IMG/VR virus record: IMGVR_UViG_3300033475_000014
Location: 12,770 to 76,769 of that record
Strand: one strand, 5' to 3'
Origin: a virus
Taxonomy: Duplodnaviria; Caudoviricetes
Length of the DNA: 64,000 nucleotides
Shown here piece after piece: positions 1 through 64,000 of the stretch. Made by a program: the position numbers and the translations under genes. A model generated the notes under the pieces. The model made no database searches and was not told the DNA's origin. It was given only the letters and a program-made list of their open reading frames with translations. Positions within the stretch are counted from its first letter, which is position 1. Each line of letters begins with the position of its first letter.

Positions 1-1530
1 CATAGTTTCTCCTTGTAATGTATTAGGTGTGCTGATGGCTCCAGTTGGTTCTGCACCCATGTTAGGTGCATTAACGGCTAGGACGCCTCCGGCACGTCCT
101 AGAGTATCCATGAGCTTTTGTGCTTTCTCATTCCCTATAGTCTTAGATAGTTTTGCTAGTGTGCCCGTGCCAGCAACATTTGCTGCATTAGAACCTAATA
201 CTTTAGGAGCAATCATGCCAGCCGCCATACCTACAGGTCCGCCGACAGACATACCAGCTACAGGTCCGCCGACTTTTAATAGGTCAGGAATATTAGTACC
301 GCCTGATGTATTAGCTTTATTCTGAGCAAATTCTAGTGCCTGATTAGCGATAACCTCAGGTTTCTGTGCAGTTCGTAGCTCACCGATAGTACCAGCATTA
401 TTAATCTCATTTACCTTATTCTGGTAATAGGTCGGGTTAATCTCTTTCAAAGGCGCAAGTTCGTCAATAGCTGTCTGGCGTACCTGGTCGGTAATACCCG
501 TTTTACCAATCGCTGTACCCTCACCGTAGAGAGAATCTTTAATAGTGTTAGAAATATTACGCAGTGCTTTACCCTGTAATTGTACCTCTGGAGAGCGTGA
601 GCCAATCCATTCGGCAGCCCGCGAGTCCATCGCCTTAGTCATATTAAGCGCATCAATAGGGTGTTGAGCGTTCAGCACACCATTGTCAAAACTGTTTACA
701 ACGCCACCACCTTTACGTGCTGGAATACTCTTAATGGCGTCTTGGTTGTACTTCTCAAGCTGTCCTTGTACGAACTGCTGCACACTATTGACAGACTTAG
801 AGTCGCCTGCAATACCCGCCTCGCGTACAGCATTAAGTACTGTGTTGCCTGGCATACCTTTACTAGCAGTAGCGAGGCTGCTTAAGTCTAATCTTGTACC
901 CTGTTCGCCAGCGTTCAGTAGGGAGTTATTAACTGCATTTGAAAACGCCCCATTCTCTCCAGTTACAACAGGATGAATCTGGCCCATTTGTCGTAGGTCT
1001 GTAACGCCATTCCTATAAAGGTAATCGGCAGTTGCTTTGTCTAGTGCTCCTTGACCTTGACCTTGTACAAGAGAAGTCGCCGCTTTATCGGCAGCCGGCT
1101 TAACAACTCCTTTTAGGACTTTACCTGCGCCCTTCACAATAGCCCCACCTGCTAGGTTACCAGCAGCGCCTGTGAGACCAGCGCCAAGAATATCACCCCC
1201 AGATAGCTCTTTACCAGCTGCTGCTTCGTCTGCCGCCTTGCCTGCTGCACTACCTATCCCAGACAGCGCAGTACTTGCTAAGAGAGAGGCTCCTCCTGTT
1301 TCTGGAGCTAATAGCGCGCCAAGAACGGGCAGTGCAATACCGCCTACCGTTGACCAGAAATCGCCAGATTGTTTAGGTTGCTCTGTTTGCTGCGGTTGTT
1401 GCTGTAGAGCCTGATTAAGAGCGTCAGCAGACACACCCTTTGCAAGGTTTTCTTTTGCCCAGTCTGAGTACTGCCCGAACTGCCCTGGGTCTACTGTTAG
1501 GTTCTGTGGTTGAGTAGGTTGATTATTCAT
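1..1530 (-). CDS. Internal virion/DNA-ejection protein (module A), partial, runs off the left end
   Basis: Translated by hand from the ATG at 1530 (MNNQPTQPQNL...LAPETGGASLLA...); the segments checked are open, including the last codons at position 1. Ala/Gly-rich, follows the pilot-like gene. Absent from the ORF track, consistent with no in-window stop. Confidence 0.7.
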   Translation of the reverse strand, partial: MNNQPTQPQNLTVDPGQFGQYSDWAKENLAKGVSADALNQALQQQPQQTEQPKQSGDFWSTVGGIALPVLGALLAPETGGASLLASTALSGIGSAAGKAADEAAAGKELSGGDILGAGLTGAAGNLAGGAIVKGAGKVLKGVVKPAADKAATSLVQGQGQGALDKATADYLYRNGVTDLRQMGQIHPVVTGENGAFSNAVNNSLLNAGEQGTRLDLSSLATASKGMPGNTVLNAVREAGIAGDSKSVNSVQQFVQGQLEKYNQDAIKSIPARKGGGVVNSFDNGVLNAQHPIDALNMTKAMDSRAAEWIGSRSPEVQLQGKALRNISNTIKDSLYGEGTAIGKTGITDQVRQTAIDELAPLKEINPTYYQNKVNEINNAGTIGELRTAQKPEVIANQALEFAQNKANTSGGTNIPDLLKVGGPVAGMSVGGPVGMAAGMIAPKVLGSNAANVAGTGTLAKLSKTIGNEKAQKLMDTLGRAGGVLAVNAPNMGAEPTGAISTPNTLQGETM

Positions 1531-1533
1531 ATT

Positions 1534-2463
1534 CTATCCAAGTAGCCAATGGCCGAATGTCCCAAGTGACTGCTCCATAGGTGCAGCGAACTGCCCAAGG
1601 AAACCATTACCCAATGGGTTAGACTTCTTTGGAGCTGCTTTATTGGCAACAGGAGCGCTTGGTGTAGGGCCGGATGCGTTACCGTATTTAAGTTGATTCT
1701 GGTAGGCTTGCGAGTCCATGTAGTTTCGACTCTGCTGATTCGACAAAGCTTGTGCCTCAGCCTGCTTAGCAAGTAAGTTAGCCTGCGCATATGCCGCAGA
1801 AGAAGCTGCGTAAGTTTGCCTGAGCTGTCCGAATGTAGCTTGATCTTGCGCTGTAAGTTGCTGGCCATTCTGTTGTGCAGCAATCATTGCTTGCATCTGT
1901 TGCTGAGTTGTAGCCATCACTTGAGCCGCGTTATTTGCCGCTGCTGTATACGCCTGCCTCTGCTGGTCCTGCCCCTGAAGGACAGCTTGTGTGCCTTGTT
2001 GAGCCCCCGTAAGTCCCCCTTGCTGCTTGGCTAGCTGGTTGGCAGCGTTTTGGTTAGCGAGCTGAAGCGACTGATTCAAATTAGCGCCAGTAGTAGCCAT
2101 CTGGTTGGCAACGTTCCCTGCTGTTGCACCATAGTTAGCATTAGAAGCCTGTAACGCACGAGGAAGGCCACCGAGAATGCCTGTAAGTTGCGATACCTGA
2201 TTCTGGGCTTGATTTAGGTTGTTAACGTCATACCCGGCGTTTTGGTTAGCAAGTTGGAGTTGCTTTTGGTATGCATCGTTACCGCTCACCATATTCTTAG
2301 TAAAGTTAGTGAGGTCGCCTTGTGCCTGGTTAGCAGCGTTGTAGGCGGTGTTATATTGGTTTGTGGCGTTCTGAGCGTTTTGGTTATAGAAATTCTGAAG
2401 CTGAGTATCCTGCTGATACTTTTCTGCTTGCATTTGATCTATTGAAGGTAGTGATAGTGGCAT
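1534..2463 (-). CDS. Gln/Ala/Asn-rich internal virion (pilot/ejection) protein
   Basis: 309 aa helical low-complexity sequence; position downstream of the tail genes is typical of podovirus ejection proteins. Confidence 0.6.
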   Translation of the reverse strand: MPLSLPSIDQMQAEKYQQDTQLQNFYNQNAQNATNQYNTAYNAANQAQGDLTNFTKNMVSGNDAYQKQLQLANQNAGYDVNNLNQAQNQVSQLTGILGGLPRALQASNANYGATAGNVANQMATTGANLNQSLQLANQNAANQLAKQQGGLTGAQQGTQAVLQGQDQQRQAYTAAANNAAQVMATTQQQMQAMIAAQQNGQQLTAQDQATFGQLRQTYAASSAAYAQANLLAKQAEAQALSNQQSRNYMDSQAYQNQLKYGNASGPTPSAPVANKAAPKKSNPLGNGFLGQFAAPMEQSLGTFGHWLLG

Positions 2464-2473
2464 TTTCTTATAA

Positions 2474-2520
2474 TAAAAAGCCGCTTCGTGCGGCTCTTAC
2501 CTTATGCCATTATTGTACCA
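2474..2520 (-). promoter_or_regulatory. Module A late cassette 1: -10, ATAAGG, terminator
   Basis: TGGTACAAT-6-ATAAGGTAAG-AGCCGC/GCGGCT-TTTT. Confidence 0.75.
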
Positions 2521-2533
2521 TAAAATACAAAAA

Positions 2534-3052
2534 TCAAACGTGAGATGGAACCGAAGTGGCGTCAAGCCCTTCGACGAATATATATGCACGTACATTTACG
2601 GTGAACCCGATGATATTAGGAGGCGAGTTACTTCCTGTATTAGTCCACTGTTTGTCTATATAGAAATTCACATAAGTGCTGTCTACTTCCGCCTCAAACT
2701 TTGCGATTTGTGCTGATGCACCACTCGCGTTACCCAAAAGCCATGCACCCTCCGATCCTAGAACGGTGGCGAAGTTATCAGTAGAAACAAGAAACCACGA
2801 AGATGGCTCGTAAGTATAGCCGTGTTTGTATCGGTAGATAAGAGTCTTCTTTGTTGTCGTCGTTCCAGGACCGCCTGTAGGGTTTGGAGGTTCAGTATTA
2901 AAGAACACCGTAATAATCTGGAAACTATTCTTATTAGTTGAGTCTAGCTTAGCAAATGGATATTTTGTGTTAAACGTGAGGTGTTGCCCCTCAGCTGTCG
3001 TTAAAGAGGTGCTTGGTGCAGATACAGAAATAGGACCGAGATCGTTGCGCAT
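2534..3052 (-). CDS. Virion structural protein, unknown function
   Basis: 172 aa beta-rich, coupled to its upstream neighbour. Confidence 0.5.
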   Translation of the reverse strand: MRNDLGPISVSAPSTSLTTAEGQHLTFNTKYPFAKLDSTNKNSFQIITVFFNTEPPNPTGGPGTTTTKKTLIYRYKHGYTYEPSSWFLVSTDNFATVLGSEGAWLLGNASGASAQIAKFEAEVDSTYVNFYIDKQWTNTGSNSPPNIIGFTVNVRAYIFVEGLDATSVPSHV

Positions 3053-3909
3053 TAGTAAACTATCCTTAAGGTATTAGGAACTACGAGCGGATCTCTCAAA
3101 ACTACTAAGCTGCCAAAGTTATTATTTGGATTAGGAAGAAACGATGCTTGTATACGGGCTTGTGTGAATCCTGAGGCCTTAGCCTGCATGGCGCTTTGGA
3201 TAGCGAATATATACCCGTTCTGCTGAGTGCCTGGGGCCACTGGAGTATAGGTGGTGCCCTGTCCTGGGCCGCCTGTGAAAGCTAATACCCATGGAGTGTA
3301 ATTGGCGGGGTTGTTATATCCGATATATTTAACACCCGATGGAGTGGTGCTAACGTTAGTTACGATAGAAAGCACTGCTGGGGACTGAGCCCGAGAGTGT
3401 AAGATAAAGTCTCGTAGATCGTTTGAAGCAATACTCTTTTGGTATTTAGATACCTTTATCCCTGTGGTTGGGTCGTATGGAGTCGATACTGTAGGGAATT
3501 TAGGAAGCGTATAATCTACGCCAGTCGAAATATCTACGTTATAGCATTTAATACTTACCGTGTAGGTTACAGCGTTATATAAACCTCGGTTAACGAAATA
3601 AATCTTGTTATTATCGAAGGTGAATACTACGTCATTTTGAGCGCTAGATAAGTTACCCGAAGAACCAAAGGTGCGTCCAATACTTACGCCATTTAAAATA
3701 GTCCATCCCATTGTTAAAGGATAAAACCCTAATCCATGCGTAACAGTTGCAGAAACTGAGAACCCATCAGTATAGGGAACTTGTACGACTGTTTCATATG
3801 CGATAGCTAAAGATGGCCAGTCGGAATTAAACACATATTGGTAATCTGCCGCAAATGGGTCGCTCACGCCAATCTGGGTGACCCGTATACCTGCTGAATT
3901 AGAAGCCAC
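3052..3909 (-). CDS. Virion structural protein, unknown function
   Basis: 285 aa beta-rich, within the tail operon. Confidence 0.5.
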   Translation of the reverse strand: MASNSAGIRVTQIGVSDPFAADYQYVFNSDWPSLAIAYETVVQVPYTDGFSVSATVTHGLGFYPLTMGWTILNGVSIGRTFGSSGNLSSAQNDVVFTFDNNKIYFVNRGLYNAVTYTVSIKCYNVDISTGVDYTLPKFPTVSTPYDPTTGIKVSKYQKSIASNDLRDFILHSRAQSPAVLSIVTNVSTTPSGVKYIGYNNPANYTPWVLAFTGGPGQGTTYTPVAPGTQQNGYIFAIQSAMQAKASGFTQARIQASFLPNPNNNFGSLVVLRDPLVVPNTLRIVY

Positions 3910-4228
3910 CTGTCGTACCTATTGAGACACGTATGTTACCCTGTGAGTCGGTAACAGTAGTGCCACCCTGTAAGTTTTGTGTACCTGCCGTAGAGCCTGT
4001 TTGAATCTGTCGAGGAGCCACAGTTTGGTTGGACATCTGACCGTTATAAAGAAGCGACTCCAATGATAAGTAAGGGACTGTTACAAATCCCTCCTGTATT
4101 TCCCCTTCTGATGCTGGCATTATCTGAAAATTAGCGTTACCGAACGTAGAAGAATATGCCATCATCATCATACTAGCGTTAGGGGCATTTGCTGATACTT
4201 GTGATTCAAAACCGCCATCTGTGTACAT
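3899..4228 (-). CDS. Small virion structural protein
   Basis: 109 aa, SD AGGAG upstream, tail operon. Confidence 0.5.
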   Translation of the reverse strand: MYTDGGFESQVSANAPNASMMMMAYSSTFGNANFQIMPASEGEIQEGFVTVPYLSLESLLYNGQMSNQTVAPRQIQTGSTAGTQNLQGGTTVTDSQGNIRVSIGTTGGF

Positions 4229-4236
4229 ATGACCTC

Positions 4237-6294
4237 CTAGTTATCTGGTGCAACTTCTACTTCGCCCATTGTTGGGTCTACTTCTAGTGTAACACCTGTA
4301 AAGTCTGGAGGTGTTGTTAGACCTGATGGCATTGTAAAGTCAAACCCATACGATATTTCATGGAAACGAGTATTTATTTCAATAAGGGCGTTTGTCGCAT
4401 CTGTTGTATTCGTAGCCGCAGCGGTTGTTTTTGTGCCACGATCTAACTTATAGTACGGTGTTACACTTGCTCCTGCTGGCAATCCAGTGAAGCTAACTTT
4501 AGCCCTGTTCGCATACTTTTGCTTAAACCTAGACCCGCCATCGAATATAAGGGATTCCCATGTTCCTGACTGTGCAGCAGTAGATGAGTTATCTAATATA
4601 TCAATCCCATATGTTGTTACGCCGCCTTGTGTATACGCCCACGATGTATACAGGGTGTCGACAAAGTTCTGATTCATACCTATTTGAAGGTTAGTAACAC
4701 CGCTCGTATTGTTATTGAGTAGACCATTAGACATCTGGTAAGAATACCCAAATGAGTTAGGGAATGTCATCTCGACAGCACCCCACGAGTAATTACCATA
4801 ATCCACATTAGGATTTGTGGTAGATGAAGGGTAACCTATAAGAAGAATGTTGTACCTTGAAGTAAACATGTTAGGGTTAACAATAGTGGAATCTGCGGTG
4901 CCGAGATAATCGGTGTTCTGGTAGGCAATTTTCCTCACTTTAATAACTGTCGTTCCGCCGCTCCATGCGTATAGGGAACCTGCTACAGTGAAGTAGACAA
5001 CATTATTTACTGAATAAAGCCCGTATGGTGCCCCCATAGGTATATCAATAATAGATGTAGGCTGAGGAGTAGTACCATCCCAGAAATACAGAGCACCGTC
5101 CTGGAAGTTACGCGAAGAGTTCCTACTGCGACGTTCAACTCCAATAACTAGTTGATTATTGTTAGTGGTTAACCCGCAAACCTCATATCCTGCCTTGAAC
5201 ACGAGCTGATGACGAATCCAATCATTATTCGAGGGATTGTTATCACTAGCAAAGTTATATGTAGATAAGTACTGACCATTCCCTATACAAAGAGCTTGAC
5301 CATTACCCGTCCCCGTGGCCACATTGAATAGTGCAGTAGGATGCCATCCGTTCGTTGTTTGGACAAGCCTGTAAGCACTCCACGTCATATATGCTGACAT
5401 AAAATCGCCTGTGGCGCTTGAGCCGTAAGATACAGGTACAACGGCGATTGTTCCATCGCTTACCGTAGAAGTAAGGTGCCAGTGGTAGTTAGCTGCTCCT
5501 GAAGCGATACCACCACCAACAAGCACGCGAATCTGCGATCCAAATACAAACTCGTTAAGAGCATTAGAAGTGACATTAGCATTTGTAAGGGTCTTGAATG
5601 CTAGTTTGTTGTTCTGCGAATCATGGAGTGTAAGAGTATAGTCACCCGTACCCTTAGAAGCAATGTATACAGAGATGGAGTACCCTGGCTCAATATCTGG
5701 CGAGAACAAGCAATAACTCGAGGGGTCTTCTTTAATTGTTGTCGGTACTGGATAAGTCGCGCCGAGCGTTGCTGCAACAGAGCGAAGTGCACCATCAAAG
5801 TTTCCATCGTCTGGGTTATAAATTTGGGTCGTACCATTATTGATAGATACAGATTGCGCAAAGTTATTACTTCTAAATGCTGGTTGACCTGTATTCCCCG
5901 TCGTTACCTGGCCATACATTGAAACACTCGTCTGACCTGGGATATACAACTGGTCGGTCACCTGGTTATATAGAATGCCCGCAGAGCCTGCCTCAGACAT
6001 CTGTGCAACGTCCGAGATGACGTTCGACGTACTAATACGGTAAATATACCCTCTATCGCCTACCATCCAGCGTACGCCGTTTAAATCCTGGTCTATGGCC
6101 AATGGAAGGTCAGGTAAAGTAGTACTTAGCGCACGAGGGGCAGGAAGCACTGACATCTGGGCAGGGTCTGAACGAAAGTCTAAGTTACGGGATTTATAAA
6201 ATGAATTAGATACACCTAACTTATTGGAAGTCGAGACACCTCCAGTGAAAAAGTTAGTATTGATCTGTATTTTAGAAGAATTTCCTTTTGCCAT
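4237..6294 (-). CDS. Tail tube/stabilisation protein (P22 gp10 / T7 gp12-like)
   Basis: 685 aa beta-propeller-like sequence directly after the adaptor gene. Confidence 0.65.
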   Translation of the reverse strand: MAKGNSSKIQINTNFFTGGVSTSNKLGVSNSFYKSRNLDFRSDPAQMSVLPAPRALSTTLPDLPLAIDQDLNGVRWMVGDRGYIYRISTSNVISDVAQMSEAGSAGILYNQVTDQLYIPGQTSVSMYGQVTTGNTGQPAFRSNNFAQSVSINNGTTQIYNPDDGNFDGALRSVAATLGATYPVPTTIKEDPSSYCLFSPDIEPGYSISVYIASKGTGDYTLTLHDSQNNKLAFKTLTNANVTSNALNEFVFGSQIRVLVGGGIASGAANYHWHLTSTVSDGTIAVVPVSYGSSATGDFMSAYMTWSAYRLVQTTNGWHPTALFNVATGTGNGQALCIGNGQYLSTYNFASDNNPSNNDWIRHQLVFKAGYEVCGLTTNNNQLVIGVERRSRNSSRNFQDGALYFWDGTTPQPTSIIDIPMGAPYGLYSVNNVVYFTVAGSLYAWSGGTTVIKVRKIAYQNTDYLGTADSTIVNPNMFTSRYNILLIGYPSSTTNPNVDYGNYSWGAVEMTFPNSFGYSYQMSNGLLNNNTSGVTNLQIGMNQNFVDTLYTSWAYTQGGVTTYGIDILDNSSTAAQSGTWESLIFDGGSRFKQKYANRAKVSFTGLPAGASVTPYYKLDRGTKTTAAATNTTDATNALIEINTRFHEISYGFDFTMPSGLTTPPDFTGVTLEVDPTMGEVEVAPDN

Positions 6295-6298
6295 ATTT

Positions 6299-7195
6299 TT
6301 AACCCGTTAACTGAGTAGGAGGTATATTGAAAATGTTATACACATCACCAGCCTGCTTAGTAAATACAATACCCGTCGTCTTACTCGAGTAGGTTTCTTG
6401 GTATTGATCGAGTAAATTCTGGAATAGAGACAGGAACTGATTAGCATTCCCTTCGTCTTTTCGCTTTAGATAGAATTGGTAAGCTGCATAGTAAACTAGT
6501 CCCATGTGGTAATCCTCAGGAATGTCTGGACACGCCCCAATAATATACGTAGCACTAGCGTTTGTCTGGTCCTGGTAGTAGTTGGCAAGTGTTAAGTGAG
6601 ATGAATCCTGCACCGAAGCAATTTGATACCAGTTACCGCCCGTCCCATCAGTGACAGAAAGCCACATATTGACCATACTCTGCGTAAAGTTTGCACCACT
6701 GTCTGTGACTGTCTGAGAGCCATTAGATACACTTGCAGTACCTGTGACGTCTGCTAGAGAGTAATCTGGTAATCGTGGCTCATAAGAAATGTTAAGCGTA
6801 CCGATATTATTTGTGGATGGTGCTGGCCATATAGAGACAACATTAAATCCTTTAACAAAGTACATCGTTGGGATGTAGATCGTGACAGCAGGGATAATGT
6901 TAAGCTCGTTCCATTTGTGCTCGCTTGGTACCTCTGTGAGAGGGTATACAATTCCATTAGCAGTGATTGTCACTTCTGTAGTGCGTACAAAATCGGCTGG
7001 TAGCTGATAGTCCTGTTGGCCGTTTACAAGGCTTGCCTGTACTTGCTTACGCGTCCAATAGCGCCTTGCGGCGTTCTTAAACAGCTGTAGCCCCTGTTTG
7101 ACGTCTTGAGCAATATTAGCAGTAGTGACACCATTATCATTCGGTGACCCTACCATGTCGTATGTTCGTGATGCTATTTGATTAAGAGTCAACAT
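6299..7195 (-). CDS. Head-tail adaptor (tail tubular protein A-like)
   Basis: Motif LVNGQQDYQLPADF, C-terminal PEDYHMGLVYYAAY helix, synteny. Confidence 0.65.
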   Translation of the reverse strand: MLTLNQIASRTYDMVGSPNDNGVTTANIAQDVKQGLQLFKNAARRYWTRKQVQASLVNGQQDYQLPADFVRTTEVTITANGIVYPLTEVPSEHKWNELNIIPAVTIYIPTMYFVKGFNVVSIWPAPSTNNIGTLNISYEPRLPDYSLADVTGTASVSNGSQTVTDSGANFTQSMVNMWLSVTDGTGGNWYQIASVQDSSHLTLANYYQDQTNASATYIIGACPDIPEDYHMGLVYYAAYQFYLKRKDEGNANQFLSLFQNLLDQYQETYSSKTTGIVFTKQAGDVYNIFNIPPTQLTG

Positions 7196-8037
7196 TAGGC
7201 GGCACTCGTGAAGTTAGTCCAGGTCGTTGAACCTGTAGTATTGGCATAAAGACGCGTTGACGTTGATGAACCGTCAGTACGTAAGTAGATAGAGCCCTGA
7301 GCGGCGGTGAATGTAGGCGCTCCTGAACCCCAGAAGATACCAAAGTTCGCCGTAGACGATACTTTAATACCTGAAGTTGTCGCGCCCGCCGCTGGGGGGG
7401 CAGTGGAAGTTTGGAGACTTAACTGGCCAGTCGTTGATACGGTAGAGCCAGCTGTGATTGCACCAGATAGTGTAGAAGCACCCGTAACAGATAGTGTACT
7501 AGTAAGAGATAGTGCGCTACTAATCGCACCTGTCGTGACCGAAATACCATACATTGTGCCTGTGTTTGAAGTAGTAAAACCTACAATAGCATCTGCCGAG
7601 ATAGTTGCGTTTGTAATAGTTGGTGCGTTAATCGTTGGGCTTGTAAGCGTCTTATTAGTGAGTGTCTGTGAAGCGGTAAGGGTAACAACCGTGTCGGACA
7701 CGTTAGGTAGTGTGTACATTCTTGTAGTCCCTGCAGTAATCCCTGAAAGCTGGAACTGGGCCTTTTTTGTAGTGTCCCCGTCATCCACTAAAGTAAAAAG
7801 CGTATCTTTAATAGAAAACGTATTGGTATTATCTATTGTTTTGTTTTGGAGAGTCTGGATAGTCGTCGTATCTACAGGTTGTCCTGTCACTCCAAGTAGA
7901 GTTGAACGGTTGATACGTTGTGTCGCTAAAGCAGAATTAGTATAAATAGCTAGATAGTCGTTAGTACCATCAATACTATTAGCTGTAGGGAGTACAGTAG
8001 CTCCTGTAGCAGTTCCACCGAGGATTACATTGCCCAT
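7195..8037 (-). CDS. Tail fibre-like protein
   Basis: Thr/Ser-rich, QTLTNKTLTSPTI repeat typical of phage fibres; start moved to the ATG overlapping the upstream stop. Confidence 0.6.
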   Translation of the reverse strand: MGNVILGGTATGATVLPTANSIDGTNDYLAIYTNSALATQRINRSTLLGVTGQPVDTTTIQTLQNKTIDNTNTFSIKDTLFTLVDDGDTTKKAQFQLSGITAGTTRMYTLPNVSDTVVTLTASQTLTNKTLTSPTINAPTITNATISADAIVGFTTSNTGTMYGISVTTGAISSALSLTSTLSVTGASTLSGAITAGSTVSTTGQLSLQTSTAPPAAGATTSGIKVSSTANFGIFWGSGAPTFTAAQGSIYLRTDGSSTSTRLYANTTGSTTWTNFTSAA

Positions 8038-8216
8038 TAGACCTGGCTCCAAGCTGTCGCATATTTACCGATAACATAATACGCATTAGGGATGATAAAG
8101 TTCAAAGAGTTATCTACAATAGTATTTCCGAGGTTATCTTGAAGATATAGCCCATTTTGAGGCAAAACATAGCCGAACCCTGATTGTGGTGTCCAATATG
8201 TTGGATTCTTGCTCAT
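8037..8216 (-). CDS. 59-aa hypothetical protein (below ORF-track cutoff)
   Basis: GGAGG SD, MSKNPTYWTPQSGFG...AWSQV*, TAATG-coupled to the next gene. Confidence 0.6.
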   Translation of the reverse strand: MSKNPTYWTPQSGFGYVLPQNGLYLQDNLGNTIVDNSLNFIIPNAYYVIGKYATAWSQV

Positions 8217-8224
8217 AATACCTC

Positions 8225-8626
8225 CTAAACAATATCGAAGTAAAAACTTAACGTTGAAGAGCCTGTATTTGCTTTAAGATAGAGTACGCTGGTTAGGGCT
8301 ACATCCACGCTTATCTGCACCCCAGTGGGGATAGTGAAATAGTGAGCAGCTACAGTATTATCTGATTCGCTAATGTTGACGGTGTTCGTTGTTGCTAGAA
8401 AATTAACTCGTACTGCATTAAGCGGGATAGTGAGAGTAGTAACGGCCGAGTTAGACACAGTAGCTGGAGACACGACAGGAGTTCCCGAAATGTCCACTGT
8501 TTGCGGTCCGTTAGCAACTACGCCAGTTAGCGCATTACGGCTTGCATCATTACGGAGGTTGCCAAATAGGTTCTCTTGCCCTGGCTCTACAGGTGCTGCT
8601 TTCTTTGTGAATGTATATGTAGCCAT
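8225..8626 (-). CDS. Small beta-rich virion protein
   Basis: 133 aa, AGGAG SD. Confidence 0.5.
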   Translation of the reverse strand: MATYTFTKKAAPVEPGQENLFGNLRNDASRNALTGVVANGPQTVDISGTPVVSPATVSNSAVTTLTIPLNAVRVNFLATTNTVNISESDNTVAAHYFTIPTGVQISVDVALTSVLYLKANTGSSTLSFYFDIV

Positions 8627-8637
8627 ATTATCTCCTA

Positions 8638-8682
8638 ATAAAATAGCCGCAGTAACGGCTGCGGCCTTATATGGTTATTATA
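8638..8682 (-). promoter_or_regulatory. Module A late cassette 2
   Basis: TATAAT-6-ATAAG-GCCGCAG/CTGCGGC-TATTTT. Confidence 0.75.
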
Positions 8683-8708
8683 AGTTAGTTTTCGAGTTAA
8701 ATCTAGTA

Positions 8709-9335
8709 CTATATCAACTCAACTAATATAAACGCAGGATTTGTTGTAGCAGCGGTAATAGCAGCTGTACCAGCAGATGCCTTCAAGCCGACATTGTATG
8801 TTTTAGACCCAGCTGATGGCGTTACAACCGCAATACAGCTGTTAGGCACCTCCTGGTTGGCTGCAGCCGTAAGGAGAGTACAGTCAGATATTTGTGTGCC
8901 ACTACCAACTGTTCCATCCCATATCGACATCTCAGAATAAGCACCAGAAGACGTATTATACATAGATTTTGAAAAAGCAGTAATTTTAACTTTTCTTCCG
9001 CCTGATGGCACAGTAACTGTTGTCGTTAGCCCTGTAACCTGAACAAATGACGTTGAAGATGTCGAGAACATTGATGTTATCTGTGCGTAACCTAGAGTTG
9101 TACCTGGGAATGAGTTAGTAGAGGATGTCAGATCCTTATTGGTTAAAACATCTGTAGAAGCCCTACCCACTAGGGTGTCTGATGCTGATGGCATAGTATA
9201 AGTATTGGAACCTGCGCCCGTTACCGTGACATTCCCACCAGTAACAGTAAGACTTCGCGTGGTTGTGCCACCACCTAAAGTGAATCCATCGGCGTTATTA
9301 GCATATTGAGAGTTTTGTGAGTTATTAGTGCTCAT
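8709..9335 (-). CDS. Tail fibre-like protein
   Basis: 208 aa; C-terminal module (TVTVPSGGR) shared with 36216-37073. Confidence 0.55.
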   Translation of the reverse strand: MSTNNSQNSQYANNADGFTLGGGTTTRSLTVTGGNVTVTGAGSNTYTMPSASDTLVGRASTDVLTNKDLTSSTNSFPGTTLGYAQITSMFSTSSTSFVQVTGLTTTVTVPSGGRKVKITAFSKSMYNTSSGAYSEMSIWDGTVGSGTQISDCTLLTAAANQEVPNSCIAVVTPSAGSKTYNVGLKASAGTAAITAATTNPAFILVELI

Positions 9336-9344
9336 TTCAAATCC

Positions 9345-10370
9345 TTACATTGTTATACTTGATAAACCAGTAACTGACGAAATACCAGATATATTAGTAA
9401 CGTTTGCAGGTTCCGTAGTTTTTACTTTGGCACCATACGAGCCGTTAACGCCATCAAGTCCGTTTATATAACCAGTTCCACCTCTTCCACTTGCTGCGCC
9501 CGTTAAGGTATAAGTACCGCTATCGCTAAGGGTTGCATAAACCAAGTATACGTTCCCTGCATTTCCTCCGCCCCCTCCCCCCCCGCCAGAACCTGATACG
9601 GCTAGAGCAGAGCTTGTACCGCCATTTCCTCCATTAGAACCAGCAGTTCCAGAGGTTATTATTGTCCCACTGATCGTAATGGAAGGAGCCTTAAGAACAA
9701 CATGTACACCAGGCTTCCCTGAATTGCCTCCTGCTCCACCACCACCGCCTGAAATGGTTGTTGTCCCATTCCCTGCTCCGTTAGAGCCATTATTCCCGTA
9801 GGCATTAGCACCCGCACCAGATGTGACTGACCCAGATAGACTAGCGGCTGCTCCACTACCGCCAGCAGATGTTCCTCCGTTATTACCAGCGACATCTGAT
9901 GTAGAAGCTGTTACGGCTGCCCCTCCGTTACCGCTAGGCGTACCACCGTTACCGCCGTTTCCTCCCGTGACGTTGTGTGTGCCTCCACCTTGTGTGCCGC
10001 CTCCCCCTCCTCCGCCGCCAAAGCCACTCCCTTGAGCACCACCTGTAGATAGGTATAGATTAGCTGCACCAGCTCCTCCATTACCTACTGATGGTGACGT
10101 GTATGTTACCCCGTCTATGGTAGCTGATCCACTACTCTGTCCGGCGGTTATTTTATTAGATACATCTATTGTTCCGCTAATTGTAATACTTGTCGTAGCG
10201 AGAATATACAAAACAGAACCGCTTGTGGCTGTAGTACTGAGAGTGGCTCCAACAGAAACACTTACTGTGGTGTACTGATATTTATTGTCTAGTGACAGAT
10301 TCGTAGTACCCGAAGTCACACTTAACGAACCGTCTGAGCCATTACCGAATATGGGATTAGGAGTAGCCAT
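9345..10370 (-). CDS. Glycine-rich tail fibre/spike protein
   Basis: FGNGSDG start and GGGGGGG/GGNGG tracts; likely start MATPNPIFG coupled to the upstream stop. Confidence 0.6.
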   Translation of the reverse strand: MATPNPIFGNGSDGSLSVTSGTTNLSLDNKYQYTTVSVSVGATLSTTATSGSVLYILATTSITISGTIDVSNKITAGQSSGSATIDGVTYTSPSVGNGGAGAANLYLSTGGAQGSGFGGGGGGGGTQGGGTHNVTGGNGGNGGTPSGNGGAAVTASTSDVAGNNGGTSAGGSGAAASLSGSVTSGAGANAYGNNGSNGAGNGTTTISGGGGGAGGNSGKPGVHVVLKAPSITISGTIITSGTAGSNGGNGGTSSALAVSGSGGGGGGGGNAGNVYLVYATLSDSGTYTLTGAASGRGGTGYINGLDGVNGSYGAKVKTTEPANVTNISGISSVTGLSSITM

Positions 10371-10843
10371 TATACTACCGTTAGATTCCCTTGTGAGCTT
10401 AGTACTGCCCACGTAGTATTTGCCGTAACGCAGAGTAAACGTAGCGTATCCCACTGATTCACACTCGCCAGAGAGCCGCCTGTACCCGATGTAGTTGCCG
10501 CCGAACCGAAGTGTATTTGCTGCCCTGAGTTTTGGGCTACTTTCCAACCTCCAGTACCTTTACCAGATACTTCAACTACGTCGCCTACTGAAGCAGTAGA
10601 TGGAAGGGTTAACGTAACCAGACCAGCGTTGTTAAGAATATATCCGTTGTTTACTGCTGCTGTTTGCGACGTTCCTGTAACTTCCGTCCACACAACCCCT
10701 CCAGTTGCAGCAATAGAAATATCCTGACCCGATTGAGTCAGAGTAACATTAGTTCCTCCTGTTAGAGTGACTTTCCCTATAAGAGGAGTCGAACCTGTCT
10801 TATTGATCGAGGCTACCCGAGATGAGGAAGCAGTATTAGTCAT
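10370..10843 (-). CDS. Tail fibre-associated protein
   Basis: 157 aa, TLTLPSTASVGDVVEV motif common in phage fibre domains. Confidence 0.55.
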   Translation of the reverse strand: MTNTASSSRVASINKTGSTPLIGKVTLTGGTNVTLTQSGQDISIAATGGVVWTEVTGTSQTAAVNNGYILNNAGLVTLTLPSTASVGDVVEVSGKGTGGWKVAQNSGQQIHFGSAATTSGTGGSLASVNQWDTLRLLCVTANTTWAVLSSQGNLTVV

Positions 10844-12360
10844 TAGTTACTCCCTATGTACGTTACACCTTCACCGTTCACCGATGAGTCTATATTCACT
10901 GTATTTAGGTTAGCAATATCTAGGTTTACTGTATCGCCCGCCGCGAGCTGGAAACCGTTCGTAGACGAAACCGTAGAACTACCTACATAGATAATTCCCG
11001 TATTGGTAGTGAGAGCCTTAATAGCAACGGATTTAACCGCCTGAGAAGACGCAAGCACAACTCGTGTACCAGCTGTGGTGACTGTCGTCTTGCCATTAAA
11101 CACGGTTGTAGGAGCAACTGGGGTGCTCTGCACGGCAAATGTACCTGTCCCTACTACAGTTGCATTTAGGTTAGCGGCTGTTGCCTGCCTAACAAATACA
11201 TTTCCATCTGCGCCCTTAATGTCTAGGAACCCTGGAGTGGTTGGGGCTGTATTTAGAATAGAGCGGATATTCATATCCAGACCAGTTGTAGCGGTCGTCG
11301 TGGTTGAGTTAGAGGTAATTGCTGTCCCACTCCCATCGTAGGTACTAGAGGCTGTTGTAAGCGCTCCTGATGGGTTTACTTTCACATCAACAAATGCGCT
11401 ACCGCCAGCAGTAGTTAGGCCGACTATAGAAGATTTGGTAAGCTGCGCGTGATTGGTAGAGTTTGGTACGGTGACCATTGTGACCATGTCGCCATTCTGT
11501 GCGCCAGTCTTTAGTGTAGCTTGGAGACGGAATGTGGTTTGGTTTGTACCACCATTTGTGTAAACAATACGATAATATTGTGCGCGAGCAGGTGCACCAA
11601 ATATCTGACCATCGTTAGGGGCTGTCCCACCAGCGGTAAATGTGGATGTGCTTGAATCATTCCAGTTAGTATTATCTGATGAAAACTCAATCTTTACCCC
11701 ATTAGCAGCACTTGATTGATCCGAGAAAACATATAGTTGGATAAATGAGTACCCCAGAGTTGATAGACCCGTACCTGTAAACGTAGAGTTAGCGATAAGA
11801 GTCGCTGTGCTAGAGTTTCCGCTATCTACTTTACCAGGCATTATAGTATTTAACTGGTTAGTAGTCGTGCCTATCTCTACGCCAGAAGAATCCCTAAGGT
11901 TGACATGCTGCCCACGGTTGGCAGTAATCGCTACAGCGGCAGCTCTTCCGTCTGTTACTGCGTCAATTGTCGAGTGATAGAAGCCCATTGCCGGCGTACC
12001 CGTAGATGTACCAGCGGTAAATGCCGAGTTGTCTGTCGTTCCACCAACCGAAAGTGAGCCCGTGACTTTTAGGTTACCAGAGCTGTCTAGCTGCGGCTCC
12101 CACATCTGCCCATCGGTAAGAGAGGGTGGAGTGGCTTGATAGCGTGCAAGAGCGAGCGTACCTGTAGCAGGAGAAGTAGTCGCGCCCTCTTGATATTGTG
12201 TCCCTCCAGAGCCTCCTCCTGTAACAGAGGTGAGCACCGATCCATCGGTTGGGTTTACGGCAACGGGTACAGGAGTAGCGCCATCAATAGAAGATAGACC
12301 CTCTAGGAGCGGAGCGCGGTTAGGGCCGAATGGTTGAGGCTTTGTTGTCCAGTTAACTAT
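10843..12360 (-). CDS. Tail fibre/virion protein, probable non-canonical ATA start
   Basis: Frame is open 41 codons upstream of the track start; AGGAG lies 6 nt before ATA at 12360; internal domain shared with 48276-49268. Confidence 0.55.
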   Translation of the reverse strand: MVNWTTKPQPFGPNRAPLLEGLSSIDGATPVPVAVNPTDGSVLTSVTGGGSGGTQYQEGATTSPATGTLALARYQATPPSLTDGQMWEPQLDSSGNLKVTGSLSVGGTTDNSAFTAGTSTGTPAMGFYHSTIDAVTDGRAAAVAITANRGQHVNLRDSSGVEIGTTTNQLNTIMPGKVDSGNSSTATLIANSTFTGTGLSTLGYSFIQLYVFSDQSSAANGVKIEFSSDNTNWNDSSTSTFTAGGTAPNDGQIFGAPARAQYYRIVYTNGGTNQTTFRLQATLKTGAQNGDMVTMVTVPNSTNHAQLTKSSIVGLTTAGGSAFVDVKVNPSGALTTASSTYDGSGTAITSNSTTTTATTGLDMNIRSILNTAPTTPGFLDIKGADGNVFVRQATAANLNATVVGTGTFAVQSTPVAPTTVFNGKTTVTTAGTRVVLASSQAVKSVAIKALTTNTGIIYVGSSTVSSTNGFQLAAGDTVNLDIANLNTVNIDSSVNGEGVTYIGSN

Positions 12361-12371
12361 GATAATCTCCT

Positions 12372-12416
12372 AACAAAAAGAGCCTCTGTCGGCTCTTACC
12401 TTATGCCGATATTATA
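12372..12416 (-). promoter_or_regulatory. Module A late cassette 3
   Basis: TATAAT-6-ATAAGGT-AAGAGCC/GGCTCTT-TTTG. Confidence 0.75.
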
Positions 12417-13275
12417 CGTCATTTTCATAATCAATTCCAGCTAAACCGTATGCCCCGCGTAGCCTTTGTTCTTTTTGGTTTAACTCGAGATCACGCTTTA
12501 TGAATGCACTCTCTTTGATACGTACCGACCGCTCTTTAGCATCTAGGGCCTGCTCTCTCATAGACTGTGCATTTTTGAGATTATCTAACTCTACAATCTT
12601 TTCATCTAGCTGTTTATCGAGCTCACGGAGTTTGTCTTTAAACTCTTCTACTTTAGATTCATACCCGTCTTCAAGCACGTTCATCTTTGCTTCTATCTTA
12701 CGTACCTCTTCAACGAGCATCAACTTGTCTTGGCCGAGACGAATAATATCTGCTGAGAGCTTATTCTTTTCCAGCTGAATATTATCTGCTTCTTTGCGGA
12801 ACTCTTGGAGGGTAATATTCCACTCGCTGATAGTATTTTCAGATAGTTTTTCTTGCTCTTCTCGGTATTCTTTGGTTTCTCGGATTTGTTCCTTTAAATC
12901 TGCTAGTTCTTGACGTTTATTACGGATAGAGGCATTGACCTGCGTCTCTTTGGTCTTTAGTTCATCTAATTTGTCGTTCTGAGCAGTGATAGAATGCCTA
13001 ACGACCTGTTCTTGAGCCTTTAGCGAGTCAATAGTAACCTGTGCTTTATCCGCCAGATCATCTACTTCCTGCCTACGCGCTTCTAAAATAGACTCTTCGG
13101 CCGTAATTTGCTTACGAAGTACATCTAACTTAGTTTCGGCATCATCAAATACCTTCTGACGCTGCTGTAGGGCTTTTTCGCGCTCTAAAATATTCTCACG
13201 AGCATTAAGTACCCGCTCTTTTTCAGCGAGTTCTCTAGACTTCTTTGCGAGGTCGGCCTGGTCGCCTTTGCTCAT
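12412..13275 (-). CDS. Long coiled-coil protein
   Basis: 287 aa heptad-rich E/K/L sequence. Confidence 0.6.
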   Translation of the reverse strand: MSKGDQADLAKKSRELAEKERVLNARENILEREKALQQRQKVFDDAETKLDVLRKQITAEESILEARRQEVDDLADKAQVTIDSLKAQEQVVRHSITAQNDKLDELKTKETQVNASIRNKRQELADLKEQIRETKEYREEQEKLSENTISEWNITLQEFRKEADNIQLEKNKLSADIIRLGQDKLMLVEEVRKIEAKMNVLEDGYESKVEEFKDKLRELDKQLDEKIVELDNLKNAQSMREQALDAKERSVRIKESAFIKRDLELNQKEQRLRGAYGLAGIDYENDV

Positions 13276-13753
13276 CTAATTCTAAATCCTTTGCTACATC
13301 GGCTGTTGGTTGGGTATTGTAAGCGGCTAAGATGTCCTTTTTGCCAACGTAAAATCGTTTAATAGCCTCTGTCTGGAAGAATGGGTCGGTCCAATCGGTA
13401 GACGCTTGTCGGGCCTCGACGTGTCCGCCATCAATACGCTCCTGGAGTTTGCTCATAGCCATCTGCTTGACACCTGCTTCAATCATTAAATCGGCCTCAT
13501 ATGCAGGAACAAGCTTAGTCTGACCTGGTTGGAGAGTAAGACGCTGTGGTGGGCGCTTCATAAGAGTATTTTTGTGGCCTGGGTAATCAGAATATGTCTC
13601 TTGGTCTTGTGGGGCCGCGAACTGGTAGGTTAAAGGCTTAGTGTCACCGTTAATAACTGTTACAAAGTCTTCCGGCTCATACATCTCACGTAGGCGCTCA
13701 CGAATTGGCTTAACCTCTGCATTTGTAGGTGCACCGTAGTAATCGTTTTCCAC
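13235..13753 (-). CDS. Hypothetical protein (head region)
   Basis: 172 aa, coupled ORF. Confidence 0.5.
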   Translation of the reverse strand: MENDYYGAPTNAEVKPIRERLREMYEPEDFVTVINGDTKPLTYQFAAPQDQETYSDYPGHKNTLMKRPPQRLTLQPGQTKLVPAYEADLMIEAGVKQMAMSKLQERIDGGHVEARQASTDWTDPFFQTEAIKRFYVGKKDILAAYNTQPTADVAKDLELDEQRRPGRPRKEV

Positions 13754-13935
13754 TATTTCTTCTCCTTTTTAAAGTTCTCAATAAGTTCTGATACTAAAGA
13801 ATGGGCACCCTGTATTTTAACCTGTTCAGTGTTAATCTCGTTAAGGCGCTTGGTTAATCCTTGCTTCTCACTCTCAAGGGAATTAAAAGCATTTTCAAGC
13901 TCTGACTTCTTATCGTTTAGTTGCTTGAGTTCCAT
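13753..13935 (-). CDS. Small coiled-coil protein
   Basis: 60 aa, coupled ORF. Confidence 0.5.
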   Translation of the reverse strand: MELKQLNDKKSELENAFNSLESEKQGLTKRLNEINTEQVKIQGAHSLVSELIENFKKEKK

Positions 13936-14009
13936 ATTGGTTTAACAATACCATATATTTGTAAAAGAAAATAGCCCCTGGTTTAGAGGCTATTTTACTG
14001 TGTATTTTG

Positions 14010-14558
14010 TTACGCTGCTGCGAAGATACCAGACTGCGCTGTCATGTACCAACCCGCACCGTCAGATACTAACGTGATTGTGTCTCCAACCACTGCCGTA
14101 GCCTGTGTGTTTGTTAGGGTTGTGCCGCTGACTGCCGTACCTGTTGCACTTGTCTTAGCGTGAATTGTTCCCGCCGCCGTAACAGTGAAGCCAGTAGTTG
14201 TGTTAGCACAGATAAAGGTGTACTTCAGACCGCTAGCGGCTGTTGGTAGTGTCCATGATGGGCTACCGCTAGTTGATGCGTTAATGAAGGTTTTACCTGA
14301 ATCTGCTGCTGTTAGTACTACTGTTGCACCGACTGTTGCACTATTGCTCGTAGGACTAGTGGATGGTCCCGTTGGAGCAGTAGAGAACGATACGGTGCTT
14401 GTAAAGCTTGCTGCACCTGATACGGTAGTCGCGCCCGAAAGAGTTGTTGCACCGCTAAGTGTGTTTGTTCCAGCGGCTACAAGTGGCTCATTCGAGTTAA
14501 GACGTACACCGTTTTGTCGAACTGCTGCGTTGTATTGGCCTAAGTCTTGTGTAGACAT
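14010..14558 (-). CDS. Capsid decoration/fibre-like protein
   Basis: LTAADSGKTF motif shared with 51271-51648; downstream of the capsid genes. Confidence 0.5.
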   Translation of the reverse strand: MSTQDLGQYNAAVRQNGVRLNSNEPLVAAGTNTLSGATTLSGATTVSGAASFTSTVSFSTAPTGPSTSPTSNSATVGATVVLTAADSGKTFINASTSGSPSWTLPTAASGLKYTFICANTTTGFTVTAAGTIHAKTSATGTAVSGTTLTNTQATAVVGDTITLVSDGAGWYMTAQSGIFAAA

Positions 14559-14568
14559 ATTAGCCTCC

Positions 14569-15297
14569 TTACTTTACGTCGAGTTCAAGCTGGTTGTATT
14601 TAGTATCAACAGTCGCTTCTGGAGCAACACCTACAGTCTGTGAGGTTGCTGCGCTTGCACCGTTGATTGCTACTGCACCTGCTACGCTTGTTGACTGACC
14701 AACTGCGTAACCCTTAGTGATAACACCATCTGCAAGTACTGAAGCAGGACCCTTTGTCTGAACCCAGCCGTATTCACCAGCAGCAAGTGTTGCGAGTGGC
14801 ACACCAACAGCTTGCGAAAGCGTAGTCGAGGCAAGTACACCGCTCCAAGGGCTGATGAGGTCAACCTTTGTGTCTGCGGTCGCAAGTGCGACGATGACTG
14901 CATCTTGTAGCTGTACGGTTACCGCACCACCTGCTGAACTTACAGCGGTGTTACCAGCGATCTGGAGCATCTGACCCTTACCAGTACCATCGCGTACTAC
15001 AAGGTAGCCGTCGGCGTATTGGTCCTGGGTAACTGCCGTTGCACCTACTGATACAACAACCTGGAGTGAACCTACTGCTACAGCTGATGTGCTGTCGAGT
15101 GAGCGGTTTACGTGGTTTGCAACAACCGCTGCTCGCACACCGAGCTTACCGACTGCAAGACCTGCGCTAGCGTCGCTGAGTACATAGACAAACTGGCGGC
15201 CGTCGCGTGTTGCACCGCGTGCTCCAAGAGTTTCACCCTTGGTAGTACTGTGAACAAACAAGTCCTCGTTCGTTAAAATTCGTACACCATTTTCCAT
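14569..15297 (-). CDS. Capsid cement/decoration protein
   Basis: 242 aa Ala/Val/Gly-rich, YGWVQTKGP motif, adjacent to the capsid gene. Confidence 0.55.
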   Translation of the reverse strand: MENGVRILTNEDLFVHSTTKGETLGARGATRDGRQFVYVLSDASAGLAVGKLGVRAAVVANHVNRSLDSTSAVAVGSLQVVVSVGATAVTQDQYADGYLVVRDGTGKGQMLQIAGNTAVSSAGGAVTVQLQDAVIVALATADTKVDLISPWSGVLASTTLSQAVGVPLATLAAGEYGWVQTKGPASVLADGVITKGYAVGQSTSVAGAVAINGASAATSQTVGVAPEATVDTKYNQLELDVK

Positions 15298-15317
15298 AGT
15301 TTTTCTCCTTATATTTT

Positions 15318-15390
15318 GTAAAAAAATAGACCCGTTACCGGATCTATTCCTTATAGAGTGTATTGTAATTCACTTGCTGGCATAAATCAA
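15318..15390 (-). promoter_or_regulatory. Module A late cassette 4
   Basis: TTGATT-17-TACAAT-7-ATAAGG-AATAGATCCG/CGGGTCTATT-TTTTT. Confidence 0.75.
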
Positions 15391-15391
15391 A

Positions 15392-15946
15392 CTATTCGGA
15401 AAGCTTACGCGTACTCCAGAATCTATCGGCCCTAGCTTTCTTAATCCTCTCTGATTGACTATGGCGTTTGTCGTCATCCCAGTGTAGACTTGAATGTTCG
15501 CTAGGGTTGAGAATTGTAAGGTTTTCTATCCTATTATCAAGTTTGTCGCCATTTATGTGATGAACATGCTCATTTTTGTTCAGTGATCTGTTTAGATGCT
15601 GAGACATGACATACCTATGTTCTTTGATATATTTCCCATTAACTCTTATACGTCGATAACCCCAATCGTCAATCCAAGTACCACCTTTCCAAGTTGGATT
15701 ATTCTTTCCTATTTGACTTTTACCCAACTCAGATAGTTTTTGCTTTTGTTCTTCGCTTGGTGACCACTTCTTAATTTTCCTTGTCTCAGATATGTTTCGC
15801 TCAGGAATATTAAAGGACTTTAAATATCTGCTTACTGTAGATCTTCCTATATGAAAAAAGGCTGCCATCTCTATGCCTGACAGTCCTTCATTCAAATATT
15901 TGTGTCTAAAAATTGACTCGTTGATATTGTAACGTGGCTTACTCAT
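15392..15946 (-). CDS. HNH homing endonuclease
   Basis: EHRYVMSQHL...EHVHHINGDKLDNRIENL HNH motif with an N-terminal HTH. Confidence 0.85.
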   Translation of the reverse strand: MSKPRYNINESIFRHKYLNEGLSGIEMAAFFHIGRSTVSRYLKSFNIPERNISETRKIKKWSPSEEQKQKLSELGKSQIGKNNPTWKGGTWIDDWGYRRIRVNGKYIKEHRYVMSQHLNRSLNKNEHVHHINGDKLDNRIENLTILNPSEHSSLHWDDDKRHSQSERIKKARADRFWSTRKLSE

Positions 15947-15991
15947 GGGTCTAGTATATCACTAGACCCATAGTAATCCAAGTGAGCTGCA

Positions 15992-17080
15992 TCAATTTCC
16001 TGTCACGCCCGTCAACTTACCGTTACGACGTGGCTGGCGACAGATGAGGTTACCAAGCAAGATGACAGCACCGACCTGACCGAGCTGGTTGATTGAGCTC
16101 ATCATATCGCGGAACTGGAATGCTGATGGGAATGGAACATCTTCGTAGAAACCTTGCATACTCTCAACTGTAGAACCGATGTCACGGAGCTCAGGGCTCT
16201 TCTGTACAGCGAAGTCGAGGTATTTTTGGTTAATCCAGAAGAACGTACCGCTTGTAGCCTTGTCATCTGCGAAGATGTCACGACCACGCCAAGTGATAGA
16301 GATGAAACCACCTGCACCACTTAGTTCAGCACCAGTGTTAGGTCCTGTGCTTCGTGGAGTCTTACCGTCTACACGGTTGTACCCACGAATGCTTGTGCTC
16401 TCGTAGCGTGCGCTAAGCATTGGCTGAATAAGACCTTCAACGTAAGTCCAGATAGCCTTAGTAGTAAGACCGTAGTCTGGAGATTCTGAGGTAGAGCTTG
16501 CAGCCGATACGTTGTCAAACTCGCTTGATAGGTAGCTGAGTGTGATCGTACCGTTAGTTACAGCAGTTACGTCTGCGTCAAGGAATGGGTAGGTAGTACG
16601 AGAAAGCCCACCGTAGGTTGGAGCGTTTGTACCGTTGTCTACTACGTTGCCAAGACCGTCGAATGCTTTACCAAGACCAAAGCCATAAAGCTCTGTACCG
16701 ATAGCATCAGCCATTGAGATTTTAGCCTCGTCCATCTTAGCTGTGAGCAGTTTAATAACCTGAGATTCAGTGTTACCGTTTACTGCGGCTTCGATGCCAG
16801 GGATAACGATTGATTGGTACTGACCAGTCAAGTAGAACGTCATCTGACGAGTGTTGTTTGTTGCGGCAGTAGAGAATGTGTCCATGCCGTTAAATGAGCC
16901 ACCTGTCGTGCTAAATGCAGTCTGGATAGGCACGTTGTAACTAACACCCTCCCAGTCGCACGTTTCCGACAATATCTTGCTTGTGAAGACGTTGGAGTTC
17001 GACACCTGGTCTACAAGCGCAGGCAAAATGTACTGATAAGTAATATCAGATACGCGGTTGGTAAAAATTTGTCCAGCCAT
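15992..17080 (-). CDS. Major capsid protein (module A)
   Basis: 362 aa after the scaffold; YGGLSRTTYPF and HK97-fold-like composition; biased codon usage. Confidence 0.8.
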   Translation of the reverse strand: MAGQIFTNRVSDITYQYILPALVDQVSNSNVFTSKILSETCDWEGVSYNVPIQTAFSTTGGSFNGMDTFSTAATNNTRQMTFYLTGQYQSIVIPGIEAAVNGNTESQVIKLLTAKMDEAKISMADAIGTELYGFGLGKAFDGLGNVVDNGTNAPTYGGLSRTTYPFLDADVTAVTNGTITLSYLSSEFDNVSAASSTSESPDYGLTTKAIWTYVEGLIQPMLSARYESTSIRGYNRVDGKTPRSTGPNTGAELSGAGGFISITWRGRDIFADDKATSGTFFWINQKYLDFAVQKSPELRDIGSTVESMQGFYEDVPFPSAFQFRDMMSSINQLGQVGAVILLGNLICRQPRRNGKLTGVTGN

Positions 17081-17110
17081 ATTTTATTCCTTATTGCTCC
17101 TTATATTTAC

Positions 17111-17184
17111 TATAAAAAATAAGAGAGCCCTGCGGCTCTCTTACCTTTATACACTCATTATACAACGAGAGGTAGAAGCGTCAA
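17111..17184 (-). promoter_or_regulatory. Module A late cassette 5 (before the capsid gene)
   Basis: TTGACG-16-TATAAT-6-ATAAAGGT-AAGAGAGCC/GGCTCTCTT-ATTTTTT. Confidence 0.75.
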
Positions 17185-17189
17185 CTATA

Positions 17190-17357
17190 TTATTTTTTGA
17201 TCTTCTCGAATACGTCCTTGATAAAATGCTGCGCTTCCTTGTACGTTGACGGGATTGTAGTGTTCCTCAGTTCCTTATCGAGCTTCTCTGCTTCCTTAGC
17301 AGTAAGCTGTCCAAGGTGCTCTAGCGTTGCGATAAATAGTGTGATGTAGTTTTCCAT
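17190..17357 (-). CDS. 55-aa hypothetical protein
   Basis: MENYITLFIATLEHLG...; coupled to the scaffold stop. Confidence 0.55.
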   Translation of the reverse strand: MENYITLFIATLEHLGQLTAKEAEKLDKELRNTTIPSTYKEAQHFIKDVFEKIKK

Positions 17358-18307
17358 TAAATTCTCCCCATCTTATATAGCTGATAAACACGGTTTAAGT
17401 CTGTTCCCGGAGGCAGTGGTCGGGCCTTAGTTTCAGGCGTAGTGCTTTGTGGTGCACCTACCTTAGAAGCTACTTTCTCCCTTTGTGCCTGGTTCTCAGA
17501 TTTAACCTCTTCCTTTTTAATAGCTTCCTTTTGTTCTTTAGAAGCCTCTTTAGGATGCAGTGCGTAGTAGCGATATGCTGCGTCCTCATATGATACTCGG
17601 TACATACGGCCTGAACCATTATACTTAGTGAAATAGTCATCATTGATCTTCTTGTAGAAATCATAAATCTTATTAGATTCGAGTACAGCTGGGTCATCAT
17701 TAAAGCGCGGGTCGTTCACTTCGTACTTGAACTTAGGAAGCATGCCAGCCTTCTGTAGGCTTTTAACATCGTTCTGAATATCTACAGCTTCGAGGGCTTC
17801 GAAGTCTGCTTGGGAACGTTGAGCCTCTTCTGTACGGTACTTCTGTAGCAAGTCGCGCGCGTTGACTTCCTGAGCCGCGAGTGCTGCGTTAAATGCTAGC
17901 TCCGCTCGCTTAGAAGCAAACTCAAAGTCGTCTGGAAGTTCTTCTAGACGTTTAACTGTGAATACTTTATCTTTACCCTCTTCACCCTGGTGCCCCATTA
18001 CCTGGATGGTTGGGAGGTTATCAATAATGTACTTCTGCCAGTCTGGGAGCGGTTCTAGCTTTGTCTCTTCTGGAATCTCTTCAAGTTCTACCTCTTCTGG
18101 CACTTCCTCTTGGGGTTCTTCAACGGGAATTTCTTCTTCTTTTTTAGGATCTTCCTTAGCAGGTTCTTCTGGTACGGCCTTGAGGAGTTGATCTACTTGA
18201 CTCTTTAGAGGACGATTAGGGTTGAGTTTGAAACCCTTGTCCTCCTTGTTCTCTTCCTGCTGGACTTCCTCTGCTACCTCTTTGTTTGGTAATACTTCCT
18301 CTTCCAT
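17357..18307 (-). CDS. Capsid scaffolding protein (module A)
   Basis: Very acidic N-terminus, located between portal and capsid genes. Confidence 0.7.
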   Translation of the reverse strand: MEEEVLPNKEVAEEVQQEENKEDKGFKLNPNRPLKSQVDQLLKAVPEEPAKEDPKKEEEIPVEEPQEEVPEEVELEEIPEETKLEPLPDWQKYIIDNLPTIQVMGHQGEEGKDKVFTVKRLEELPDDFEFASKRAELAFNAALAAQEVNARDLLQKYRTEEAQRSQADFEALEAVDIQNDVKSLQKAGMLPKFKYEVNDPRFNDDPAVLESNKIYDFYKKINDDYFTKYNGSGRMYRVSYEDAAYRYYALHPKEASKEQKEAIKKEEVKSENQAQREKVASKVGAPQSTTPETKARPLPPGTDLNRVYQLYKMGRI

Positions 18308-18322
18308 TCTGTTCCTTCCTTA

Positions 18323-20506
18323 TTAAACTGGTGGTAACTGAGCTGGGTTGCCAAGGTTAACGCTAGGCTGAGCTGGCGCGCCGTTTGGTGTGACTGGCGG
18401 AGCTGTAGGGCCAGGTGTTGGCTGTTGCATAATAGCCTGCATTGGTGATGGTTGTCCAGGGGCTTGACCCACATTACCCATAGGCGGTTGTGGCATCTGT
18501 GGAGCTGGTGGCATACCCATTGGCATCGGAGGTTGTACCTGCTGTAAACCAGTAGCAAGTACTTGTGGTGGTAACGGTCGTTCTTGCTCTGGAGATTGAG
18601 ACATCTGGTGAAGCTCCTGTTGAAGCTGGAACCTATCTATAGCCTTGTTAACGAATCTAATTGTATTGCTTTGAACCTTGGCCTTGGATTTCATAAACTC
18701 GTCAGAGATAAGGAGCTTGCGCATCTGCTCGATATACTCGTGAGTTGGGTCTTCCCTGTCTTCTGGAGTTTGGCTGTTCATTAGCTGTGTCCAGTCAACC
18801 ACTGCATCACTGTTTGCGTCGTTGATAGCAATATCCATAGCAAGTTGAGTAGGGTCTGACTTCCACTTCATAAAGTTATCGTAAAGCTGCTGCGGATCGT
18901 CCATATGAAGCAGTTTGTAGCCGTCGTATGGGCTGATAACACCTAACTTGAGTAAGTTTACAGCTACAGACTCTTGGCGGCTCTTATCGAACGGCAGTGT
19001 GGTACCTGACTGAACTTTAACGCTCATTCCCTTCTCAACCTTATCTCGGTGCATCTCAATGAAGTCGAATTTACCATCTCCGCCGTTTACTGTGGCATAG
19101 TGAGACTCTGTATACCAAACCGTTATCATCTGTGCGAGGAACTGGAAGTATTTACCCATTCCGTAATCAACTGAGCGGACGATCTTATCCTGACGACCAG
19201 AAGCTTGGTTTTTAATCATCATCGCTTCTGATGCTGTCTCGGTCTTGTTTTCGTCTGATCCTGTGAACTGTGATGGCGTACCAAGTAGATTGTGAATAGC
19301 CTGCTTTGCGTTAGACACTTCTCCAATAAGCTGAGCCGATACCATTTGAGGGTTGAGCTGTGCGACTACATCAGTAACGCGTTGGTTAGGCTTTGTTTTT
19401 ACTAGGAGAAGCTGGTTAGGGTCGCCTGTGAAGTTTTGTGCATCATCTTTAGTCATTGCGTGAGCATCAATAACCTTGAACCCATTAGCCGTGCCGATAT
19501 TATCAAGTAACTGTCGGCCTAGCTTATTAAGAATGTCCTGCTGTGGGATAGCCTGTTCTAGGGCGTTAGTGCGGTCGATCCAGTGTGAGCCATCATTCGT
19601 GAGGTTGAATGGAATAAATGGCTTCATAGGAGCGTCTAGGAAGTTCTCACCCTCGTTGTCGTAGAGCCAGTTAATGTTACGAGACTTATCTAATACGATG
19701 TTATCCACGTACCACGCGACTGCTTCTTGTGGCTTATTATCTGTGTCGTAGTAAGTAAACCATACCTCTCGGTAGGCTACCTCAGCGCTCATATTGCGTG
19801 AACCTTTACGCTTGATAGAGAAGTGGTCGAGAATGGTTTGTTCTTTATCTGGGAACTTAGCGCATAAGCCCTCTACAGAGTCCTTTAACACGTGACAGAT
19901 AAAGCGTGGATTCTCACCAAGCTTAGCATTCTTGTCTATAATTACGTGATTGGGGTCAACAACCTCTGGGACAATCTCACCATTCTTTCCGTAAAGCGGG
20001 TCCCACCTTAGCTTAAGTAGTCCAACGAACTTACCCACCATGTTGTATACAGCGCCCTCTAGCTTACGTGGTAGCTCAAACTTCTCTGAATGAGAGTGCA
20101 TATATTTCTCTAGGTTTTGAGCAAGCACCATTGAGTCTGTTTTATCTGAGGCTGGATAAACTTCGGCATTAGGCGTCTGAGCGCATACATACGCTAGTAT
20201 GGCATCCATACCCACAAAGACTTCATTATCAATGTATGGGGTTTGGTGGCGATATAGTTTGTTTTCCTCAAGGTGTGCACCTTGAAGCATCTGGGCGTTC
20301 TTTAATCGCTTGTTCTTGAGATTAAAATGGTTAATGTCATTATAGTAGTCACGAGAGTCTTCAATGATTGTGTGTAGATTCTTAATGATATAGTCATCTT
20401 CGAGCTCGAGACTGACTGATGGAAGTAAATACAGCTCACCGTCTTTGTTAGCTAGATCATCTAGGTTGTAATCGCTCTGTGGCTGTGCGAACAATTGGGG
20501 GTTAAT
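18323..20506 (-). CDS. Portal protein (module A), probable ATT start
   Basis: About 727 aa after terL, Pro/Gln-rich tail; AGGAG is 7 nt before ATT (20506) but 19 nt before the track's TTG. Confidence 0.8.
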   Translation of the reverse strand: MNPQLFAQPQSDYNLDDLANKDGELYLLPSVSLELEDDYIIKNLHTIIEDSRDYYNDINHFNLKNKRLKNAQMLQGAHLEENKLYRHQTPYIDNEVFVGMDAILAYVCAQTPNAEVYPASDKTDSMVLAQNLEKYMHSHSEKFELPRKLEGAVYNMVGKFVGLLKLRWDPLYGKNGEIVPEVVDPNHVIIDKNAKLGENPRFICHVLKDSVEGLCAKFPDKEQTILDHFSIKRKGSRNMSAEVAYREVWFTYYDTDNKPQEAVAWYVDNIVLDKSRNINWLYDNEGENFLDAPMKPFIPFNLTNDGSHWIDRTNALEQAIPQQDILNKLGRQLLDNIGTANGFKVIDAHAMTKDDAQNFTGDPNQLLLVKTKPNQRVTDVVAQLNPQMVSAQLIGEVSNAKQAIHNLLGTPSQFTGSDENKTETASEAMMIKNQASGRQDKIVRSVDYGMGKYFQFLAQMITVWYTESHYATVNGGDGKFDFIEMHRDKVEKGMSVKVQSGTTLPFDKSRQESVAVNLLKLGVISPYDGYKLLHMDDPQQLYDNFMKWKSDPTQLAMDIAINDANSDAVVDWTQLMNSQTPEDREDPTHEYIEQMRKLLISDEFMKSKAKVQSNTIRFVNKAIDRFQLQQELHQMSQSPEQERPLPPQVLATGLQQVQPPMPMGMPPAPQMPQPPMGNVGQAPGQPSPMQAIMQQPTPGPTAPPVTPNGAPAQPSVNLGNPAQLPPV

Positions 20507-20519
20507 GGCTGTTCTCCTC

Positions 20520-20577
20520 TATAAAATAAGCCGCACGAATATGTACGGCTTAACTACCTTATAGTTGAATTGTACCA
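20520..20577 (-). promoter_or_regulatory. Module A late cassette 6 (before the portal gene)
   Basis: TGGTACAAT-6-ATAAGGTAG-AAGCCGTAC/GTGCGGCTT-ATTTT. Confidence 0.75.
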
Positions 20578-20579
20578 TA

Positions 20580-20798
20580 TTACTGGAAATAAAAGTTGTA
20601 TACTGTCTCACAACCGTGGCACTTTTTCTGCACTAACCCCATGTTTTGTGGTATCTCAAACTCTGGGTAGCCCTCACCTTGCCATACTGCTACTACATCT
20701 CTATTAACGTGGAACAAACGCGCGCGACATCGCATGCAGAAGTACGGCACGGCGTTCGCTAGGTTGCTCTTAGTTAAGATAATACTCCACGTCCACAT
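20580..20798 (-). CDS. Zinc-ribbon protein (Mu Com-like)
   Basis: CMRC...CHGC; sits between terL and portal. Confidence 0.55.
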   Translation of the reverse strand: MWTWSIILTKSNLANAVPYFCMRCRARLFHVNRDVVAVWQGEGYPEFEIPQNMGLVQKKCHGCETVYNFYFQ

Positions 20799-22420
20799 TA
20801 CATACTCCTCCAATCTCTGTCACCCGCTCCACTTAATAGCTGTTGTATGTCTATACCCGTCCCTTCAATAGTACCATCACTTTTACCAACCCACTCAACT
20901 TTGGCTCTCTCTCCCTCTGGAGGGTTTCTATCAATAAACCCATTAGCTATCTCGTATTCTCCCTTGTAGTTTACTGCAAAGAACTCTGTCTGTGTCCTAT
21001 GGTGAGATGTCCAGTCGTGTACAGGCTTTGTAATAGGAGTTACCGACTGGCTTGTCTCTTCACGCTTAGGGTAGTGAGCGTTCTTTATACATTCAATCCA
21101 CCACTTGACGCCTGGGGTGTCATTAGCTACTAGATGAGTGAATAAGCGTCTTGTGGCATCCCTACGGTGTACCCAGTCGTTTTCCATATCATTTACTTGT
21201 ACATCTATTCCGTGGTCTTCAAGTATCTTGTATGGGCTCACACCTGATTCGATATGTCGCTGCTTACCTGACGGGTCACCAAAGATAATGTCCTTACGCC
21301 ATTTCTTGGCCTTTTCAATGAATTCTAGTTGTTTGTCTGTGTATACAAAGTTATGCTGGCCTCCACACCAAGGGCACTCAGGTACGTTCACGCAGTCCTC
21401 TAGCCCTAAGAACGGGAAGTACCATTCCATAATGTGATCTGATTCCTCATGTGCATCTATCATAGCTACCCAATCACTATTCTTAATAGGCTGGTAATAT
21501 CCTAACGATACAGCATCTAGCCCTAAGTCCATCGCTACGTACATAGGAAGCTCCTCATCATATTCAACCAGCTGAATAGGAACGCTGGCAATCTCTGGGT
21601 ATGGCCTACCAGTCTTTGAGTATTCCCAACTAATATCTATTTCGTGTAAGACTTCTTCTTCACTGCGCCTAGACTTCTCATACTCGTACCACTTCTGATC
21701 CTTATGTGGGTGAAGTGACCAGTGCCACGTCCTCACTAAAACCTTCTCAGAGAAGCGTAACGTCTTAGCGTAGGATGGTTCATCAGGCGGTGTGGTAACC
21801 CCGTGACGGCAGTGTGTGGCGTCACCTGCGGCCGTCCATGAGCTTCTAGCGTCAGGCCAGAAACCTATCTCGTCAAAGAATACATCCTTATAGCGACCAC
21901 CACGAGAGAAGTTCTTGTTTGAGCTTTCGCCTTTAAGTACATTACCGTTCTCTGGGTTTACTAGCTTCATGTATGTTCGATGCTTCTTAGTATCAAAGCC
22001 CTCCGGTAGAATGAGTGGGTCTTTTATGTTCTGTATGAAATAATCCAGCTTCCCATATAAAGAAGCCAGAGTACCATCGTCTACATACTCTTCTTTACGT
22101 GAACCTAAAAGTCCTTGATACCCTTCTTCAAACAGCCAAAACCAAAAACGTACAGCCAACGCAAGCCACGATACCCCCATATCCCTAGACTTCTCATCCA
22201 GTACGTCATAGCCCTCTCTAATAGCCTTTACAAGCCCTACAACGTATTCTTTCTGGAAATCATATAGCTTAAAGGGCAGGTTGTGTGGGTAAGCCTCAGG
22301 ACGTGGGTCAAACGTGTAGAGATAGTGCTCGATAAAGAACACACAATCTTTACGTGCCTGACGCCTATCAGACTCATCAAGGAGCTCAATCAGATAGTTT
22401 CTGTCGCTCAAGTTCGTCAT
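20798..22420 (-). CDS. terL: Terminase large subunit (module A)
   Basis: EKSRDMGVSW Walker A-like motif, FFDEIGF Walker B, nuclease AMDLG and FGDPSG. Confidence 0.9.
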   Translation of the reverse strand: MTNLSDRNYLIELLDESDRRQARKDCVFFIEHYLYTFDPRPEAYPHNLPFKLYDFQKEYVVGLVKAIREGYDVLDEKSRDMGVSWLALAVRFWFWLFEEGYQGLLGSRKEEYVDDGTLASLYGKLDYFIQNIKDPLILPEGFDTKKHRTYMKLVNPENGNVLKGESSNKNFSRGGRYKDVFFDEIGFWPDARSSWTAAGDATHCRHGVTTPPDEPSYAKTLRFSEKVLVRTWHWSLHPHKDQKWYEYEKSRRSEEEVLHEIDISWEYSKTGRPYPEIASVPIQLVEYDEELPMYVAMDLGLDAVSLGYYQPIKNSDWVAMIDAHEESDHIMEWYFPFLGLEDCVNVPECPWCGGQHNFVYTDKQLEFIEKAKKWRKDIIFGDPSGKQRHIESGVSPYKILEDHGIDVQVNDMENDWVHRRDATRRLFTHLVANDTPGVKWWIECIKNAHYPKREETSQSVTPITKPVHDWTSHHRTQTEFFAVNYKGEYEIANGFIDRNPPEGERAKVEWVGKSDGTIEGTGIDIQQLLSGAGDRDWRSM

Positions 22421-22799
22421 TTATACGGCTACGCAGTTCTTCATCTGTAAGTTGCTTTGCTTTATTAATACTTTCACCAGCACTTGTAATATCTGTTTCA
22501 GTCTTTTCAACATATCCATGCTTACCACTGAGTATAAGCTTAGCAATAGTAGCGTTATACTTTCCTAGGATAGAGTTTTGTATCAGCTTTTGCCCTTGGG
22601 CTTGACGTAATTCCTCAACGATGTCGGAAAACTCTTTATTATCTTTTTCCCATTGGTATATTGTGTCTCTGTTAATATGTAACGCAAGTGCGAGCCCCTC
22701 TATTGTTGGTAAGAGGGTATGGATACTCACGTCTATCTCTTTCAAGTATTTACGAGCTTCCTCAATTAGTTCTGGTGTAAGCTTTGTAGGTCTAGCCAT
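22386..22799 (-). CDS. terS: Terminase small subunit (module A)
   Basis: MARPTKLTPEL...PTIEGLALAL HTH, directly upstream of terL. Confidence 0.8.
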   Translation of the reverse strand: MARPTKLTPELIEEARKYLKEIDVSIHTLLPTIEGLALALHINRDTIYQWEKDNKEFSDIVEELRQAQGQKLIQNSILGKYNATIAKLILSGKHGYVEKTETDITSAGESINKAKQLTDEELRSRINDELERQKLSD

Positions 22800-23003
22800 A
22801 TCTATCATCAATATAGCACAATAACCAGAATTAACTGGCCTATTTATCATTTAATTGTAGTATCACGATGACCTGTCACAAGCTTTCAAGTAGTAGCACA
22901 CGTGTTAAGGGTGAATACTTCTATTTTAGCATAAAGAAAGCCCCCTACAGTATGTAGAGGACAATCAGTCGTGACCACGAAGGTACTTATATTATAGCAC
23001 TAT

Positions 23004-23354
23004 TTACTCACCTTCTATACCTGAGGCCTTCTTAGCAGCTTCAATCGCTTGTATTCGTGCATTTGCATACCCATCGTTATATTCTTTGGAGACAAATCCA
23101 CGCCAGTCTTGCAATCCGATCATGAACTTCTCGTACCATTCTTTACCTGTCATCCTTTTGTCTTTATCAGGGAACTCAGATTTAAGCTGTTCCGTTGTTA
23201 CGACTCTAGTGCTGTAGACGCTAGCATCTCGCCATCCTTCGTCTACGAATAACTGTCTGATAGCCCATACTGGATTTGATATAGGCTCGATCATATTATT
23301 TGAGTAGTCACATCGCGCAATTATCTCTTCTAGCTTCTTATCTAAATCTGACAT
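23004..23354 (-). CDS. Hypothetical protein, FVDEGW/MTGxEWY family
   Basis: Paralogous to 59331-59705 and 62481-62858. Confidence 0.65.
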   Translation of the reverse strand: MSDLDKKLEEIIARCDYSNNMIEPISNPVWAIRQLFVDEGWRDASVYSTRVVTTEQLKSEFPDKDKRMTGKEWYEKFMIGLQDWRGFVSKEYNDGYANARIQAIEAAKKASGIEGE

Positions 23355-23579
23355 TCTCTATACTCCTATATCGCTTTACTAGATAGTGTCGTAATCGAGC
23401 ATACGTTTTAAACCTCGTAACGCTCTTTGCTGGAATAGTAACCCATTCTTTAAGGTCACTCCCATCCTGCCCCGGGCCTCACACCATACCTATGTGAAGA
23501 GGCTTAAGCCACAGGTACTCAAATGGCGGCTTAGGAGGTGAGAGAGCGTATATCTTCATACCACTGCGTGGTCGTCTCA

Positions 23580-24113
23580 TTACTCTTCTTTCTGTGATTG
23601 CTTAAGGGTGGCCAATTTCTGTATTGCGTCTACAGTAAACATCCCTGGATCATTAAGCCATTTGTTTAACGTTGGTCGAGATATTCCTAATAAATCGGCT
23701 ATCCACTCACGTGTGTACAAAGGATTGCGCTTTGCATAAAATTGTCGTGCTTTTATACGTTCGCTTTTCCGTGCTTCCAAGGCTATGCGTTGGTCACGAG
23801 ATTTGATGAGGTGCACTATTAAGTCGAGTTCTTGAGATTCGTTCCTTGAGCTCTCATATAGACATCCGCCGTGATGGTTTGCTTCGCAATAGCCTAATGC
23901 ACACTTTATCTTCTGTCGTAGTCCATCCTCTTCACCAACCACTTTGAGGACTTCCTTAAGGGGGTTTTCCACAGATGGATGTAGCTCGCTTCTAAACTGT
24001 ACATATGATTTGAAGTCAAGTTCATCAAACCCATTCTCTTCTCTAATATACCCTTTGAACAGCTGTATGGCTTCGTCCAGGTTCTTAGGCTCTTTATTAG
24101 GTGTGTCTGCCAT
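23580..24113 (-). CDS. Mosaic early protein with a C-terminal HTH
   Basis: REWIADLLGISRPTLNKW HTH; shares four short blocks with 63334-63897. Confidence 0.65.
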   Translation of the reverse strand: MADTPNKEPKNLDEAIQLFKGYIREENGFDELDFKSYVQFRSELHPSVENPLKEVLKVVGEEDGLRQKIKCALGYCEANHHGGCLYESSRNESQELDLIVHLIKSRDQRIALEARKSERIKARQFYAKRNPLYTREWIADLLGISRPTLNKWLNDPGMFTVDAIQKLATLKQSQKEE

Positions 24114-24216
24114 TACTTTGCCTCCAATAGCTCACTATTTTCGTAGATGTTGCCGATGACTTCGACATACTGAGCCGTCTGATGCGCGTTCATAGGGCTC
24201 CAGTTAGTACCGTCTG
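24090..24216 (+). repeat. Direct repeat copy 1 (at least 127 bp, identical to 63874-64000)
   Basis: Base-by-base comparison; offset 39,784 bp. Confidence 0.95.
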
Positions 24217-24604
24217 CCCAAGGTGCCGCATGATCCAGTTCAAACCAAGCGCCTTCGGCCGACCATCGAACCTGGAATAGTCGTGACGATGGCTCTTTAT
24301 CCTTCCATTCTGGTGCTGCCTCATGGCGACGGACGACATCCCCCTCATAAATCTCCACACCGTTCTTGTCTTTGAGGCCGGTGTATTGCATGAGGTATAC
24401 TGTATTGTTATCGGAATAGAAGTTGCCATAGTCATCTTTGCGCCAGTTACTATTAGGTGAATAGTGAAATTCTCGAAACGGTAGTACTACCGATAAGCCC
24501 ATTGCGTGGTGCCAAGTAGTTATTTGCTCTAGCATCTTCTTTGCTACGCTGTCCCACGCTCTGAATTTAATTTCTCGTTGTTTACTCACGTCATTAACTC
24601 CCAT
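24113..24604 (-). CDS. YopX-family protein
   Basis: REIKFRAWD...LMQYTGLKDKNGVEIYEGD...EVIGNIYEN. Confidence 0.9.
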   Translation of the reverse strand: MGVNDVSKQREIKFRAWDSVAKKMLEQITTWHHAMGLSVVLPFREFHYSPNSNWRKDDYGNFYSDNNTVYLMQYTGLKDKNGVEIYEGDVVRRHEAAPEWKDKEPSSRLFQVRWSAEGAWFELDHAAPWADGTNWSPMNAHQTAQYVEVIGNIYENSELLEAK

Positions 24605-24961
24605 AAGATTACTTGTTATTCTTGTATTTTCGCTGTATCAATATTGGTCGCCCCATAGTTCGATGTTTGTACCACCTCCAAAATTGTATTCGTTTACCTA
24701 GATACTCTAGCGTGTCGATTTCTTGCAGAGGAGAGCTGGTATAATCCATTATCCGCCCGTATGTTATGAGGTGTTTAATTTGCTACTCCCATAAGATTTG
24801 ATTAGGCATCATTTCTCCAGACATATTTAATTGCTACTGATAGAGCGGATGCTGCTATTAGAAACAAATATAGGTCTGAGTTCTTAGTATCGGTAAAGGC
24901 GTCGAGTATGAGCGCCTCGATAAATCCCACTACAATGATGAGCTTCGGAACCGAAACTGTC

Positions 24962-25156
24962 TTACTCATCGCTTATCTTCTCCCTCAACCTTATTCGATT
25001 AAGTGTTTGCTCGATCTGTGCTTCTGTTGCTGGTTGCCGTAGTGTGTTTTTGTGCCAGTAGTAGACATGAACGGCAATTACATGCTTCCATAACCATTTG
25101 CGGCGCTTATACGATTTTTCGCACTTAGGGCAACGGAAAATACTATGGTCGCTCAT
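24962..25156 (-). CDS. Small C2H2 zinc-finger protein
   Basis: CPKCEKSYKRRKWLWKHVIAVH. Confidence 0.6.
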   Translation of the reverse strand: MSDHSIFRCPKCEKSYKRRKWLWKHVIAVHVYYWHKNTLRQPATEAQIEQTLNRIRLREKISDE

Positions 25157-25212
25157 TTATTCTTCTCCTGTGTGAGCTGTGCATCCACATTCATCACAAC
25201 GTATTGTATGGT

Positions 25213-25578
25213 TCATAGCTTTATACCTTCCTTATCAAGAGCTAGTACAAGCTTTAGAATGGCTTTGAGAGGGGTGTCTGCAAATCCAACATTTTCATCA
25301 CCTCCATATCTGTAAGCGTAGCCGGGGATATAGGCCAACCACCCCCATCCGTGGTTATTGTGTGGCTTTAGATTTATTCCTTCCGACGGCCCATCCATAA
25401 AGCCAAATCCATTCAACTTCTCTAGTAGGTAATCTGATGTATAAATAGGGACAGAAATATCTAAATCTGGTCGATAATCTTCGTAGATTTCATGTTTCAA
25501 AGAGTTATCGTTCCACTTAGTTCGCTTATACACTTCCTTACATAGCTCAAAAAGGGAGTCTTTATCTTGTCCATCCAT
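25213..25578 (-). CDS. Hypothetical phage protein
   Basis: PIYTSDYLLEKL...ADTPLKAILKL, a pattern seen in phage early genes. Confidence 0.6.
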   Translation of the reverse strand: MDGQDKDSLFELCKEVYKRTKWNDNSLKHEIYEDYRPDLDISVPIYTSDYLLEKLNGFGFMDGPSEGINLKPHNNHGWGWLAYIPGYAYRYGGDENVGFADTPLKAILKLVLALDKEGIKL

Positions 25579-26104
25579 AGTATTGTCCTTTCATAGCCTT
25601 TTCTAATGGCATATTTTTTATTCGTGCATATAAGGTTGTATACTTTAGATTTAGTAAATCAGCCCATTGTGCAATCGTTTTACTTTCACCTTCAAACTCT
25701 ATCCAATGGTTACGACGTGTGTTGTTGCTTTGCACTTTTTGAGTTACCCAGCGACAATTACTTGGTTCATAATTGCCATTGTTATCTTCTCGGTCAAGAG
25801 TACCATCAATGGGTCTATTCCCCATATCTGCTAAGAAATTACTGAACTTTAGCCACCGTTCGCATACCTGAATACCCCTGCCGCCATAAAACTTATAGAG
25901 TTTACTATTGGGATTTGTGCAACGCTGTACCATAGCGCCCCAAACAAAGTATTCGGGTGTTGCTGATAATCCATGCATACCTCTAATGGTATCTACTGAT
26001 CCTGTTCTATGAAACTGCATGTAATGTTTAGAACACATACCAAATCCTGCCCCACGGCCTCGTGTATTGTCACAACCATCTACTTCGCATAGTTCGTTAT
26101 CCAT
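25562..26104 (-). CDS. HNH endonuclease (YGGRGI type)
   Basis: RCTNPN...YGGRGIQVCERW...TLDREDNNGNYEPSNCRW. Confidence 0.85.
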   Translation of the reverse strand: MDNELCEVDGCDNTRGRGAGFGMCSKHYMQFHRTGSVDTIRGMHGLSATPEYFVWGAMVQRCTNPNSKLYKFYGGRGIQVCERWLKFSNFLADMGNRPIDGTLDREDNNGNYEPSNCRWVTQKVQSNNTRRNHWIEFEGESKTIAQWADLLNLKYTTLYARIKNMPLEKAMKGQYYGWTR

Positions 26105-26411
26105 TGTTCTTTTCCTTTTGAGATTCCAACTCATCAATTCGCTCTTGGATGTATTCTGGATTAATCTCAAGGTTGCCCTCTGCATTCATGTAAAGACCCT
26201 GACGACCCTTGAGCCTTTTCCATACTGCTAGCTGTCCTTCTAGCTCACGACGATCGCCGTAGGACTCTACAGTAGTCAGGACTTCTCGTTTTGCTTTACG
26301 AAAGTCTATGTTAGCGAGTTCTTCATCGTCATGGCCGAGCATCCAGTCGATAAGGTTATCAAGTGCTTTATCTATGTCATATAGTGCTGATGTAGTAGGT
26401 GAGTTAGGCAT
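26097..26411 (-). CDS. Hypothetical protein
   Basis: 104 aa, coupled ORF. Confidence 0.55.
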   Translation of the reverse strand: MPNSPTTSALYDIDKALDNLIDWMLGHDDEELANIDFRKAKREVLTTVESYGDRRELEGQLAVWKRLKGRQGLYMNAEGNLEINPEYIQERIDELESQKEKNNG

Positions 26412-26416
26412 TCTCT

Positions 26417-26734
26417 TTACTCCTTATCCTTGTTGTATTCATTTACTGCGCTCTCTAGACTCTTACTGAACATTTTGACACTGTCTTTTTTACCAGAAAC
26501 TTCAAAGTATATAGTCTGTCGTAATAGCCTCTTGTCTACACGTATGATCTTTAGGTCAACATTGCAGTTGATAGCTAGTGTAAATAAGAACTCTTCTGAA
26601 CCCGCCCACTTAAGAGAAGATAAATAGCTCTTGAATGTATAGATCTTATTATCTTGTGAAAGAATACTATTAACTTTCTTAAGATAGTCCGTTATATATG
26701 GTGGGGCTGATTGTTGTAATTCATAAGGGTTCAT
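26417..26734 (-). CDS. Hypothetical protein
   Basis: 105 aa ORF in the early operon. Confidence 0.5.
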   Translation of the reverse strand: MNPYELQQSAPPYITDYLKKVNSILSQDNKIYTFKSYLSSLKWAGSEEFLFTLAINCNVDLKIIRVDKRLLRQTIYFEVSGKKDSVKMFSKSLESAVNEYNKDKE

Positions 26735-26901
26735 TTCAGCTTATCCTCTTGTTGAACTTAATATGTGTATTCTTCGGTTGTATACGCTTGCCGTTCTTTA
26801 TAAGCTGAATGAATCCTGCGCTACCTGTCTTCACTTCGTAGTTATCGTATGACTTCTTGATGCGATTTGGTACACGCCTCATTTCTTATCCTTTACTGGA
26901 G

Positions 26902-27090
26902 TTATTGCCAATTTGAACTAAATACACTTAAGTCTGTGTAGCGTATAGGTTTACGGGTAGGGTTGATAGGAAAGAACTCTACGCTTTTCTGACCGAACTT
27001 ACTGTTTAGATAGCCCCAGTAGCTCTTACCTTGCTTGTAACCGTTGCTACCGTCTTTGCCAAGGAACTTGTATCTGCGCATATTATTCAT
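26902..27090 (-). CDS. Hypothetical protein
   Basis: 62 aa, YKFLGKDGSNGY. Confidence 0.5.
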   Translation of the reverse strand: MNNMRRYKFLGKDGSNGYKQGKSYWGYLNSKFGQKSVEFFPINPTRKPIRYTDLSVFSSNWQ

Positions 27091-27235
27091 CTCCTAAGAT
27101 TCTAGTAGGGTCTGGTTTAGTCCAGCCTGCTTTAATAAAGGCGTCTTTGATTTCTTCTATAAGTATCGTGTTACTCGAGGTGCCTTGTGAATAGTCGGTG
27201 GCAGCATCTAATATCTTGTCATCTAAATCGTCCAT
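27083..27235 (-). CDS. 50-aa truncated FVDEGW-family paralog
   Basis: MDDLDDKI...IKDAFIKAGW. Confidence 0.5.
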   Translation of the reverse strand: MDDLDDKILDAATDYSQGTSSNTILIEEIKDAFIKAGWTKPDPTRILGDE

Positions 27236-27480
27236 TACTTAATCTCCTTAGGCTTCTCGACGGTTATCTTAAGAACAGTTTCGTTATACTGGAAGTTTAC
27301 CCATTGAGATAGCTTCAATGACGTTGACGCGATTACTTCATCACGTCTATCATTTGCTTCTCTTACAGCTTCTTTAATAGCGTCATCAAATGCCTGATTG
27401 ATAGATTGTTTGACTGCACTATCAATACTCTCTCGTAATGCATCCAAGATGGTGTCATTACTTCCTTTAGATATACTCAT
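27235..27480 (-). CDS. Hypothetical protein
   Basis: 81 aa, coupled ORF. Confidence 0.55.
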   Translation of the reverse strand: MSISKGSNDTILDALRESIDSAVKQSINQAFDDAIKEAVREANDRRDEVIASTSLKLSQWVNFQYNETVLKITVEKPKEIK

Positions 27481-27854
27481 TTAACCTCTTTTACCTTTCC
27501 CTTATAATCCTTAATCAACATTTCCAACTCGCCATCTGTCCACTTATAAGGAGTTTTCATACTCTCCAAGATGTCGATGGTTTGCTGTCCATATTTTTCA
27601 AGCATAAACCTGTAATATCCTGTTAAATTGCCCTCATCAAACCTATTACAGCTTGAGCATTGGGCGTGTACGTTTCTTTCATCCCACCTAGTCGCCATCC
27701 ATCTTCGGTTAATAAAGTGGCCAGCATCAGCGAGTGAGTAGGGTTTTAGGTGTCCGCAAGAACAACATACAAAATGCCCGTCTTTTGAATCCCTCAACCG
27801 TATGTATTGAGAAAATATCTTATCTAACTTCTTAATGAGCTGTTTATTGGCCAC
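27477..27854 (-). CDS. ninG: NinG/Rap-family endonuclease
   Basis: LDKIFSQYIRLRD...CCSCG...DAGHF...NVHAQCSSCN. Confidence 0.85.
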   Translation of the reverse strand: MANKQLIKKLDKIFSQYIRLRDSKDGHFVCCSCGHLKPYSLADAGHFINRRWMATRWDERNVHAQCSSCNRFDEGNLTGYYRFMLEKYGQQTIDILESMKTPYKWTDGELEMLIKDYKGKVKEVK

Positions 27855-27869
27855 GTCTCTCCTTTTGTG

Positions 27870-28090
27870 AACTTTTATGGTCAGCTAGTAGCAACTAAAA
27901 CTCCCCAGTCGGTTCGCCGCCGGTTTGTCACCGAATACACGGGATTGCTACTAGCTGTATTGAAGTGGCCCGTTGCAGGTACGCCCTTCAATATGGTTGA
28001 CGAGACAAATCCTGACAGTTACGGGTTTAAATCCCAGCTCGTGATGTGTCGCGACACGCAGAGCGAATATCTCCCACTTATCTCGCCATA
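27870..28090 (-). ncRNA. Structured non-coding leader upstream of ninG (three stem domains)
   Basis: 13-bp perfect stem CAGCTAGTAGCAA/TTGCTACTAGCTG, stem ATTGAAG/CTTCAAT, stem CGAGATAAGT/ATTTGTCTCG. Confidence 0.55.
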
Positions 28091-28103
28091 AAAATTCACA
28101 ATA

Positions 28104-28213
28104 GATTGAGCGCATGGTGTCGGAAACAAGGTCATCGAGCCTGCTCGCCGTTCCCTATGGGTTAAAGGTCTACGTCCAGAATCATTTCCGACACTACTAC
28201 ACTCAATCATTCA
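28104..28213 (-). ncRNA. Long-stem RNA element, copy 1
   Basis: TGAATGATTGAGTGTAGTAGTGTCGGAAA...TTTCCGACACCATGCGCTCAATC; homologous outer stem at 30851-30976. Confidence 0.65.
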
Positions 28214-28266
28214 AATTGTTAAGGTATTGGCGGCCCTCGCATAGCCGCCAACTGGTTTTCTACTAA

Positions 28267-28439
28267 GGGTGAGGCAAGGATTTGACGAGAGACAGCTCCC
28301 ACTGTCGTTGCCATCAATATGGGTGGACTTGTTACTCGTATAGTTACCTTGCATAAGGACCGTCGATGTACCGGCGGACTTGCCATCCATGTCGCTGAGC
28401 GTGAATGTAGCTAGCGTCTACCTATTCCGCCACTCACCC
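28267..28439 (-). ncRNA. tRNA-like RNA with large insertions and no assignable anticodon
   Basis: Acceptor stem GGGTGAG/CTCACCC, Leu/Ser-type D arm GCGGAATAGGTAGACGC, T stem GCAAGG/CCTTGC ending CAAAT. Confidence 0.65.
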
Positions 28440-28445
28440 TGGTTG

Positions 28446-28703
28446 TTAAATACTCTTTGCACTTTCTACGGACTGCAAAAATAAATCTGTAGCTTTGTCT
28501 ATGTCATCTAGGCAAAGGCAAGCAGGATAATCCTTCTTGCAGCCTTCACACCAGACAAACCCGTTATACTTACTCCAATCTAACCAATGTGATCTGGATG
28601 ATAGGTAGCTGTCTGGGCACTCGAGTCCAAGTTCTAGTGGGGTCTTTGCCTGTTTATATTCCGCAATCCCCATAACTGCTCTTACTTTATTCTTGTTTGC
28701 CAT
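28446..28703 (-). CDS. Cys-rich hypothetical protein
   Basis: 85 aa, WCEGC...CLC. Confidence 0.55.
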   Translation of the reverse strand: MANKNKVRAVMGIAEYKQAKTPLELGLECPDSYLSSRSHWLDWSKYNGFVWCEGCKKDYPACLCLDDIDKATDLFLQSVESAKSI

Positions 28704-28798
28704 TGTTCTTCTTTCGTAATTTCTTGAAAAATGAAAGGACGTCTATATAGTCCTCTGTGTACTCGTAATGGATTTTTAACTTAGATAATTTAGATTCA

Positions 28799-29098
28799 CT
28801 ATTCGTCATCTAGTAAACTCGTAGCTTTCTTATCTGCTGGGTCAACTGTGCATAACGTTCCTACGGTCGTGCCCATTCGACTAATCTTAGTGCCGGTCTT
28901 TTCTACAAACCCAAACTTCTTCAGTTCAGATAATCTGCCAGTGATTGAGTTTATCGGCCAGCCGAGTGCATCAGCAATATCCTGAGCGCTTGGCCGCATC
29001 TGTTCCATAATCTTCAGTTGGTCGTATACAAGCCGTTGCTTCCTCCCTAAGTCTTTCAACTCGTGGTATGATTTCTTGCTTAACTCTGATACCCCCAT
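28799..29098 (-). CDS. Winged-HTH DNA-binding protein
   Basis: SAQDIADALGWPINSITGRLSELKKFGFV. Confidence 0.75.
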   Translation of the reverse strand: MGVSELSKKSYHELKDLGRKQRLVYDQLKIMEQMRPSAQDIADALGWPINSITGRLSELKKFGFVEKTGTKISRMGTTVGTLCTVDPADKKATSLLDDE

Positions 29099-29107
29099 AA
29101 CTACCTC

Positions 29108-29479
29108 CTAGCTATGTTTAACCCTGTCTTGATTCATCAATGTCTCCAGGCTTGGCATTTCAAATACCTTGCCTGTAGCCATTACGAGATGCCCGCATAA
29201 TACGTCGATTGCATCACCGATTTCTTTCGTCGTTAGTTCTTTTGTAGAACTCTTGTTGTACATGGCAATAATGATTGGCCTTAGTAAGTACTCCTTCGCA
29301 GCTTCAGGTGTCCACGGTATCTCTGCGTTGTGTTTTAGCACTCGCATCATAGATAAACCGCTTTCGTTTAATCCGTCGGCTATGTGATTCATCAGTAGGT
29401 GAAGTGAGCGATTCTGTCTAAGCGTTCGTTGTTTCACCACCATTTGTGAGCTATCCAGAAGCTCCGCGCGTTCTCCCAT
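29108..29479 (-). CDS. NinB-like recombination protein
   Basis: RTLRQNRSLH...WTPEAAKE...STKELTTKE. Confidence 0.6.
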   Translation of the reverse strand: MGERAELLDSSQMVVKQRTLRQNRSLHLLMNHIADGLNESGLSMMRVLKHNAEIPWTPEAAKEYLLRPIIIAMYNKSSTKELTTKEIGDAIDVLCGHLVMATGKVFEMPSLETLMNQDRVKHS

Positions 29480-29727
29480 GTCCCGTATCGTCCTTTCATA
29501 TATTCAGTAAAGTAGGCGTCCTGACATCCATAATCTGTTGGTGCGCATGGCATCTTACTACAAGGTAGGGCCTGGCCTAATCCGCAGGCACCTGACGATT
29601 TATTTACTGATGATGGATTGTTTCCGCTCTCGTGCTGGTAAATGAACATCTTCGCGTCACTTACATCTGTTTGTATAGGCTTAGCATAATCTGATGCTAA
29701 TGGTGGCAAGTCTATAGTGACTGCCAC
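29434..29727 (-). CDS. Lytic transglycosylase (SLT-like) domain, probably made by -1 frameshift from the upstream ORF
   Basis: IYQHESGNNP...SSGACGLGQAL...YMKGRYGTW; no usable SD. Confidence 0.75.
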   Translation of the reverse strand: MAVTIDLPPLASDYAKPIQTDVSDAKMFIYQHESGNNPSSVNKSSGACGLGQALPCSKMPCAPTDYGCQDAYFTEYMKGRYGTWENARSFWIAHKWW

Positions 29728-29759
29728 CGCCCTGGTATATGCAGTAGGTTCGGGCTTGT

Positions 29760-30008
29760 CTACTGCCGGGTTTTTAACTGTGCAGTGATTTTGTTCACTT
29801 CTGATTGGTGGTCGCTATATCCCCAGTTACGTCCTACGAAGACTAAACCTACGATAACTAAGGTATAGAGGGCATACTTCATCGTGTTGTATTTGAGCTT
29901 ATTAACGGTGATTGTATCTTTCATTTTTGGTTCCTTTTTGTTTTGTGATGCGAGTTCATCCTCGACATCTCTTATTGCTTTATTTGCTTGTCGTTCAGTT
30001 GTTTTCAT
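29760..30008 (-). CDS. Single-pass membrane protein
   Basis: TM segment YALYTLVIVGLVFVG. Confidence 0.65.
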   Translation of the reverse strand: MKTTERQANKAIRDVEDELASQNKKEPKMKDTITVNKLKYNTMKYALYTLVIVGLVFVGRNWGYSDHQSEVNKITAQLKTRQ

Positions 30009-30234
30009 CTGTACTCCTTGCGATATATTGCTGGTACTTAATGATTGCGCCTAATTGATCTAGAATGGAATCCATATAAGATGTCCAGGTTTCATCGGGT
30101 CGGATACGAGGTTTTCAAGTCCTTCTCCGACGATATATTCAACAGTAATTGTCTTTTGCTTCTCAGCTTCTCGGGCATCTCGTGCCTCGGCTTCCATCTC
30201 TTGTTCAAAGTATTCTTCGTCTGTAAGTTCCATA

Positions 30235-30810
30235 CTATTCTTTCTTCATATCCTTAAGCTGTTGGATGATTGACGATGCGTCTGCGGCTGAGTGAATCCT
30301 GTCATATACTGCAACGAGCCACTTTTCATCTTTACCTAACCCTTCACCGAGCGTCTTGATAAGGTCTAGCTGGTTAGCTGTAGCAGGTCGAGCAGTAGAT
30401 GCCTTAGGTGGTTCAGGTTGCTTCTTCTTTGCACTCCCTGCGTTACCATCGTCGTCTTCATCTGCTACCAAGCCAGTCATAGCCATATCGCCATATCGTC
30501 GTAGATATGTTACAGCCGATCCAACTGATTGAGGGTCGTTCTTGACTGGGTTTAGTTTCCACTCGCCAGTGATATGCTCGCCAGACTCGTGGATAAGGTA
30601 AAACCTTAATCCATTCTCGTTTTCTAGAATTGTCGGGACTGCTATAAGTGCTAGTTTGTTCTTCTCAAGTAGCGGCTGTAGAAGCTCCCTAACCTCTGGT
30701 AGGGGTGCGTAGCTGTTTTTATAGAATGGATTTGTTGCCGACTTATCTACGGCCTTTAGTTCTTTTTGCAGGCTAACAATAGCCTTGGATATTTCTACTC
30801 CTATATTCAT
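30235..30810 (-). CDS. erf: ERF-family ssDNA-annealing recombinase
   Basis: NPFYKNSYAPL...DPQSVGSAVTYLRRY...EDDDGN. Confidence 0.9.
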   Translation of the reverse strand: MNIGVEISKAIVSLQKELKAVDKSATNPFYKNSYAPLPEVRELLQPLLEKNKLALIAVPTILENENGLRFYLIHESGEHITGEWKLNPVKNDPQSVGSAVTYLRRYGDMAMTGLVADEDDDGNAGSAKKKQPEPPKASTARPATANQLDLIKTLGEGLGKDEKWLVAVYDRIHSAADASSIIQQLKDMKKE

Positions 30811-30850
30811 AAATTCCTTTCTCTATTCTGTATTGCAAAATTTAGTAGTG

Positions 30851-30976
30851 GATTGAGTGTATGGTGCTGATAACAAAGACGGCTTCACAGTCACCTTATG
30901 CTTGGTGCATCCGACGGTTGATTCCCCTTATCGCATCTTTAGGTTTGCTACCAGCACTATTACACTCAATCATTCA
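30851..30976 (-). ncRNA. Long-stem RNA element, copy 2
   Basis: TGAATGATTGAGTGTAATAGTGCTGGTAGCAAA...TTTGTTATCAGCACCATACACTCAATC. Confidence 0.65.
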
Positions 30977-31242
30977 TTACCCACAAGGGATGGCCTCAGC
31001 CTACCCAAAGTCAACTATTACCCCAGTGTGACGCCACCCTTTGTGAATAACGAACATGCATACCTTAGTTCACTAATCCCTCCAGTAGGTAGTTGTCGCA
31101 TTTCGATAAACTGTCGGCTCTATATAAATCTTTAGCCCGTTCGTAATGCTTCATACTTCCACCATCTCTTGGTAGTAGTTACTTCGTGGCGTTTACCACT
31201 CAGTTCTTGCAAATGAATTGTTAAGGTCTTACACCTTTGGAC

Positions 31243-31268
31243 ATATCAATCTGCAATTGGTACATCCA
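31243..31268 (+). repeat. 26-bp repeat copy 1 (putative sRNA target)
   Basis: ATATCAATCTGCAATTGGTACATCCA, identical to 31713-31738. Confidence 0.9.
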
Positions 31269-31280
31269 TTCGGTGAAACA

Positions 31281-31306
31281 AAAATAACCGCCTCGTTGGC
31301 GGTTTA
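31281..31306 (-). terminator. Intrinsic terminator
   Basis: AACCGCC-AACGA-GGCGGTT followed by ATTTTT. Confidence 0.6.
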
Positions 31307-31349
31307 TGTCTTTATATCCCGGCGGCAACGAGTATTGGCGTAGAACGGG

Positions 31350-31378
31350 TAATAAAAAAGCACCCTATATGGGTGCAA
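31350..31378 (-). terminator. Intrinsic terminator after the tRNA fragment
   Basis: GCACCC-ATATA-GGGTGC followed by TTTTTT. Confidence 0.7.
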
Positions 31379-31388
31379 AGTAGTCTTA

Positions 31389-31429
31389 GTTTACAAAACA
31401 GCTGCTCTAACCAGCTGAGCTAAAGCGGC
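31389..31429 (-). other. 5' half of tRNA-Thr(UGU): att site (attP-like junction)
   Basis: GCCGCTT TA GCTC AGCTGGTTA GAGC A GCTGT TTTGTAA AC, then diverges; no T arm or 3' acceptor strand; integrase about 1 kb away. Confidence 0.8.
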
Positions 31430-31542
31430 ACTTACGCTATTTTAGCAGTGGTTGGCTGTAAACTCAAGACAAAACCCATATTTTCTACAAATTTTGTTTG
31501 AAAGGTCCACGGTTATTTGAAGTAATTCATTTAACCTACTTG

Positions 31543-31598
31543 CATTGTAGCAAACTGTGTGCGTTTTGTCAACATGCTTACGGCTGGAGTGGTATAAT
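31543..31598. promoter_or_regulatory. Divergent sigma70-type promoters
   Basis: Leftward TTGACA-17-TACAAT; rightward extended -10 TGGTATAAT. Confidence 0.7.
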
Positions 31599-31603
31599 AG
31601 AAG

Positions 31604-31679
31604 TGGTAGCTTTATTTTTCTAGATGCAAGTCACTACCTATTTATTAAAAGACTTCTGATTTATCAGAGGTCTTTTTTA
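31604..31679 (+). ncRNA. Candidate sRNA-1 (about 75 nt)
   Basis: Bounded by TGGTATAAT and the terminator AAGACTTCTGA-TTTA-TCAGAGGTCTT-TTTT. Confidence 0.5.
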
Positions 31680-31712
31680 TTGACCTTAGTCCCCTTCTTT
31701 GCTATGATATAA

Positions 31713-31767
31713 ATATCAATCTGCAATTGGTACATCCAGCCTCGTCATGAGGGCTGGTATTTTTTGT
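31713..31767 (+). ncRNA. Candidate sRNA-2 (about 55 nt) whose 5' 26 nt match 31243-31268
   Basis: TTGACC(31680)-17-TATGAT(31703) promoter; terminator CCAGCC...GGCTGG-TATTTTTT. Confidence 0.7.
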
Positions 31768-32049
31768 ATCAAAATCTCATTTCGTTGTATTACAACAATC
31801 TATACGGTATGTTCGCAGCCATACCGGATAACTAAAACTGCTGGATTTTTCGCGTGCTGAGACAAATTACCCGCTCTGTTTTCCCTAACAACGGGTGACC
31901 TACTCAGTACACGAAAATTACCAAATACATTGTGGGATGCAAGCCAATAGAACGTTAATAGCGGTGAGGCCCGGGGCTTACAGTTGCATGGTTATAGATT
32001 CATAAAGGGGTAGACTTTCCTGCTGGGTTAGTAGGGGATAGAGGGATAT

Positions 32050-32235
32050 ATGGTTAAAGTTTCTAAAGAAGAATGTGAACACGAGTGGAAGAAGTTCAAG
32101 GAAACAGTACGTGTAGAGCGCACAGAGGCTCAGTTACGTAAGGGACAACATTATACGGGTAACGGTGCTCACTTCATCGTAAGAGCCTGTATGAAGTGCA
32201 AGAAGAAACAACGGGTAGACTACATAGTCGAATAG
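32050..32235 (+). CDS. Small Cys/His (Zn-binding?) protein
   Basis: 61 aa, CEHEW...CMKC, SD GAGGG. Confidence 0.55.
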   Translation: MVKVSKEECEHEWKKFKETVRVERTEAQLRKGQHYTGNGAHFIVRACMKCKKKQRVDYIVE

Positions 32236-32419
32236 GAGGAATAGTTAAAAAATGGTACACAAAATATTATCACTATATACTTTGTGGAGCGTACGTATTA
32301 AGATTATCGAAATACGTCATGTAAATGGCCTAGCACCTCTGTTCTTGTAGGTACCAGGATTCAATTATACGCTCCATGAACCTACGCTATTAATTTTAGT
32401 GTGAGAAAGGAGCGTATTT

Positions 32420-33262
32420 ATGTTGCTATCTGAAGCGATAAGCGAGTTTATTAGATATAAGGTCGTGCGCCGTGGTTCTACCCGCGATACTGAGATTACC
32501 TACCGAAGCACTATGAATGGGTTCCTTAAGTGTGTCGGGGACATTCAAGTAGAAGATTTAACAATTTACACAATAGATTCTTATGCCGATGAGCTATCTC
32601 TTAAAGGATACATGCCTAAAACATATCATAACAAGATGGCTACTGTTAGAAGCTTTGTAAGATTCCTCTATGCTAAGGACCTTACTAACATACGACCAGA
32701 ATCTGTAGAACTCCCTAAGTCCGTAAGTCCCGAGGCTAACTTCCTCTCCCCTGCCGAACAAGAGGTACTGTTATCTGTTATTAAGAAGCCACGTGATCTC
32801 GCTATTGTGCGGGTGATGATAGCAAGTGGTGCCCGAGTGTCAGAACTTACTAATCTGAAATATGACGACTTCTACATTGACTCGATCGTTATCCAGCACG
32901 GTAAGGGCGGGAAATCTCGTCCTACTTTTTTAACTGAACGAGCTGCAGAGAGTTTACAAAACTACCTAAAAACTAAACGAAGAACAGAGTACTTGTTTAC
33001 AAATAGTTTTGGCGAGAAGCTATCGCGCCAGTATGTAGCAAGGATAGTCTCACAGTACGCCTCTGACGCTGGTATCGGTAAGAAAGTGACCCCTCATACA
33101 CTGAGGCACTCATTTGCGACGAATATGCTGCAGAACGGTGCCCGGGTAGAAATAGTCCAGCCGTTAATGGGGCATGCAAATATTAGGACCACGCTTATAT
33201 ATGCGCACTTCACTAACAATTATCTTAAAGAAGAGTACCAGAAGTACGCAAGCAAGGCTTAA
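32420..33262 (+). CDS. int: Tyrosine integrase (XerC/D-like)
   Basis: Complete catalytic set: SGARVSEL, GKGGK, HTLRH, MGHANI, IYAH. Confidence 0.95.
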   Translation: MLLSEAISEFIRYKVVRRGSTRDTEITYRSTMNGFLKCVGDIQVEDLTIYTIDSYADELSLKGYMPKTYHNKMATVRSFVRFLYAKDLTNIRPESVELPKSVSPEANFLSPAEQEVLLSVIKKPRDLAIVRVMIASGARVSELTNLKYDDFYIDSIVIQHGKGGKSRPTFLTERAAESLQNYLKTKRRTEYLFTNSFGEKLSRQYVARIVSQYASDAGIGKKVTPHTLRHSFATNMLQNGARVEIVQPLMGHANIRTTLIYAHFTNNYLKEEYQKYASKA

Positions 33263-33417
33263 GCTAGCAGAACGCCGCCAAGTAGCAACGATACGAGTAC
33301 GGCATAGATAACCGCGATAACTAGACATAGACGCTCTTTAACGCCGAAACTAGCTAATGTGTAGTGACTAACTGCGTATGCGATAAAGAATAGTAATGTG
33401 ATTTCTAGTAATTTCAT
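33259..33417 (-). CDS. 52-aa two-TM membrane protein
   Basis: MKLLEITLLFFIAYAV...LLLGGVLLA*; its stop overlaps the integrase stop in TTAA. Confidence 0.6.
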   Translation of the reverse strand: MKLLEITLLFFIAYAVSHYTLASFGVKERLCLVIAVIYAVLVSLLLGGVLLA

Positions 33418-33704
33418 AGGTTCCCCTTATTTAGTGGTTTCGTATCAACGGTAAATGAAGCAGTATCAGTATTTGCCTTATATGCGGCCGTTATAGCCTT
33501 CAGGAGCGATAGGAAAGCTGCGAGTAGAGCGATACCAATAATGAGTGGAAGGATGCTCATAACCTGCCCAAATGAGCTTACAAGGTCTGCCCCCGTGTTA
33601 CTTGCTGCAGCTGGTACTAGCACTCCCACAACAGCAATGATTGCCTGTGCGAATGTTGATATGGCTCGCTCCGATGCATCTTGCCAGAATAGTTTAGTAA
33701 ACAT
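33414..33704 (-). CDS. Holin (r1t-like)
   Basis: FWQDASERAISTFAQAII, two TM segments, adjacent to the lysin. Confidence 0.8.
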   Translation of the reverse strand: MFTKLFWQDASERAISTFAQAIIAVVGVLVPAAASNTGADLVSSFGQVMSILPLIIGIALLAAFLSLLKAITAAYKANTDTASFTVDTKPLNKGNL

Positions 33705-33712
33705 CTTTCCTC

Positions 33713-34594
33713 CTATTTGATGTTAAATATCTTTTTAAACCAGCTGACCAGCTGATTAAGTAGAGTATTGTTTGCTTTAACAGTATTGAGGATTTCTGTG
33801 TAGTCGTCCTTCTCGGCAACTGGCTTACCTGAGTCTGGTAGTGTCTGCCCTGAGTTGTCGGTAGTTGTAGGAGACGGAGTAGTGAATTTAGACCTAAGAT
33901 TAGATGTCACATCAGTGCCATTCACTGTAATACTCGCCGCAGCATTGTTCATGTAGCAATTCCAAGCATTAATATCTTTAGAGAATGCACCGATTTGTTT
34001 GCCATCCTTACTTACCTTATAAAGTAGAGAACTCACGGGAGTGGATGGAGCTGGCTGGCTAGGCGGTGCTGTTGGAGGTGGAGTAGTTGACTTATTAGTG
34101 ACGCTTCCCCAATCTGCATTTGATTGTTTTGTATAACTCATATTATCTAACCTTACAATGTCGTATACGCCAGGACAGGTCGTCCCTGTCCACATATTGT
34201 GTGAATAGAGTGGTACATCACCGTAAGCACTTCTAATGTCTGCAATAAGCTCTGAAACAACGTCATAGTCCTCATCTCTTGCTCGTGGGTCGCACTCTAC
34301 CCCGATAGTCTTAGCGTTGCCATATGCGCTGCCCGAGTGCCATGCTACGTCCATTGGAGATACGATGCAAGATACGCGTCGTCCTGTGCCTGTAGCAACA
34401 TAATGTGCACTCGTATTCCCGTTTATTCTATCTAGATAATCTCTAACACCCTCATACAAAGGGTTCTGGTTCGGATCACCCCACCAGTGTATCGTAATGC
34501 CCTCTATAGTTCGGTTATAGCCAAACACAGCAGTAGAGCTAGCTTGAGGCGTGTAGTTTGGTGAGTTGTGTGATGTGTCGTAGCTGTAACTCAT
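33713..34594 (-). CDS. Endolysin, N-acetylmuramoyl-L-alanine amidase (Amidase_2-like)
   Basis: ITIHWW...SAHY...AWHSG...IGVEC...H...CPG. Confidence 0.85.
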   Translation of the reverse strand: MSYSYDTSHNSPNYTPQASSTAVFGYNRTIEGITIHWWGDPNQNPLYEGVRDYLDRINGNTSAHYVATGTGRRVSCIVSPMDVAWHSGSAYGNAKTIGVECDPRARDEDYDVVSELIADIRSAYGDVPLYSHNMWTGTTCPGVYDIVRLDNMSYTKQSNADWGSVTNKSTTPPPTAPPSQPAPSTPVSSLLYKVSKDGKQIGAFSKDINAWNCYMNNAAASITVNGTDVTSNLRSKFTTPSPTTTDNSGQTLPDSGKPVAEKDDYTEILNTVKANNTLLNQLVSWFKKIFNIK

Positions 34595-34595
34595 C

Positions 34596-34922
34596 TTATT
34601 CCTTTCGTTTGTAGTTATAGATCATTACCAGTAGTAAGCTGATAGCCAAGAAGCTTAAGTTCCCCGTAACACTTGAAATGTCTCTTAGTACTGGTGCATC
34701 AACTCCGATTGTCCTTAAGATCTGGTAGACAACGGATGGGACTGATGCAAGTATTGCGAACGAGAACATCAGTAACATCTGCCACCTAAGTCCCGTTAGC
34801 CAGTCACGAGGACGCAGGACCTCTTTGAACTGTTTAGGTATGATGTAAAACAATATAATTGCAATCGCAATGGAACGGGTGACCAATCCAATAAGGGAGT
34901 AAACGTTTATTTCGCCTATCAT
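34596..34922 (-). CDS. Three-TM membrane protein (lysis cassette)
   Basis: Hydrophobic segments. Confidence 0.6.
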   Translation of the reverse strand: MIGEINVYSLIGLVTRSIAIAIILFYIIPKQFKEVLRPRDWLTGLRWQMLLMFSFAILASVPSVVYQILRTIGVDAPVLRDISSVTGNLSFLAISLLLVMIYNYKRKE

Positions 34923-35113
34923 TTTCTTTTATCCCCTCCCGTAGCCAAGAATATCTTCATCGTTACGTCGTCTTTATATAGCTCGAGTAACTCCGCCGGC
35001 TTTTTTATCTTTTCGATAGACTTGTTGGCGCGTTTCAGGTTATTGCGGCGGATAGATTGAATGGATTCCTCAACCTTATCGTCCCGCAATTTCTTTTTCC
35101 AAAAGAAAAGCAT
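34919..35113 (-). CDS. Small basic protein (lysis cassette)
   Basis: 64 aa, coupled ORF. Confidence 0.5.
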   Translation of the reverse strand: MLFFWKKKLRDDKVEESIQSIRRNNLKRANKSIEKIKKPAELLELYKDDVTMKIFLATGGDKRK

Positions 35114-35115
35114 AG

Positions 35116-35376
35116 CTAGCGCCTCCGGTCGTTTTCTTTAATCGAAACCAGGATGTCATACATTTTCTCGCTCATCTTCCCTTGCTCTTCGAGTGGCTTG
35201 ATTACGAAATCAGTTACCTCTTTAGCTTCAGCAAGTCGCTTTTCTTGAAGGTCGTTATATGCTTTATCCTTGTCTTTTCCGTCTCTGTATAGGAAAACAA
35301 CCACAATCCCAAGAACAATAAGACCAACGCCAGCAAGACCGTATTGGTAGAGAATACCTAGTGCTTCGCTACTCAC
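35116..35376 (-). CDS. Holin-like single-TM protein
   Basis: QYGLAGVGLIVLGIVVVFLY followed by a coiled coil. Confidence 0.6.
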   Translation of the reverse strand: MSSEALGILYQYGLAGVGLIVLGIVVVFLYRDGKDKDKAYNDLQEKRLAEAKEVTDFVIKPLEEQGKMSEKMYDILVSIKENDRRR

Positions 35377-35843
35377 TGCAAGACCTCTATAGTGCTACAT
35401 ATATTTGATCCAACATAGGCCCATCCAATCGAGCCGTCGTCTAGCTTACAAAGCATAATTGGCCGGGCATCTTCACCATCTTTCCCGTCCCGCCCATCCT
35501 TACCGTTGACTGGTACTTGTTCGATGGTTTGCTTTTCTACTACTGTGTTAGTAGAAGTCGAGTCAGTCCCATCTTTCCCGTCCTTGCCAGCTTTTCCTTC
35601 AGGACCTGGTGTCTGAGCTTGTGACGCAAGCTGGTCTACTTTTTTCTGAAGGGCCTTCATGCTTTCAACGTTTGTTGTAATACGGTTGTTCTCACTCACA
35701 AGATCTACGTTTACTTTTGCAATTGTAAGGCTGAAGTACGTAACTATTCCTATGAGAATAATCAAAATAAGAAACCAAGACCAAAGCAGTATACGGCGTA
35801 GTCGCTTAGAGTCTTGGTCGCTCACACTATCCCCAAACCTCAA
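35373..35843 (-). CDS. Membrane-anchored protein with collagen-like repeats
   Basis: TM, coiled coil, GKAGKDGKDG and GKDGRDGKDG. Confidence 0.65.
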   Translation of the reverse strand: MRFGDSVSDQDSKRLRRILLWSWFLILIILIGIVTYFSLTIAKVNVDLVSENNRITTNVESMKALQKKVDQLASQAQTPGPEGKAGKDGKDGTDSTSTNTVVEKQTIEQVPVNGKDGRDGKDGEDARPIMLCKLDDGSIGWAYVGSNICSTIEVLQ

Positions 35844-36216
35844 TATTTAGGTTGTAATTCGTATTAGCTGTAAGTACGTTTAATTTGAGAGTCGTTGCCG
35901 TGAAAGAATCAACCGAAACGCTAAGAATTTCGGTTAAGGTACCTGATACGCGATCGTAGAAGCTTACTATCTTACTATCACTCGATAGAGTTTGGCTACC
36001 TGTAGCATCTTGGAACAAAGAATCGACGTGTTGACGCATCGTTGGAGTTCCTCCGACATTAACAAGTCCACCATACCCAGTTGAGTAGTGGATATATGAC
36101 TGAGGCCCGTTCCACTTCTGAGATACAGTGATTTTGACATTTGTAGGTTGGAACCCTAGGGTTATTGTTTGGATTCCAGTTGTTCCGTAAGCTATTGTTC
36201 CGTTAAAGTAGTTCAT
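35827..36216 (-). CDS. Virion structural protein
   Basis: 129 aa, TLGFQP motif. Confidence 0.5.
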   Translation of the reverse strand: MNYFNGTIAYGTTGIQTITLGFQPTNVKITVSQKWNGPQSYIHYSTGYGGLVNVGGTPTMRQHVDSLFQDATGSQTLSSDSKIVSFYDRVSGTLTEILSVSVDSFTATTLKLNVLTANTNYNLNIEVWG

Positions 36217-37073
36217 TACACAAGCCTCGCTTTTAGAATCTGTCCAGAGTATGTGTTGTATCCGCCTGTACCCGACTGTACCTGTACGCCAACGTTGTAT
36301 GTATGGCTACCAGCTGACGGAGTATGCTGAGCTGCTATAGAGGCTCCTTCGAGACCGCCTGCGTTTGGAATAACCCAATATTTCCTAGCCAGTAGCGTTC
36401 CGCTGCCAACTGTCCCTTCCCAGAGGGAGAGAGAAACATATTGAACACCAACAGTGTTTGTAACGACTATGTTATCTAAGATTATCTCTACGTCTCTACC
36501 GCCTGAAGGTACTGTGACAGTAAGTGTTGCGCCTGTTGCTTGTACATCAGCAGCAGATGATGTACTAAATGATGTAAAGCTAGTGCTTTTACCAAGTGTG
36601 ATAGCGTTAGTTGCTAATTTTTGACCGGTTACGGCACCATCAGCGACTTTCGCTGTCGATACAGACCCATCGGTAATAGTTGTGTTGCCAACACTGTTGT
36701 CTTTTAATGTACCGTTCTGGTTGAGCGAAACAAGCGTAGCCGCCGTTAAATCATCAGCCCAACGAGCAGTTGCTGCCGCGATAACAGGTGAGCCTGCTGG
36801 GTAAATAGTGTCTGTACCGGCAGTAAGAGTAAGCTGCGTAATGGTATTACCAGAGACGATACCCTTCCAGTCTGTACGACTCCCAACAATCTCATTACCG
36901 TTTGAGTCAATCTTGTATAGTACAAATGTGACAGGTGTTGAAGTGCCCCAACCTGTTAGGTCGTCGGCATTAAGAAGTGATGCGCCGACGCTCTTCTGTG
37001 CTGTGAGGGTAGTTGGGTTCGGGCGAGTACCGCTCGACGCTACCATTATCTTATCTGTTATTGTCGCGGTCAT
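36216..37073 (-). CDS. Tail fibre-like protein (module B)
   Basis: DGSVSTAKVADGAVTGQKL repeats; C-terminus shared with 8709-9335. Confidence 0.6.
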   Translation of the reverse strand: MTATITDKIMVASSGTRPNPTTLTAQKSVGASLLNADDLTGWGTSTPVTFVLYKIDSNGNEIVGSRTDWKGIVSGNTITQLTLTAGTDTIYPAGSPVIAAATARWADDLTAATLVSLNQNGTLKDNSVGNTTITDGSVSTAKVADGAVTGQKLATNAITLGKSTSFTSFSTSSAADVQATGATLTVTVPSGGRDVEIILDNIVVTNTVGVQYVSLSLWEGTVGSGTLLARKYWVIPNAGGLEGASIAAQHTPSAGSHTYNVGVQVQSGTGGYNTYSGQILKARLV

Positions 37074-37093
37074 GTAGTACCTCTGTTTTCTTA

Positions 37094-37118
37094 ATTATAG
37101 TTTTCGTTTATTGGTAAA
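37094..37118 (-). promoter_or_regulatory. Module B late promoter 1
   Basis: TTTACCAATAA-N8-TATAAT. Confidence 0.7.
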
Positions 37119-37119
37119 A

Positions 37120-39435
37120 TTAGCTGTCGCTATCGAGTAGACCGATGTTTACGCTTTCCACGATTACGTCTGAAAGCTGATAGTTAGTACCAGCAACTGA
37201 AGAAGAGACTTCCCAGGACACGTAATTCATGTCCTCATCAATCTCGATCTGTACTTTTTGTCGTGGAACGCCTGAAGAAATCGGTATATTAACCGTTTGT
37301 CCCCATCCTAGGACGCCCCAACCAGCTTCGCCCCAACCGGCAGGTAGGTTTGTAGGTGCGTATGTCCTAGAGTCCACAGCAACTGTTGCTTGGTCGTCAT
37401 CTTCAGTCCTACCGAAGATTGAGAAATTAATGGTTCCTTTTGGTCTAAGTAGAATGAACGTCATCCTTGTAACGGTTGCCCATTCCTCGCCGTCATCAGA
37501 GAACCTTAACTGACCGCTCGTTATATCTGTAGGAAAGGCTAGAGACCCATCCATAGTTGCCTGAATGGTAGAAAACTCGTAGATGACATTACCACTTAGC
37601 ACTATATGGTGTGTCATACCTGAATTGTCTTCATACAAGGTCATCCAGTCAGCAGAAACGTTGTATGGGAGCATCCAGGCACCCTTACGTTTACTGTTTC
37701 CTAGGTCGAGCAGCCATATCTGATTATTTGTATCCGATCCTACCGGGAGCGCCCAGTAAACTATTCCGTCCCTTGTTGTCTGTACGCACGAGTCCATCGC
37801 CTGGATGTTAAGGTTTTTAACGTCTGTTTCGATGTTCTCTGAGATAGTTTCGGTCGAGAGAATGTTCTGGATTTGAGCTTTAGTGAAAGTACTCTTAAAC
37901 CCATCCCTCGAAGGGTAAATTAGTTGGTCTTGGATAGATGCAATACCGTCAGGTGAGTCGGTACCATCCTGGCCGTTGTCTTCTTTCACATCGAAGTAAG
38001 TAATAACTTCACCACCTACAGTGACGTTCGCGTCCTGCATCGTGTGGCGTTTACCAGCACCGTTCGTTCCCTTAGAAATAACCATAGGTACAGGATCTCC
38101 CTGGCCAGTCCTAAATGGCTTTACGTTTACAGGAATGTATTTAGTGCCTTTACCGATTGATACCCACCCACCACCGTTATATGGTGAGAAATCGAGCGCG
38201 TATGCACCTTTGCCTCCGAACCGCACGTAGTCAACGTGGTCTGAGTCTCCGGTAAGGAATACCTGGCCGTTGATTTCTGTTCCCCTGGTTACTTTTGGAC
38301 CTGCGGTGGTATCGGCAATAGGCGCTTGGTGCGTTACGTCTTTTGAAGACGAGCCATCGTCCTTAAACGAAGTTCCAGTGATAGCTGAAGCGATTAAATA
38401 CTGCGCCCCAGATGTTTCACCTATGTATAAGTTGTAGCTTTGGGCACCAGATACTGCTGACCAGCTAATCGTGAGGAAGTTAGTAGTATTGTCCCAAGCG
38501 CCGCGTACAAGTGAGACCTGCTTGCTCGCGATAGGTGAGCCAGCAGTTTCTCCGACCGTACTATTAGCTGTGACGGTGTAGTAATAGGTGTAGGTTGTAC
38601 CAGATAGCCCGGTGGCAGTGATTGTTGGTATTGTAGGGGTCGTCAAAGCGGTAAATGGGACTACTCCTAGTGTGAGGGTGTCAAGGTAGGAGAGGCTATC
38701 TACGCCGTTCATCACAAGGACCTTATTATCTATCTGGCAGAAGTGTCCGTTTGCTGAATTACTGTAGGTTTTACCAGTTACTTTCGTCCATGATAAGTCC
38801 TCACCTCGAGCGATATGTACGTAGGTGGTATTACCGCCCTTAAGAGTCTCTGTAATGGCGATGGCTGGAGAAGTTCCGCCCGTAAGACTGCTGGTTGAAG
38901 TGATAGCGGGTACGTCTGTGTTAGCGTAGACACCGCCGAAAGTTATAACAATTGGCGTACCTGGTAGATTACCACCAGTACAAACCACATCCCCTGGTGC
39001 GATATTGGATAGCGCGATTAAAGCAGTTTGAACAGTTGAAGCAGATGCGTTGTAGGCTATGGCGCTTGTAGTCTGACCTGAGAATGTAAGTGTGAATGTG
39101 CCACCTGTTGGAGTACCGGTGATTGTAAGGGTTTGTACTTCATTCTGTGGGATGGTCTGAAGGGAGATCATCCTGTTCGTGGTTGTTGTACCTACAGTTG
39201 AGCGAAACTCATATATCTCGCCAAGAACTGTACCAGCTGGCTGCGGGCCATATTGAACAAGAGAAGGACGAGGCCCAATCGTACCATCCTGGTAAAGACG
39301 TACGTTCACAGCCTTAGAGAGGCCGTCATTTGGTGTACGGCCAATATCTAGCTGGCTGTTATATCCGCCAACCCATGCCCTATTACTCAGTCGATCTATA
39401 GTAGGCGGTTTAGTTATTTTAGGAACCGGTATCAC
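37120..39435 (-). CDS. Tail tube/stabilisation protein (module B) with an inserted EVQT-TGGTF domain
   Basis: 771 aa beta-rich, follows the adaptor gene. Confidence 0.65.
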   Translation of the reverse strand: MIPVPKITKPPTIDRLSNRAWVGGYNSQLDIGRTPNDGLSKAVNVRLYQDGTIGPRPSLVQYGPQPAGTVLGEIYEFRSTVGTTTTNRMISLQTIPQNEVQTLTITGTPTGGTFTLTFSGQTTSAIAYNASASTVQTALIALSNIAPGDVVCTGGNLPGTPIVITFGGVYANTDVPAITSTSSLTGGTSPAIAITETLKGGNTTYVHIARGEDLSWTKVTGKTYSNSANGHFCQIDNKVLVMNGVDSLSYLDTLTLGVVPFTALTTPTIPTITATGLSGTTYTYYYTVTANSTVGETAGSPIASKQVSLVRGAWDNTTNFLTISWSAVSGAQSYNLYIGETSGAQYLIASAITGTSFKDDGSSSKDVTHQAPIADTTAGPKVTRGTEINGQVFLTGDSDHVDYVRFGGKGAYALDFSPYNGGGWVSIGKGTKYIPVNVKPFRTGQGDPVPMVISKGTNGAGKRHTMQDANVTVGGEVITYFDVKEDNGQDGTDSPDGIASIQDQLIYPSRDGFKSTFTKAQIQNILSTETISENIETDVKNLNIQAMDSCVQTTRDGIVYWALPVGSDTNNQIWLLDLGNSKRKGAWMLPYNVSADWMTLYEDNSGMTHHIVLSGNVIYEFSTIQATMDGSLAFPTDITSGQLRFSDDGEEWATVTRMTFILLRPKGTINFSIFGRTEDDDQATVAVDSRTYAPTNLPAGWGEAGWGVLGWGQTVNIPISSGVPRQKVQIEIDEDMNYVSWEVSSSVAGTNYQLSDVIVESVNIGLLDSDS

Positions 39436-40004
39436 GTTCTAACTCCTTTAAATTTAACCTCTGCAGCTAGTCGAGCGGCTAAGGCTTCGGAGAAGTCACT
39501 AAACTTCCCTAGATGCATGAGCTTGTAGTTGATACATATGCTCGCGTACCAAGCCTTGTCACGCTTGTGAAAATACACTCCCGTATGCCCTGATTTGTTT
39601 TTCTTAAATATTCTTCTGTTATTTACCTGTTGCTGTGCGGTTGCCCATCTGCAATTAGACGGCTCGTAGTTACCGTCAACATTAATGCGATCTATGGTCG
39701 TTCCTATCGGCCTGGGTCCCATATCCTTCACAAACTGTTTGAACCCATCACGACCAAGCCAAGACTCTGTTATTTCTATACCTCTACCGCCGTAATTGTT
39801 ATAGTTTGGGCAGTTTTGGTTTAGACATCGGTATTTTATATCCATGTATGTTTTATAAAGAGGATGCTTAGTAAGGCCCTGATTTTCATTTCTTGTGAGT
39901 TTCAAAGGGTCACCATTTCTTTTTACACGTTGCCAGTGTAGAGAACAGTACCCCTTTGCAAAGAATGGTTTCGAGCAATCTTTTACTAAACAAATTCGGT
40001 TCAT
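39432..40004 (-). CDS. HNH-AP2 endonuclease
   Basis: YGGRGI...TIDRINVDGNYEPSNCRW plus AP2 motif SGHTGVYF...WYASI. Confidence 0.85.
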   Translation of the reverse strand: MNRICLVKDCSKPFFAKGYCSLHWQRVKRNGDPLKLTRNENQGLTKHPLYKTYMDIKYRCLNQNCPNYNNYGGRGIEITESWLGRDGFKQFVKDMGPRPIGTTIDRINVDGNYEPSNCRWATAQQQVNNRRIFKKNKSGHTGVYFHKRDKAWYASICINYKLMHLGKFSDFSEALAARLAAEVKFKGVRT

Positions 40005-40005
40005 A

Positions 40006-40725
40006 CTACTCTACTCCTAGCGGTTCACCTGTTGAGTTACGGTATGGGTTCGTGTATCCTTCTCCACCGAAGGTTTCACCTAGAACACTCGGGTAAAGTT
40101 CAATTTGCGAGATAGACCCGGAGTTACGTTCTTTCATTCCTTCTAGGAGGTTGTTTGCATCACCTACAAGGTTTCCAAGCTGATTCTGTTTGGTTACTGA
40201 GTTACGTACAGATTCTGCCGCAATCATAGTAGCGAGCCACTCAGGGTCTGGTATGAGCACCTCGTCGGTTGTCTGTGTGAAGTCTTCAGGCTTAATATGC
40301 GCGGGTACAGTAACGGTGCCGTTGTATTGGGTATCTGTAGAAGTGAAAGTCTTACTAAAGATCAACTCTTGTCCGATAATCGTACAGGTACCGGGGTATC
40401 GGTAGCGTTTAAACTCTCCAGGGGTAACATATTGCCAGTAAGTTTCCTGGGTGCTGTTCGGGGTGGTGATAACAACAGGGTCTTTTTCATCCCTATGGAT
40501 TGCGTAAATAGTGTCGTCTAACGTAACTCGGTCACTCGTAATGGTACCGAGGTCAATTCGGTCGTATGTCCAATCCCATTGCACTCCAGGTTCACGGATT
40601 AACTTCTTCTGAAGCATGTTACCTAGAGCAAGGAATTTAATATATTGGGCCGATGTAGTCTCAAGGGCTGTTGCTTTACCCTTACCTATGAGCCAAGCGT
40701 CTTGGATAACTTCCTGGATGGTCAT
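40006..40725 (-). CDS. Head-tail adaptor (module B)
   Basis: MTIQEVIQDAW..., synteny with the tail tube gene. Confidence 0.6.
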   Translation of the reverse strand: MTIQEVIQDAWLIGKGKATALETTSAQYIKFLALGNMLQKKLIREPGVQWDWTYDRIDLGTITSDRVTLDDTIYAIHRDEKDPVVITTPNSTQETYWQYVTPGEFKRYRYPGTCTIIGQELIFSKTFTSTDTQYNGTVTVPAHIKPEDFTQTTDEVLIPDPEWLATMIAAESVRNSVTKQNQLGNLVGDANNLLEGMKERNSGSISQIELYPSVLGETFGGEGYTNPYRNSTGEPLGVE

Positions 40726-43700
40726 GATTTCTCCTTTATTGCGTTGCCGCTTGATTGCAGCAGTTTACGAATTGCAGCAGTTGAACCAACTCGGTTGAAA
40801 GATGACTTAGGAATCTTGAAGCTAGACTTTCTACCCTTCTTTCCACCTTTTTTGCCAGAGCCAGATTTTTTTGAGCCGTCGTCGAGCTTTACGTTGCCGT
40901 ATTTGTCCCTGAACTTGTTAGTTTTCTCTAGGCCAGCATTAACGAGCGCATCACCATACGCGAGGATGCCTTCTACTTTTTTCTTGCCGTCAGGGTCAGT
41001 GGATACAAGGTTGTATACGTCCTGTTTGCTCATGTTGTAAAGATCTACGGTGTCGTTGTCGTAATCTTTTTGAACAGCTAACTTATTTAGTTCTTTCTGC
41101 TTCTTGGCCTTTTGAACAGTCGACCAATCCTTAGATTTAGAGTCGAAGTCTTCTTTAGCAGATTGATACTTGTCAGCGTATGTTTCAGATGATGGATCAG
41201 TAGACTTTGTGTAGTCAGCTACCGAACGTGTACCCTCTTGGAGCTTGCGTTGGTTAGTAGTGAGTTTCTTTGGCTCATACCCATTACCTGGGTTAAGTGC
41301 ATCCTGTTTGCTGTATGTGACCGCGTTAACATCTGTCTTAAGTCTGTTAAGGGCACTCATCTTATCATCTTGAGATAGTGATGTATATTCGGGAGAATTA
41401 ATTAGTTGGTCCCGCGCCGCTCTATAGGCATCATCTGCATATTGTGAAGAAGGCGTGCTTGATGCGCCGAGGAACCGGTTACTGATAGAAGATCCTAATG
41501 GCGTACCTTTTACTTCGTTTGGTGAGATGACTCCAGCGTTTGCAAGTGCATTATCGCTAACATTTAGCGCGGTTTGGCCGGCTCCTCCTGCAGATGTCTT
41601 TATAAAGTTGTCGATCTGGCGCGGCGATAGGTTAAGTGCTTTACCAAGTGTTTTTGCAGTACCACTTGTGTAGTCGCCGTATTGCTCGCTTGCCGGTAAT
41701 TCCTTCTGACTTTCAGGAACGATGTCATTACCGGTGAATAGGTTCTTATTGTTCAATGCCTCGATCCCCGGTTTCAAAGCCTGAGGCAATAACTGGTTTT
41801 CAGCTTCTCGTGCAGAACCTACATTCAGTGAAGTAGTTGTACCTACTAGTCCAGCTAGTGCTTTCTTTGAGTCGAAGTTCTTGTCGCCGTTTTCGGCTTC
41901 AACGCCATTTCTTGCGATGTTGTTAAGGTTAGCAAGTTCCTGAGACACAGGGATTTTAACAACATTCCATCTACCGGTGGTAGGGTCTTTCACTGGGTTA
42001 TCTGGGACGATAATTATGTTGCCTTCTTTTTCATATTCGCTAATATCGTCGTAAGCAGCTTTACGTTTAGGATCACTAATATTCCACAGTGTTGTTGTCA
42101 CTGTAGGGAGTGTGCTGAGTACCGCGACCTTAGCAGCGGTCTGAAGAGGTCGTTCTTTAGTATTGCGTACGAATGTTCTAGCGCCTTGTATACCAGCATT
42201 TAAGTAAGGAAGAACGCTATTAAGTACACTCCCGTACTCACCCGCACGTGCAAAGTTAATTGTGTTGTTACGTGCTGCGTGTGCTCCATATCGTTTTGCT
42301 TCATCTTCAGAAGCCCCCTTAGCAAGAGCGGCGCCCTTATTCCCGTAGTACTGTAGCGCGCGTGTAAACTCCTCTGATCGCCCAATCGTATTCTCAACAG
42401 CACGTAGAAGCTCTCCTGGGTGAGTTACTGTATAGAGTGTTTTGGTTCCCGCGTTTTTATCAGCACGTATTCTGGCGACAGTCTGTTTAGGTGCATCGCG
42501 TGCAATATCAAATGATGTACCGCCAGCTCCTTCTCGTAACAATTCACCATATGCTTTACTATTGTGGTTTAGCGAAGCAGCTGTTGCCTTACCTAGGGCT
42601 TTAGGGTTAAGTATGGATGATCGTAGTGGGTGCTCTGAATTAAGCGCTGCAGATGCCATGTCCTTTGCAAGGTTGGCCAACGTAAACCCTACGTTTACAC
42701 CAGTAGCACCAAGCCTAAGCGTCCTAGTAGGGACTTGTAGCATCTTAATTAGGATGTTCGATTGCTCTTTATTGAGCGATTTTGCAGCTGCAGCAATCTC
42801 AGGCGTTGTCTCGAATCTACGAACTTTACCGTTATCAATGTATGAGATAGTTGGTTTACTTCCAACTATCTCGCTTGGCTTTAGCTCTCGTAAACTGAAC
42901 GGGTTACCAGGTAAGTCTTTGTAGCTAGCAAGAATAGACGCAGCTTTATTGCGTTCACCTTGTTTGATTACGTCTGACGTTTTAGCAGCGATTGAAGCTA
43001 GTGGACTCTCGATCTGCCGCTCAGATCCCTTAATCCTTTGGACTACAGATTGGCCGGATATTGATGCCTTACCGCTCCCATTGCCCTTAAATGTTCTCGT
43101 TTCAGCGTCACCGAATATGCGGTTTGCGGGTACATAGTTAGGGTATTGCTTCTTGAGCTTTGTAGCCGTTGCCTTAGAGATGAGCCCGTAGTCTACCGTC
43201 TTATCTAGTAGGTCTTGGTTGTATTTCGTGATCGCTTGCGCATGAGGCTCGTATGTCGGAGCAAGTGACTGGACAAGTTGGCGATCGGCTTCTAGATTTC
43301 TACCAGTCTTAATGCCATTTGCTTCAAGATCTGCAGCATGCTTAGCAATAAGGTATTGATCTAGAGCTTTAGTATCGGGGACATTCTGAATTACGTCTGC
43401 TAGGCCATTGTCTTTGACGTACTGACCAGCTATTGTGTCACTTCTTAGAACCCTATCTAATTGAGGGGTAATGTGGTTTGCGTCACCGATTTTAATGTTT
43501 GCGCCGTTCTTGTTCGCTGTCTTAAGAGTGTTTTCGATAGGTGATAGGCTATCAATAAGCTTAGAGTTGATCTCCTTACGAAGATTAGTAATAGGATTCG
43601 CGCTACCTTGCTTTCGCGCAGCGTCTTGTAGCTGCTGCTGTTGTCTCAGGTATGACCTTGTATCAAGTGTAGGTGGAGCTGTTTCAGGTTCAGGCGATGG

Positions 43701-44642
43701 TATCTGCTCAACTCGGCGTGGAGCTGCGGCAACTTTGTTAACAGATGGGATCCTGCCTACTGTTGGTGTCTGCTGTTCCCTTACACGTTGAATAGCAGTA
43801 CCGAGCCGTGTTTTACCGCTGCGGAGCGCTCCTCCTGCTAGCCCACCTACCAATGAAGCTCCTCCTGCCTGTAGACCGGCAGCCATTGCTTGATTAGGAT
43901 CGAATGACGTGAAGTTACTGTTAATTCCTTGATCCACAGCGTTAAGTCCCGCAAATGTAGGGACATCAATTGCTGCATTTGTCCCTGCCTTGACTCCAAC
44001 ATTCGCTGATCGACGAAGAGTATCGTTTGCAATATTCTGAGTTACCTTCTCACCTAATCCTTCGGCCAGTTTTCCACCACCAGGGAGTACGTACGGTGCA
44101 TAGTGAATACCTGTACTAGTAGCTTCTTTGGCAAACTGGAGGGGGGACGCTGTGCCTCGTGCTACATCGAGTGGAACCACGGAATGCTGTAGGTTGTTGT
44201 ATACCTCTTGGTTTGTAGCATTAATGAGATTCTTAGTATTCTTACCACCGTTAAATAATTTGTCTGCACCGATCATTGCCCCACCCACAGCAGCCGTGAC
44301 AGGTATAGCGACGGTGTTCACTACCTTATTCGCATCGTCAATCGTAGGCTTAATAACAGCGTTATCAAGCGTTGGCTGAGGAGCTGGTTTTGCATTAATA
44401 GTAGGTTCAGGGTTTATATTCTGCCCGAGTAGCTTCTTCTGTGGATTGAGGCTCGATGCATGGATAAGACTAGTATTTACCTGGGGCTGTAGGAGTTTTG
44501 GCTGCTGTGGAGTTAAAGGCGTATTAACGGACACCTGTGGACGTGCGACAGACTGTTGGGTTTGCTGTGGTTGTTGCTGAGGCTTCTTCTTTTTATCAGG
44601 AACAAGGCCCAGTAGTTTTCCGATGGCGCCAAAAATATCCAC
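40722..44642 (-). CDS. Large internal virion/ejection protein with an LPD38-like region
   Basis: 1306 aa; PYLNAGIQG...YDDISEYEKEGNIII...VKIP. Confidence 0.7.
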   Translation of the reverse strand: MDIFGAIGKLLGLVPDKKKKPQQQPQQTQQSVARPQVSVNTPLTPQQPKLLQPQVNTSLIHASSLNPQKKLLGQNINPEPTINAKPAPQPTLDNAVIKPTIDDANKVVNTVAIPVTAAVGGAMIGADKLFNGGKNTKNLINATNQEVYNNLQHSVVPLDVARGTASPLQFAKEATSTGIHYAPYVLPGGGKLAEGLGEKVTQNIANDTLRRSANVGVKAGTNAAIDVPTFAGLNAVDQGINSNFTSFDPNQAMAAGLQAGGASLVGGLAGGALRSGKTRLGTAIQRVREQQTPTVGRIPSVNKVAAAPRRVEQIPSPEPETAPPTLDTRSYLRQQQQLQDAARKQGSANPITNLRKEINSKLIDSLSPIENTLKTANKNGANIKIGDANHITPQLDRVLRSDTIAGQYVKDNGLADVIQNVPDTKALDQYLIAKHAADLEANGIKTGRNLEADRQLVQSLAPTYEPHAQAITKYNQDLLDKTVDYGLISKATATKLKKQYPNYVPANRIFGDAETRTFKGNGSGKASISGQSVVQRIKGSERQIESPLASIAAKTSDVIKQGERNKAASILASYKDLPGNPFSLRELKPSEIVGSKPTISYIDNGKVRRFETTPEIAAAAKSLNKEQSNILIKMLQVPTRTLRLGATGVNVGFTLANLAKDMASAALNSEHPLRSSILNPKALGKATAASLNHNSKAYGELLREGAGGTSFDIARDAPKQTVARIRADKNAGTKTLYTVTHPGELLRAVENTIGRSEEFTRALQYYGNKGAALAKGASEDEAKRYGAHAARNNTINFARAGEYGSVLNSVLPYLNAGIQGARTFVRNTKERPLQTAAKVAVLSTLPTVTTTLWNISDPKRKAAYDDISEYEKEGNIIIVPDNPVKDPTTGRWNVVKIPVSQELANLNNIARNGVEAENGDKNFDSKKALAGLVGTTTSLNVGSAREAENQLLPQALKPGIEALNNKNLFTGNDIVPESQKELPASEQYGDYTSGTAKTLGKALNLSPRQIDNFIKTSAGGAGQTALNVSDNALANAGVISPNEVKGTPLGSSISNRFLGASSTPSSQYADDAYRAARDQLINSPEYTSLSQDDKMSALNRLKTDVNAVTYSKQDALNPGNGYEPKKLTTNQRKLQEGTRSVADYTKSTDPSSETYADKYQSAKEDFDSKSKDWSTVQKAKKQKELNKLAVQKDYDNDTVDLYNMSKQDVYNLVSTDPDGKKKVEGILAYGDALVNAGLEKTNKFRDKYGNVKLDDGSKKSGSGKKGGKKGRKSSFKIPKSSFNRVGSTAAIRKLLQSSGNAIKEKS

Positions 44643-45079
44643 TAGATACTCCTTACCCTATCTCCTCGTTGAAGGTGGCGTTGGTATTGAGGTACTGCGG
44701 TTCCTTGGATAAGTGTGTTGAACCCATTTAGTGGGTGAGGCGAATCTACCGGTGCTTGTATTGGACTGAAAGGATGTACCGCATTCGGATCGTTTGGCTC
44801 GGCGTTATCATTCTCAAGGGTTTGAGCTCCAGTTTCCGGGTTGGTGTACACACGGTATAGAGGATTAGGCTTATTCTGTGGAATTAAATTACGCAGTTCG
44901 CTAGTCATGAACGGCTGAAGTGGTTTGGTGGTCGGTTTGTCAATAACACCCACTTTCATATTTGGATGTGATTGGAATGGTACGGCCTGTGGCATATGCT
45001 GAGCTACTGGGGCTGCCTGAGGTGCCTGCTGATGTTGGCCTACCCCTATAAGCTTTTTAAGCGCTCCTAAAATATCCAT
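44642..45079 (-). CDS. Pro/Gln-rich internal virion protein
   Basis: N-terminus MDILGALKKLIG resembles that of the 1306-aa protein (MDIFGAIGKLLG). Confidence 0.5.
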   Translation of the reverse strand: MDILGALKKLIGVGQHQQAPQAAPVAQHMPQAVPFQSHPNMKVGVIDKPTTKPLQPFMTSELRNLIPQNKPNPLYRVYTNPETGAQTLENDNAEPNDPNAVHPFSPIQAPVDSPHPLNGFNTLIQGTAVPQYQRHLQRGDRVRSI

Positions 45080-45088
45080 GTGACCTCC

Positions 45089-46153
45089 TTAGAAGGTTTG
45101 CTGTTTACGTTGGTCGTCGCCTAAGCCTAGTAGGTTATAGAATTGTCCTGCGGCGGACTGAACTGGCGATGCTCCAGGAGTTACGTTAATATCGCTAGTC
45201 TGGTATTGAGCAAGTTCAGGTGCAGTGAATTTAAGGTCATTCTTAGCTGCGATCGTTGGGTTGAGGCCAAGTGAGTCAATTTGTGCAAGAAGTGCGTTAA
45301 CGCGAGCGTTATTACCCTGTGTAGCAGCACGCGCTGCATCGTATGTTTGTCCTTGTGCCTGAGCCTTCTGAAGCTGTAGCTGTGACATCTGATCGAGAAG
45401 TTGAGCTTCCTTCTCAGCGAGACTAGCCTGTAATGAATTTCGTTGGATTTGAGCCTGGCTATTAAGGTCAGTTTGGCTATCTTGAAATGACCGCTTGCGA
45501 TCTTCATCGGCGGTATCGAGATTCTGAAGGTTACGTGAGTAGCCTGTTTGGATGTCACCTAGCTGGGTGTTGCCTTGGCGTGCTACAGCGAGAGGTGCTG
45601 CGTAGAGTGCTGCGCTGCTGCTGTTGCCGAGTAGTCGGCGTAGGCCAGCAGATTGCTTAGCTACGGTGTCATCAACTTTTGCGCGGGCAGTAACATTGTC
45701 GTCGATTGTACGCTGCTTAGTAGTGTCATAGTCACGCTGTGCGGCTGCGTTCTGGCCTAAGAGCTTGTTTAATGCAGCATTGTACTGACTGTTAATGTTC
45801 TGATTGCCAATATCTCGTTGACTACCGATACGGCCAAGAGCGCTATTAACTTGACCCAGCTGGTCATCGTAGTATGCAAGCGCAGCAGGGTCATATGATG
45901 ACGCTGAGGAGCCGCCAGAAGAGGAGGCAGTGTTCTGATATGGTCCCGTATCGGGACCAGAGGGTATGCTATCTTTTGTTGGCGTGCCGGTTGGCTGAGC
46001 TGGTTTACTAACTACTGTTGGGAAAAATCCAGCCTGTACACCAGATTTGCCATTGAAAGGATTCTGAAGGATAGGGACTGCGCCTTGATTGTTATTCGTC
46101 CATGGGTTCTGGACGAAGGGAATGTCAACTGTGTGACCAAGAATGTTAACCAT
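45089..46153 (-). CDS. Internal virion (pilot/ejection) protein
   Basis: 354 aa Gln/Ala-rich helical sequence. Confidence 0.6.
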   Translation of the reverse strand: MVNILGHTVDIPFVQNPWTNNNQGAVPILQNPFNGKSGVQAGFFPTVVSKPAQPTGTPTKDSIPSGPDTGPYQNTASSSGGSSASSYDPAALAYYDDQLGQVNSALGRIGSQRDIGNQNINSQYNAALNKLLGQNAAAQRDYDTTKQRTIDDNVTARAKVDDTVAKQSAGLRRLLGNSSSAALYAAPLAVARQGNTQLGDIQTGYSRNLQNLDTADEDRKRSFQDSQTDLNSQAQIQRNSLQASLAEKEAQLLDQMSQLQLQKAQAQGQTYDAARAATQGNNARVNALLAQIDSLGLNPTIAAKNDLKFTAPELAQYQTSDINVTPGASPVQSAAGQFYNLLGLGDDQRKQQTF

Positions 46154-46239
46154 AAAGAAACTCCAAATAAATTAATTGGCGTCCCTCTTTATGGATAGGT
46201 TAATATTTACCCTATTCTAGGTATAAATAAACTACCTAT

Positions 46240-46264
46240 ATTATAGGTAGTAGTTATTGGTAAA
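46240..46264 (-). promoter_or_regulatory. Module B late promoter 2 (overlaps the moron terminator hairpin at 46231-46251)
   Basis: TTTACCAATAA-N8-TATAAT. Confidence 0.7.
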
Positions 46265-46273
46265 GAATTACAG

Positions 46274-46894
46274 CTATCTAAGAAATGTAAGCGCTGAGCG
46301 GTTAATCCATCGATTACACTCATCTAAAACAGGCTTGCTTAGGTATGGGTCGGAAATATCTGAACAGTAGATTGAATGAAGTTCGTTAGCAAATTCTATT
46401 GTACCCGGCTGGAGTCCTTCTTCTAGGTAAATCTTCATACGGTTTCTCATAAACTCATCGCCAGTATATAAGTCGTTCAGCTGTACTGTAAGGTAGTCCT
46501 TGTCTTGCTGGGGCATTTTTATCCATACAGAATGAAGATACTCATGAGCTAGCGTATTTGCAACTGGCTCGATCTCAGAATGATTCCTGGCAATAGTTAT
46601 GGTGCGTATACCGTCGAATTCGCCCTGTTGCTCCTTTGTTGCGTATCCATCTATATATCTAATTATGAGCCCCGTAGGGTCGATACGTAATTGTCTTACC
46701 AAGGGGACGAGGGCAGGGTCTACCTCAGACACTGCCATCTGTTGGGCTTGAGTATTCGCTTCGGCTTTTGAGTATTCGCTTACTGATATATAGAATATGT
46801 TACCTACAATAAGCACAACATAAGCAAGAATTGCAAGCCCAATCACAAGAGCTGCGCTTTTTATGCTTATAGCCTTCTTAAGGATGTTTGCCAT
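46274..46894 (-). CDS. Membrane-anchored zincin-like metallopeptidase (moron)
   Basis: N-terminal TM, LAHEYLH (HExxH), later ELHS; own promoter TTGACA-17-TATAAG and own terminator. Confidence 0.7.
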   Translation of the reverse strand: MANILKKAISIKSAALVIGLAILAYVVLIVGNIFYISVSEYSKAEANTQAQQMAVSEVDPALVPLVRQLRIDPTGLIIRYIDGYATKEQQGEFDGIRTITIARNHSEIEPVANTLAHEYLHSVWIKMPQQDKDYLTVQLNDLYTGDEFMRNRMKIYLEEGLQPGTIEFANELHSIYCSDISDPYLSKPVLDECNRWINRSALTFLR

Positions 46895-47009
46895 ATCTAA
46901 ATATACTTATAGCAAATTATACAACGTTTGTCAACCTGCTCGATGGTGATTTAATTAGATGATAACTATTATATAGTTGCTATGTTTAGTAATTATGCTA
47001 TACTACTAG

Positions 47010-47107
47010 TAGTGCTTGTTCGGGCGAAAGCCTAACGCTCTGCCAAGGAATCTCCTATGCAGGAATGCAAGCACCACAAATTAGCTGACCATCGGTCGGC
47101 TTTTTTG
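47010..47107 (+). ncRNA. Candidate structured sRNA (about 98 nt)
   Basis: TTGCTA-16-TATACT promoter, three-way junction, terminator AGCTGACC-ATC-GGTCGGCT-TTTTT. Confidence 0.65.
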
Positions 47108-47108
47108 T

Positions 47109-47501
47109 TTACTTATATCTGATACCATAGAAGTGTAGACGTCCCTCTCCAAGTTTTCTGAGCGTAACTACTACATTGGCACTGCTCTTGCCGACTTTGC
47201 CATATAGTTCATAATGCACAGCTACTTTCCCGTTCTTGAATTTTGGTTTATCTTCTTTTATGAATTTAGAGCCGAGTATGATGCCTGGTGCGTGCTCCAT
47301 CAAGAGTAACCGATTGTAAGCATCCTCACTACTCCTACGCGATCCTCGGCCATCCATATGGAGATGTTCGAACCCGTCGAAAGTAAAGTGCACTGTCTCC
47401 CGCAACATATAACATCTCACCGAAGGCAACTTCTTGTATTCCCTTCGCTTAAGAGCGATGAGCTGTTTAAGAGTCACCTTTGATTTGTCTATATATGCCA
47501 T
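47109..47501 (-). CDS. Basic protein, putative BECR/RelE-like ribonuclease (moron)
   Basis: 130 aa, FTFDGFEHL...R...LHFYGI pattern; own -10 TATACT; fold assignment is inference. Confidence 0.45.
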   Translation of the reverse strand: MAYIDKSKVTLKQLIALKRREYKKLPSVRCYMLRETVHFTFDGFEHLHMDGRGSRRSSEDAYNRLLLMEHAPGIILGSKFIKEDKPKFKNGKVAVHYELYGKVGKSSANVVVTLRKLGEGRLHFYGIRYK

Positions 47502-47624
47502 AACTCGCTATAGTATACAATATGTAACCCTTTAGAGCCATATTACCGCGAAAGCGATGACTACTAACATAAGAATAGACACCCAGCCAGACGGCGGGTA
47601 CTTCTCCTTACTGCTGGCCACAAG

Positions 47625-48269
47625 TTAAGCGCCCACACCAAGCAGGGTAAGATTATGTGCCGTACTGCCACCACCGCCAGCAAGGTATTGGAGTTCTGTG
47701 GTCTTGGTAATCCAAGAGACAGATGCTGACAGTGTTTGGTTGTTAAAGCTATACGATGAAAGCGGTGTATTACTATCGAATATGCAGTTATCATCTGAGC
47801 CACTCTTATACTCAGTCACAAGTGTCATACTCGTAGGCGGGTGCGACCCGATGTTACCTGTAATACCTTTGCCTGTTGCAGTGATAATCACCCAGTCATT
47901 GCCTGGGCTCGCATAGGTAACGATACCCGAAGATGACATCGTACTACTGCTTGCTGCCTGACCTGCTGTTTGTACAAACGGTGTGGTCGCATTTATACCA
48001 GTGTATATCGCGTAGGCGACTGACGTAGTATTCGTGAAAGTCGGTACCGTGTCGCCGCCCACAGCGTACTTATATACAAGGCGCAGTGCGCTACCACCAG
48101 TAGCTTCTGTGCCTGATGTAACCGAGGTATAGCCAGTAGGGATACTTGGTACAGTTGTGCTGGCACTGTTCATAAGATTAAGAACAATAAGATCACCAGC
48201 AGCCCATGTTCCCGTAAAAGTCACTGACCCTGCTGCGCCATTGCCTGATGTTTGTCGACTTATTGCCAT
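47625..48269 (-). CDS. Beta-rich virion/fibre protein
   Basis: AAGDLIVL...PTGYT...LRLVYKYA motif typical of phage minor tail domains. Confidence 0.55.
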   Translation of the reverse strand: MAISRQTSGNGAAGSVTFTGTWAAGDLIVLNLMNSASTTVPSIPTGYTSVTSGTEATGGSALRLVYKYAVGGDTVPTFTNTTSVAYAIYTGINATTPFVQTAGQAASSSTMSSSGIVTYASPGNDWVIITATGKGITGNIGSHPPTSMTLVTEYKSGSDDNCIFDSNTPLSSYSFNNQTLSASVSWITKTTELQYLAGGGGSTAHNLTLLGVGA

Positions 48270-48275
48270 ACCAGC

Positions 48276-49268
48276 CTACTTATAGAAGAAGTTAACATCA
48301 CATGTCGCTCCTGTTGAACCTGTTCGAGTCGTGGTACAAGCAAAACTAATTGCCGTACCGAATGCGATACCTTTATCGAAGTTAACTGTAACACCACCTG
48401 AAGCAGGAATGCCGATAGATAATGTAGGAGTAGTCGTACCAAGTGTGACTGATCCAGAAGCAACGTTGAATATTTGTACATACGCTACTGCTGCTGTGGT
48501 GTTAAATAAGTGGTACCCGTACAGCTGCCCCGCCGAAGCCTTGATAGCGGTTGCTGTAGCGCCTACAGAACCCGTGACGATGCTCAGGCCACCTGAGGTT
48601 ACAGGAGTGTCTACAACTGCGTTAGTTGTGCCTGGTGTTGTTTGGTCAATTCCAACCTTACCTACTAACGCTGACCCAGCTACCAGTGCTGGTAGACGCG
48701 TTACGTCTACGTCGAGGCCGTTGGTAGTATCACTACGTAACCTATCCCAGGTTGTACCGTTGTACCCCATAAGGAACGACTGGTTCTGGTCTAGGTCAGT
48801 CTCGTTAGAATACGCGTCAGCCGCACGCTGAGATGCAGCACGTACAGCATCCCTATTCAATATAGTCTGTAGACGGAATGAGGTTTGTAGGGTACCGCCA
48901 TTAGTATAGACAATGCGGAAGTATCGCGCCTGGCGCGGGACTGCGAATGTCTTACCGGTTGTGGCAGGAATAGTGTAGGTGTCAGTGACATCCCAGTTTG
49001 TGTTATCTGATGACTGCTGAATGGAGAGACCATCCGTGGCAGATGCGTGTGAAGCAATGACCGAAATACGCAGTTCGTTATACGCTAGGACATCCTCCGA
49101 TGTACCAGTAAATACCCCAGCAGCAGCTAGTACTGAAGTAGTTGAGTTATTTGTAGATACCACGCCGGGTTCGCCGACGGGAAGAGCACTCTGGTCAGAG
49201 GCGATTACTACAGGCGAACTATTAGCCATTGTCGCTTGGCCGTTTGCATTGGGTGGTACGTAAGTCAC
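48276..49268 (-). CDS. Tail fibre/virion protein
   Basis: Shares the YxRIVYTNGGTxQTxFRLQ domain with 10843-12360. Confidence 0.55.
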   Translation of the reverse strand: MTYVPPNANGQATMANSSPVVIASDQSALPVGEPGVVSTNNSTTSVLAAAGVFTGTSEDVLAYNELRISVIASHASATDGLSIQQSSDNTNWDVTDTYTIPATTGKTFAVPRQARYFRIVYTNGGTLQTSFRLQTILNRDAVRAASQRAADAYSNETDLDQNQSFLMGYNGTTWDRLRSDTTNGLDVDVTRLPALVAGSALVGKVGIDQTTPGTTNAVVDTPVTSGGLSIVTGSVGATATAIKASAGQLYGYHLFNTTAAVAYVQIFNVASGSVTLGTTTPTLSIGIPASGGVTVNFDKGIAFGTAISFACTTTRTGSTGATCDVNFFYK

Positions 49269-50842
49269 TAGATTATCCTCCAGTTTGAACCATCAGAAAC
49301 AACTTCGAGAGACTGATTTGGAATAATCGTTGCTGTCGTACTACCGTCGATCGTTTGTGATGATGTCGTTGATATAGTTTTATTTGTTGTGTGGATGTTC
49401 TTAATGGTGTATGAGTTGGTGTTAGACACAGCCGTAGGTAGGGTCGGTGCACCACCGCTTCCTACGAACACCACATAATCGGTAGACGATGAAGCACCAA
49501 GCGTTACAGATGTAGTGATGGTCGAGATATTTCTTGTAATTCCAGTACCACCGCCTGCGTACTGAGGAATATTGAGCGTGTTTCCAACTAAGGTTGCAGC
49601 GCCGCTCGTACCAGTAGTCGTGAGTGTGATTGTTCCCTGCTTAGCAGCTAAATCTGATGTAAGGTTTGTTACCTGGCTCTCGGCGATTTGAATCGATGTG
49701 TTGCTAGCGGCTGTGATCAGCCCCTTGGCGTTTACAGTAAACCCAGCAACCTGAGTGGCTGACCCGAATGATCCCACATTTGAGTTCACCGTAGCTAAAG
49801 TAGTAGCGTTGGTGTTATTTGCAGACCCGTTGAATCCAGAACCAGAGCTCGTTACATCACCTGTAAGTATCCCGATCGTACGAGATGTAGTGAGAGTAGC
49901 AGCGCTCCCTGTCGTGTTCTGATTGAGTGTAGGGAATGTGTTAGTTCCAGAGGTGAGGTCTTTGTTGGTGACGGTATTAGAGGTGGTGTCGCCCATCAAA
50001 TTTGTAGTAGCGTTTGGAAGCGTCAGTGTTCTGTTCGCAGTAGGTGTCCCAGCGAATATAAACTTGTTAGCCGTCCCCATAAATAGAGACAACGAATCAT
50101 TTGCAGATATGCCGGCTCCGAAAGAAGCTCCCAAGTCGTCTATATAGGTTGCTACGCCGATCGAAGCGAAGTCGAGAGAAACCCCCTGATTGGTAGGAAA
50201 GAATAGAGATCCGCCAGCACTCATAGTAACTGGTGAGTTCTTTATAATCTTCCCTGTTGTACCGTTGAATATCACTAGCGCTAGGTCTGTTGAACTAGCT
50301 GGCCCTGTGACGTCTCCGGTTCCGGCAGTGCCGCTTGATGCAGAGGTGACACGTCCTTGTGCATCGACTGTTACGCTTGCATTTGTATAGCTGCCTGGTG
50401 TAACCGCTGTGTTCGCAAGTGTAAGAGTTCTGTTAGCTGAAAGATCACCGCCACCTGTTAATCCGGTGCCAGCTGATATAGTTGTTGATTTATCTGTTTT
50501 CAAGTTTAAGGCTGTCTGTGTTGCCGTAGAAACGGGTTTGCTAGCATCACTTGTGTTATCAACATTTCCAAGCCCAACGTCCCCTTTTACGAGGCTATGC
50601 CAGCTAGTGTCGTAGTTTGTTCCGGATGCTTTCTGCAGCACTTGTCCTGTAGTACCACCCGTAGCTACCCCCGGTCCTGTCGCACCCGTAGGCCCAGTAG
50701 CTCCGGTGTCACCTTTTGGGCCCTGAACTACTGAAGTACCAACGGTCGTCTGCCGGGTAACAGCTGAAACATTTGAGCTTGCGTTCTGGTCAAGCCCTGA
50801 TAGATTTACCGCTATGTTGATTCGTTCAGTAGGTGTAGCCAT
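49268..50842 (-). CDS. Tail fibre protein with a collagen repeat
   Basis: GPKGDTGATGPTGATGPG, VGLGNVDNTSDASKPVSTA, GTGLTGGGDLSANRTL. Confidence 0.75.
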   Translation of the reverse strand: MATPTERINIAVNLSGLDQNASSNVSAVTRQTTVGTSVVQGPKGDTGATGPTGATGPGVATGGTTGQVLQKASGTNYDTSWHSLVKGDVGLGNVDNTSDASKPVSTATQTALNLKTDKSTTISAGTGLTGGGDLSANRTLTLANTAVTPGSYTNASVTVDAQGRVTSASSGTAGTGDVTGPASSTDLALVIFNGTTGKIIKNSPVTMSAGGSLFFPTNQGVSLDFASIGVATYIDDLGASFGAGISANDSLSLFMGTANKFIFAGTPTANRTLTLPNATTNLMGDTTSNTVTNKDLTSGTNTFPTLNQNTTGSAATLTTSRTIGILTGDVTSSGSGFNGSANNTNATTLATVNSNVGSFGSATQVAGFTVNAKGLITAASNTSIQIAESQVTNLTSDLAAKQGTITLTTTGTSGAATLVGNTLNIPQYAGGGTGITRNISTITTSVTLGASSSTDYVVFVGSGGAPTLPTAVSNTNSYTIKNIHTTNKTISTTSSQTIDGSTTATIIPNQSLEVVSDGSNWRII

Positions 50843-51219
50843 TATGATTCAATCCTGTTAAAGTCAGCATCTACTCCGAAGGTCCCTCTTACGGGAGTCA
50901 TAACGCGTTTTAAAGTACCCGATTGGTTGTTGAATATCTGTACGTCGAAGTAGTAAGTAGTTCCGGGTACTAAGTCTTTAGTCGAGTTGCTTGCCTGGTC
51001 ATTTAATAACTGGAAGTTAACTACTCCCGTTGTGTCACCGCTAGTCGAGATACGGATAATAGGGACATCCGAGTTATCAGGATTAGAGTTAGAGGTAGCT
51101 GTGAACGTAATGACGTAGCCTGTTAAATCAACCAATGTTGTACCGACGCTAAAGGTAAACGTCAACAGGGGTGTATCACCGCGTATCAAGTTGTCCAATT
51201 TAGTTAATTTATTAGCCAT
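50842..51219 (-). CDS. BppU-N-like fibre attachment protein
   Basis: IRGDTPLLTF...VDLTGY...YYFDVQI. Confidence 0.55.
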   Translation of the reverse strand: MANKLTKLDNLIRGDTPLLTFTFSVGTTLVDLTGYVITFTATSNSNPDNSDVPIIRISTSGDTTGVVNFQLLNDQASNSTKDLVPGTTYYFDVQIFNNQSGTLKRVMTPVRGTFGVDADFNRIES

Positions 51220-51270
51220 ATCGTCCTTTGTTTAATTTGGTGGGGGAGATATTTCACTCCCCCGTCTTCA

Positions 51271-51648
51271 CTACGCCTCGCGAGTGATCGTGCCCATAAC
51301 TTGCTGGAAAGTCCAACCAGTTACACCAGCAGTACCAGTACCAAGAATGGTGAACTCATCCTTAGCGCGGCTGGTAGCCTTTGATACCACTGCGTCTTTG
51401 TTGATAGCAGCCGTAAAGCCGTTACCAGTAAAGCCGTCAGCTGCTGCAGGTGATACAGCGTAAGCATATTCACCGTCATAGCGTGAGCCGTTCTTAAACG
51501 TGTAGGTAAGGCCAAGTGCTGTTGATGGAAGAGTGATTACTACACCATCTGCCTTTACTACAAACGTCTTACCACTGTCTGCTGCTGTTAGGGTTACGTT
51601 ACCCGTAACATCTGTAGCAGAGCGGTTAAAGTGACTGTTTAAAGTCAT
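51271..51648 (-). CDS. Capsid decoration/fibre-like protein
   Basis: LTAADSGKTF motif, near the capsid gene. Confidence 0.55.
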   Translation of the reverse strand: MTLNSHFNRSATDVTGNVTLTAADSGKTFVVKADGVVITLPSTALGLTYTFKNGSRYDGEYAYAVSPAAADGFTGNGFTAAINKDAVVSKATSRAKDEFTILGTGTAGVTGWTFQQVMGTITREA

Positions 51649-51649
51649 A

Positions 51650-51937
51650 TTATTTGTCTCCTTCTACCTGAGCGGCTTTGCGTGCTTCTTCGCGCGCAGC
51701 CTTAGTCTTCTCGACATACTCGTTAGTTTCTGATTCAGTAGCTGCACGGTAGCCAGCGTGAAGGAATGCTTCGACGTGAGCCTGGTCGTTTGATGCAAGG
51801 AATTTCTTCTCGCCGACTGGTTCGTCTTGCTCGTTGCGTGGTTGGAATACGTATACGCCGAGCTTTACATCTTTTTCACTTACTTCAGGTGCGTTACCTG
51901 GCTGGTTCTGTGGGTCTTTAGGGTCTGGTTTAGCCAT
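51650..51937 (-). CDS. Hypothetical head-region protein
   Basis: 95 aa, AGGA SD. Confidence 0.5.
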   Translation of the reverse strand: MAKPDPKDPQNQPGNAPEVSEKDVKLGVYVFQPRNEQDEPVGEKKFLASNDQAHVEAFLHAGYRAATESETNEYVEKTKAAREEARKAAQVEGDK

Positions 51938-51947
51938 AAAATCCTCC

Positions 51948-52424
51948 TTAGTTTGTTACTAACATTTGTCGTTCGTTTTCCGCATCACGTCGCGCTTCCA
52001 CTGCATCTGCTAGGCGTTTGAAATAACCTAAGTTCTTTCTCTTGCCCTTAAAATCGATGTAAGCTGACCATAAGTTGGCTCGCTTGAAGAAATGCACCCC
52101 AGCATATCCACTCGTGTTCACTCTCGCTAAACGCTTATTGAGTGACTGAGTTGTCATATTGCTCCATCGACAGTTGTATTTGCTGTAGTTTCCGTTTGTA
52201 TCGGCTCGGTCGAGCGTGTATCCTTTTGGGCGCTCTCCCATATCTCGTACAAAGTGTTTGAATCCTAATCTACCTTGCCAGTCTGCACAGACTTTGATAC
52301 CGCGGCCACCATAGTAGCTGTAGTACTTTCCGTTTGGGTTATTACACCGAGCGAGCATACCTTTATATGTTGTGTATAAAGGGTGATCCTTCGCGTATAG
52401 TCCTTCAATTTTTACTAGCTTCAT
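51948..52424 (-). CDS. HNH-AP2 endonuclease
   Basis: RCNNPN...YYGGRGIKVC...TLDRADTNGNY plus AP2; likely start MKLVKIEG. Confidence 0.85.
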   Translation of the reverse strand: MKLVKIEGLYAKDHPLYTTYKGMLARCNNPNGKYYSYYGGRGIKVCADWQGRLGFKHFVRDMGERPKGYTLDRADTNGNYSKYNCRWSNMTTQSLNKRLARVNTSGYAGVHFFKRANLWSAYIDFKGKRKNLGYFKRLADAVEARRDAENERQMLVTN

Positions 52425-52476
52425 GTTTCTTAGAATCCTGCGTAATTTATGATGTTGGAATACTGTCCGACCCCTG

Positions 52477-53319
52477 TTATGCTTCCATGTGAACTCGTAA
52501 GGCTTTACCACGATTGCTTGGGATAAATGCGTCGTAGTAGCGGCGGCCTTCAACAACCCAGCCGTCGATACCCTGTACTTCAGTGAGTGTGCGGATCATG
52601 TCGAACTTAGTTGGTGCAACAAGTACGTCATCAGCAACGATCACCCATGCAGTGTTCGTAGGAAGGTAGCTTGTTGGAACTGGAACGATTTTTACACCGT
52701 CTACAGTGGTAACAACACCCGTCTTTACGTCTGCATATGCGTCGTCAGAAGCAAGCTTGAACTCAGCGTTACGGCGGAGTAGGTTCCACTTAGCGCGAGT
52801 CATGAACGCTACGAGGTTGTCTGGCTCTACTGAGTCAGTGTCGTAAAGGTCTGATACTTGGTTAACGAATGTTGAGTACGAGTTTGAGGTCGTAATAACT
52901 GCAGGTGTGTCGGTCTGGCTGTTAGCAACTGCGTATGCCTGCATAGTTGCAAGGCGGTACTTGTCAGTTGTAGGCACAGATACTTCACGAACCTGTCGTT
53001 TAACTGTTGAGCCAACTTCGTTGACCATCATGTTGTCTGCGTAGTTACCGCGGTCGATTGTGTAGGTAAATGCCTTGTCCTGTGAAAGGGTGAAGGTTTG
53101 TGTACCAAGACCAAGCTCTACGAGCTGACCGAAGCGGTTTGCACCATCTCGGACGTAGTCAACTTCAGCTACAGTGCTAAAGTTGTAGATTGTTACTGAA
53201 CGTCGTCCATCAAACTCTAGGCGGATGCCTTTGTTGATAACGATGTCAGTCTTTGCTTTTACGAAATACTTCTCATCAATTACTTTTAGGTGAGAAGCGG
53301 CAAAAGGCATAACTGCCAT
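52477..53319 (-). CDS. Major capsid protein (module B)
   Basis: 280 aa, TLSQDKAFTYTIDR...DKYRL...VDGVKIV...VEGRRYYDAF (P22-coat/N4 gp56-like). Confidence 0.85.
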   Translation of the reverse strand: MAVMPFAASHLKVIDEKYFVKAKTDIVINKGIRLEFDGRRSVTIYNFSTVAEVDYVRDGANRFGQLVELGLGTQTFTLSQDKAFTYTIDRGNYADNMMVNEVGSTVKRQVREVSVPTTDKYRLATMQAYAVANSQTDTPAVITTSNSYSTFVNQVSDLYDTDSVEPDNLVAFMTRAKWNLLRRNAEFKLASDDAYADVKTGVVTTVDGVKIVPVPTSYLPTNTAWVIVADDVLVAPTKFDMIRTLTEVQGIDGWVVEGRRYYDAFIPSNRGKALRVHMEA

Positions 53320-53332
53320 TTTTTAACTCCTG

Positions 53333-54130
53333 TTAATCTGCAAGGAGGGCTTCCATCAAAGGATCTTTCTTCTCATCTTTCGGTGAGGCGATCGGGGTTA
53401 CATCTGCTGCACTAGCGGTTCTTTCATAGTCACGCTTACCAGCGATTGCTCCCTGTTTCTTTCCTTCTTCACGAGCCTCTGCATAGCTTTTATAAAAATC
53501 GTACGGAAGGACTCGGGCCTGGGTAATGAAGCCGGTGTTAGGGTCAGTGGTAAGGCCAGATGCGGCAATCCATTGGTCTCGTACCTTTTCAGCAAATTTC
53601 GGATCGTACTCTTTGCTGTCTGGGTCGAATACTGGAAAGTCATGTGCAACTTGTAGGGCTTCCATGTTCAAATCAGTGTTTAACGCAGTGATATGAGCAT
53701 TAGCCTGATCCATAAGCCTCTCTTGGCGTAATACCTCGATTTGGGCTTGTGTCTCATCCATTCCACTCTCTTGCAACTGCTCCGCCGTCTGAGGCTGGTA
53801 GAATTGAGCATTTAATGCTTCAACCTGCTGCTTCAGTGCACGGTTTTCATTTGCAAGTGACCTAATACGGTTCTGAGCCGAGTTCTTAGGTTTTGACTCA
53901 TCATCAGATTCTGTTTCATCGGCTTGTTCCTCTTCGTCGCCCTCAGGCTTCTCAGACTCATCGCCTTCTGTTTCCTCTTCTTGATTAGTCGTCTCATCTT
54001 TGTTTTCTTCGGTTGACGAGTCCTCGGCGGTAGTTTCTTGAGTCTCTACCTCTGTTGGTGTCTCTTCTTCATTGAAGTCGAGCGCGTCCATTGGGTTTAC
54101 GTCAGTTGTTGCTGAATCTAATTCAGGCAT
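53333..54130 (-). CDS. Capsid scaffolding protein (module B)
   Basis: Acidic N-terminus, RIRSLANENRAL coiled coil, FPVFDPDSKEYD. Confidence 0.75.
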   Translation of the reverse strand: MPELDSATTDVNPMDALDFNEEETPTEVETQETTAEDSSTEENKDETTNQEEETEGDESEKPEGDEEEQADETESDDESKPKNSAQNRIRSLANENRALKQQVEALNAQFYQPQTAEQLQESGMDETQAQIEVLRQERLMDQANAHITALNTDLNMEALQVAHDFPVFDPDSKEYDPKFAEKVRDQWIAASGLTTDPNTGFITQARVLPYDFYKSYAEAREEGKKQGAIAGKRDYERTASAADVTPIASPKDEKKDPLMEALLAD

Positions 54131-54229
54131 ATGTTCTCCTTATTGTTTTACGTGCGTACGGGCACGAGCCGTGGAGCTGGATGATCTCCTTTCAATCCGT
54201 AGTAAGAGTACGAACTGAAAGCAAACCAC

Positions 54230-54532
54230 CTATTGCTTGCCGGCTTCAGCCATAGCTTTAAGCGCCTCCAGTTTCGTTTTAAGTTTCTCTACATACTTCT
54301 CGTTAGCTGTCGTAATAATCTGTACCTGTATCTGTGGCATAGCGGATGTGATACCGAGCTTTGTAATAGAGTCCGCGTCGGCAATGTCTTGCTCAAAGTC
54401 CTTAATAAGGTCATTAATAACTGGGTATGAACTCTCAGCTTTGTTGATGTATTCGCGGTTCTCTTTCTCTTGCTCTGCTGGGATTGCAGACGGGTCGAAT
54501 ACTGCGCCATCGTTAGGGATAAAGTCTTCCAC
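54230..54532 (-). CDS. Hypothetical protein
   Basis: 100 aa, coupled to the portal gene. Confidence 0.55.
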   Translation of the reverse strand: MEDFIPNDGAVFDPSAIPAEQEKENREYINKAESSYPVINDLIKDFEQDIADADSITKLGITSAMPQIQVQIITTANEKYVEKLKTKLEALKAMAEAGKQ

Positions 54533-56553
54533 TACATACCTCCTTGTGGTTGCATAGATTGAGCAATTACCTGTAGAACTTCGTCATCAGGAATACCTTG
54601 GCGCATCATTACAATCGCCTGTTCGATAACGTCATCTGGTAGACCGCGGTCCTGGAGACCTTGTACAAGCATCATCTCGTGAGGTTCTAGTTGTTCCTCA
54701 CCCTGTTCTTCAGGTTGATCTTGTGCGGTTTCAAGAGTCTGCATATCTGGTATCTCAGACATCTCTTCTTGAGGCTGCATCTGTTGGTCAGTAGGTTGCT
54801 GTGCATCTTGTGGTAGTTGCTGGCTTTGTTGTGCCGCCTGAGCTTGCATCATCTGCTGTTGTGCTGCTTGCTGTTCAGCCATAGCCTGTTGCTGTTTGAT
54901 CTGTTCTGCAAACTGTTTAGCATCTACCTGGAGCGCTTCAGCGTCCTCTACGCCAGATAGAGCAATAACCTTGTTGTATAGCTCAGCCTGCTTCTCTGGG
55001 TATTGCTGCATAATTGCCTGAAGCATAGGAGAGTTCTGTACTCGCTCAAGAATAGTGTCGATGTTCTCCATCTGCTTCTCGTCTGACTCTTTGTCTGAGG
55101 TAGAAGCATCAACAGTAAATCGAAGCATCTCAGTGTATTCGTCGTAGTTGATGGTGTACTTGTTGTCATCAGTAACAAGACTTGGGTCGATCTCACGTAC
55201 CTTGCGTGCTGTGTCGTCGTCGAGTTCAATCTCTTCAAGACCATGCTTGTTAGAGAAATGGATGTTAAGCATCGTCTCACAGTTGTCTGACCACCACGCC
55301 TCAAACTGTTTGCGCATGTAGTTATCTGATACACCAAGCTTTAGTTGCTGTGCTTGTACACCAGCAGAGGTCTTAGAGAATCCTGGGTTACCTACTTCTG
55401 ATGAAGTGGAAGTATCGCCGTTGTTGTTTAATGCGAGGATCTGAGACTTGAACAACCCATAGTCTTGGGTAAAGTTAGACAAAGCAGTAGTGTCGAGGGT
55501 TAATGGTTCGAGAGTACTGTTCTCGTCTGAACCAAGATCGATAATTGCGTTAGGCTGTAGTTTAGCCTTAGATTTGTCCCAGTTGCCACGCTTAATAAGA
55601 GGTGGAGCTAGCATAAGAGCACGGTTGTACTGGTAACTCTGCAGCATTGAGTCGATAACGTTCTGCATGCCGCCAGACATCTCAATAACTCCTCGGCCGA
55701 GTGGGTTCTCAAAGTCGAGGGTTGTGTACATGTAATTAACTGGCATCTTGCCACGTGGGTCTTTGTTTACACGCTCACAGATAAACTCTTCTGGACCAGT
55801 AGCCCAAGAAAAGAACTTAGCACCTACGCCTTTTTGAAAGCCATGGATAACCTCAATAGCCTCTGAACGTGCACTACGTTCTTTCTCGCCTGATGACTTA
55901 GCTTCTTCAGCTTTCTCTTGGCACCAGTCTTTAAGACGCTTAAGCGCAGGTAGATTCCACTCCTCGTCGTACGCTTCACCACGTTCACGAGAAGCTTTAC
56001 GTTGCTTCTGCATACGGTCGATAATTGCTTCAATGTCGCTCTTTTGGTACCACGCACGAACAAAGAAATAGTCGCATGATTGGAACGTAAGCTTACCTGA
56101 TTGGAAAAATCCGTCTTTTACGTAGAAGTATTTGAAATCAGCACCATATGAGTAATCGTGCTTTGTGAATAAGTTCATGGTACCGATAGCACCAAATGTC
56201 ATAGATTTAGATACAACTGCCCAACACTTCTGGATAGCATCAGCATCTAGGTTGGCGTTTGGGATAATGTCGTTGTAGAGTACAAAGTTGGCAACGATAC
56301 TCATCACCGTGCCTTGGGTAGTCTCTACTTTACCTGATGGTAACTGCTGGATAACACGCTTAGGAAGGCTATCAACAATACCAGCCATAGTGCCATCAGT
56401 ATTCTTTGGGTATGACTTGTTGATACCAGGGTGAGGACGGTTACGAGCAATACGCTCATATTCAGACAACGGATCAAAGAATGGCGTCATATACGCCTTG
56501 GAGCTCTCCCATCGTTCTTTGAAGTTGTCTTTTGTTAAGAAGGGCACTGACAC
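54532..56553 (-). CDS. Portal protein (module B)
   Basis: 673 aa after terL, GRGVIE motif, Gln-rich tail. Confidence 0.8.
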   Translation of the reverse strand: MSVPFLTKDNFKERWESSKAYMTPFFDPLSEYERIARNRPHPGINKSYPKNTDGTMAGIVDSLPKRVIQQLPSGKVETTQGTVMSIVANFVLYNDIIPNANLDADAIQKCWAVVSKSMTFGAIGTMNLFTKHDYSYGADFKYFYVKDGFFQSGKLTFQSCDYFFVRAWYQKSDIEAIIDRMQKQRKASRERGEAYDEEWNLPALKRLKDWCQEKAEEAKSSGEKERSARSEAIEVIHGFQKGVGAKFFSWATGPEEFICERVNKDPRGKMPVNYMYTTLDFENPLGRGVIEMSGGMQNVIDSMLQSYQYNRALMLAPPLIKRGNWDKSKAKLQPNAIIDLGSDENSTLEPLTLDTTALSNFTQDYGLFKSQILALNNNGDTSTSSEVGNPGFSKTSAGVQAQQLKLGVSDNYMRKQFEAWWSDNCETMLNIHFSNKHGLEEIELDDDTARKVREIDPSLVTDDNKYTINYDEYTEMLRFTVDASTSDKESDEKQMENIDTILERVQNSPMLQAIMQQYPEKQAELYNKVIALSGVEDAEALQVDAKQFAEQIKQQQAMAEQQAAQQQMMQAQAAQQSQQLPQDAQQPTDQQMQPQEEMSEIPDMQTLETAQDQPEEQGEEQLEPHEMMLVQGLQDRGLPDDVIEQAIVMMRQGIPDDEVLQVIAQSMQPQGGM

Positions 56554-56597
56554 ATTCCTTAGGTTTGCGACCCTGTGTGTCAGTAGCCTTTTATGTT

Positions 56598-56622
56598 ATA
56601 TTAGCAGTCGTTTATTGGTAAA
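56598..56622 (-). promoter_or_regulatory. Module B late promoter 3 (before the portal gene)
   Basis: TTTACCAATAA-N8-TAATAT. Confidence 0.65.
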
Positions 56623-56624
56623 AA

Positions 56625-56882
56625 TCAGCTCATGTAGCGTGATGCAAAGTCTATACGCTGCTTATCGGCTTGCTGCTCGAACCATCTCTTGGTATACATC
56701 GGGGCCTCTGGTTCTACGCATAGCTGTCCATTATCAGTGTCTATAAGGAACTTCTCTCGTGCGGCTATTGCATCTTCATATGAGGGAAACATACCAAGGT
56801 AGTGTCTCGTATTCTTTCTGAACACACGCAAGCGGTATCTACCATCTGGGTATTGGTAGATGTCAATTCCACCTTTAGACAC
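56625..56882 (-). CDS. Small AP2-like DNA-binding protein
   Basis: GRYRLRV...HYLGMFPSYEDAIAAR. Confidence 0.6.
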   Translation of the reverse strand: MSKGGIDIYQYPDGRYRLRVFRKNTRHYLGMFPSYEDAIAAREKFLIDTDNGQLCVEPEAPMYTKRWFEQQADKQRIDFASRYMS

Positions 56883-56883
56883 G

Positions 56884-57108
56884 TCATACCTCCCATGTCT
56901 TGATTACGTAACGTTTACCTTTACTAGATATATCTCGTTCAAACTTGATATGCTTACAACCTTTATTCTCTTGTTGGAGTTTGATAAACATAGCAAGTTC
57001 TTCAGAATCTGAGGTTACTTCCTCACGAGAGATGTATCGTTCGATTGTGGAAGGTTTACTATCGTAGTAAGTAGTCTCTACTAGCTTTTGTCCGTATTTG
57101 ATGTTCAT
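56884..57108 (-). CDS. Hypothetical protein
   Basis: 74 aa. Confidence 0.5.
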   Translation of the reverse strand: MNIKYGQKLVETTYYDSKPSTIERYISREEVTSDSEELAMFIKLQQENKGCKHIKFERDISSKGKRYVIKTWEV

Positions 57109-57283
57109 TTATCGTTGCCCTTTCCTCTAAAGCCAATCTCGTTACGATCAGTTGAAGGTATAGAAGATACCAAGTCATTCATGGTGCTCATAATTGCTTG
57201 AAGCTGAGTATCGGAGAAAGACCAGCGTAATGCATCTATCTTTGCCAAAAGTATCTCTTTGTCCTTATCGCTCATATCCCTCC

Positions 57284-58474
57284 TTAGTACATTAAGCTTG
57301 TTGTATCACCTGATGAGTAGTCGTTATCGTCATCATCTCTTGGGAAGTAAGACTCAAGAGCGTAACGAATAGGGTCAAGCAAGTGGTTATCAATATCTGG
57401 TGCCTGGTTGATGAACTTATCCGTCAGTTTGTCTTTCATCCATATATACCGTTCGTATTCCTTCTTAAGGTTTGTACTGCTCTTAGTGGCTGAGATAGGT
57501 TTGGATTGTACGAAGTCGATACCAACATTAATGCTTCCCTGACCTTTATTAGCGGGGAGTACGTTAAGACCAAGCAGTTTAAGACGAGCTATGCTCTTAG
57601 GCTCGGAACTATCTGCAATGATTAGCTTATTCGGGTCAGGTAAAGACTTAACAAACTCAGCAATGTCCTCGTTACTCATACCATACTGGTAGCAGCGTTC
57701 ATCAAAGATAAACCCACCATTATACTCATAGACATCGACGATACCTGTTGGGTCGTTAGTGTACCCAAAGTCTAGGCCGCGTTTAACAAACCGTGCCTCA
57801 TGTGGTATTTCATCAATCCACTTCCACCCTGTGTAGATACGCCCTTCGATCTCACCGAGTTGACCTTCACCGTATACCTTCCACCATCCAGCATTGCCTT
57901 TGTGGGCTTCGATCTTCATTACAGTCTTATCATCAAGGGCTTCATTATCCTTGTATGTGAGAGTAATAAAGTCGAACATACCTGCATACAAAGGATTCTG
58001 CATAATCTCTGTGTACGCCCAGTACTCCACACTAGGATTCCAGTCGACCCATACGGTTTCGCGTGTACGAGTAGCCATGTGGTCGAAGATAGCGTATGGG
58101 ATATTGTTACCCTCATTGACATAGAGAATGTCACGGCGTGGACCGTGTGCCTTACTAGGTGCATCAGCTGAGAAGAAGTGCATCTTAGTGCCAGTTTCAA
58201 ACGTATAGGTTGTGAGCGTCTTGTTCCACCTAGCTTCATCCCAATAATTATGAGCTTTCATAATATTCTCGAAGTCTAGCATTGCCCCGCCTCGCATATG
58301 GGGCATGGTTTCAGATACCACGTCAATGAGGATGTTCTTACGTGATTGGGCAGTATCAATAAGTACTTGCAGAATAGATATAGTCTTAGATGCTGAAGTA
58401 CCACCAGCCACAAGCCTAAAGTCTTTCTTTAGGGCTAGCACTTTCTTAAGTGATGTAGTTGGTAGATAAGGCAC
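57284..58474 (-). CDS. terL: Terminase large subunit, PBSX family (module B)
   Basis: GGTSASKT, YVNEGN, GLDFGYTNDP, DNHLLDPIRY. Confidence 0.92.
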   Translation of the reverse strand: MPYLPTTSLKKVLALKKDFRLVAGGTSASKTISILQVLIDTAQSRKNILIDVVSETMPHMRGGAMLDFENIMKAHNYWDEARWNKTLTTYTFETGTKMHFFSADAPSKAHGPRRDILYVNEGNNIPYAIFDHMATRTRETVWVDWNPSVEYWAYTEIMQNPLYAGMFDFITLTYKDNEALDDKTVMKIEAHKGNAGWWKVYGEGQLGEIEGRIYTGWKWIDEIPHEARFVKRGLDFGYTNDPTGIVDVYEYNGGFIFDERCYQYGMSNEDIAEFVKSLPDPNKLIIADSSEPKSIARLKLLGLNVLPANKGQGSINVGIDFVQSKPISATKSSTNLKKEYERYIWMKDKLTDKFINQAPDIDNHLLDPIRYALESYFPRDDDDNDYSSGDTTSLMY

Positions 58475-58559
58475 TTATATCATCCTTGATGTTAAATATT
58501 GCTACTATACTGCTTATTTTGGTGGTTTTGTTATACCAGGCCATATATTTTGGCACTTA

Positions 58560-58979
58560 CTATTTATCCGTTATATCACCAGACGATTTATCAATGCTCA
58601 TTCCGCCTAGGATTGGTGTAGGTAAGTCCTTGCCATTGGTAGTCATGTCAATCTTGTCACCATACTTCTTAGGCTTAAGCTTTGATGCTGCCCACTTACG
58701 GGTATCAATAATAAGCCTTGCTCGAGCAACGTCTATGTTGTTATCCCTAGCAATATCTTCCATATCATCAGTCAGAGTATCAGCTTGTTCTTCCTTAGCA
58801 CGCGCGTATTGTGCCGAAAAGTCTTCCTTTTCTCCAAGCCACTTAATGACTGAGGAAATAGATGGCATATCTTCGTCTTGGCATATAGATCGTAGCGATC
58901 TACCAATGACAATCTCTTCACATATCTTATCCGCTACATTTTTTGAGTAGACTGAGGGTCGTCCCATTTGATCAGCCAT
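58560..58979 (-). CDS. terS: Terminase small subunit (Sf6-like, module B)
   Basis: GRPSVYS...SLRSICQDEDMPSISSVIKWL...KLKPKKYGDK. Confidence 0.85.
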   Translation of the reverse strand: MADQMGRPSVYSKNVADKICEEIVIGRSLRSICQDEDMPSISSVIKWLGEKEDFSAQYARAKEEQADTLTDDMEDIARDNNIDVARARLIIDTRKWAASKLKPKKYGDKIDMTTNGKDLPTPILGGMSIDKSSGDITDK

Positions 58980-59338
58980 TAGATATGTTCTCCTAGGTAT
59001 TTAATAGGGTCGTCGGAGATTACCATTTGCTGAAGTAAATACTTCCATCCAGGTAGGATAAAGCTAGTTACGCCTTCATCCATGTTGTGCTCATAGCAGC
59101 CAGCTACATTCAACCCTTTACTCCAGAGTGCTTTAGCAAAGTCGTGGTTGAAGATGACCTCTTCATTAGAGTGATAAATAAAGCTTTTGAGACTACCCGC
59201 CTGCCAGGTCATGACATGAATTGTGTAACCGTTGTAATCATCGTCATTAAAAACTACGGAAGTATCATGCCCACCACTGTTCCAACCGTTGTCTACGGCT
59301 TTCTTAATTGCATTGGCTAGTATTTCTTTGTTAGTCAT
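58979..59338 (-). CDS. Hypothetical phage protein
   Basis: EILANAIKKAVDNGW...IFNHDFAKALW. Confidence 0.6.
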   Translation of the reverse strand: MTNKEILANAIKKAVDNGWNSGGHDTSVVFNDDDYNGYTIHVMTWQAGSLKSFIYHSNEEVIFNHDFAKALWSKGLNVAGCYEHNMDEGVTSFILPGWKYLLQQMVISDDPIKYLGEHI

Positions 59339-59705
59339 TACTTATACCTGAGGCCCTTTTAGCTGCATCGGTGGACAAACTATCTATGTAGGTTGATTCA
59401 GGAACTTCCAAGAGACGATGATACTCACGCTGGAATCTGTCATACCACTCTTGACCGGTCATGAGCTTTCCTGACTCAATGCGTCCCATCTGATATTCGA
59501 CGAGAAGAGAGTGGTACCAGCCTGCCTCAACGAAGGCCAACTTTACAAAATGAAGGAAGAGATCACGTTCTATCCCGTATATATTTCTCTTGTATTCGAA
59601 ATCATACTTAGACATTGGACCAACGCCAGCGAAAAGTGGCAGATTAGAATGCTTAAACCTCTCGTGGGCCTTTATAATATCTTCGTCTAAACTACTCATC
59701 TTCAT
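59331..59705 (-). CDS. FVDEGW/MTGxEWY-family protein
   Basis: FVEAGWY...MTGQEWYDRF...KRASGI. Confidence 0.6.
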   Translation of the reverse strand: MKMSSLDEDIIKAHERFKHSNLPLFAGVGPMSKYDFEYKRNIYGIERDLFLHFVKLAFVEAGWYHSLLVEYQMGRIESGKLMTGQEWYDRFQREYHRLLEVPESTYIDSLSTDAAKRASGISND

Positions 59706-59818
59706 CCTTCGGCATCTCTACCTCTTTAACTACCTTGGTTTGTAAGATAACTTGTTCAGGGTCTGATAAAGGAATACCTTGACGGAGTTGAGAGGCTTTG
59801 ATGGCTAGTGTAATCGAA

Positions 59819-60277
59819 TTAGACATCTTCTACTCCTATCGTGTCCCTAATTACCTCGAGGCCGCCCAGCACATCCATGTATACACGCGAATCTTTTGAA
59901 ATCTTGACGTTAGCTTTTGGGTATTCAGCCATCCTTGTAAATGTGATTACCTTTGCCTCAGTATGGCTATCGTATTTAACTGGGCTTTTTTTCAACAAGT
60001 AACTTGGGAATATTTCTTGCTTTAGATGTTGGAACCAAGAACGGGGGACTTTCCAGGTGAAATCTACTAAATACTTATCGTCGACTATCTTTGAAGCAAG
60101 CACGTCAAATGTTACATCAAGTATTTTCCCTTTAATGCCAGGGATATTGTCATGCTTCCTGACTGCTAAGCTTTCAGAAGAGTAAGCGCCGAGGTTAATG
60201 GATGCTCCTTTCTTGACCCTATCTAGCACGATGCGGTCGAAAGTCACCAACTCATCGGGATTGTACATAGCTGCCAT
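59819..60277 (-). CDS. Hypothetical protein
   Basis: PRSWFQHLKQEIFP pattern. Confidence 0.55.
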   Translation of the reverse strand: MAAMYNPDELVTFDRIVLDRVKKGASINLGAYSSESLAVRKHDNIPGIKGKILDVTFDVLASKIVDDKYLVDFTWKVPRSWFQHLKQEIFPSYLLKKSPVKYDSHTEAKVITFTRMAEYPKANVKISKDSRVYMDVLGGLEVIRDTIGVEDV

Positions 60278-60507
60278 TACTTCTCATCTTCCACGATCAT
60301 CAATCCCTCAGGTTTGCCCATAATGATCTCTTTACCTAATACACGGTTGTCTTTAGTGATCTTGATTTTCCAGTGATGTTCACCATCTTCTTGCTGAAAG
60401 GTCAGTACAATGAACTTCTCAGTCTGTAGTGCTATGGCTTCTTTCATCTTCTCAATGGCTTCTGGCTTGAATACAGACGTCATATCTATGCTGCGTTTGT
60501 TTGGCAT
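60277..60507 (-). CDS. Hypothetical protein
   Basis: 76 aa, GGAG SD. Confidence 0.55.
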   Translation of the reverse strand: MPNKRSIDMTSVFKPEAIEKMKEAIALQTEKFIVLTFQQEDGEHHWKIKITKDNRVLGKEIIMGKPEGLMIVEDEK

Positions 60508-60536
60508 ACACTCTCCGTGTTATGTTTGCTAATCAA

Positions 60537-60861
60537 CTAATCTGCGAGACGCACGTGTTTACTTCCGGCCAGAAGGTTTGAAGAGGAATATAATGAAAAA
60601 CCAACCCGTGGAGGGTAATACGGATTCCCTTTCTGATTTTTGATCGTGCGCTCGACGCAAGGTGCAGTCGTAGAACATACGACTCGCAGATTAGTAAATT
60701 GTAAATAAAAAAGCCCTCAGATAGGCTCACAAAAATACCCAAAGTTTGCCGCTTGGGATAAGATCATGAGCCCGTTTGAGGGCTTGTTAAAATTGGGTTA
60801 GGATTTACTGTTTGTGGTAATAGTTATTCCTAGTATAGCGTACAATGCTAGTGTTTGTCAA
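60537..60861 (-). promoter_or_regulatory. Promoter with a long structured leader/attenuator
   Basis: TTGACA-18-TATACT; long hairpin at 60711-60785 with a U-tract; 12-bp stem at 60537-60548/60683-60694. Confidence 0.6.
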
Positions 60862-60882
60862 GATAAGACGCTATATGTAGCG

Positions 60883-61260
60883 TTAGAAAGGGATTTGAGA
60901 CAAATCAATAGGCTTGTCGTCAATGTCTTCTAATACCACATCATTTGACTGGGATTCGTTCTTACCTAAGAGTTGCATAGTCCTACCTATAATCTCCACA
61001 GTATACCGTTTGTTGCCAGACTTATCTTCCCAGCTACGTTGCTGCAAGTTACCTGAGACGGCAATTTGCTTACCTTTCTTAACATACTTAGAAGCAATCT
61101 CTGCTAGCTTGTCGAACACAATAACGTCAAAGAAGTTTGTACGTTCTCCTTGTGCATTACTCGCTACGCTAATAGTTGCGATGTTCTTACCGTTATGGGT
61201 AGTACGTAGCTCTACATCTTTAACAGCTCGCCCGATGATTGATACTTGGTTTAAGTCCAT
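60883..61260 (-). CDS. ssb: Single-stranded DNA-binding protein
   Basis: LNQVSIIGR...VELRTT...GKQIAVSGNL...DLSQIPF. Confidence 0.95.
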   Translation of the reverse strand: MDLNQVSIIGRAVKDVELRTTHNGKNIATISVASNAQGERTNFFDVIVFDKLAEIASKYVKKGKQIAVSGNLQQRSWEDKSGNKRYTVEIIGRTMQLLGKNESQSNDVVLEDIDDKPIDLSQIPF

Positions 61261-61628
61261 TACTCCTCCTTATGCTTCTCTCTTATTACGTAAACTAGGT
61301 AGCCTAGTCCTACAAGTACTATCGCTACAGTAATTGCTATTGCGTCTAAAACCCATAGGACTGTTCCTAGCCCTATGAGAGTTGCTTGATCCATATTATT
61401 TCTCCCTAATAAAAACTACCCGTAGGTAGCTGCTATATTTATCCTCTTTATGTATTTACCGATTCCTAAGACTCATCATCAGTGACCCGATTGAAGTGAA
61501 CAGGGCTATGCACGATAGCACTAATGAATACCACTTAAGGCTGATAATAAACAAGAGTAACGGGGAAAGTATCGCCATCGTGACCCCAATGAAGAAAACC
61601 TTCTCTCCTATATCGCTTTTCGATAGTT

Positions 61629-62123
61629 TCATTTATCCTCTCCTAATAGTACAATGCGCCATTCCTTTTCATGTAGTTTGACGGACTCTTTAGCATCTTC
61701 TTCTGTTCTAAACCTTACTTGTGATTCACGCGCCATAGTTCCAAATTCAAAATGGAAAGTCTTGAATATACAGCTATAAGTCACAACGTATCCATAGTCT
61801 TGTTCTCTATACTTCCACTCATACCCCTTGGTATCTCCCTTAAGTACTTGAAGGGCTTTGAGGTAGGTGAGGTGTTTTTCAGCTTCTTGTTTAGTGCGGA
61901 AGATATTACCAATAGATAGATACCCCTGGTCAATAGTATTATCACACCAGCCGTAGCTACCTATACTGTTGGAATCATAAGAATAGGCATCAATATAAAA
62001 ATACTCATCGCCTTTCTTAGGCCAAGTATTGTCCTCTAAAGCCTCAATAAGCTTCTTCTTGTCTTCCTCGGTTAGTTTCTGTGTATCTAGTTCTATAGTC
62101 TGGTTTGATAGTTTAAGGTTCAT
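61629..62123 (-). CDS. Hypothetical phage protein
   Basis: WPKKGDEYFYI...GNIFRTKQEAE. Confidence 0.6.
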   Translation of the reverse strand: MNLKLSNQTIELDTQKLTEEDKKKLIEALEDNTWPKKGDEYFYIDAYSYDSNSIGSYGWCDNTIDQGYLSIGNIFRTKQEAEKHLTYLKALQVLKGDTKGYEWKYREQDYGYVVTYSCIFKTFHFEFGTMARESQVRFRTEEDAKESVKLHEKEWRIVLLGEDK

Positions 62124-62133
62124 AATTACTCCT

Positions 62134-62325
62134 TTATTCCTTATACCCGAACATCTCTACGACTGCTTCAGCAAAGTTCCTGGCAATAATCAGTATCGGT
62201 AGGCAGATTATGCCTGATATAGCTGTCAGGAGCATAGCCTCTTTCATGTCCATTATTGTAGTAAGCCATGCAAGTGTGATTATCAATGCTATGAGGTATA
62301 TAGCCACTAAGAGTCTGTTACTCAT
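62134..62325 (-). CDS. Small two-TM membrane protein
   Basis: Hydrophobic 63 aa. Confidence 0.55.
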   Translation of the reverse strand: MSNRLLVAIYLIALIITLAWLTTIMDMKEAMLLTAISGIICLPILIIARNFAEAVVEMFGYKE

Positions 62326-62480
62326 CTCTACTGATCCTGTAGATGCGCACTGTATACCCTTTCTTGATGGCTGAACGAGCAGCTAACATACTAAAGATAA
62401 GAGTACTGAAAACTTCGCTAAGTACCATATCTCTCCCTATTGGGAGTCCGTGCGACGTTGCTGTCACTCTATATCCACTC

Positions 62481-62858
62481 TTACTCATCTTCTATACCTG
62501 AGGCCCTAGCCGCTACACCCAATACTTCTATGGTTTTGTACCCATTTAGGTATTTTGGGAAATCACCACCTTCGTCGAAATATCCGAGGAGTCCGCGCTT
62601 AAATCTCTTGTACCACTCTTTACCTGTCATAAGGTTAGACCGTGGATCAGCTGGATAGATCGTGCCGTCTTCCCTAACTGCAATGTTCTGTGTGGTTAGT
62701 GGGTCAAAGCGCCACCCTTCATCTACAAAGACTCGCTTAATTACTTCTGCAGCATCACTCATCACTTGCTCTTCACGTTTTGCATCCTTACCGTCATTTG
62801 TGCCCTTGATGTATGCTAATTTTATTATCGTGCGTAGCTTATTATCTAAATCTGACAT
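62481..62858 (-). CDS. FVDEGW/MTGxEWY-family protein
   Basis: MSDLDNKL...VFVDEGWR...MTGKEWYKRF...ASGIEDE. Confidence 0.65.
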   Translation of the reverse strand: MSDLDNKLRTIIKLAYIKGTNDGKDAKREEQVMSDAAEVIKRVFVDEGWRFDPLTTQNIAVREDGTIYPADPRSNLMTGKEWYKRFKRGLLGYFDEGGDFPKYLNGYKTIEVLGVAARASGIEDE

Positions 62859-63148
62859 TACATATCCCTCCGCACGACATCCTCAACCTTCTTGCACTCA
62901 TGACAGTACACTTTGAGCAGTACAGAAGTCTTGCACCCATTACTGTACTTGTACGGTAGCCATGTATGTTGGTGATACGCTGTTACCAGTGGTTTTAGTA
63001 TGTTTTGTTCCATTACATATACTCCTCTAGATAGCTCTCTGATACTTCTTGGTGTGTCATGGTCTACTCCTTAATTCTTGTATACCGCATACAGCCCAAG
63101 GGCTAGCAATGCGATAAATACAATGAAAAATATTAAGATTTCCATACC

Positions 63149-63331
63149 TTACTCCTCTGTATATCTTTTAGCAATAAATGCGAATATGAGTATCGCTATA
63201 CCGGCTAATACTGCGATAACCTCAACAAATAATTCTAAGAATCCAACGGCCCGCAAGAAGTCTAAGTTGTATCCTGTTACAGTTGTCGCAAACATAGCCT
63301 CGAATATTTTAATAGTCATCCAGGTTAACAT
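63149..63331 (-). CDS. Small membrane protein
   Basis: Hydrophobic 60 aa. Confidence 0.5.
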   Translation of the reverse strand: MLTWMTIKIFEAMFATTVTGYNLDFLRAVGFLELFVEVIAVLAGIAILIFAFIAKRYTEE

Positions 63332-63333
63332 AC

Positions 63334-63897
63334 TTACTCTTCTTTCTGTGATTGCTTAAGGGTAGCAGAAATTGGATAGTTAAGAGCTGGGTCTATACCT
63401 GTAGCTTCCTTATACTGACCTCTGAGAGCGCTTTTAATTCCCTTGAATGTAGGGTCATTGTCATCGTCGTCACCCGTTGAACTGAAATGCGTTTTATCAA
63501 TTATTCCAACAGCCCAAACAAATGCTATTGCTTGGGCTTCCAAGACTATGCGTTGGTCACGAGATTTGAGAACGTCGATTAGTGGCGTCCATCCAAATTC
63601 TTTAGTTTCAGCATAGTATGTTGACATCATTAGGACGTCGCCTTTGTAATCAGTGCGATTGAGAATGTTTTCTAGCTCATCCTCTCCACCAACCACTTTG
63701 AGGAAGACCTCAAAGTGGTTTTCACGAGCCATAAAGAATCTTAGAATACCTGGTAACATTCCAGCATAGTACAGCTTATCCCATATGTCCTTACCAGAAA
63801 TGTCTGGGAATGAGGTGTTCCTGCTTAGCATGTACTCTTTGAACTCGCCTGCAAGCTTCAATAACTCTTCATCCTCTTTATTAGGTGTGTCTGCCAT
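63334..63897 (-). CDS. Mosaic early protein, allele of 23580-24113
   Basis: MADTPNKE / LKVVG / KSRDQRI / ATLKQSQKEE blocks. Confidence 0.65.
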   Translation of the reverse strand: MADTPNKEDEELLKLAGEFKEYMLSRNTSFPDISGKDIWDKLYYAGMLPGILRFFMARENHFEVFLKVVGGEDELENILNRTDYKGDVLMMSTYYAETKEFGWTPLIDVLKSRDQRIVLEAQAIAFVWAVGIIDKTHFSSTGDDDDNDPTFKGIKSALRGQYKEATGIDPALNYPISATLKQSQKEE

Positions 63898-64000
63898 TAC
63901 TTTGCCTCCAATAGCTCACTATTTTCGTAGATGTTGCCGATGACTTCGACATACTGAGCCGTCTGATGCGCGTTCATAGGGCTCCAGTTAGTACCGTCTG
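63874..64000 (+). repeat. Direct repeat copy 2 (includes the 3' end of a second yopX), truncated by the window end
   Basis: Identical to 24090-24216. Confidence 0.95.

Follow-up and report, generated by a model that had tools for sequence, protein, structure and literature searches.

The question raised by this locus is why a phage should place what looks like an intrinsic terminator directly after the promoters of its late genes. In the window (the whole stretch of 64,000 nucleotides analysed), reading the minus strand together with a regular-expression scan gave six exact copies of TAYAAT-N6/7-ATAA(A)GG followed by a GC hairpin and a T-run, with -10 hexamers at 2517, 8682, 12416, 15367 (N7), 17162 (ATAAAGG) and 20574; the six minus-strand cassettes described in the sequence-only reading were thus found as exact matches. 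All six are intergenic, their hairpins range from -11 to -21 kcal/mol, and their T-runs (4-7 T) end at +30 to +40. The copies are as follows.

20521..20577, minus strand, portal-gene cassette: TGg + TACAAT 20574-20569, ATAAGG 20562-20557, AGCCG 20550-20546; putative terminator, 10-bp hairpin 20552-20527, T-run 20526-20523
17112..17184, minus strand, major capsid gene cassette: TTGACG 17184-17179, 16 nt, TATAAT 17162-17157, ATAAAGG 17150-17144; AGCCG 17137-17133, hairpin 17143-17120, T-run 17119-17114
15319..15370, minus strand, 242-aa gene cassette: TACAAT 15367-15362, N7, ATAAGG 15354-15349; ATCCG variant 15343-15339, hairpin, T7 15326-15320
12372..12419, minus strand, 464-aa gene cassette: TATAAT 12416-12411 (includes the upstream stop codon), ATAAGG 12404-12399; AGCCG 12394-12390, hairpin, T-run 12379-12375
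8640..8685, minus strand, 133-aa gene cassette: TATAAT 8682-8677, ATAAGG 8670-8665, AGCCG 8660-8656 (stem/loop junction); putative terminator, hairpin 8666-8645, T-run 8643-8640
2472..2520, minus strand, 309-aa gene cassette: TGg + TACAAT 2517-2512, ATAAGG 2505-2500; AGCCG 2495-2491, hairpin, T-run 2479-2475

Beyond the window there is one more exact copy, the seventh (9607-9590 of the genome), and the whole 76.8-kb record contains no further ones; the scan of the plus strand and of the window from 23 to 64 kb returned zero copies. When up to one mismatch was allowed, the N6 pattern gave 5 matches against 0.82 +/- 0.83 expected, a count reached in 0 of 100 shuffles. The pattern is real, and stronger than had been stated before. 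In all seven copies the hairpin and T-run occupy +7 to +40 after the predicted +1 (the predicted hairpin start lies 5-12 nt 3' of it), while the Shine-Dalgarno (SD) sequence and start codon follow 5-40 nt past the T-run, outside the hairpin. The short RNA predicted from this layout is 30-40 nt long, which corrects the 35-45 nt given earlier. A cassette precedes each of seven virion and lysis gene blocks (portal, capsid, tail blocks, lysis). The copy at 9607 occupies a divergent junction beside a plus-strand chaperonin block, and for this reason the lysis block appears to have no other promoter nearby; the putative terminator still follows this copy directly.

Positional conservation in relatives was looked at: about 25 related metagenomic phages carry the cassette at corresponding gene junctions, and their genomes, of 35-38 kb, have 5-7 copies each, all on one strand. 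Of the named relatives, a Saccharibacteria (TM7) phage is the nearest. The capsid cassette is kept in 17 relatives, its -35, -10, AGCC and T-run being invariant or nearly so; the portal-gene cassette occupies the same junction, with changed stems, in L006-L012 and L023; the 464-aa gene cassette has orthologous copies in L006-L009, L011, L024 and L075, and the 309-aa gene cassette has an ortholog in G001 at 25062. The relatives carry no tyrosine integrase, and the framing of the earlier reading in terms of lysogen versus induction is doubtful for this reason. The integrase and the C2H2 gene (24962) are part of a second, separate phage of 39.8 kb, which an exact 127-bp repeat connects to this one.

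The promoter part of the unit is well conserved: none of the aligned cassettes departs from the T, A and T of TAnnnT (33/33), 15/17 relatives have TTGAC 17 bp from TATAAT at the capsid gene, and the extended -10 (TGn) is kept before the portal gene. In L024/L028 that portal junction has a promoter immediately 5' of the ATG and no hairpin. The sequence supports promoters of the sigma-70/sigma-A type that would be activator-independent; the near-consensus capsid promoter requires no activator. The hairpins are more stable than shuffled sequences (mean z -3.7), the stems covary at orthologous sites (CCGCAG/CTGCGG versus CTCCAG/CTGGAG in cassette 8682, with AGCCG unchanged), the T-runs of the capsid cassette are invariant in the relatives, and the terminator score is positive in 6/7 copies. 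Hairpins that resemble intrinsic terminators, placed directly after promoters at conserved junctions, are thereby supported at the bioinformatics level.

Two other junctions serve for comparison.

22822..22859, minus strand, loose copy before terS: TACAAT, N6, ATAAATAGG, 4-bp stem
13936..14009, minus strand, plain terminator without the promoter/AAGG unit, kept in relatives

The looser copy reported before terS (22859-22825) does exist; however, it is not a gated cassette, having a 4-bp stem, no AAGG/AGCC tag, no convincing terminator and a terminator score of about -39; six of the other seven copies score from +0.4 to +32.

What is conserved between promoter and T-run extends beyond the transcript start. 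AGCC(G/A) follows AAGG at 4-6 nt in all 39 distinct copies, whatever the register of the hairpin (A, G, C and C in 39, 38, 39 and 39 of the 39, respectively), and GAGCC is found in 29/39. The bases it pairs with are not constant (C 28, T 7, A.C mismatches), and in 8 copies its CC stays unpaired. Five cassettes of record G004 have the same AAGGCCTGAGCCA but differ in the register in which the hairpin closes. Since AGCC(G/A) is kept whatever the register, the conserved part appears to be a leader of about 15 nt that forms the 5' half of the terminator, (A/G)TAAGG-N4-6-AGCC(G/A). Judging from the aligned copies, this leader is constrained for its own sake, and the constraint is unequal between the two hairpin arms. 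The conserved element pointed out before at the predicted transcript start is under selection, but it is longer than ATAAGG and overlaps the 5' arm of the terminator; neither is the hairpin wholly different each time, as AGCC(G/A) in or beside the 5' arm is common to all copies. The -10-like form TAAGGT (TAnnnT) is present in only 20/33 copies, and the pause-like spacing GG-N8-CG fits only the cassettes with a 4-5 nt spacer.

We presume the following mechanism. Host RNA polymerase with the main sigma factor would start at the A of (A/G)TAAGG, 6-7 nt after TAnnnT, and transcribe first the leader AAGG-N4-6-AGCC(G/A); since this is the 5' half of an intrinsic terminator, the polymerase would by default stop after 30-40 nt. 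The same hairpin would double as the end point for transcripts from the upstream block. Each gene block (portal, capsid, tail blocks, lysis) would then be expressed only if termination at its own cassette is suppressed, and the conserved leader would be the handle for this suppression. The most likely route is a factor on the nascent AAGG...AGCC RNA that prevents the hairpin from closing, in the manner of site-specific RNA-binding antiterminators or of Mu Com, which opens a hairpin; a less likely one is that the leader serves as a promoter-proximal pause site for loading an antiterminator, as at lambda pR'. We hold about evenly balanced the chances that the late promoters are gated by their own terminators and opened through the leader; the interpretation of each cassette as a gated promoter, already offered in the sequence-only reading, is partly supported. 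The sequences show how the cassette is built, how well it is conserved and how unequally its two hairpin arms are constrained; from them we infer where transcription starts (at ATAAGG), that it terminates at the hairpin, that read-through is regulated, and which factor is involved. The order of the elements is relevant here: with the promoter before the terminator the output of a block is (1-T)(upstream+P), so this order never beats the usual one, terminator and then promoter, unless T is regulated.

The rival that deserves most attention supposes constitutive punctuation with no dedicated factor: the hairpin and T-run form a partly efficient terminator that closes the message arriving from upstream and makes it more stable, the promoter saves space by lying within the last part of the preceding gene, and the purine-rich, SD-like 5' end with its hairpin acts as a 5' stabiliser of the new message, by analogy with those known in Bacillus. 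Indeed, -35 regions and upstream stop codons overlap the cassette promoters, and AAGG is not only SD-like but is used as the actual ribosome-binding site in L021, so the leader could work in mRNA stability or translation. At the portal junction of L015-L017 the promoter and AAAGG are accompanied by a hairpin that lacks a T-run. The leader is conserved while the early genes of the relatives are not, which fits recognition by host machinery, and in relatives without an integrase tight silencing may be unneeded. On the other hand, GC stems and 4-7 U suggest strong terminators, the strongest promoter, that of the capsid gene, is set against the most stable hairpin (-21 kcal/mol), and stability and termination alone leave unexplained an AGCC that is invariant despite mismatches and varied registers. 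A variant of this explanation, in which a newly started polymerase terminates less readily than one arriving from afar, would need a mechanism rendering the just-initiated polymerase immune to a terminator at +30-40, and we know of none. We consider punctuation unlikely, though not negligible. A phage protein bound to DNA at the asymmetric +1 to +15 and blocking initiation or elongation, on the model of the 'stoperators' of mycobacteriophage L5, would account for an asymmetric, intergenic, many-copy motif oriented with transcription; however, the variable AAGG-AGCC spacing of 4-6 nt is ill-suited to recognition of double-stranded DNA, the motif is conserved where the early and regulatory genes of the relatives are unrelated, and the hairpin and T-run would be superfluous. 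We give such an operator very little credence.

Another explanation regards the cassettes mainly as short patches of homology for module exchange between related phages, similar to PeSLs, the composite promoter/terminator motifs documented to mediate shuffling in T4-like phages (PMC2839356, PMC4122927). Homology of the phage (G000) with L007 and L008 begins exactly at the -10 of cassette 8682, other homology blocks stop at hairpins, the cassette at 15367 falls within a segment replaced in L006 and L007, and the leaders are homogenised in G004. Nevertheless, what the copies have in common, a mere 6+6+5 bases or so among spacers and loops that are unrelated, falls short of what homologous recombination requires; the cassettes stand at conserved core junctions (portal, capsid) rather than beside orphan genes; and module borders are expected at gene borders regardless. 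Recombination could be a side effect, and as the function we find it very improbable. Even less probable is the proposal that the product is the RNA itself, that is, abundant trans-acting small RNAs of 30-40 nt with a 5' AUAAGG seed, a terminator hairpin and a U tail. A single-stranded 5' tag with a terminator hairpin is the minimal shape of a small RNA, and StxS, a by-product of pR'-tR', is a functional one (PMC7547250); but every copy stands directly before a gene block, with SD and start codon 5-40 nt past the T-run, seven genes for almost one 6-nt seed are hard to justify, and the search for complementary targets on the coding strand gave only one weak site, at about 23511.

If the late promoters are gated through their leader, the factor has to be looked for. 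No Q, sigma, NusG-like or other antiterminator gene was matched among about 45 ORFs compared with Pfam, some also with PHROGs, which agrees with the earlier statement that no Q-like gene is recognisable; nor did the scanned ORFs contain CAT/PRD, ANTAR, HutP or TRAP RNA-binding antiterminator domains. Three candidates had been named, of which the HTH (23580) and C2H2 (24962) proteins are absent from the whole records of five relatives; the third, the zinc ribbon at 20580, is present in 5/5.

20580..20813, minus strand, 77-aa zinc-ribbon gene (CMRC...CHGC), last gene of the terS-terL block

The gene, whose end is 3 nt upstream of the first gated cassette, occurs in every relative with a portal identity of at least 44%, and its family is limited to 35 clusters, on contigs no longer than 41.4 kb. 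It is the sole phage protein that travels with the cassettes and a candidate reader of the leader; this co-occurrence counts as one evolutionary event, being within one clade. Pfam, PDB and fold comparison gave no match for the protein (structure model, mean pLDDT 67), PF10122 (the Com family) matched none of 16 homologues at E<=1, and hhalign against Mu Com aligned 11 columns at a probability of 8.5%, with the resemblance confined to the first knuckle; in these comparisons no relation to Com or to any RNA-binding fold was detectable. A packaging protein, too, might well be encoded where this gene lies, between terL and portal. Our proposal that the zinc ribbon, made from the ungated terS-terL block, binds the leader AAGG-N4-6-AGCCR and holds the hairpin open at seven late promoters is accordingly tentative, and we rate it as possible rather than probable. 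If true, it would represent a feed-forward, site-by-site cascade of RNA-binding antitermination for late genes, with a mechanism like that of Mu Com and transcription as the target; the system may be one branch of a wider undescribed class, 'zinc ribbon + (G)AGCC terminator leader'.

The timing of late genes is understood for a handful of model phages (Q, late sigma factors, Ogr, C, Lpa, RinA). Here a whole family of uncultured phages without known late regulators repeats a compact unit before its late blocks, which points to an undescribed way that may switch on late genes block by block; we found no published description of this promoter-leader-terminator unit in the literature. If the leader does control read-through, about 60 bp of DNA, perhaps together with a 77-aa protein, make up a regulatory module that is new and very small, and the cassette might find use as a portable gate for tight genetic control. 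Terminators behind promoters, which tend to be set aside as annotation oddities, would then prove capable of acting as the main switch in the life cycle of a phage.

Among known systems, the lambdoid pR'-tR'/Q switch (lambda, 21, 82, Stx phages) likewise has an activator-independent promoter, an intrinsic terminator and then the late genes, with a conserved element at +1 to +6 of the transcript and a short RNA as the default product, predicted in our case and given by lambda/Stx pR'-tR', where a host-type promoter runs into the terminator (PMC7547250). However, there are seven units per genome here rather than one, the terminator lies at +30-40 rather than about +190-260, the conserved element overlaps its 5' arm, the cassettes share no sequence between -35 and -10, where Q binds, and no Q-family protein was found among the ORFs scanned. 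Pseudomonas AlpA, a small prophage-type protein, lets polymerase through intrinsic terminators just downstream of two promoters (PMC7969949); unlike the motif in our transcribed leader, its site is on DNA, between -35 and -10, where it binds as a winged-helix protein, and no AlpA-like gene was seen in the phage. PeSLs also combine a repeated intergenic sigma-70-like promoter with a terminator stem-loop at module borders (PMC2839356, PMC4122927), but their stem-loop is upstream of or within the promoter, so that transcripts escape (PMC2839356), and they are early promoters found around orphan genes in plastic regions, whereas here the hairpin comes after +1 at core late-gene junctions. HK022 put and Tn916 canT (PMC11658703) belong to mobile elements that use terminators as insulators and need antitermination for expression; these are long structured RNAs, processive from one site, in contrast to a 15-nt leader at every terminator.

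In BglG/LicT-RAT, HutP, ANTAR and Com-mom, as here, a conserved RNA site overlaps or adjoins the hairpin to be kept open, although CAT/PRD, ANTAR, HutP and Com-family domains are absent among the scanned ORFs. Com is, like our candidate, a tiny zinc-finger protein encoded beside its target. It acts on translation of one gene, whereas the targets here would be U-tract terminators at seven promoters, whose hairpins do not hide the ribosome-binding site (SD and start codon lie past the T-run in 7/7 copies). The motif at which Com opens an RNA hairpin, GAG(N)2CC (PMC6483171), resembles the (G)AGCC tag, and exact GAGNNCC is present only in some cassettes, e.g., GAGAGCC at 17139-17133.

The record is 76,769 bp long and the window comprises its bases 12770-76769. 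The sequence-only reading had placed six units of promoter, AUAAGG start and immediate terminator in front of late-gene blocks; all six are present in late-gene gaps on the minus strand, each in the order TAYAAT, N6, ATAAGG, GC-rich hairpin, T-run, ribosome-binding site, start codon. They are given by the first base of the -10 hexamer, followed by the gene blocks:

2517, minus strand: cassette
8682, minus strand: cassette
12416, minus strand: cassette
15367, minus strand: cassette, N7 spacing as against N6 in the other five
17162, minus strand: cassette, ATAAAGG in place of ATAAGG
20574, minus strand: cassette
Block of terS (GP3_package), terL and the 77-aa zinc-ribbon ORF
Block of the portal gene and two more genes
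Block of the major capsid gene and a 184-aa gene
Several tail/virion blocks
Lysis block with an SH3-domain endolysin, beyond the window

A seventh exact copy lies at genome 9607-9590, 3.2 kb outside the left edge of the window; there are no copies on the plus strand and none in window 23-64 kb. With up to one mismatch allowed, the N6 pattern gives 5 matches against 0.82 expected, a number that none of 100 shuffles reaches. If the A of ATAAGG is assumed to be the start, the T-runs end at +30 to +40. The looser copy proposed before terS (22859-22825) does have a -10 hexamer and an A-rich start; its stem, however, is 4 bp, AAGG and AGCC are missing, and its terminator score is about -39, whereas six of the seven other copies score +0.4 to +32 (these scores, from a d'Aubenton-Carafa-type formula applied to modern energy parameters, serve for ranking only). 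Rfam gave no match within the window.

On one side of the copy at genome 9607 stands the lysis block, and on the other a block in the opposite orientation (a 94-aa ORF, then a Cpn60-like chaperonin); the cassette occupies the 67 bp that separate them. Since there are no co-directional genes for 2.7 kb upstream, the lysis genes have, judging by gene order, no nearby promoter but this cassette, whose transcripts would nevertheless meet the putative terminator of the cassette itself. We regard it as the clearest sign that the terminator would gate its own promoter and not merely end an upstream message. The plus-strand block itself (genome 9615-12357, window -3154 to -412, the locus L078) lies within the minus-strand late region and encodes the 94-aa protein and a 507-aa chaperonin of the Cpn60/TCP-1 type; a phage-borne chaperonin operon is arranged likewise in the TM7 phage DolZOral124_53_65.

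A search of IMG/VR with the portal protein returned 31 loci of 28-98% identity. The positional conservation that the sequence-only reading proposed to look for is observed: every relative with a portal protein at least about 50% identical has cassettes, and these occupy the same four to six junctions. At the capsid junction, the elements retained by 17 relatives (72-99% identical in the capsid protein) are TTGAC, a spacer of about 17 bp, TAnnnT, an A-rich start of the AAGG type, AGCC, the hairpin and the T-run; the columns of these elements are invariant or nearly so, whereas spacers, loops and stems vary. At the portal junction, the -10 hexamer is always preceded by TGn (extended -10). When the entire records of five relatives, 34-38 kb in length, were scanned (one has terminal repeats and is rated 100% complete), AAGG-N4-6-AGCCR had 5-7 matches on the coding strand against 0-2 on the opposite strand and 0-3 for a reversed control pattern; one of these matches, at 1946 of the relative G001, is no cassette and falls within coding sequence. 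Scanning all IMG/VR with the pattern confined the full motif to the family of cassette phages, barring two chance-like matches.

Some relatives carry reduced forms. In the loci L024 and L028 the extended -10 promoter stands alone, immediately preceding the portal ATG; L021 reads TACAAT-N5-ATAAGGAATATTTATG, its box being the true ribosome-binding site; and L015-L017 have promoter, AAAGG and hairpin with the T-run missing. Considering these variants together with the conservation in the relatives, we infer that the promoters at these junctions are old and real, and that the terminator that follows them is a trait of the subfamily. The closest named phage, TM7 phage DolZOral124_53_65, has a portal protein 41% and a capsid protein 51% identical and the same opposite-strand Cpn60 block; it lacks the cassette. 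Before the capsid gene of outgroup phages, whose portal proteins are about 30% identical, stands another leader, AGAGGTCAC...AGACCC, once per locus. The module had no Megablast match among 50,697 phage records, and the GTDB genomes gave none when scanned with the capsid protein and with a 21-base cassette pattern.

The AUAAGG start element of the sequence-only reading is indeed conserved, but that reading missed an invariant AGCC(G/A) downstream of it. AGCC follows AAGG after 4-6 nt (33 cassettes aligned, with anchor parsing), and the next base is G in 32 of 39 cases or A in 6 of 39. Among the 39 distinct cassettes its A, G, C and C are present in 39, 38, 39 and 39 copies; the sole departure is ATCCG at 15343. 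The pairing is less constant: opposite the G of AGCC stands C in 28 copies, T in seven and no partner in three. In hairpins of the capsid type GAGCC is retained opposite GGCCC, one of the pairs being an A.C mismatch, and in those of the 8682 type CC(G) sits in the loop. In the record G004 an identical 13-mer, AAGGCCTGAGCCA, is common to five cassettes and is paired in different registers (GAGCCA/TGGCTC in four copies, GCCTGAG/CTCAGGC in the fifth). These structures are per-sequence folds anchored on AGCC, which replaced RNAalifold on the sequence-based alignment A3, where the 3' arms were misaligned and no structure was obtained. Because AGCC is constant while its partners and registers vary, the 5' leader sequence is selected for its own sake, and the 3' arm merely follows it.

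Two other readings of the leader were discarded. A boxA/boxB (nut) arrangement was rejected on the variable loops and on the conserved arm being the 5' one; a ribosome stalled at the upstream stop and blocking the hairpin was rejected on the stop-to-hairpin distance, which varies widely and is mostly too long. Looking for a trans RNA that could pair with the leader turned up one weak, non-conserved, non-coding site near 23511 and no other. It falls in a 225-nt gene-free gap (23355-23579, minus strand) between the HTH gene and the gene for a 116-aa protein; the gap contains the anti-Shine-Dalgarno-like CACCTCCT and is not conserved in relatives. The portal cassette (20562-20521) reads AAGGUAG..AGCCGUA..GUGCGGCU. 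It may be similar to the two strands, 5' and 3', of helix 45 in the 3'-terminal part of 16S rRNA of the Gram-positive type (AAGGUAGCCGUA...GUGCGGCU), perhaps by coincidence.

The -10 and -35 evidence makes these putative promoters host-type, and the capsid promoter, being near consensus, would need no activator. With the terminator behind the promoter, the promoter's own transcripts would be attenuated as much as the upstream ones, so this order should never beat the usual one of terminator, then promoter, unless termination is regulated. From this argument and the stand-alone lysis cassette, we propose that the switch would be regulated read-through, with the conserved leader as its handle. 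The rival that we find doubtful, though still the most serious, is constitutive punctuation with a 5' stabiliser, which accounts for the SD-like box, the compaction and the missing conserved regulator; it leaves the register-independent AGCC unaccounted for, as well as a strong terminator behind the strongest promoter. Recombination patches of the PeSL type are far less probable: the homology with the loci L007 and L008 begins exactly at 8682 and other blocks finish at hairpins, but the identity shared between copies is too short, and PeSL stem-loops precede the transcription start (PMC2839356), a position which also counts against this reading. We give slightly less credence still to the short RNAs being the product, and equally little to DNA operators or 'stoperators'; a 4-6 nt gap between two short blocks would suit recognition of single-stranded RNA better than of duplex DNA.

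Regulated read-through could work in two ways. In sub-mechanism (a) a factor would bind the nascent AAGG...AGCC RNA and prevent hairpin closure. Proteins of the BglG/LicT type prevent hairpin closure at RAT sites and so resemble this arrangement in keeping a hairpin open; Mu Com, which opens a hairpin in the mom mRNA, is a similar case. SELEX with the zinc-finger domain of a Com homologue from Haemophilus sputorum yielded GAG(N)2CC (PMC6483171), a motif similar to the (G)AGCC tag of the cassettes. In sub-mechanism (b) polymerase would pause at the leader, close to the promoter, and an antiterminator would load there in the manner of lambda pR'. We counted toward (b) the -10-like TAAGGT present in 20 of 33 copies. 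The consensus elemental pause has the form GG-N8-C|G, and the leader fits it where the spacer is 4-5 nt, with the pause at about +14-17. As neither pause feature is universal, we tentatively rate (a) above (b). The parts are familiar (pR'-tR'/Q, AlpA, Com, PeSL, canT), and the combination is not; our literature search found no paper on promoter-leader-terminator units iterated before each late block, nor on the cassette leader.

The record probably combines two phages, each of about 37-40 kb, that the assembler fused at a 127-mer common to both, considering that its last bases (63874-64000) repeat 24090-24216 exactly over 127 bp and that it has two terminase genes (20798-22420 and 57284-58474). 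Phage A (genome 1 to about 36985) bears the cassettes; early genes of its own, of the Rad52 type, lie at its extreme left. The second phage, which corresponds to the stretch between the repeats, is a 39,784-bp circle with another head-tail module, an integrase (32420-33262), ERF, NinG and the C2H2 gene. No PF00589 integrase was found in relatives of phage A; the purpose of the gating may thus be to time the passage from early to late genes in a phage that does not integrate, not to silence a lysogen.

As to the factor that would read the leader, no Q-like gene had been recognised in the sequence-only reading, and our scans agree: Pfam (about 45 ORFs) and PHROGs (some), on both sides of the module, gave no Q, sigma, RinA/ArpU, NusG or AlpA-type gene. 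Early genes are not common to the relatives that share the leader. Among the candidates proposed earlier, the HTH protein (23580-24113) and the C2H2 protein (24962-25156) have no match in the entire records of the five relatives, whereas all five encode the 77-aa zinc ribbon, as does each relative locus that spans the site. In the ESM Atlas the 177-aa HTH protein has generic HTH neighbours only, and the 116-aa protein has none. In the zinc ribbon 35 residues separate two CxxC knuckles, and the protein ends in a conserved ...FY(F/Y)Q. Just 35 clusters of its family occur in a set of 5.8 billion proteins, and none of the contigs that carry them exceeds 41.4 kb; a 99%-identical copy sits on a 41-kb contig, which is probably a clean copy of phage A. 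It has no Pfam match, a profile search against PDB sequences was empty, and Foldseek against PDB (structure model of pLDDT 67) gave no match with E<1. Its likeness to Mu Com is in the first knuckle only (CMRCRARLF vs CKNCNKLLF; hhalign probability 8.5%), and membership in Com/PF10122 is not detectable.

The zinc-ribbon gene is the last of the sole block with an ungated promoter and ends 3 nt before the first gated cassette. Under regulated read-through, expression would then advance by feed-forward, beginning with the packaging genes and the factor and continuing with portal, capsid, tail and lysis. That the zinc ribbon may read the leader is suggested by their co-occurrence, which is confined to one clade; a packaging role suits the position of its gene equally well, and the reader may possibly be a host factor, including the 30S subunit on the SD-like AAGG.

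Several further observations concern both phages. In phage A, the portal gene appears to start at ATT (20506-20504, minus strand) and the 464-aa gene at ATA (12366-12364, minus strand), each 6 nt after a good AGGAG and in frames that align with ATG starts in L008/L011 (MNPQ..., M/I-x-NWT...); these appear to be conserved non-canonical start codons. A 9-bp GC hairpin without a T-run directly follows the capsid gene (15991-15947, minus strand), and the homology blocks with relatives all end there. At 14009-13936 (minus strand), after the 182-aa gene, there is a conserved terminator without the promoter/AAGG unit, then a possible promoter of the leaderless type. The 177-aa protein (23580-24113) and a 187-aa protein (63334-63897) are identical in their first 8 and last 10 residues and 29% identical between, and the HTH is in the former only; we take the gene to be a mosaic at the genome junction. 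The second phage has a three-copy intergenic motif, TTTACCAATAA(A)C, on the minus strand (56624-56608, 37119-37104 and about 46264-46250) with a TAATAT/TATAAT-like hexamer 6-8 nt downstream; these are possibly its late promoters. At about 46250-46230 there is a hairpin with TATAAT in its loop.

Follow-up and report, generated by a model that had tools for sequence, protein, structure and literature searches.

A candidate stand-alone antisense RNA matched to the early-operon leader of Saccharibacteria phages

Introduction

Immunity of the phage-plasmid P4 through its CI RNA was reportedly described by Deho, Ghisotti and co-workers in the 1990s. CI is processed out of the leader that it controls and acts by premature termination. 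The C4 RNAs of P1/P7 and the CA RNA of N15 arise by processing of longer precursors; they act, with Rho-dependent polarity, at a ribosome-binding site and work beside a protein repressor (C1 and CB). To our knowledge, RNA-only immunity is known from this handful of enterobacterial elements (P4, P1/P7, N15). Other short antisense RNAs are the plasmid counter-transcripts (CopA/CopT, RNA I/RNA II, and the RNAIII of pT181 and pIP501) and the phage cis-antisense RNAs P22 sar and lambda OOP; because counter-transcripts are encoded in cis, on the strand opposite their target, their complementarity is automatic. As for integration, the tRNA-gene attP sites of temperate phages are said to have been surveyed by Williams in 2002.

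Here we analyze a phage of Candidatus Saccharibacteria. These hosts are ultra-small epibiotic bacteria of the Candidate Phyla Radiation whose gene regulation and phage biology are, as far as we know, almost unstudied; our literature search returned reports of Saccharibacteria prophages and nothing on their regulation. An initial annotation, made from the sequence of this phage alone, had proposed that a small RNA (sRNA) encoded near the integrase gene matches the leader of the oppositely transcribed early operon and silences it. We compare this locus with its counterparts in related phages, and the design that they share, with differing matched sequences, is indicative of an as yet undescribed family of RNA-based switches for lysogeny or immunity.

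Results

The window, by which we mean the whole stretch of 64,000 nucleotides that was analyzed, is the final 64 kb of a 76.8-kb IMG/VR contig. Its last 127 nt (63874-64000, at the contig end) are an exact repeat of 24090-24216, and the independent contig L004 is colinear across the 24090/63873 join, so that the true phage is a unit of 39,784 bp (24090-63873). The 76.8-kb record is a chimera or “lollipop”, in which the 39.8-kb phage is joined to ~37 kb from a related phage, made up of window 1-24089 and the 12.8 kb that precede the window. The region studied here lies within a single pass of the contig. Gene order in its surroundings is holin and amidase (33414-34594, minus strand), integrase (plus strand), a 61-aa ORF, ~900 bp of non-coding DNA and the leftward early operon.

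The 26-mer ATATCAATCTGCAATTGGTACATCCA occurs in two exact plus-strand copies (31243-31268 and 31713-31738) and is the longest direct repeat of the phage unit. The repeat described in the initial annotation is therefore real: there are exactly two perfect copies, no third copy at up to 3 mismatches in the window, and 0 matches in 100 shuffles. The exact 26-mer is absent from the 185,000 species genomes searched, and megablast of the repeat region against deposited phages gave no match. Four further contigs (L004, L213, L214 and L215) each independently bear out one copy plus its flanks.

Relatives were found through an alignment of the integrase:

32420-33262, plus strand: tyrosine integrase of 280 aa (Pfam PF00589 at 1e-35, PF02899; PHROG integrase)

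As a single query, the integrase had no match among viral contigs and one distant match among genome contigs; the alignment, when run against genome contigs, gave only chromosomal Xer-like genes at ≤38% identity among the matches listed. The relatives found with the alignment carry the same promoter, tRNA-Thr half and terminator. Our comparison comprises four independent lineages with five specificities; besides these, the integrase has homologues at 90% and 60% (P0001, P0004) and hundreds more at 49%. The integrases of G001, G002 and G005 are 48-55% identical to that of the window phage.

The second copy of the 26-mer is the “seed” of a compact putative transcription unit:

31680-31708, plus strand: sRNA promoter TTGACC-17-TATGAT with a TG-extended -10 (promoter scan, consensus match)
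31713-31766, plus strand: predicted sRNA of about 52-54 nt, with seed (31713-31738), terminator hairpin (31736-31757) and U-tract to 31766 (sequence and fold)

The seed begins 4 nt past the -10 hexamer, and its last 3 nt are the first bases of the terminator hairpin stem, which is followed by a T-run; the annotation had placed this copy between promoter and terminator in just this way. In the predicted fold, the seed forms a 5′ hairpin (7 bp, loop CUGCA) ahead of the terminator (z = -2.5). In the close relatives L213, L214 and L215, both the -35 and the -10 hexamer (here TATAAT) are kept, as are seed and hairpin, while the promoter spacer varies. Constant hexamers around a varying spacer are the pattern expected of a working promoter, and conservation of promoter and hairpin was one of the checks that the annotation had suggested. 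L214 has a seed variant (T4 to G) that could not be matched up with its leader.

Rfam returned no match at gathering score in the whole window, and a search for C4-type matches at E≤5 in 30800-32100 returned only chance matches driven by the terminator. The C4/CI trait of being processed from the controlled leader is likewise absent from the sequence, given the separate promoter and terminator of the predicted sRNA, its position on the opposite strand and the 470 nt between it and its target. By these sequence features, the sRNA would not belong to the C4/CI antisense RNA family.

Two further elements flank the sRNA unit on the plus strand:

31569-31598, plus strand: conserved promoter TCAACA-18-TATAAT (promoter scan, relatives)
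31850-32045, plus strand in the window (also L121:15452-15662 and L035:4778-4966): conserved structured non-coding element of ~200 nt with 36 predicted pairs

Between the first of these and the sRNA promoter lies a hypervariable, terminator-ended cassette (31599-31679, plus strand). In the window phage it consists of a 75-nt RNA plus terminator, and L213, L214 and L215 have unrelated sequences of 100-300 nt there, between flanks that are about 100% identical. No complement of the cassette RNA was found elsewhere in the phage. The structured element, located between the sRNA terminator and int, has compensatory changes in 9 of its 36 predicted pairs, a count drawn from three lineages only, and has no Rfam match. 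At its 3′ end begins the 61-aa Cys/His ORF (32050-32235), which is shortened by stops in G001 and L035. The annotation had considered its product as a partner of the sRNA; this is unlikely because the ORF is not conserved in relatives.

The first copy of the 26-mer lies in the leader of the early operon, whose features are, in the order of transcription:

31439-31572, minus strand: two phage-borne promoters into the tRNA half, TTGACA-17-TACAAT (31572-31544) and TTGAGT-17-TAAAAT (31467-31439) (promoter scan)
31389-31429, minus strand: attP core, 41 nt that match the 5′ half of host tRNA-Thr(UGU) exactly (identity to host genes)
31360-31376, minus strand: terminator t1, directly past the tRNA half (terminator scan)
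31286-31304, minus strand: terminator t2, directly upstream of the target (terminator scan)
31243-31268, minus strand: target site, of which the minus-strand RNA is the exact complement of the seed (repeat search)
31215-31227, minus strand: boxA-like motif ACCTTAACAATTC, 15 nt downstream of the target (sequence)
30235-31154, minus strand: start of the early operon, with a 29-aa ORF (31154-31068) and Erf recombinase (30810-30235) (ORFs, Pfam, PHROGs)

The target is predicted to fold into the mirror-image hairpin of the seed, and the same site is present in L004. The boxA-like motif, found where the annotation had reported it, resembles the 16S-leader sequence TCCTTTGACAATTTAG of one host. It is conserved in the leaders of all four lineages (including G001, L035 and L039) and reads CACCTTAACAATC in G001, AACCTTAACAACTC in G002 and TTTTAACAATTT in G005. 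It lies 15, about 85 or about 135 nt from the target, distances too variable for direct occlusion of boxA to be a general mode of action. A terminator follows right after the tRNA half in all relatives and precedes the target in G001, G002 and G005 too. The two promoters that read into the tRNA half are the sole sigma-70-like minus-strand promoters upstream of the early genes within 30500-32600, and in the window phage, G001 and G005 the stretch from the terminators to the early genes contains no such promoter. Early transcripts thus probably start at tRNA-type promoters and then read through the terminators.

In 27 Saccharibacteria species, the tRNA-Thr gene matches the attP core at 100% identity; identity to Saccharibacteria tRNA-Thr(UGU) extends over 41-46 nt and stops 2 nt past the anticodon loop. 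ARAGORN reports no whole tRNA at 31389-31429, and the Rfam tRNA model also misses the half. G001 is an integrated prophage with 42-nt attL/attR repeats of the tRNA-Thr half. L215, a lysogen junction of a near-identical phage in a metagenome, shows a complete tRNA-Thr and then tRNA-Tyr, in a Saccharibacteria-like flank. An exact block of identity to a host tRNA and recombinant junctions (G001, L215) thus both mark this site as a tRNA-targeting attP. The core sits between the two 26-mers, so the first copy does not lie across the att site as initially annotated. The accompanying expectation, that sRNA gene and target would come to sit at opposite ends of the prophage, can be seen directly in the prophages G001 and G004 and at the L215 junction. 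Since the phage carries a promoter plus the 5′ half of the tRNA gene, integration leaves the displaced host promoter and 5′ half pointing into the early operon of the prophage (window phage, G001, G005), where one or two terminators stop reading from it. The tRNA half of G002 has the opposite orientation with respect to the early operon, and the target still lies between terminator and boxA-like motif, so the site is part of the leader rather than of att. The ends of contigs L004 and L213 fall exactly within the tRNA-Thr half, and the attP design (promoter and 5′ tRNA half, then terminators) would account for such breaks of the contigs of these phages at attP. The G001 prophage also contains a GC-rich repeat of 17-42 nt (GCCGCCCCGACGTGGGAG...) four times, at 11052, 16916, 17009 and 28178.

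In the window phage, the two 26-mers flank the attP core as direct repeats at +120 and -309 nt, an arrangement that would suit arm-type sites of the integrase, or the scar (an att or target-site duplication) of a recombination around the attP cassette. Relatives with the same core lack repeats on either side of it, and arm sites are thereby rejected. In these relatives, the copies are inverted and separated by 1.4-3.4 kb that include int or replication genes. The integrase has SAM-like and catalytic domains only, without an arm-binding domain, and the 444-bp spacer between the copies has no host homology beyond the tRNA half. Both versions of this explanation are largely refuted, and we regard them as highly improbable. 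A duplication around a host-derived insert of 444 bp was rejected as well: only the 41-46-nt tRNA half matches the host, no approximate 26-mer occurs near host tRNA-Thr genes, and a 13/14 resemblance noticed by eye in L021 proved unfounded.

The same architecture recurs in the other lineages with unrelated sequences:

G001, seed at 35286-35309: sRNA unit TTGACA-17-TATTGT, 6 nt, 24-nt seed running into the terminator
G001, 696-719: target, complementary to the seed, just after attL, t1 and t2
G002/L035, seed at 4640-4659: sRNA unit TTGACT-17-TATTAT, 7 nt, 20-nt seed, terminator
G002/L035, 6090-6109: target with two differences, both G.U in the RNA duplex
G005/L039, seed at 2698: sRNA unit TTGACT-17-TAATAT, 7 nt, seed, terminator at 2717-2742
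G005/L039, 6054-6071: exact reverse complement as the target (18 nt); 26 nt with one G.U
G004: seed-target pair as in G005, with the copies 30 kb apart at opposite provirus ends

Each unit runs from its promoter over 4-7 nt to a seed of 20-26 nt that extends 3-8 nt into the terminator, and each seed is complementary to the early leader of its own phage, just after a terminator and before the boxA-like motif. G005/L039 is a complete genome with terminal repeats. The annotation had named co-variation of sRNA 5′ segment and target as a test of its proposal, and this is what we observe: the seeds differ between lineages, each matches its own leader, and this lineage-specific pairing of a small RNA with an early leader, as expected of RNA-based immunity, amounts to five specificities in the four lineages. 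Directly observed are the repeat itself, the architecture of the unit, the return of this architecture with sequences that co-vary, and the geometry of att. In the window phage, the two copies are direct repeats and their units diverge, whereas in the other phages they are inverted repeats and both units lie on one strand; at the RNA level they are antisense to each other in every lineage (4/4), and seeds and targets form mirror hairpins in the predicted folds of most lineages. Repeats in the distant integrase relatives L068 and L081 were not convincing, and an architecture-only scan of 79 tRNA-Thr-bearing viral loci for further sRNA units was too noisy.

Two of the specificities occur within one clade. 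Eight leaders of the G005 type are near-identical except in the target loop, which has two alleles, and G008 combines the alternative target with the matching alternative seed in an sRNA gene 30 kb away on the same contig. For G005 and G008, the cognate duplexes (-45.9 and -41.7 kcal/mol) are 10-14 kcal/mol more stable than the non-cognate ones (-32.6 and -31.5 kcal/mol). The genomes of G008 and of G005, G009 and G010 are too mosaic to tell if only seed and target differ. In phages of the G005 type, the sRNA unit is followed directly by genes for an HTH_36 initiator and a DnaB-type helicase, and then by int. The HTH_36 replication-initiator gene of L039 contains three to four 24-nt tandem repeats (3288-3384) that look like origin iterons.

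Identical DNA at two regulatory places would likewise co-vary with the specificity of a protein, and both copies may instead be operators, bound as double-stranded DNA by an unrecognized repressor or roadblock protein next to an incidental short transcript. In keeping with this, many small ORFs are unannotated, and G008 differs from G005 over much of its genome, which leaves room for a co-varying protein. Searches of about 40 phage ORFs against Pfam and PHROGs gave no CI/Cro/XRE-type protein, so that the initial statement that there is no recognizable repressor stands for this set. They assigned Erf, NinG, YopX, SSB, HNH and terminase; the sole HTH match is a winged helix of weak score, and the protein that contains it matches the PHROG of a DnaD-like helicase loader, again weakly. 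Many early ORFs are of no known function, and a novel protein repressor is possible. Against operators stand that no HTH repressor was found, that the copies have no dyad symmetry beyond the hairpin stems, that they are antisense relative to local transcription in all four lineages, and that the edges of the match coincide with +1 and the terminator each time. Moreover, four of the five non-Watson-Crick positions are G.U in the RNA duplex, the G008 pair having one A.C mismatch. Binding as DNA is therefore an improbable explanation.

In all lineages, the complementarity enters the 5′ arm of the sRNA terminator, by 3 nt in the window phage, 5 in G001, 4 in G002 and 8 in G005. This suggests a reverse or reciprocal logic, in which early-leader RNA pairs with the nascent sRNA and blocks its terminator, so that transcription runs into int and, in phages of the G005 type, would also reach the replication genes. 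In that case, the “sRNA” would chiefly be an attenuated leader that belongs to the integrase operon, a role that could coexist with repression of the early operon as a two-RNA bistable switch. Few other promoters are available for int: in the window phage, the only sigma-70-like plus-strand promoters upstream of it start at 31569 and 31680; G001 has none besides that of the sRNA, and the only other one of L035 is a 9/12 match inside int. With pairing that always enters the terminator stem and few promoters upstream, abundant leader RNA could switch on int, and the G005 unit does precede the HTH_36 initiator, the DnaB helicase and then int. However, the window phage would lose just 3 of about 7 stem pairs, antitermination in trans requires pairing within the few nucleotides before the hairpin forms, and the structured element and the terminators of the neighboring cassette are also on the path to int. 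We consider control in this direction plausible, but of low probability.

Discussion

The explanation that we favor, with reasonable though not strong confidence, is that the element encodes a stand-alone, trans-encoded antisense sRNA whose 5′ end pairs with the hairpin of the early leader and silences the lytic operon. Such RNAs would constitute a new family of antisense RNAs encoded in trans, most likely with the early operon as the target of silencing. We infer that the sRNA is made, that it represses, and by which route it may do so. It would have a promoter of its own, constitutive in appearance, and stop at an intrinsic terminator of its own. The leader would be fed by strong promoters, namely, while the genome is circular, the phage-borne tRNA promoters and, in the prophage state, the tRNA-Thr promoter of the host, and its transcript would pass one or two terminators, then the target and then a putative rrn-type boxA. 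The 5′ 20-26 nt of the sRNA would pair with the leader hairpin, probably starting loop-to-loop, and thereby neutralize read-through transcripts. The resulting duplex of 20-26 bp, two helical turns, may be cut by RNase III, may hinder the loading of Nus factors at boxA, or both. RNase III and NusB are present in the two Saccharibacteria genomes sampled, in which no Rho was found above cut-off, and a P4- or P1-like Rho-dependent route is unlikely in such a host. The outcome would be a silent prophage and sequence-specific immunity against superinfecting phages of the same specificity.

Repression and reciprocal control might also be combined, although we hold this to be rather doubtful, in an all-RNA, two-way lysis-lysogeny switch of these Saccharibacteria phages that operates without a protein repressor. 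The sRNA would destroy or disable early-leader transcripts, and abundant leader would open the sRNA terminator and turn on the integrase and replication genes, with the short seed as a swappable module of immunity specificity. Because a prophage inserted at the 5′ half of tRNA-Thr has its lytic operon connected to the host tRNA promoter, the growth state of the host could set the balance.

If antisense silencing is correct, these phages have arrived independently at a much simpler form of RNA-only immunity, with one primary transcript and one seed. The seed-target pair would be a compact and evidently re-programmable specificity module, and a direct handle for predicting the immunity groups of uncultured phages from sequence. 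The attP design is itself unusual. As in other phages that use tRNA genes, the block of identity with the host tRNA gene stops close to the anticodon loop, and integration restores a whole gene, but here the phage carries the promoter and the 5′ half rather than the usual 3′ part.

Among RNA-based systems, the likeness to P4 would lie in immunity by a small RNA instead of a protein repressor, in pairing with the leader of an early operon, in specificity that resides in the pairing sequence, and in a leader that is transcribed constitutively. In contrast to P4 CI, the predicted sRNA has its own promoter and terminator and is encoded 0.5-3.4 kb from its target, at the other end of the prophage; it is also shorter, has a single target site, matches no Rfam C4/CI model, and occurs in phages whose sampled hosts are without Rho. 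With P1/P7 C4 and N15 CA it would share the principle of trans-acting antisense RNAs that hold an anti-repressor or lytic function off and whose heteroimmune variants differ in the pairing bases, whereas its target adjoins the boxA-like motif, at least about 90 nt away from the first start codon. Finally, as in plasmid and phage counter-transcripts, a short hairpin RNA that ends in a terminator would meet the mirror-image hairpin of a leader, and full duplexes of this kind are RNase III substrates. Unlike in counter-transcripts, sRNA and target are separate loci here that must co-evolve, as is observed.
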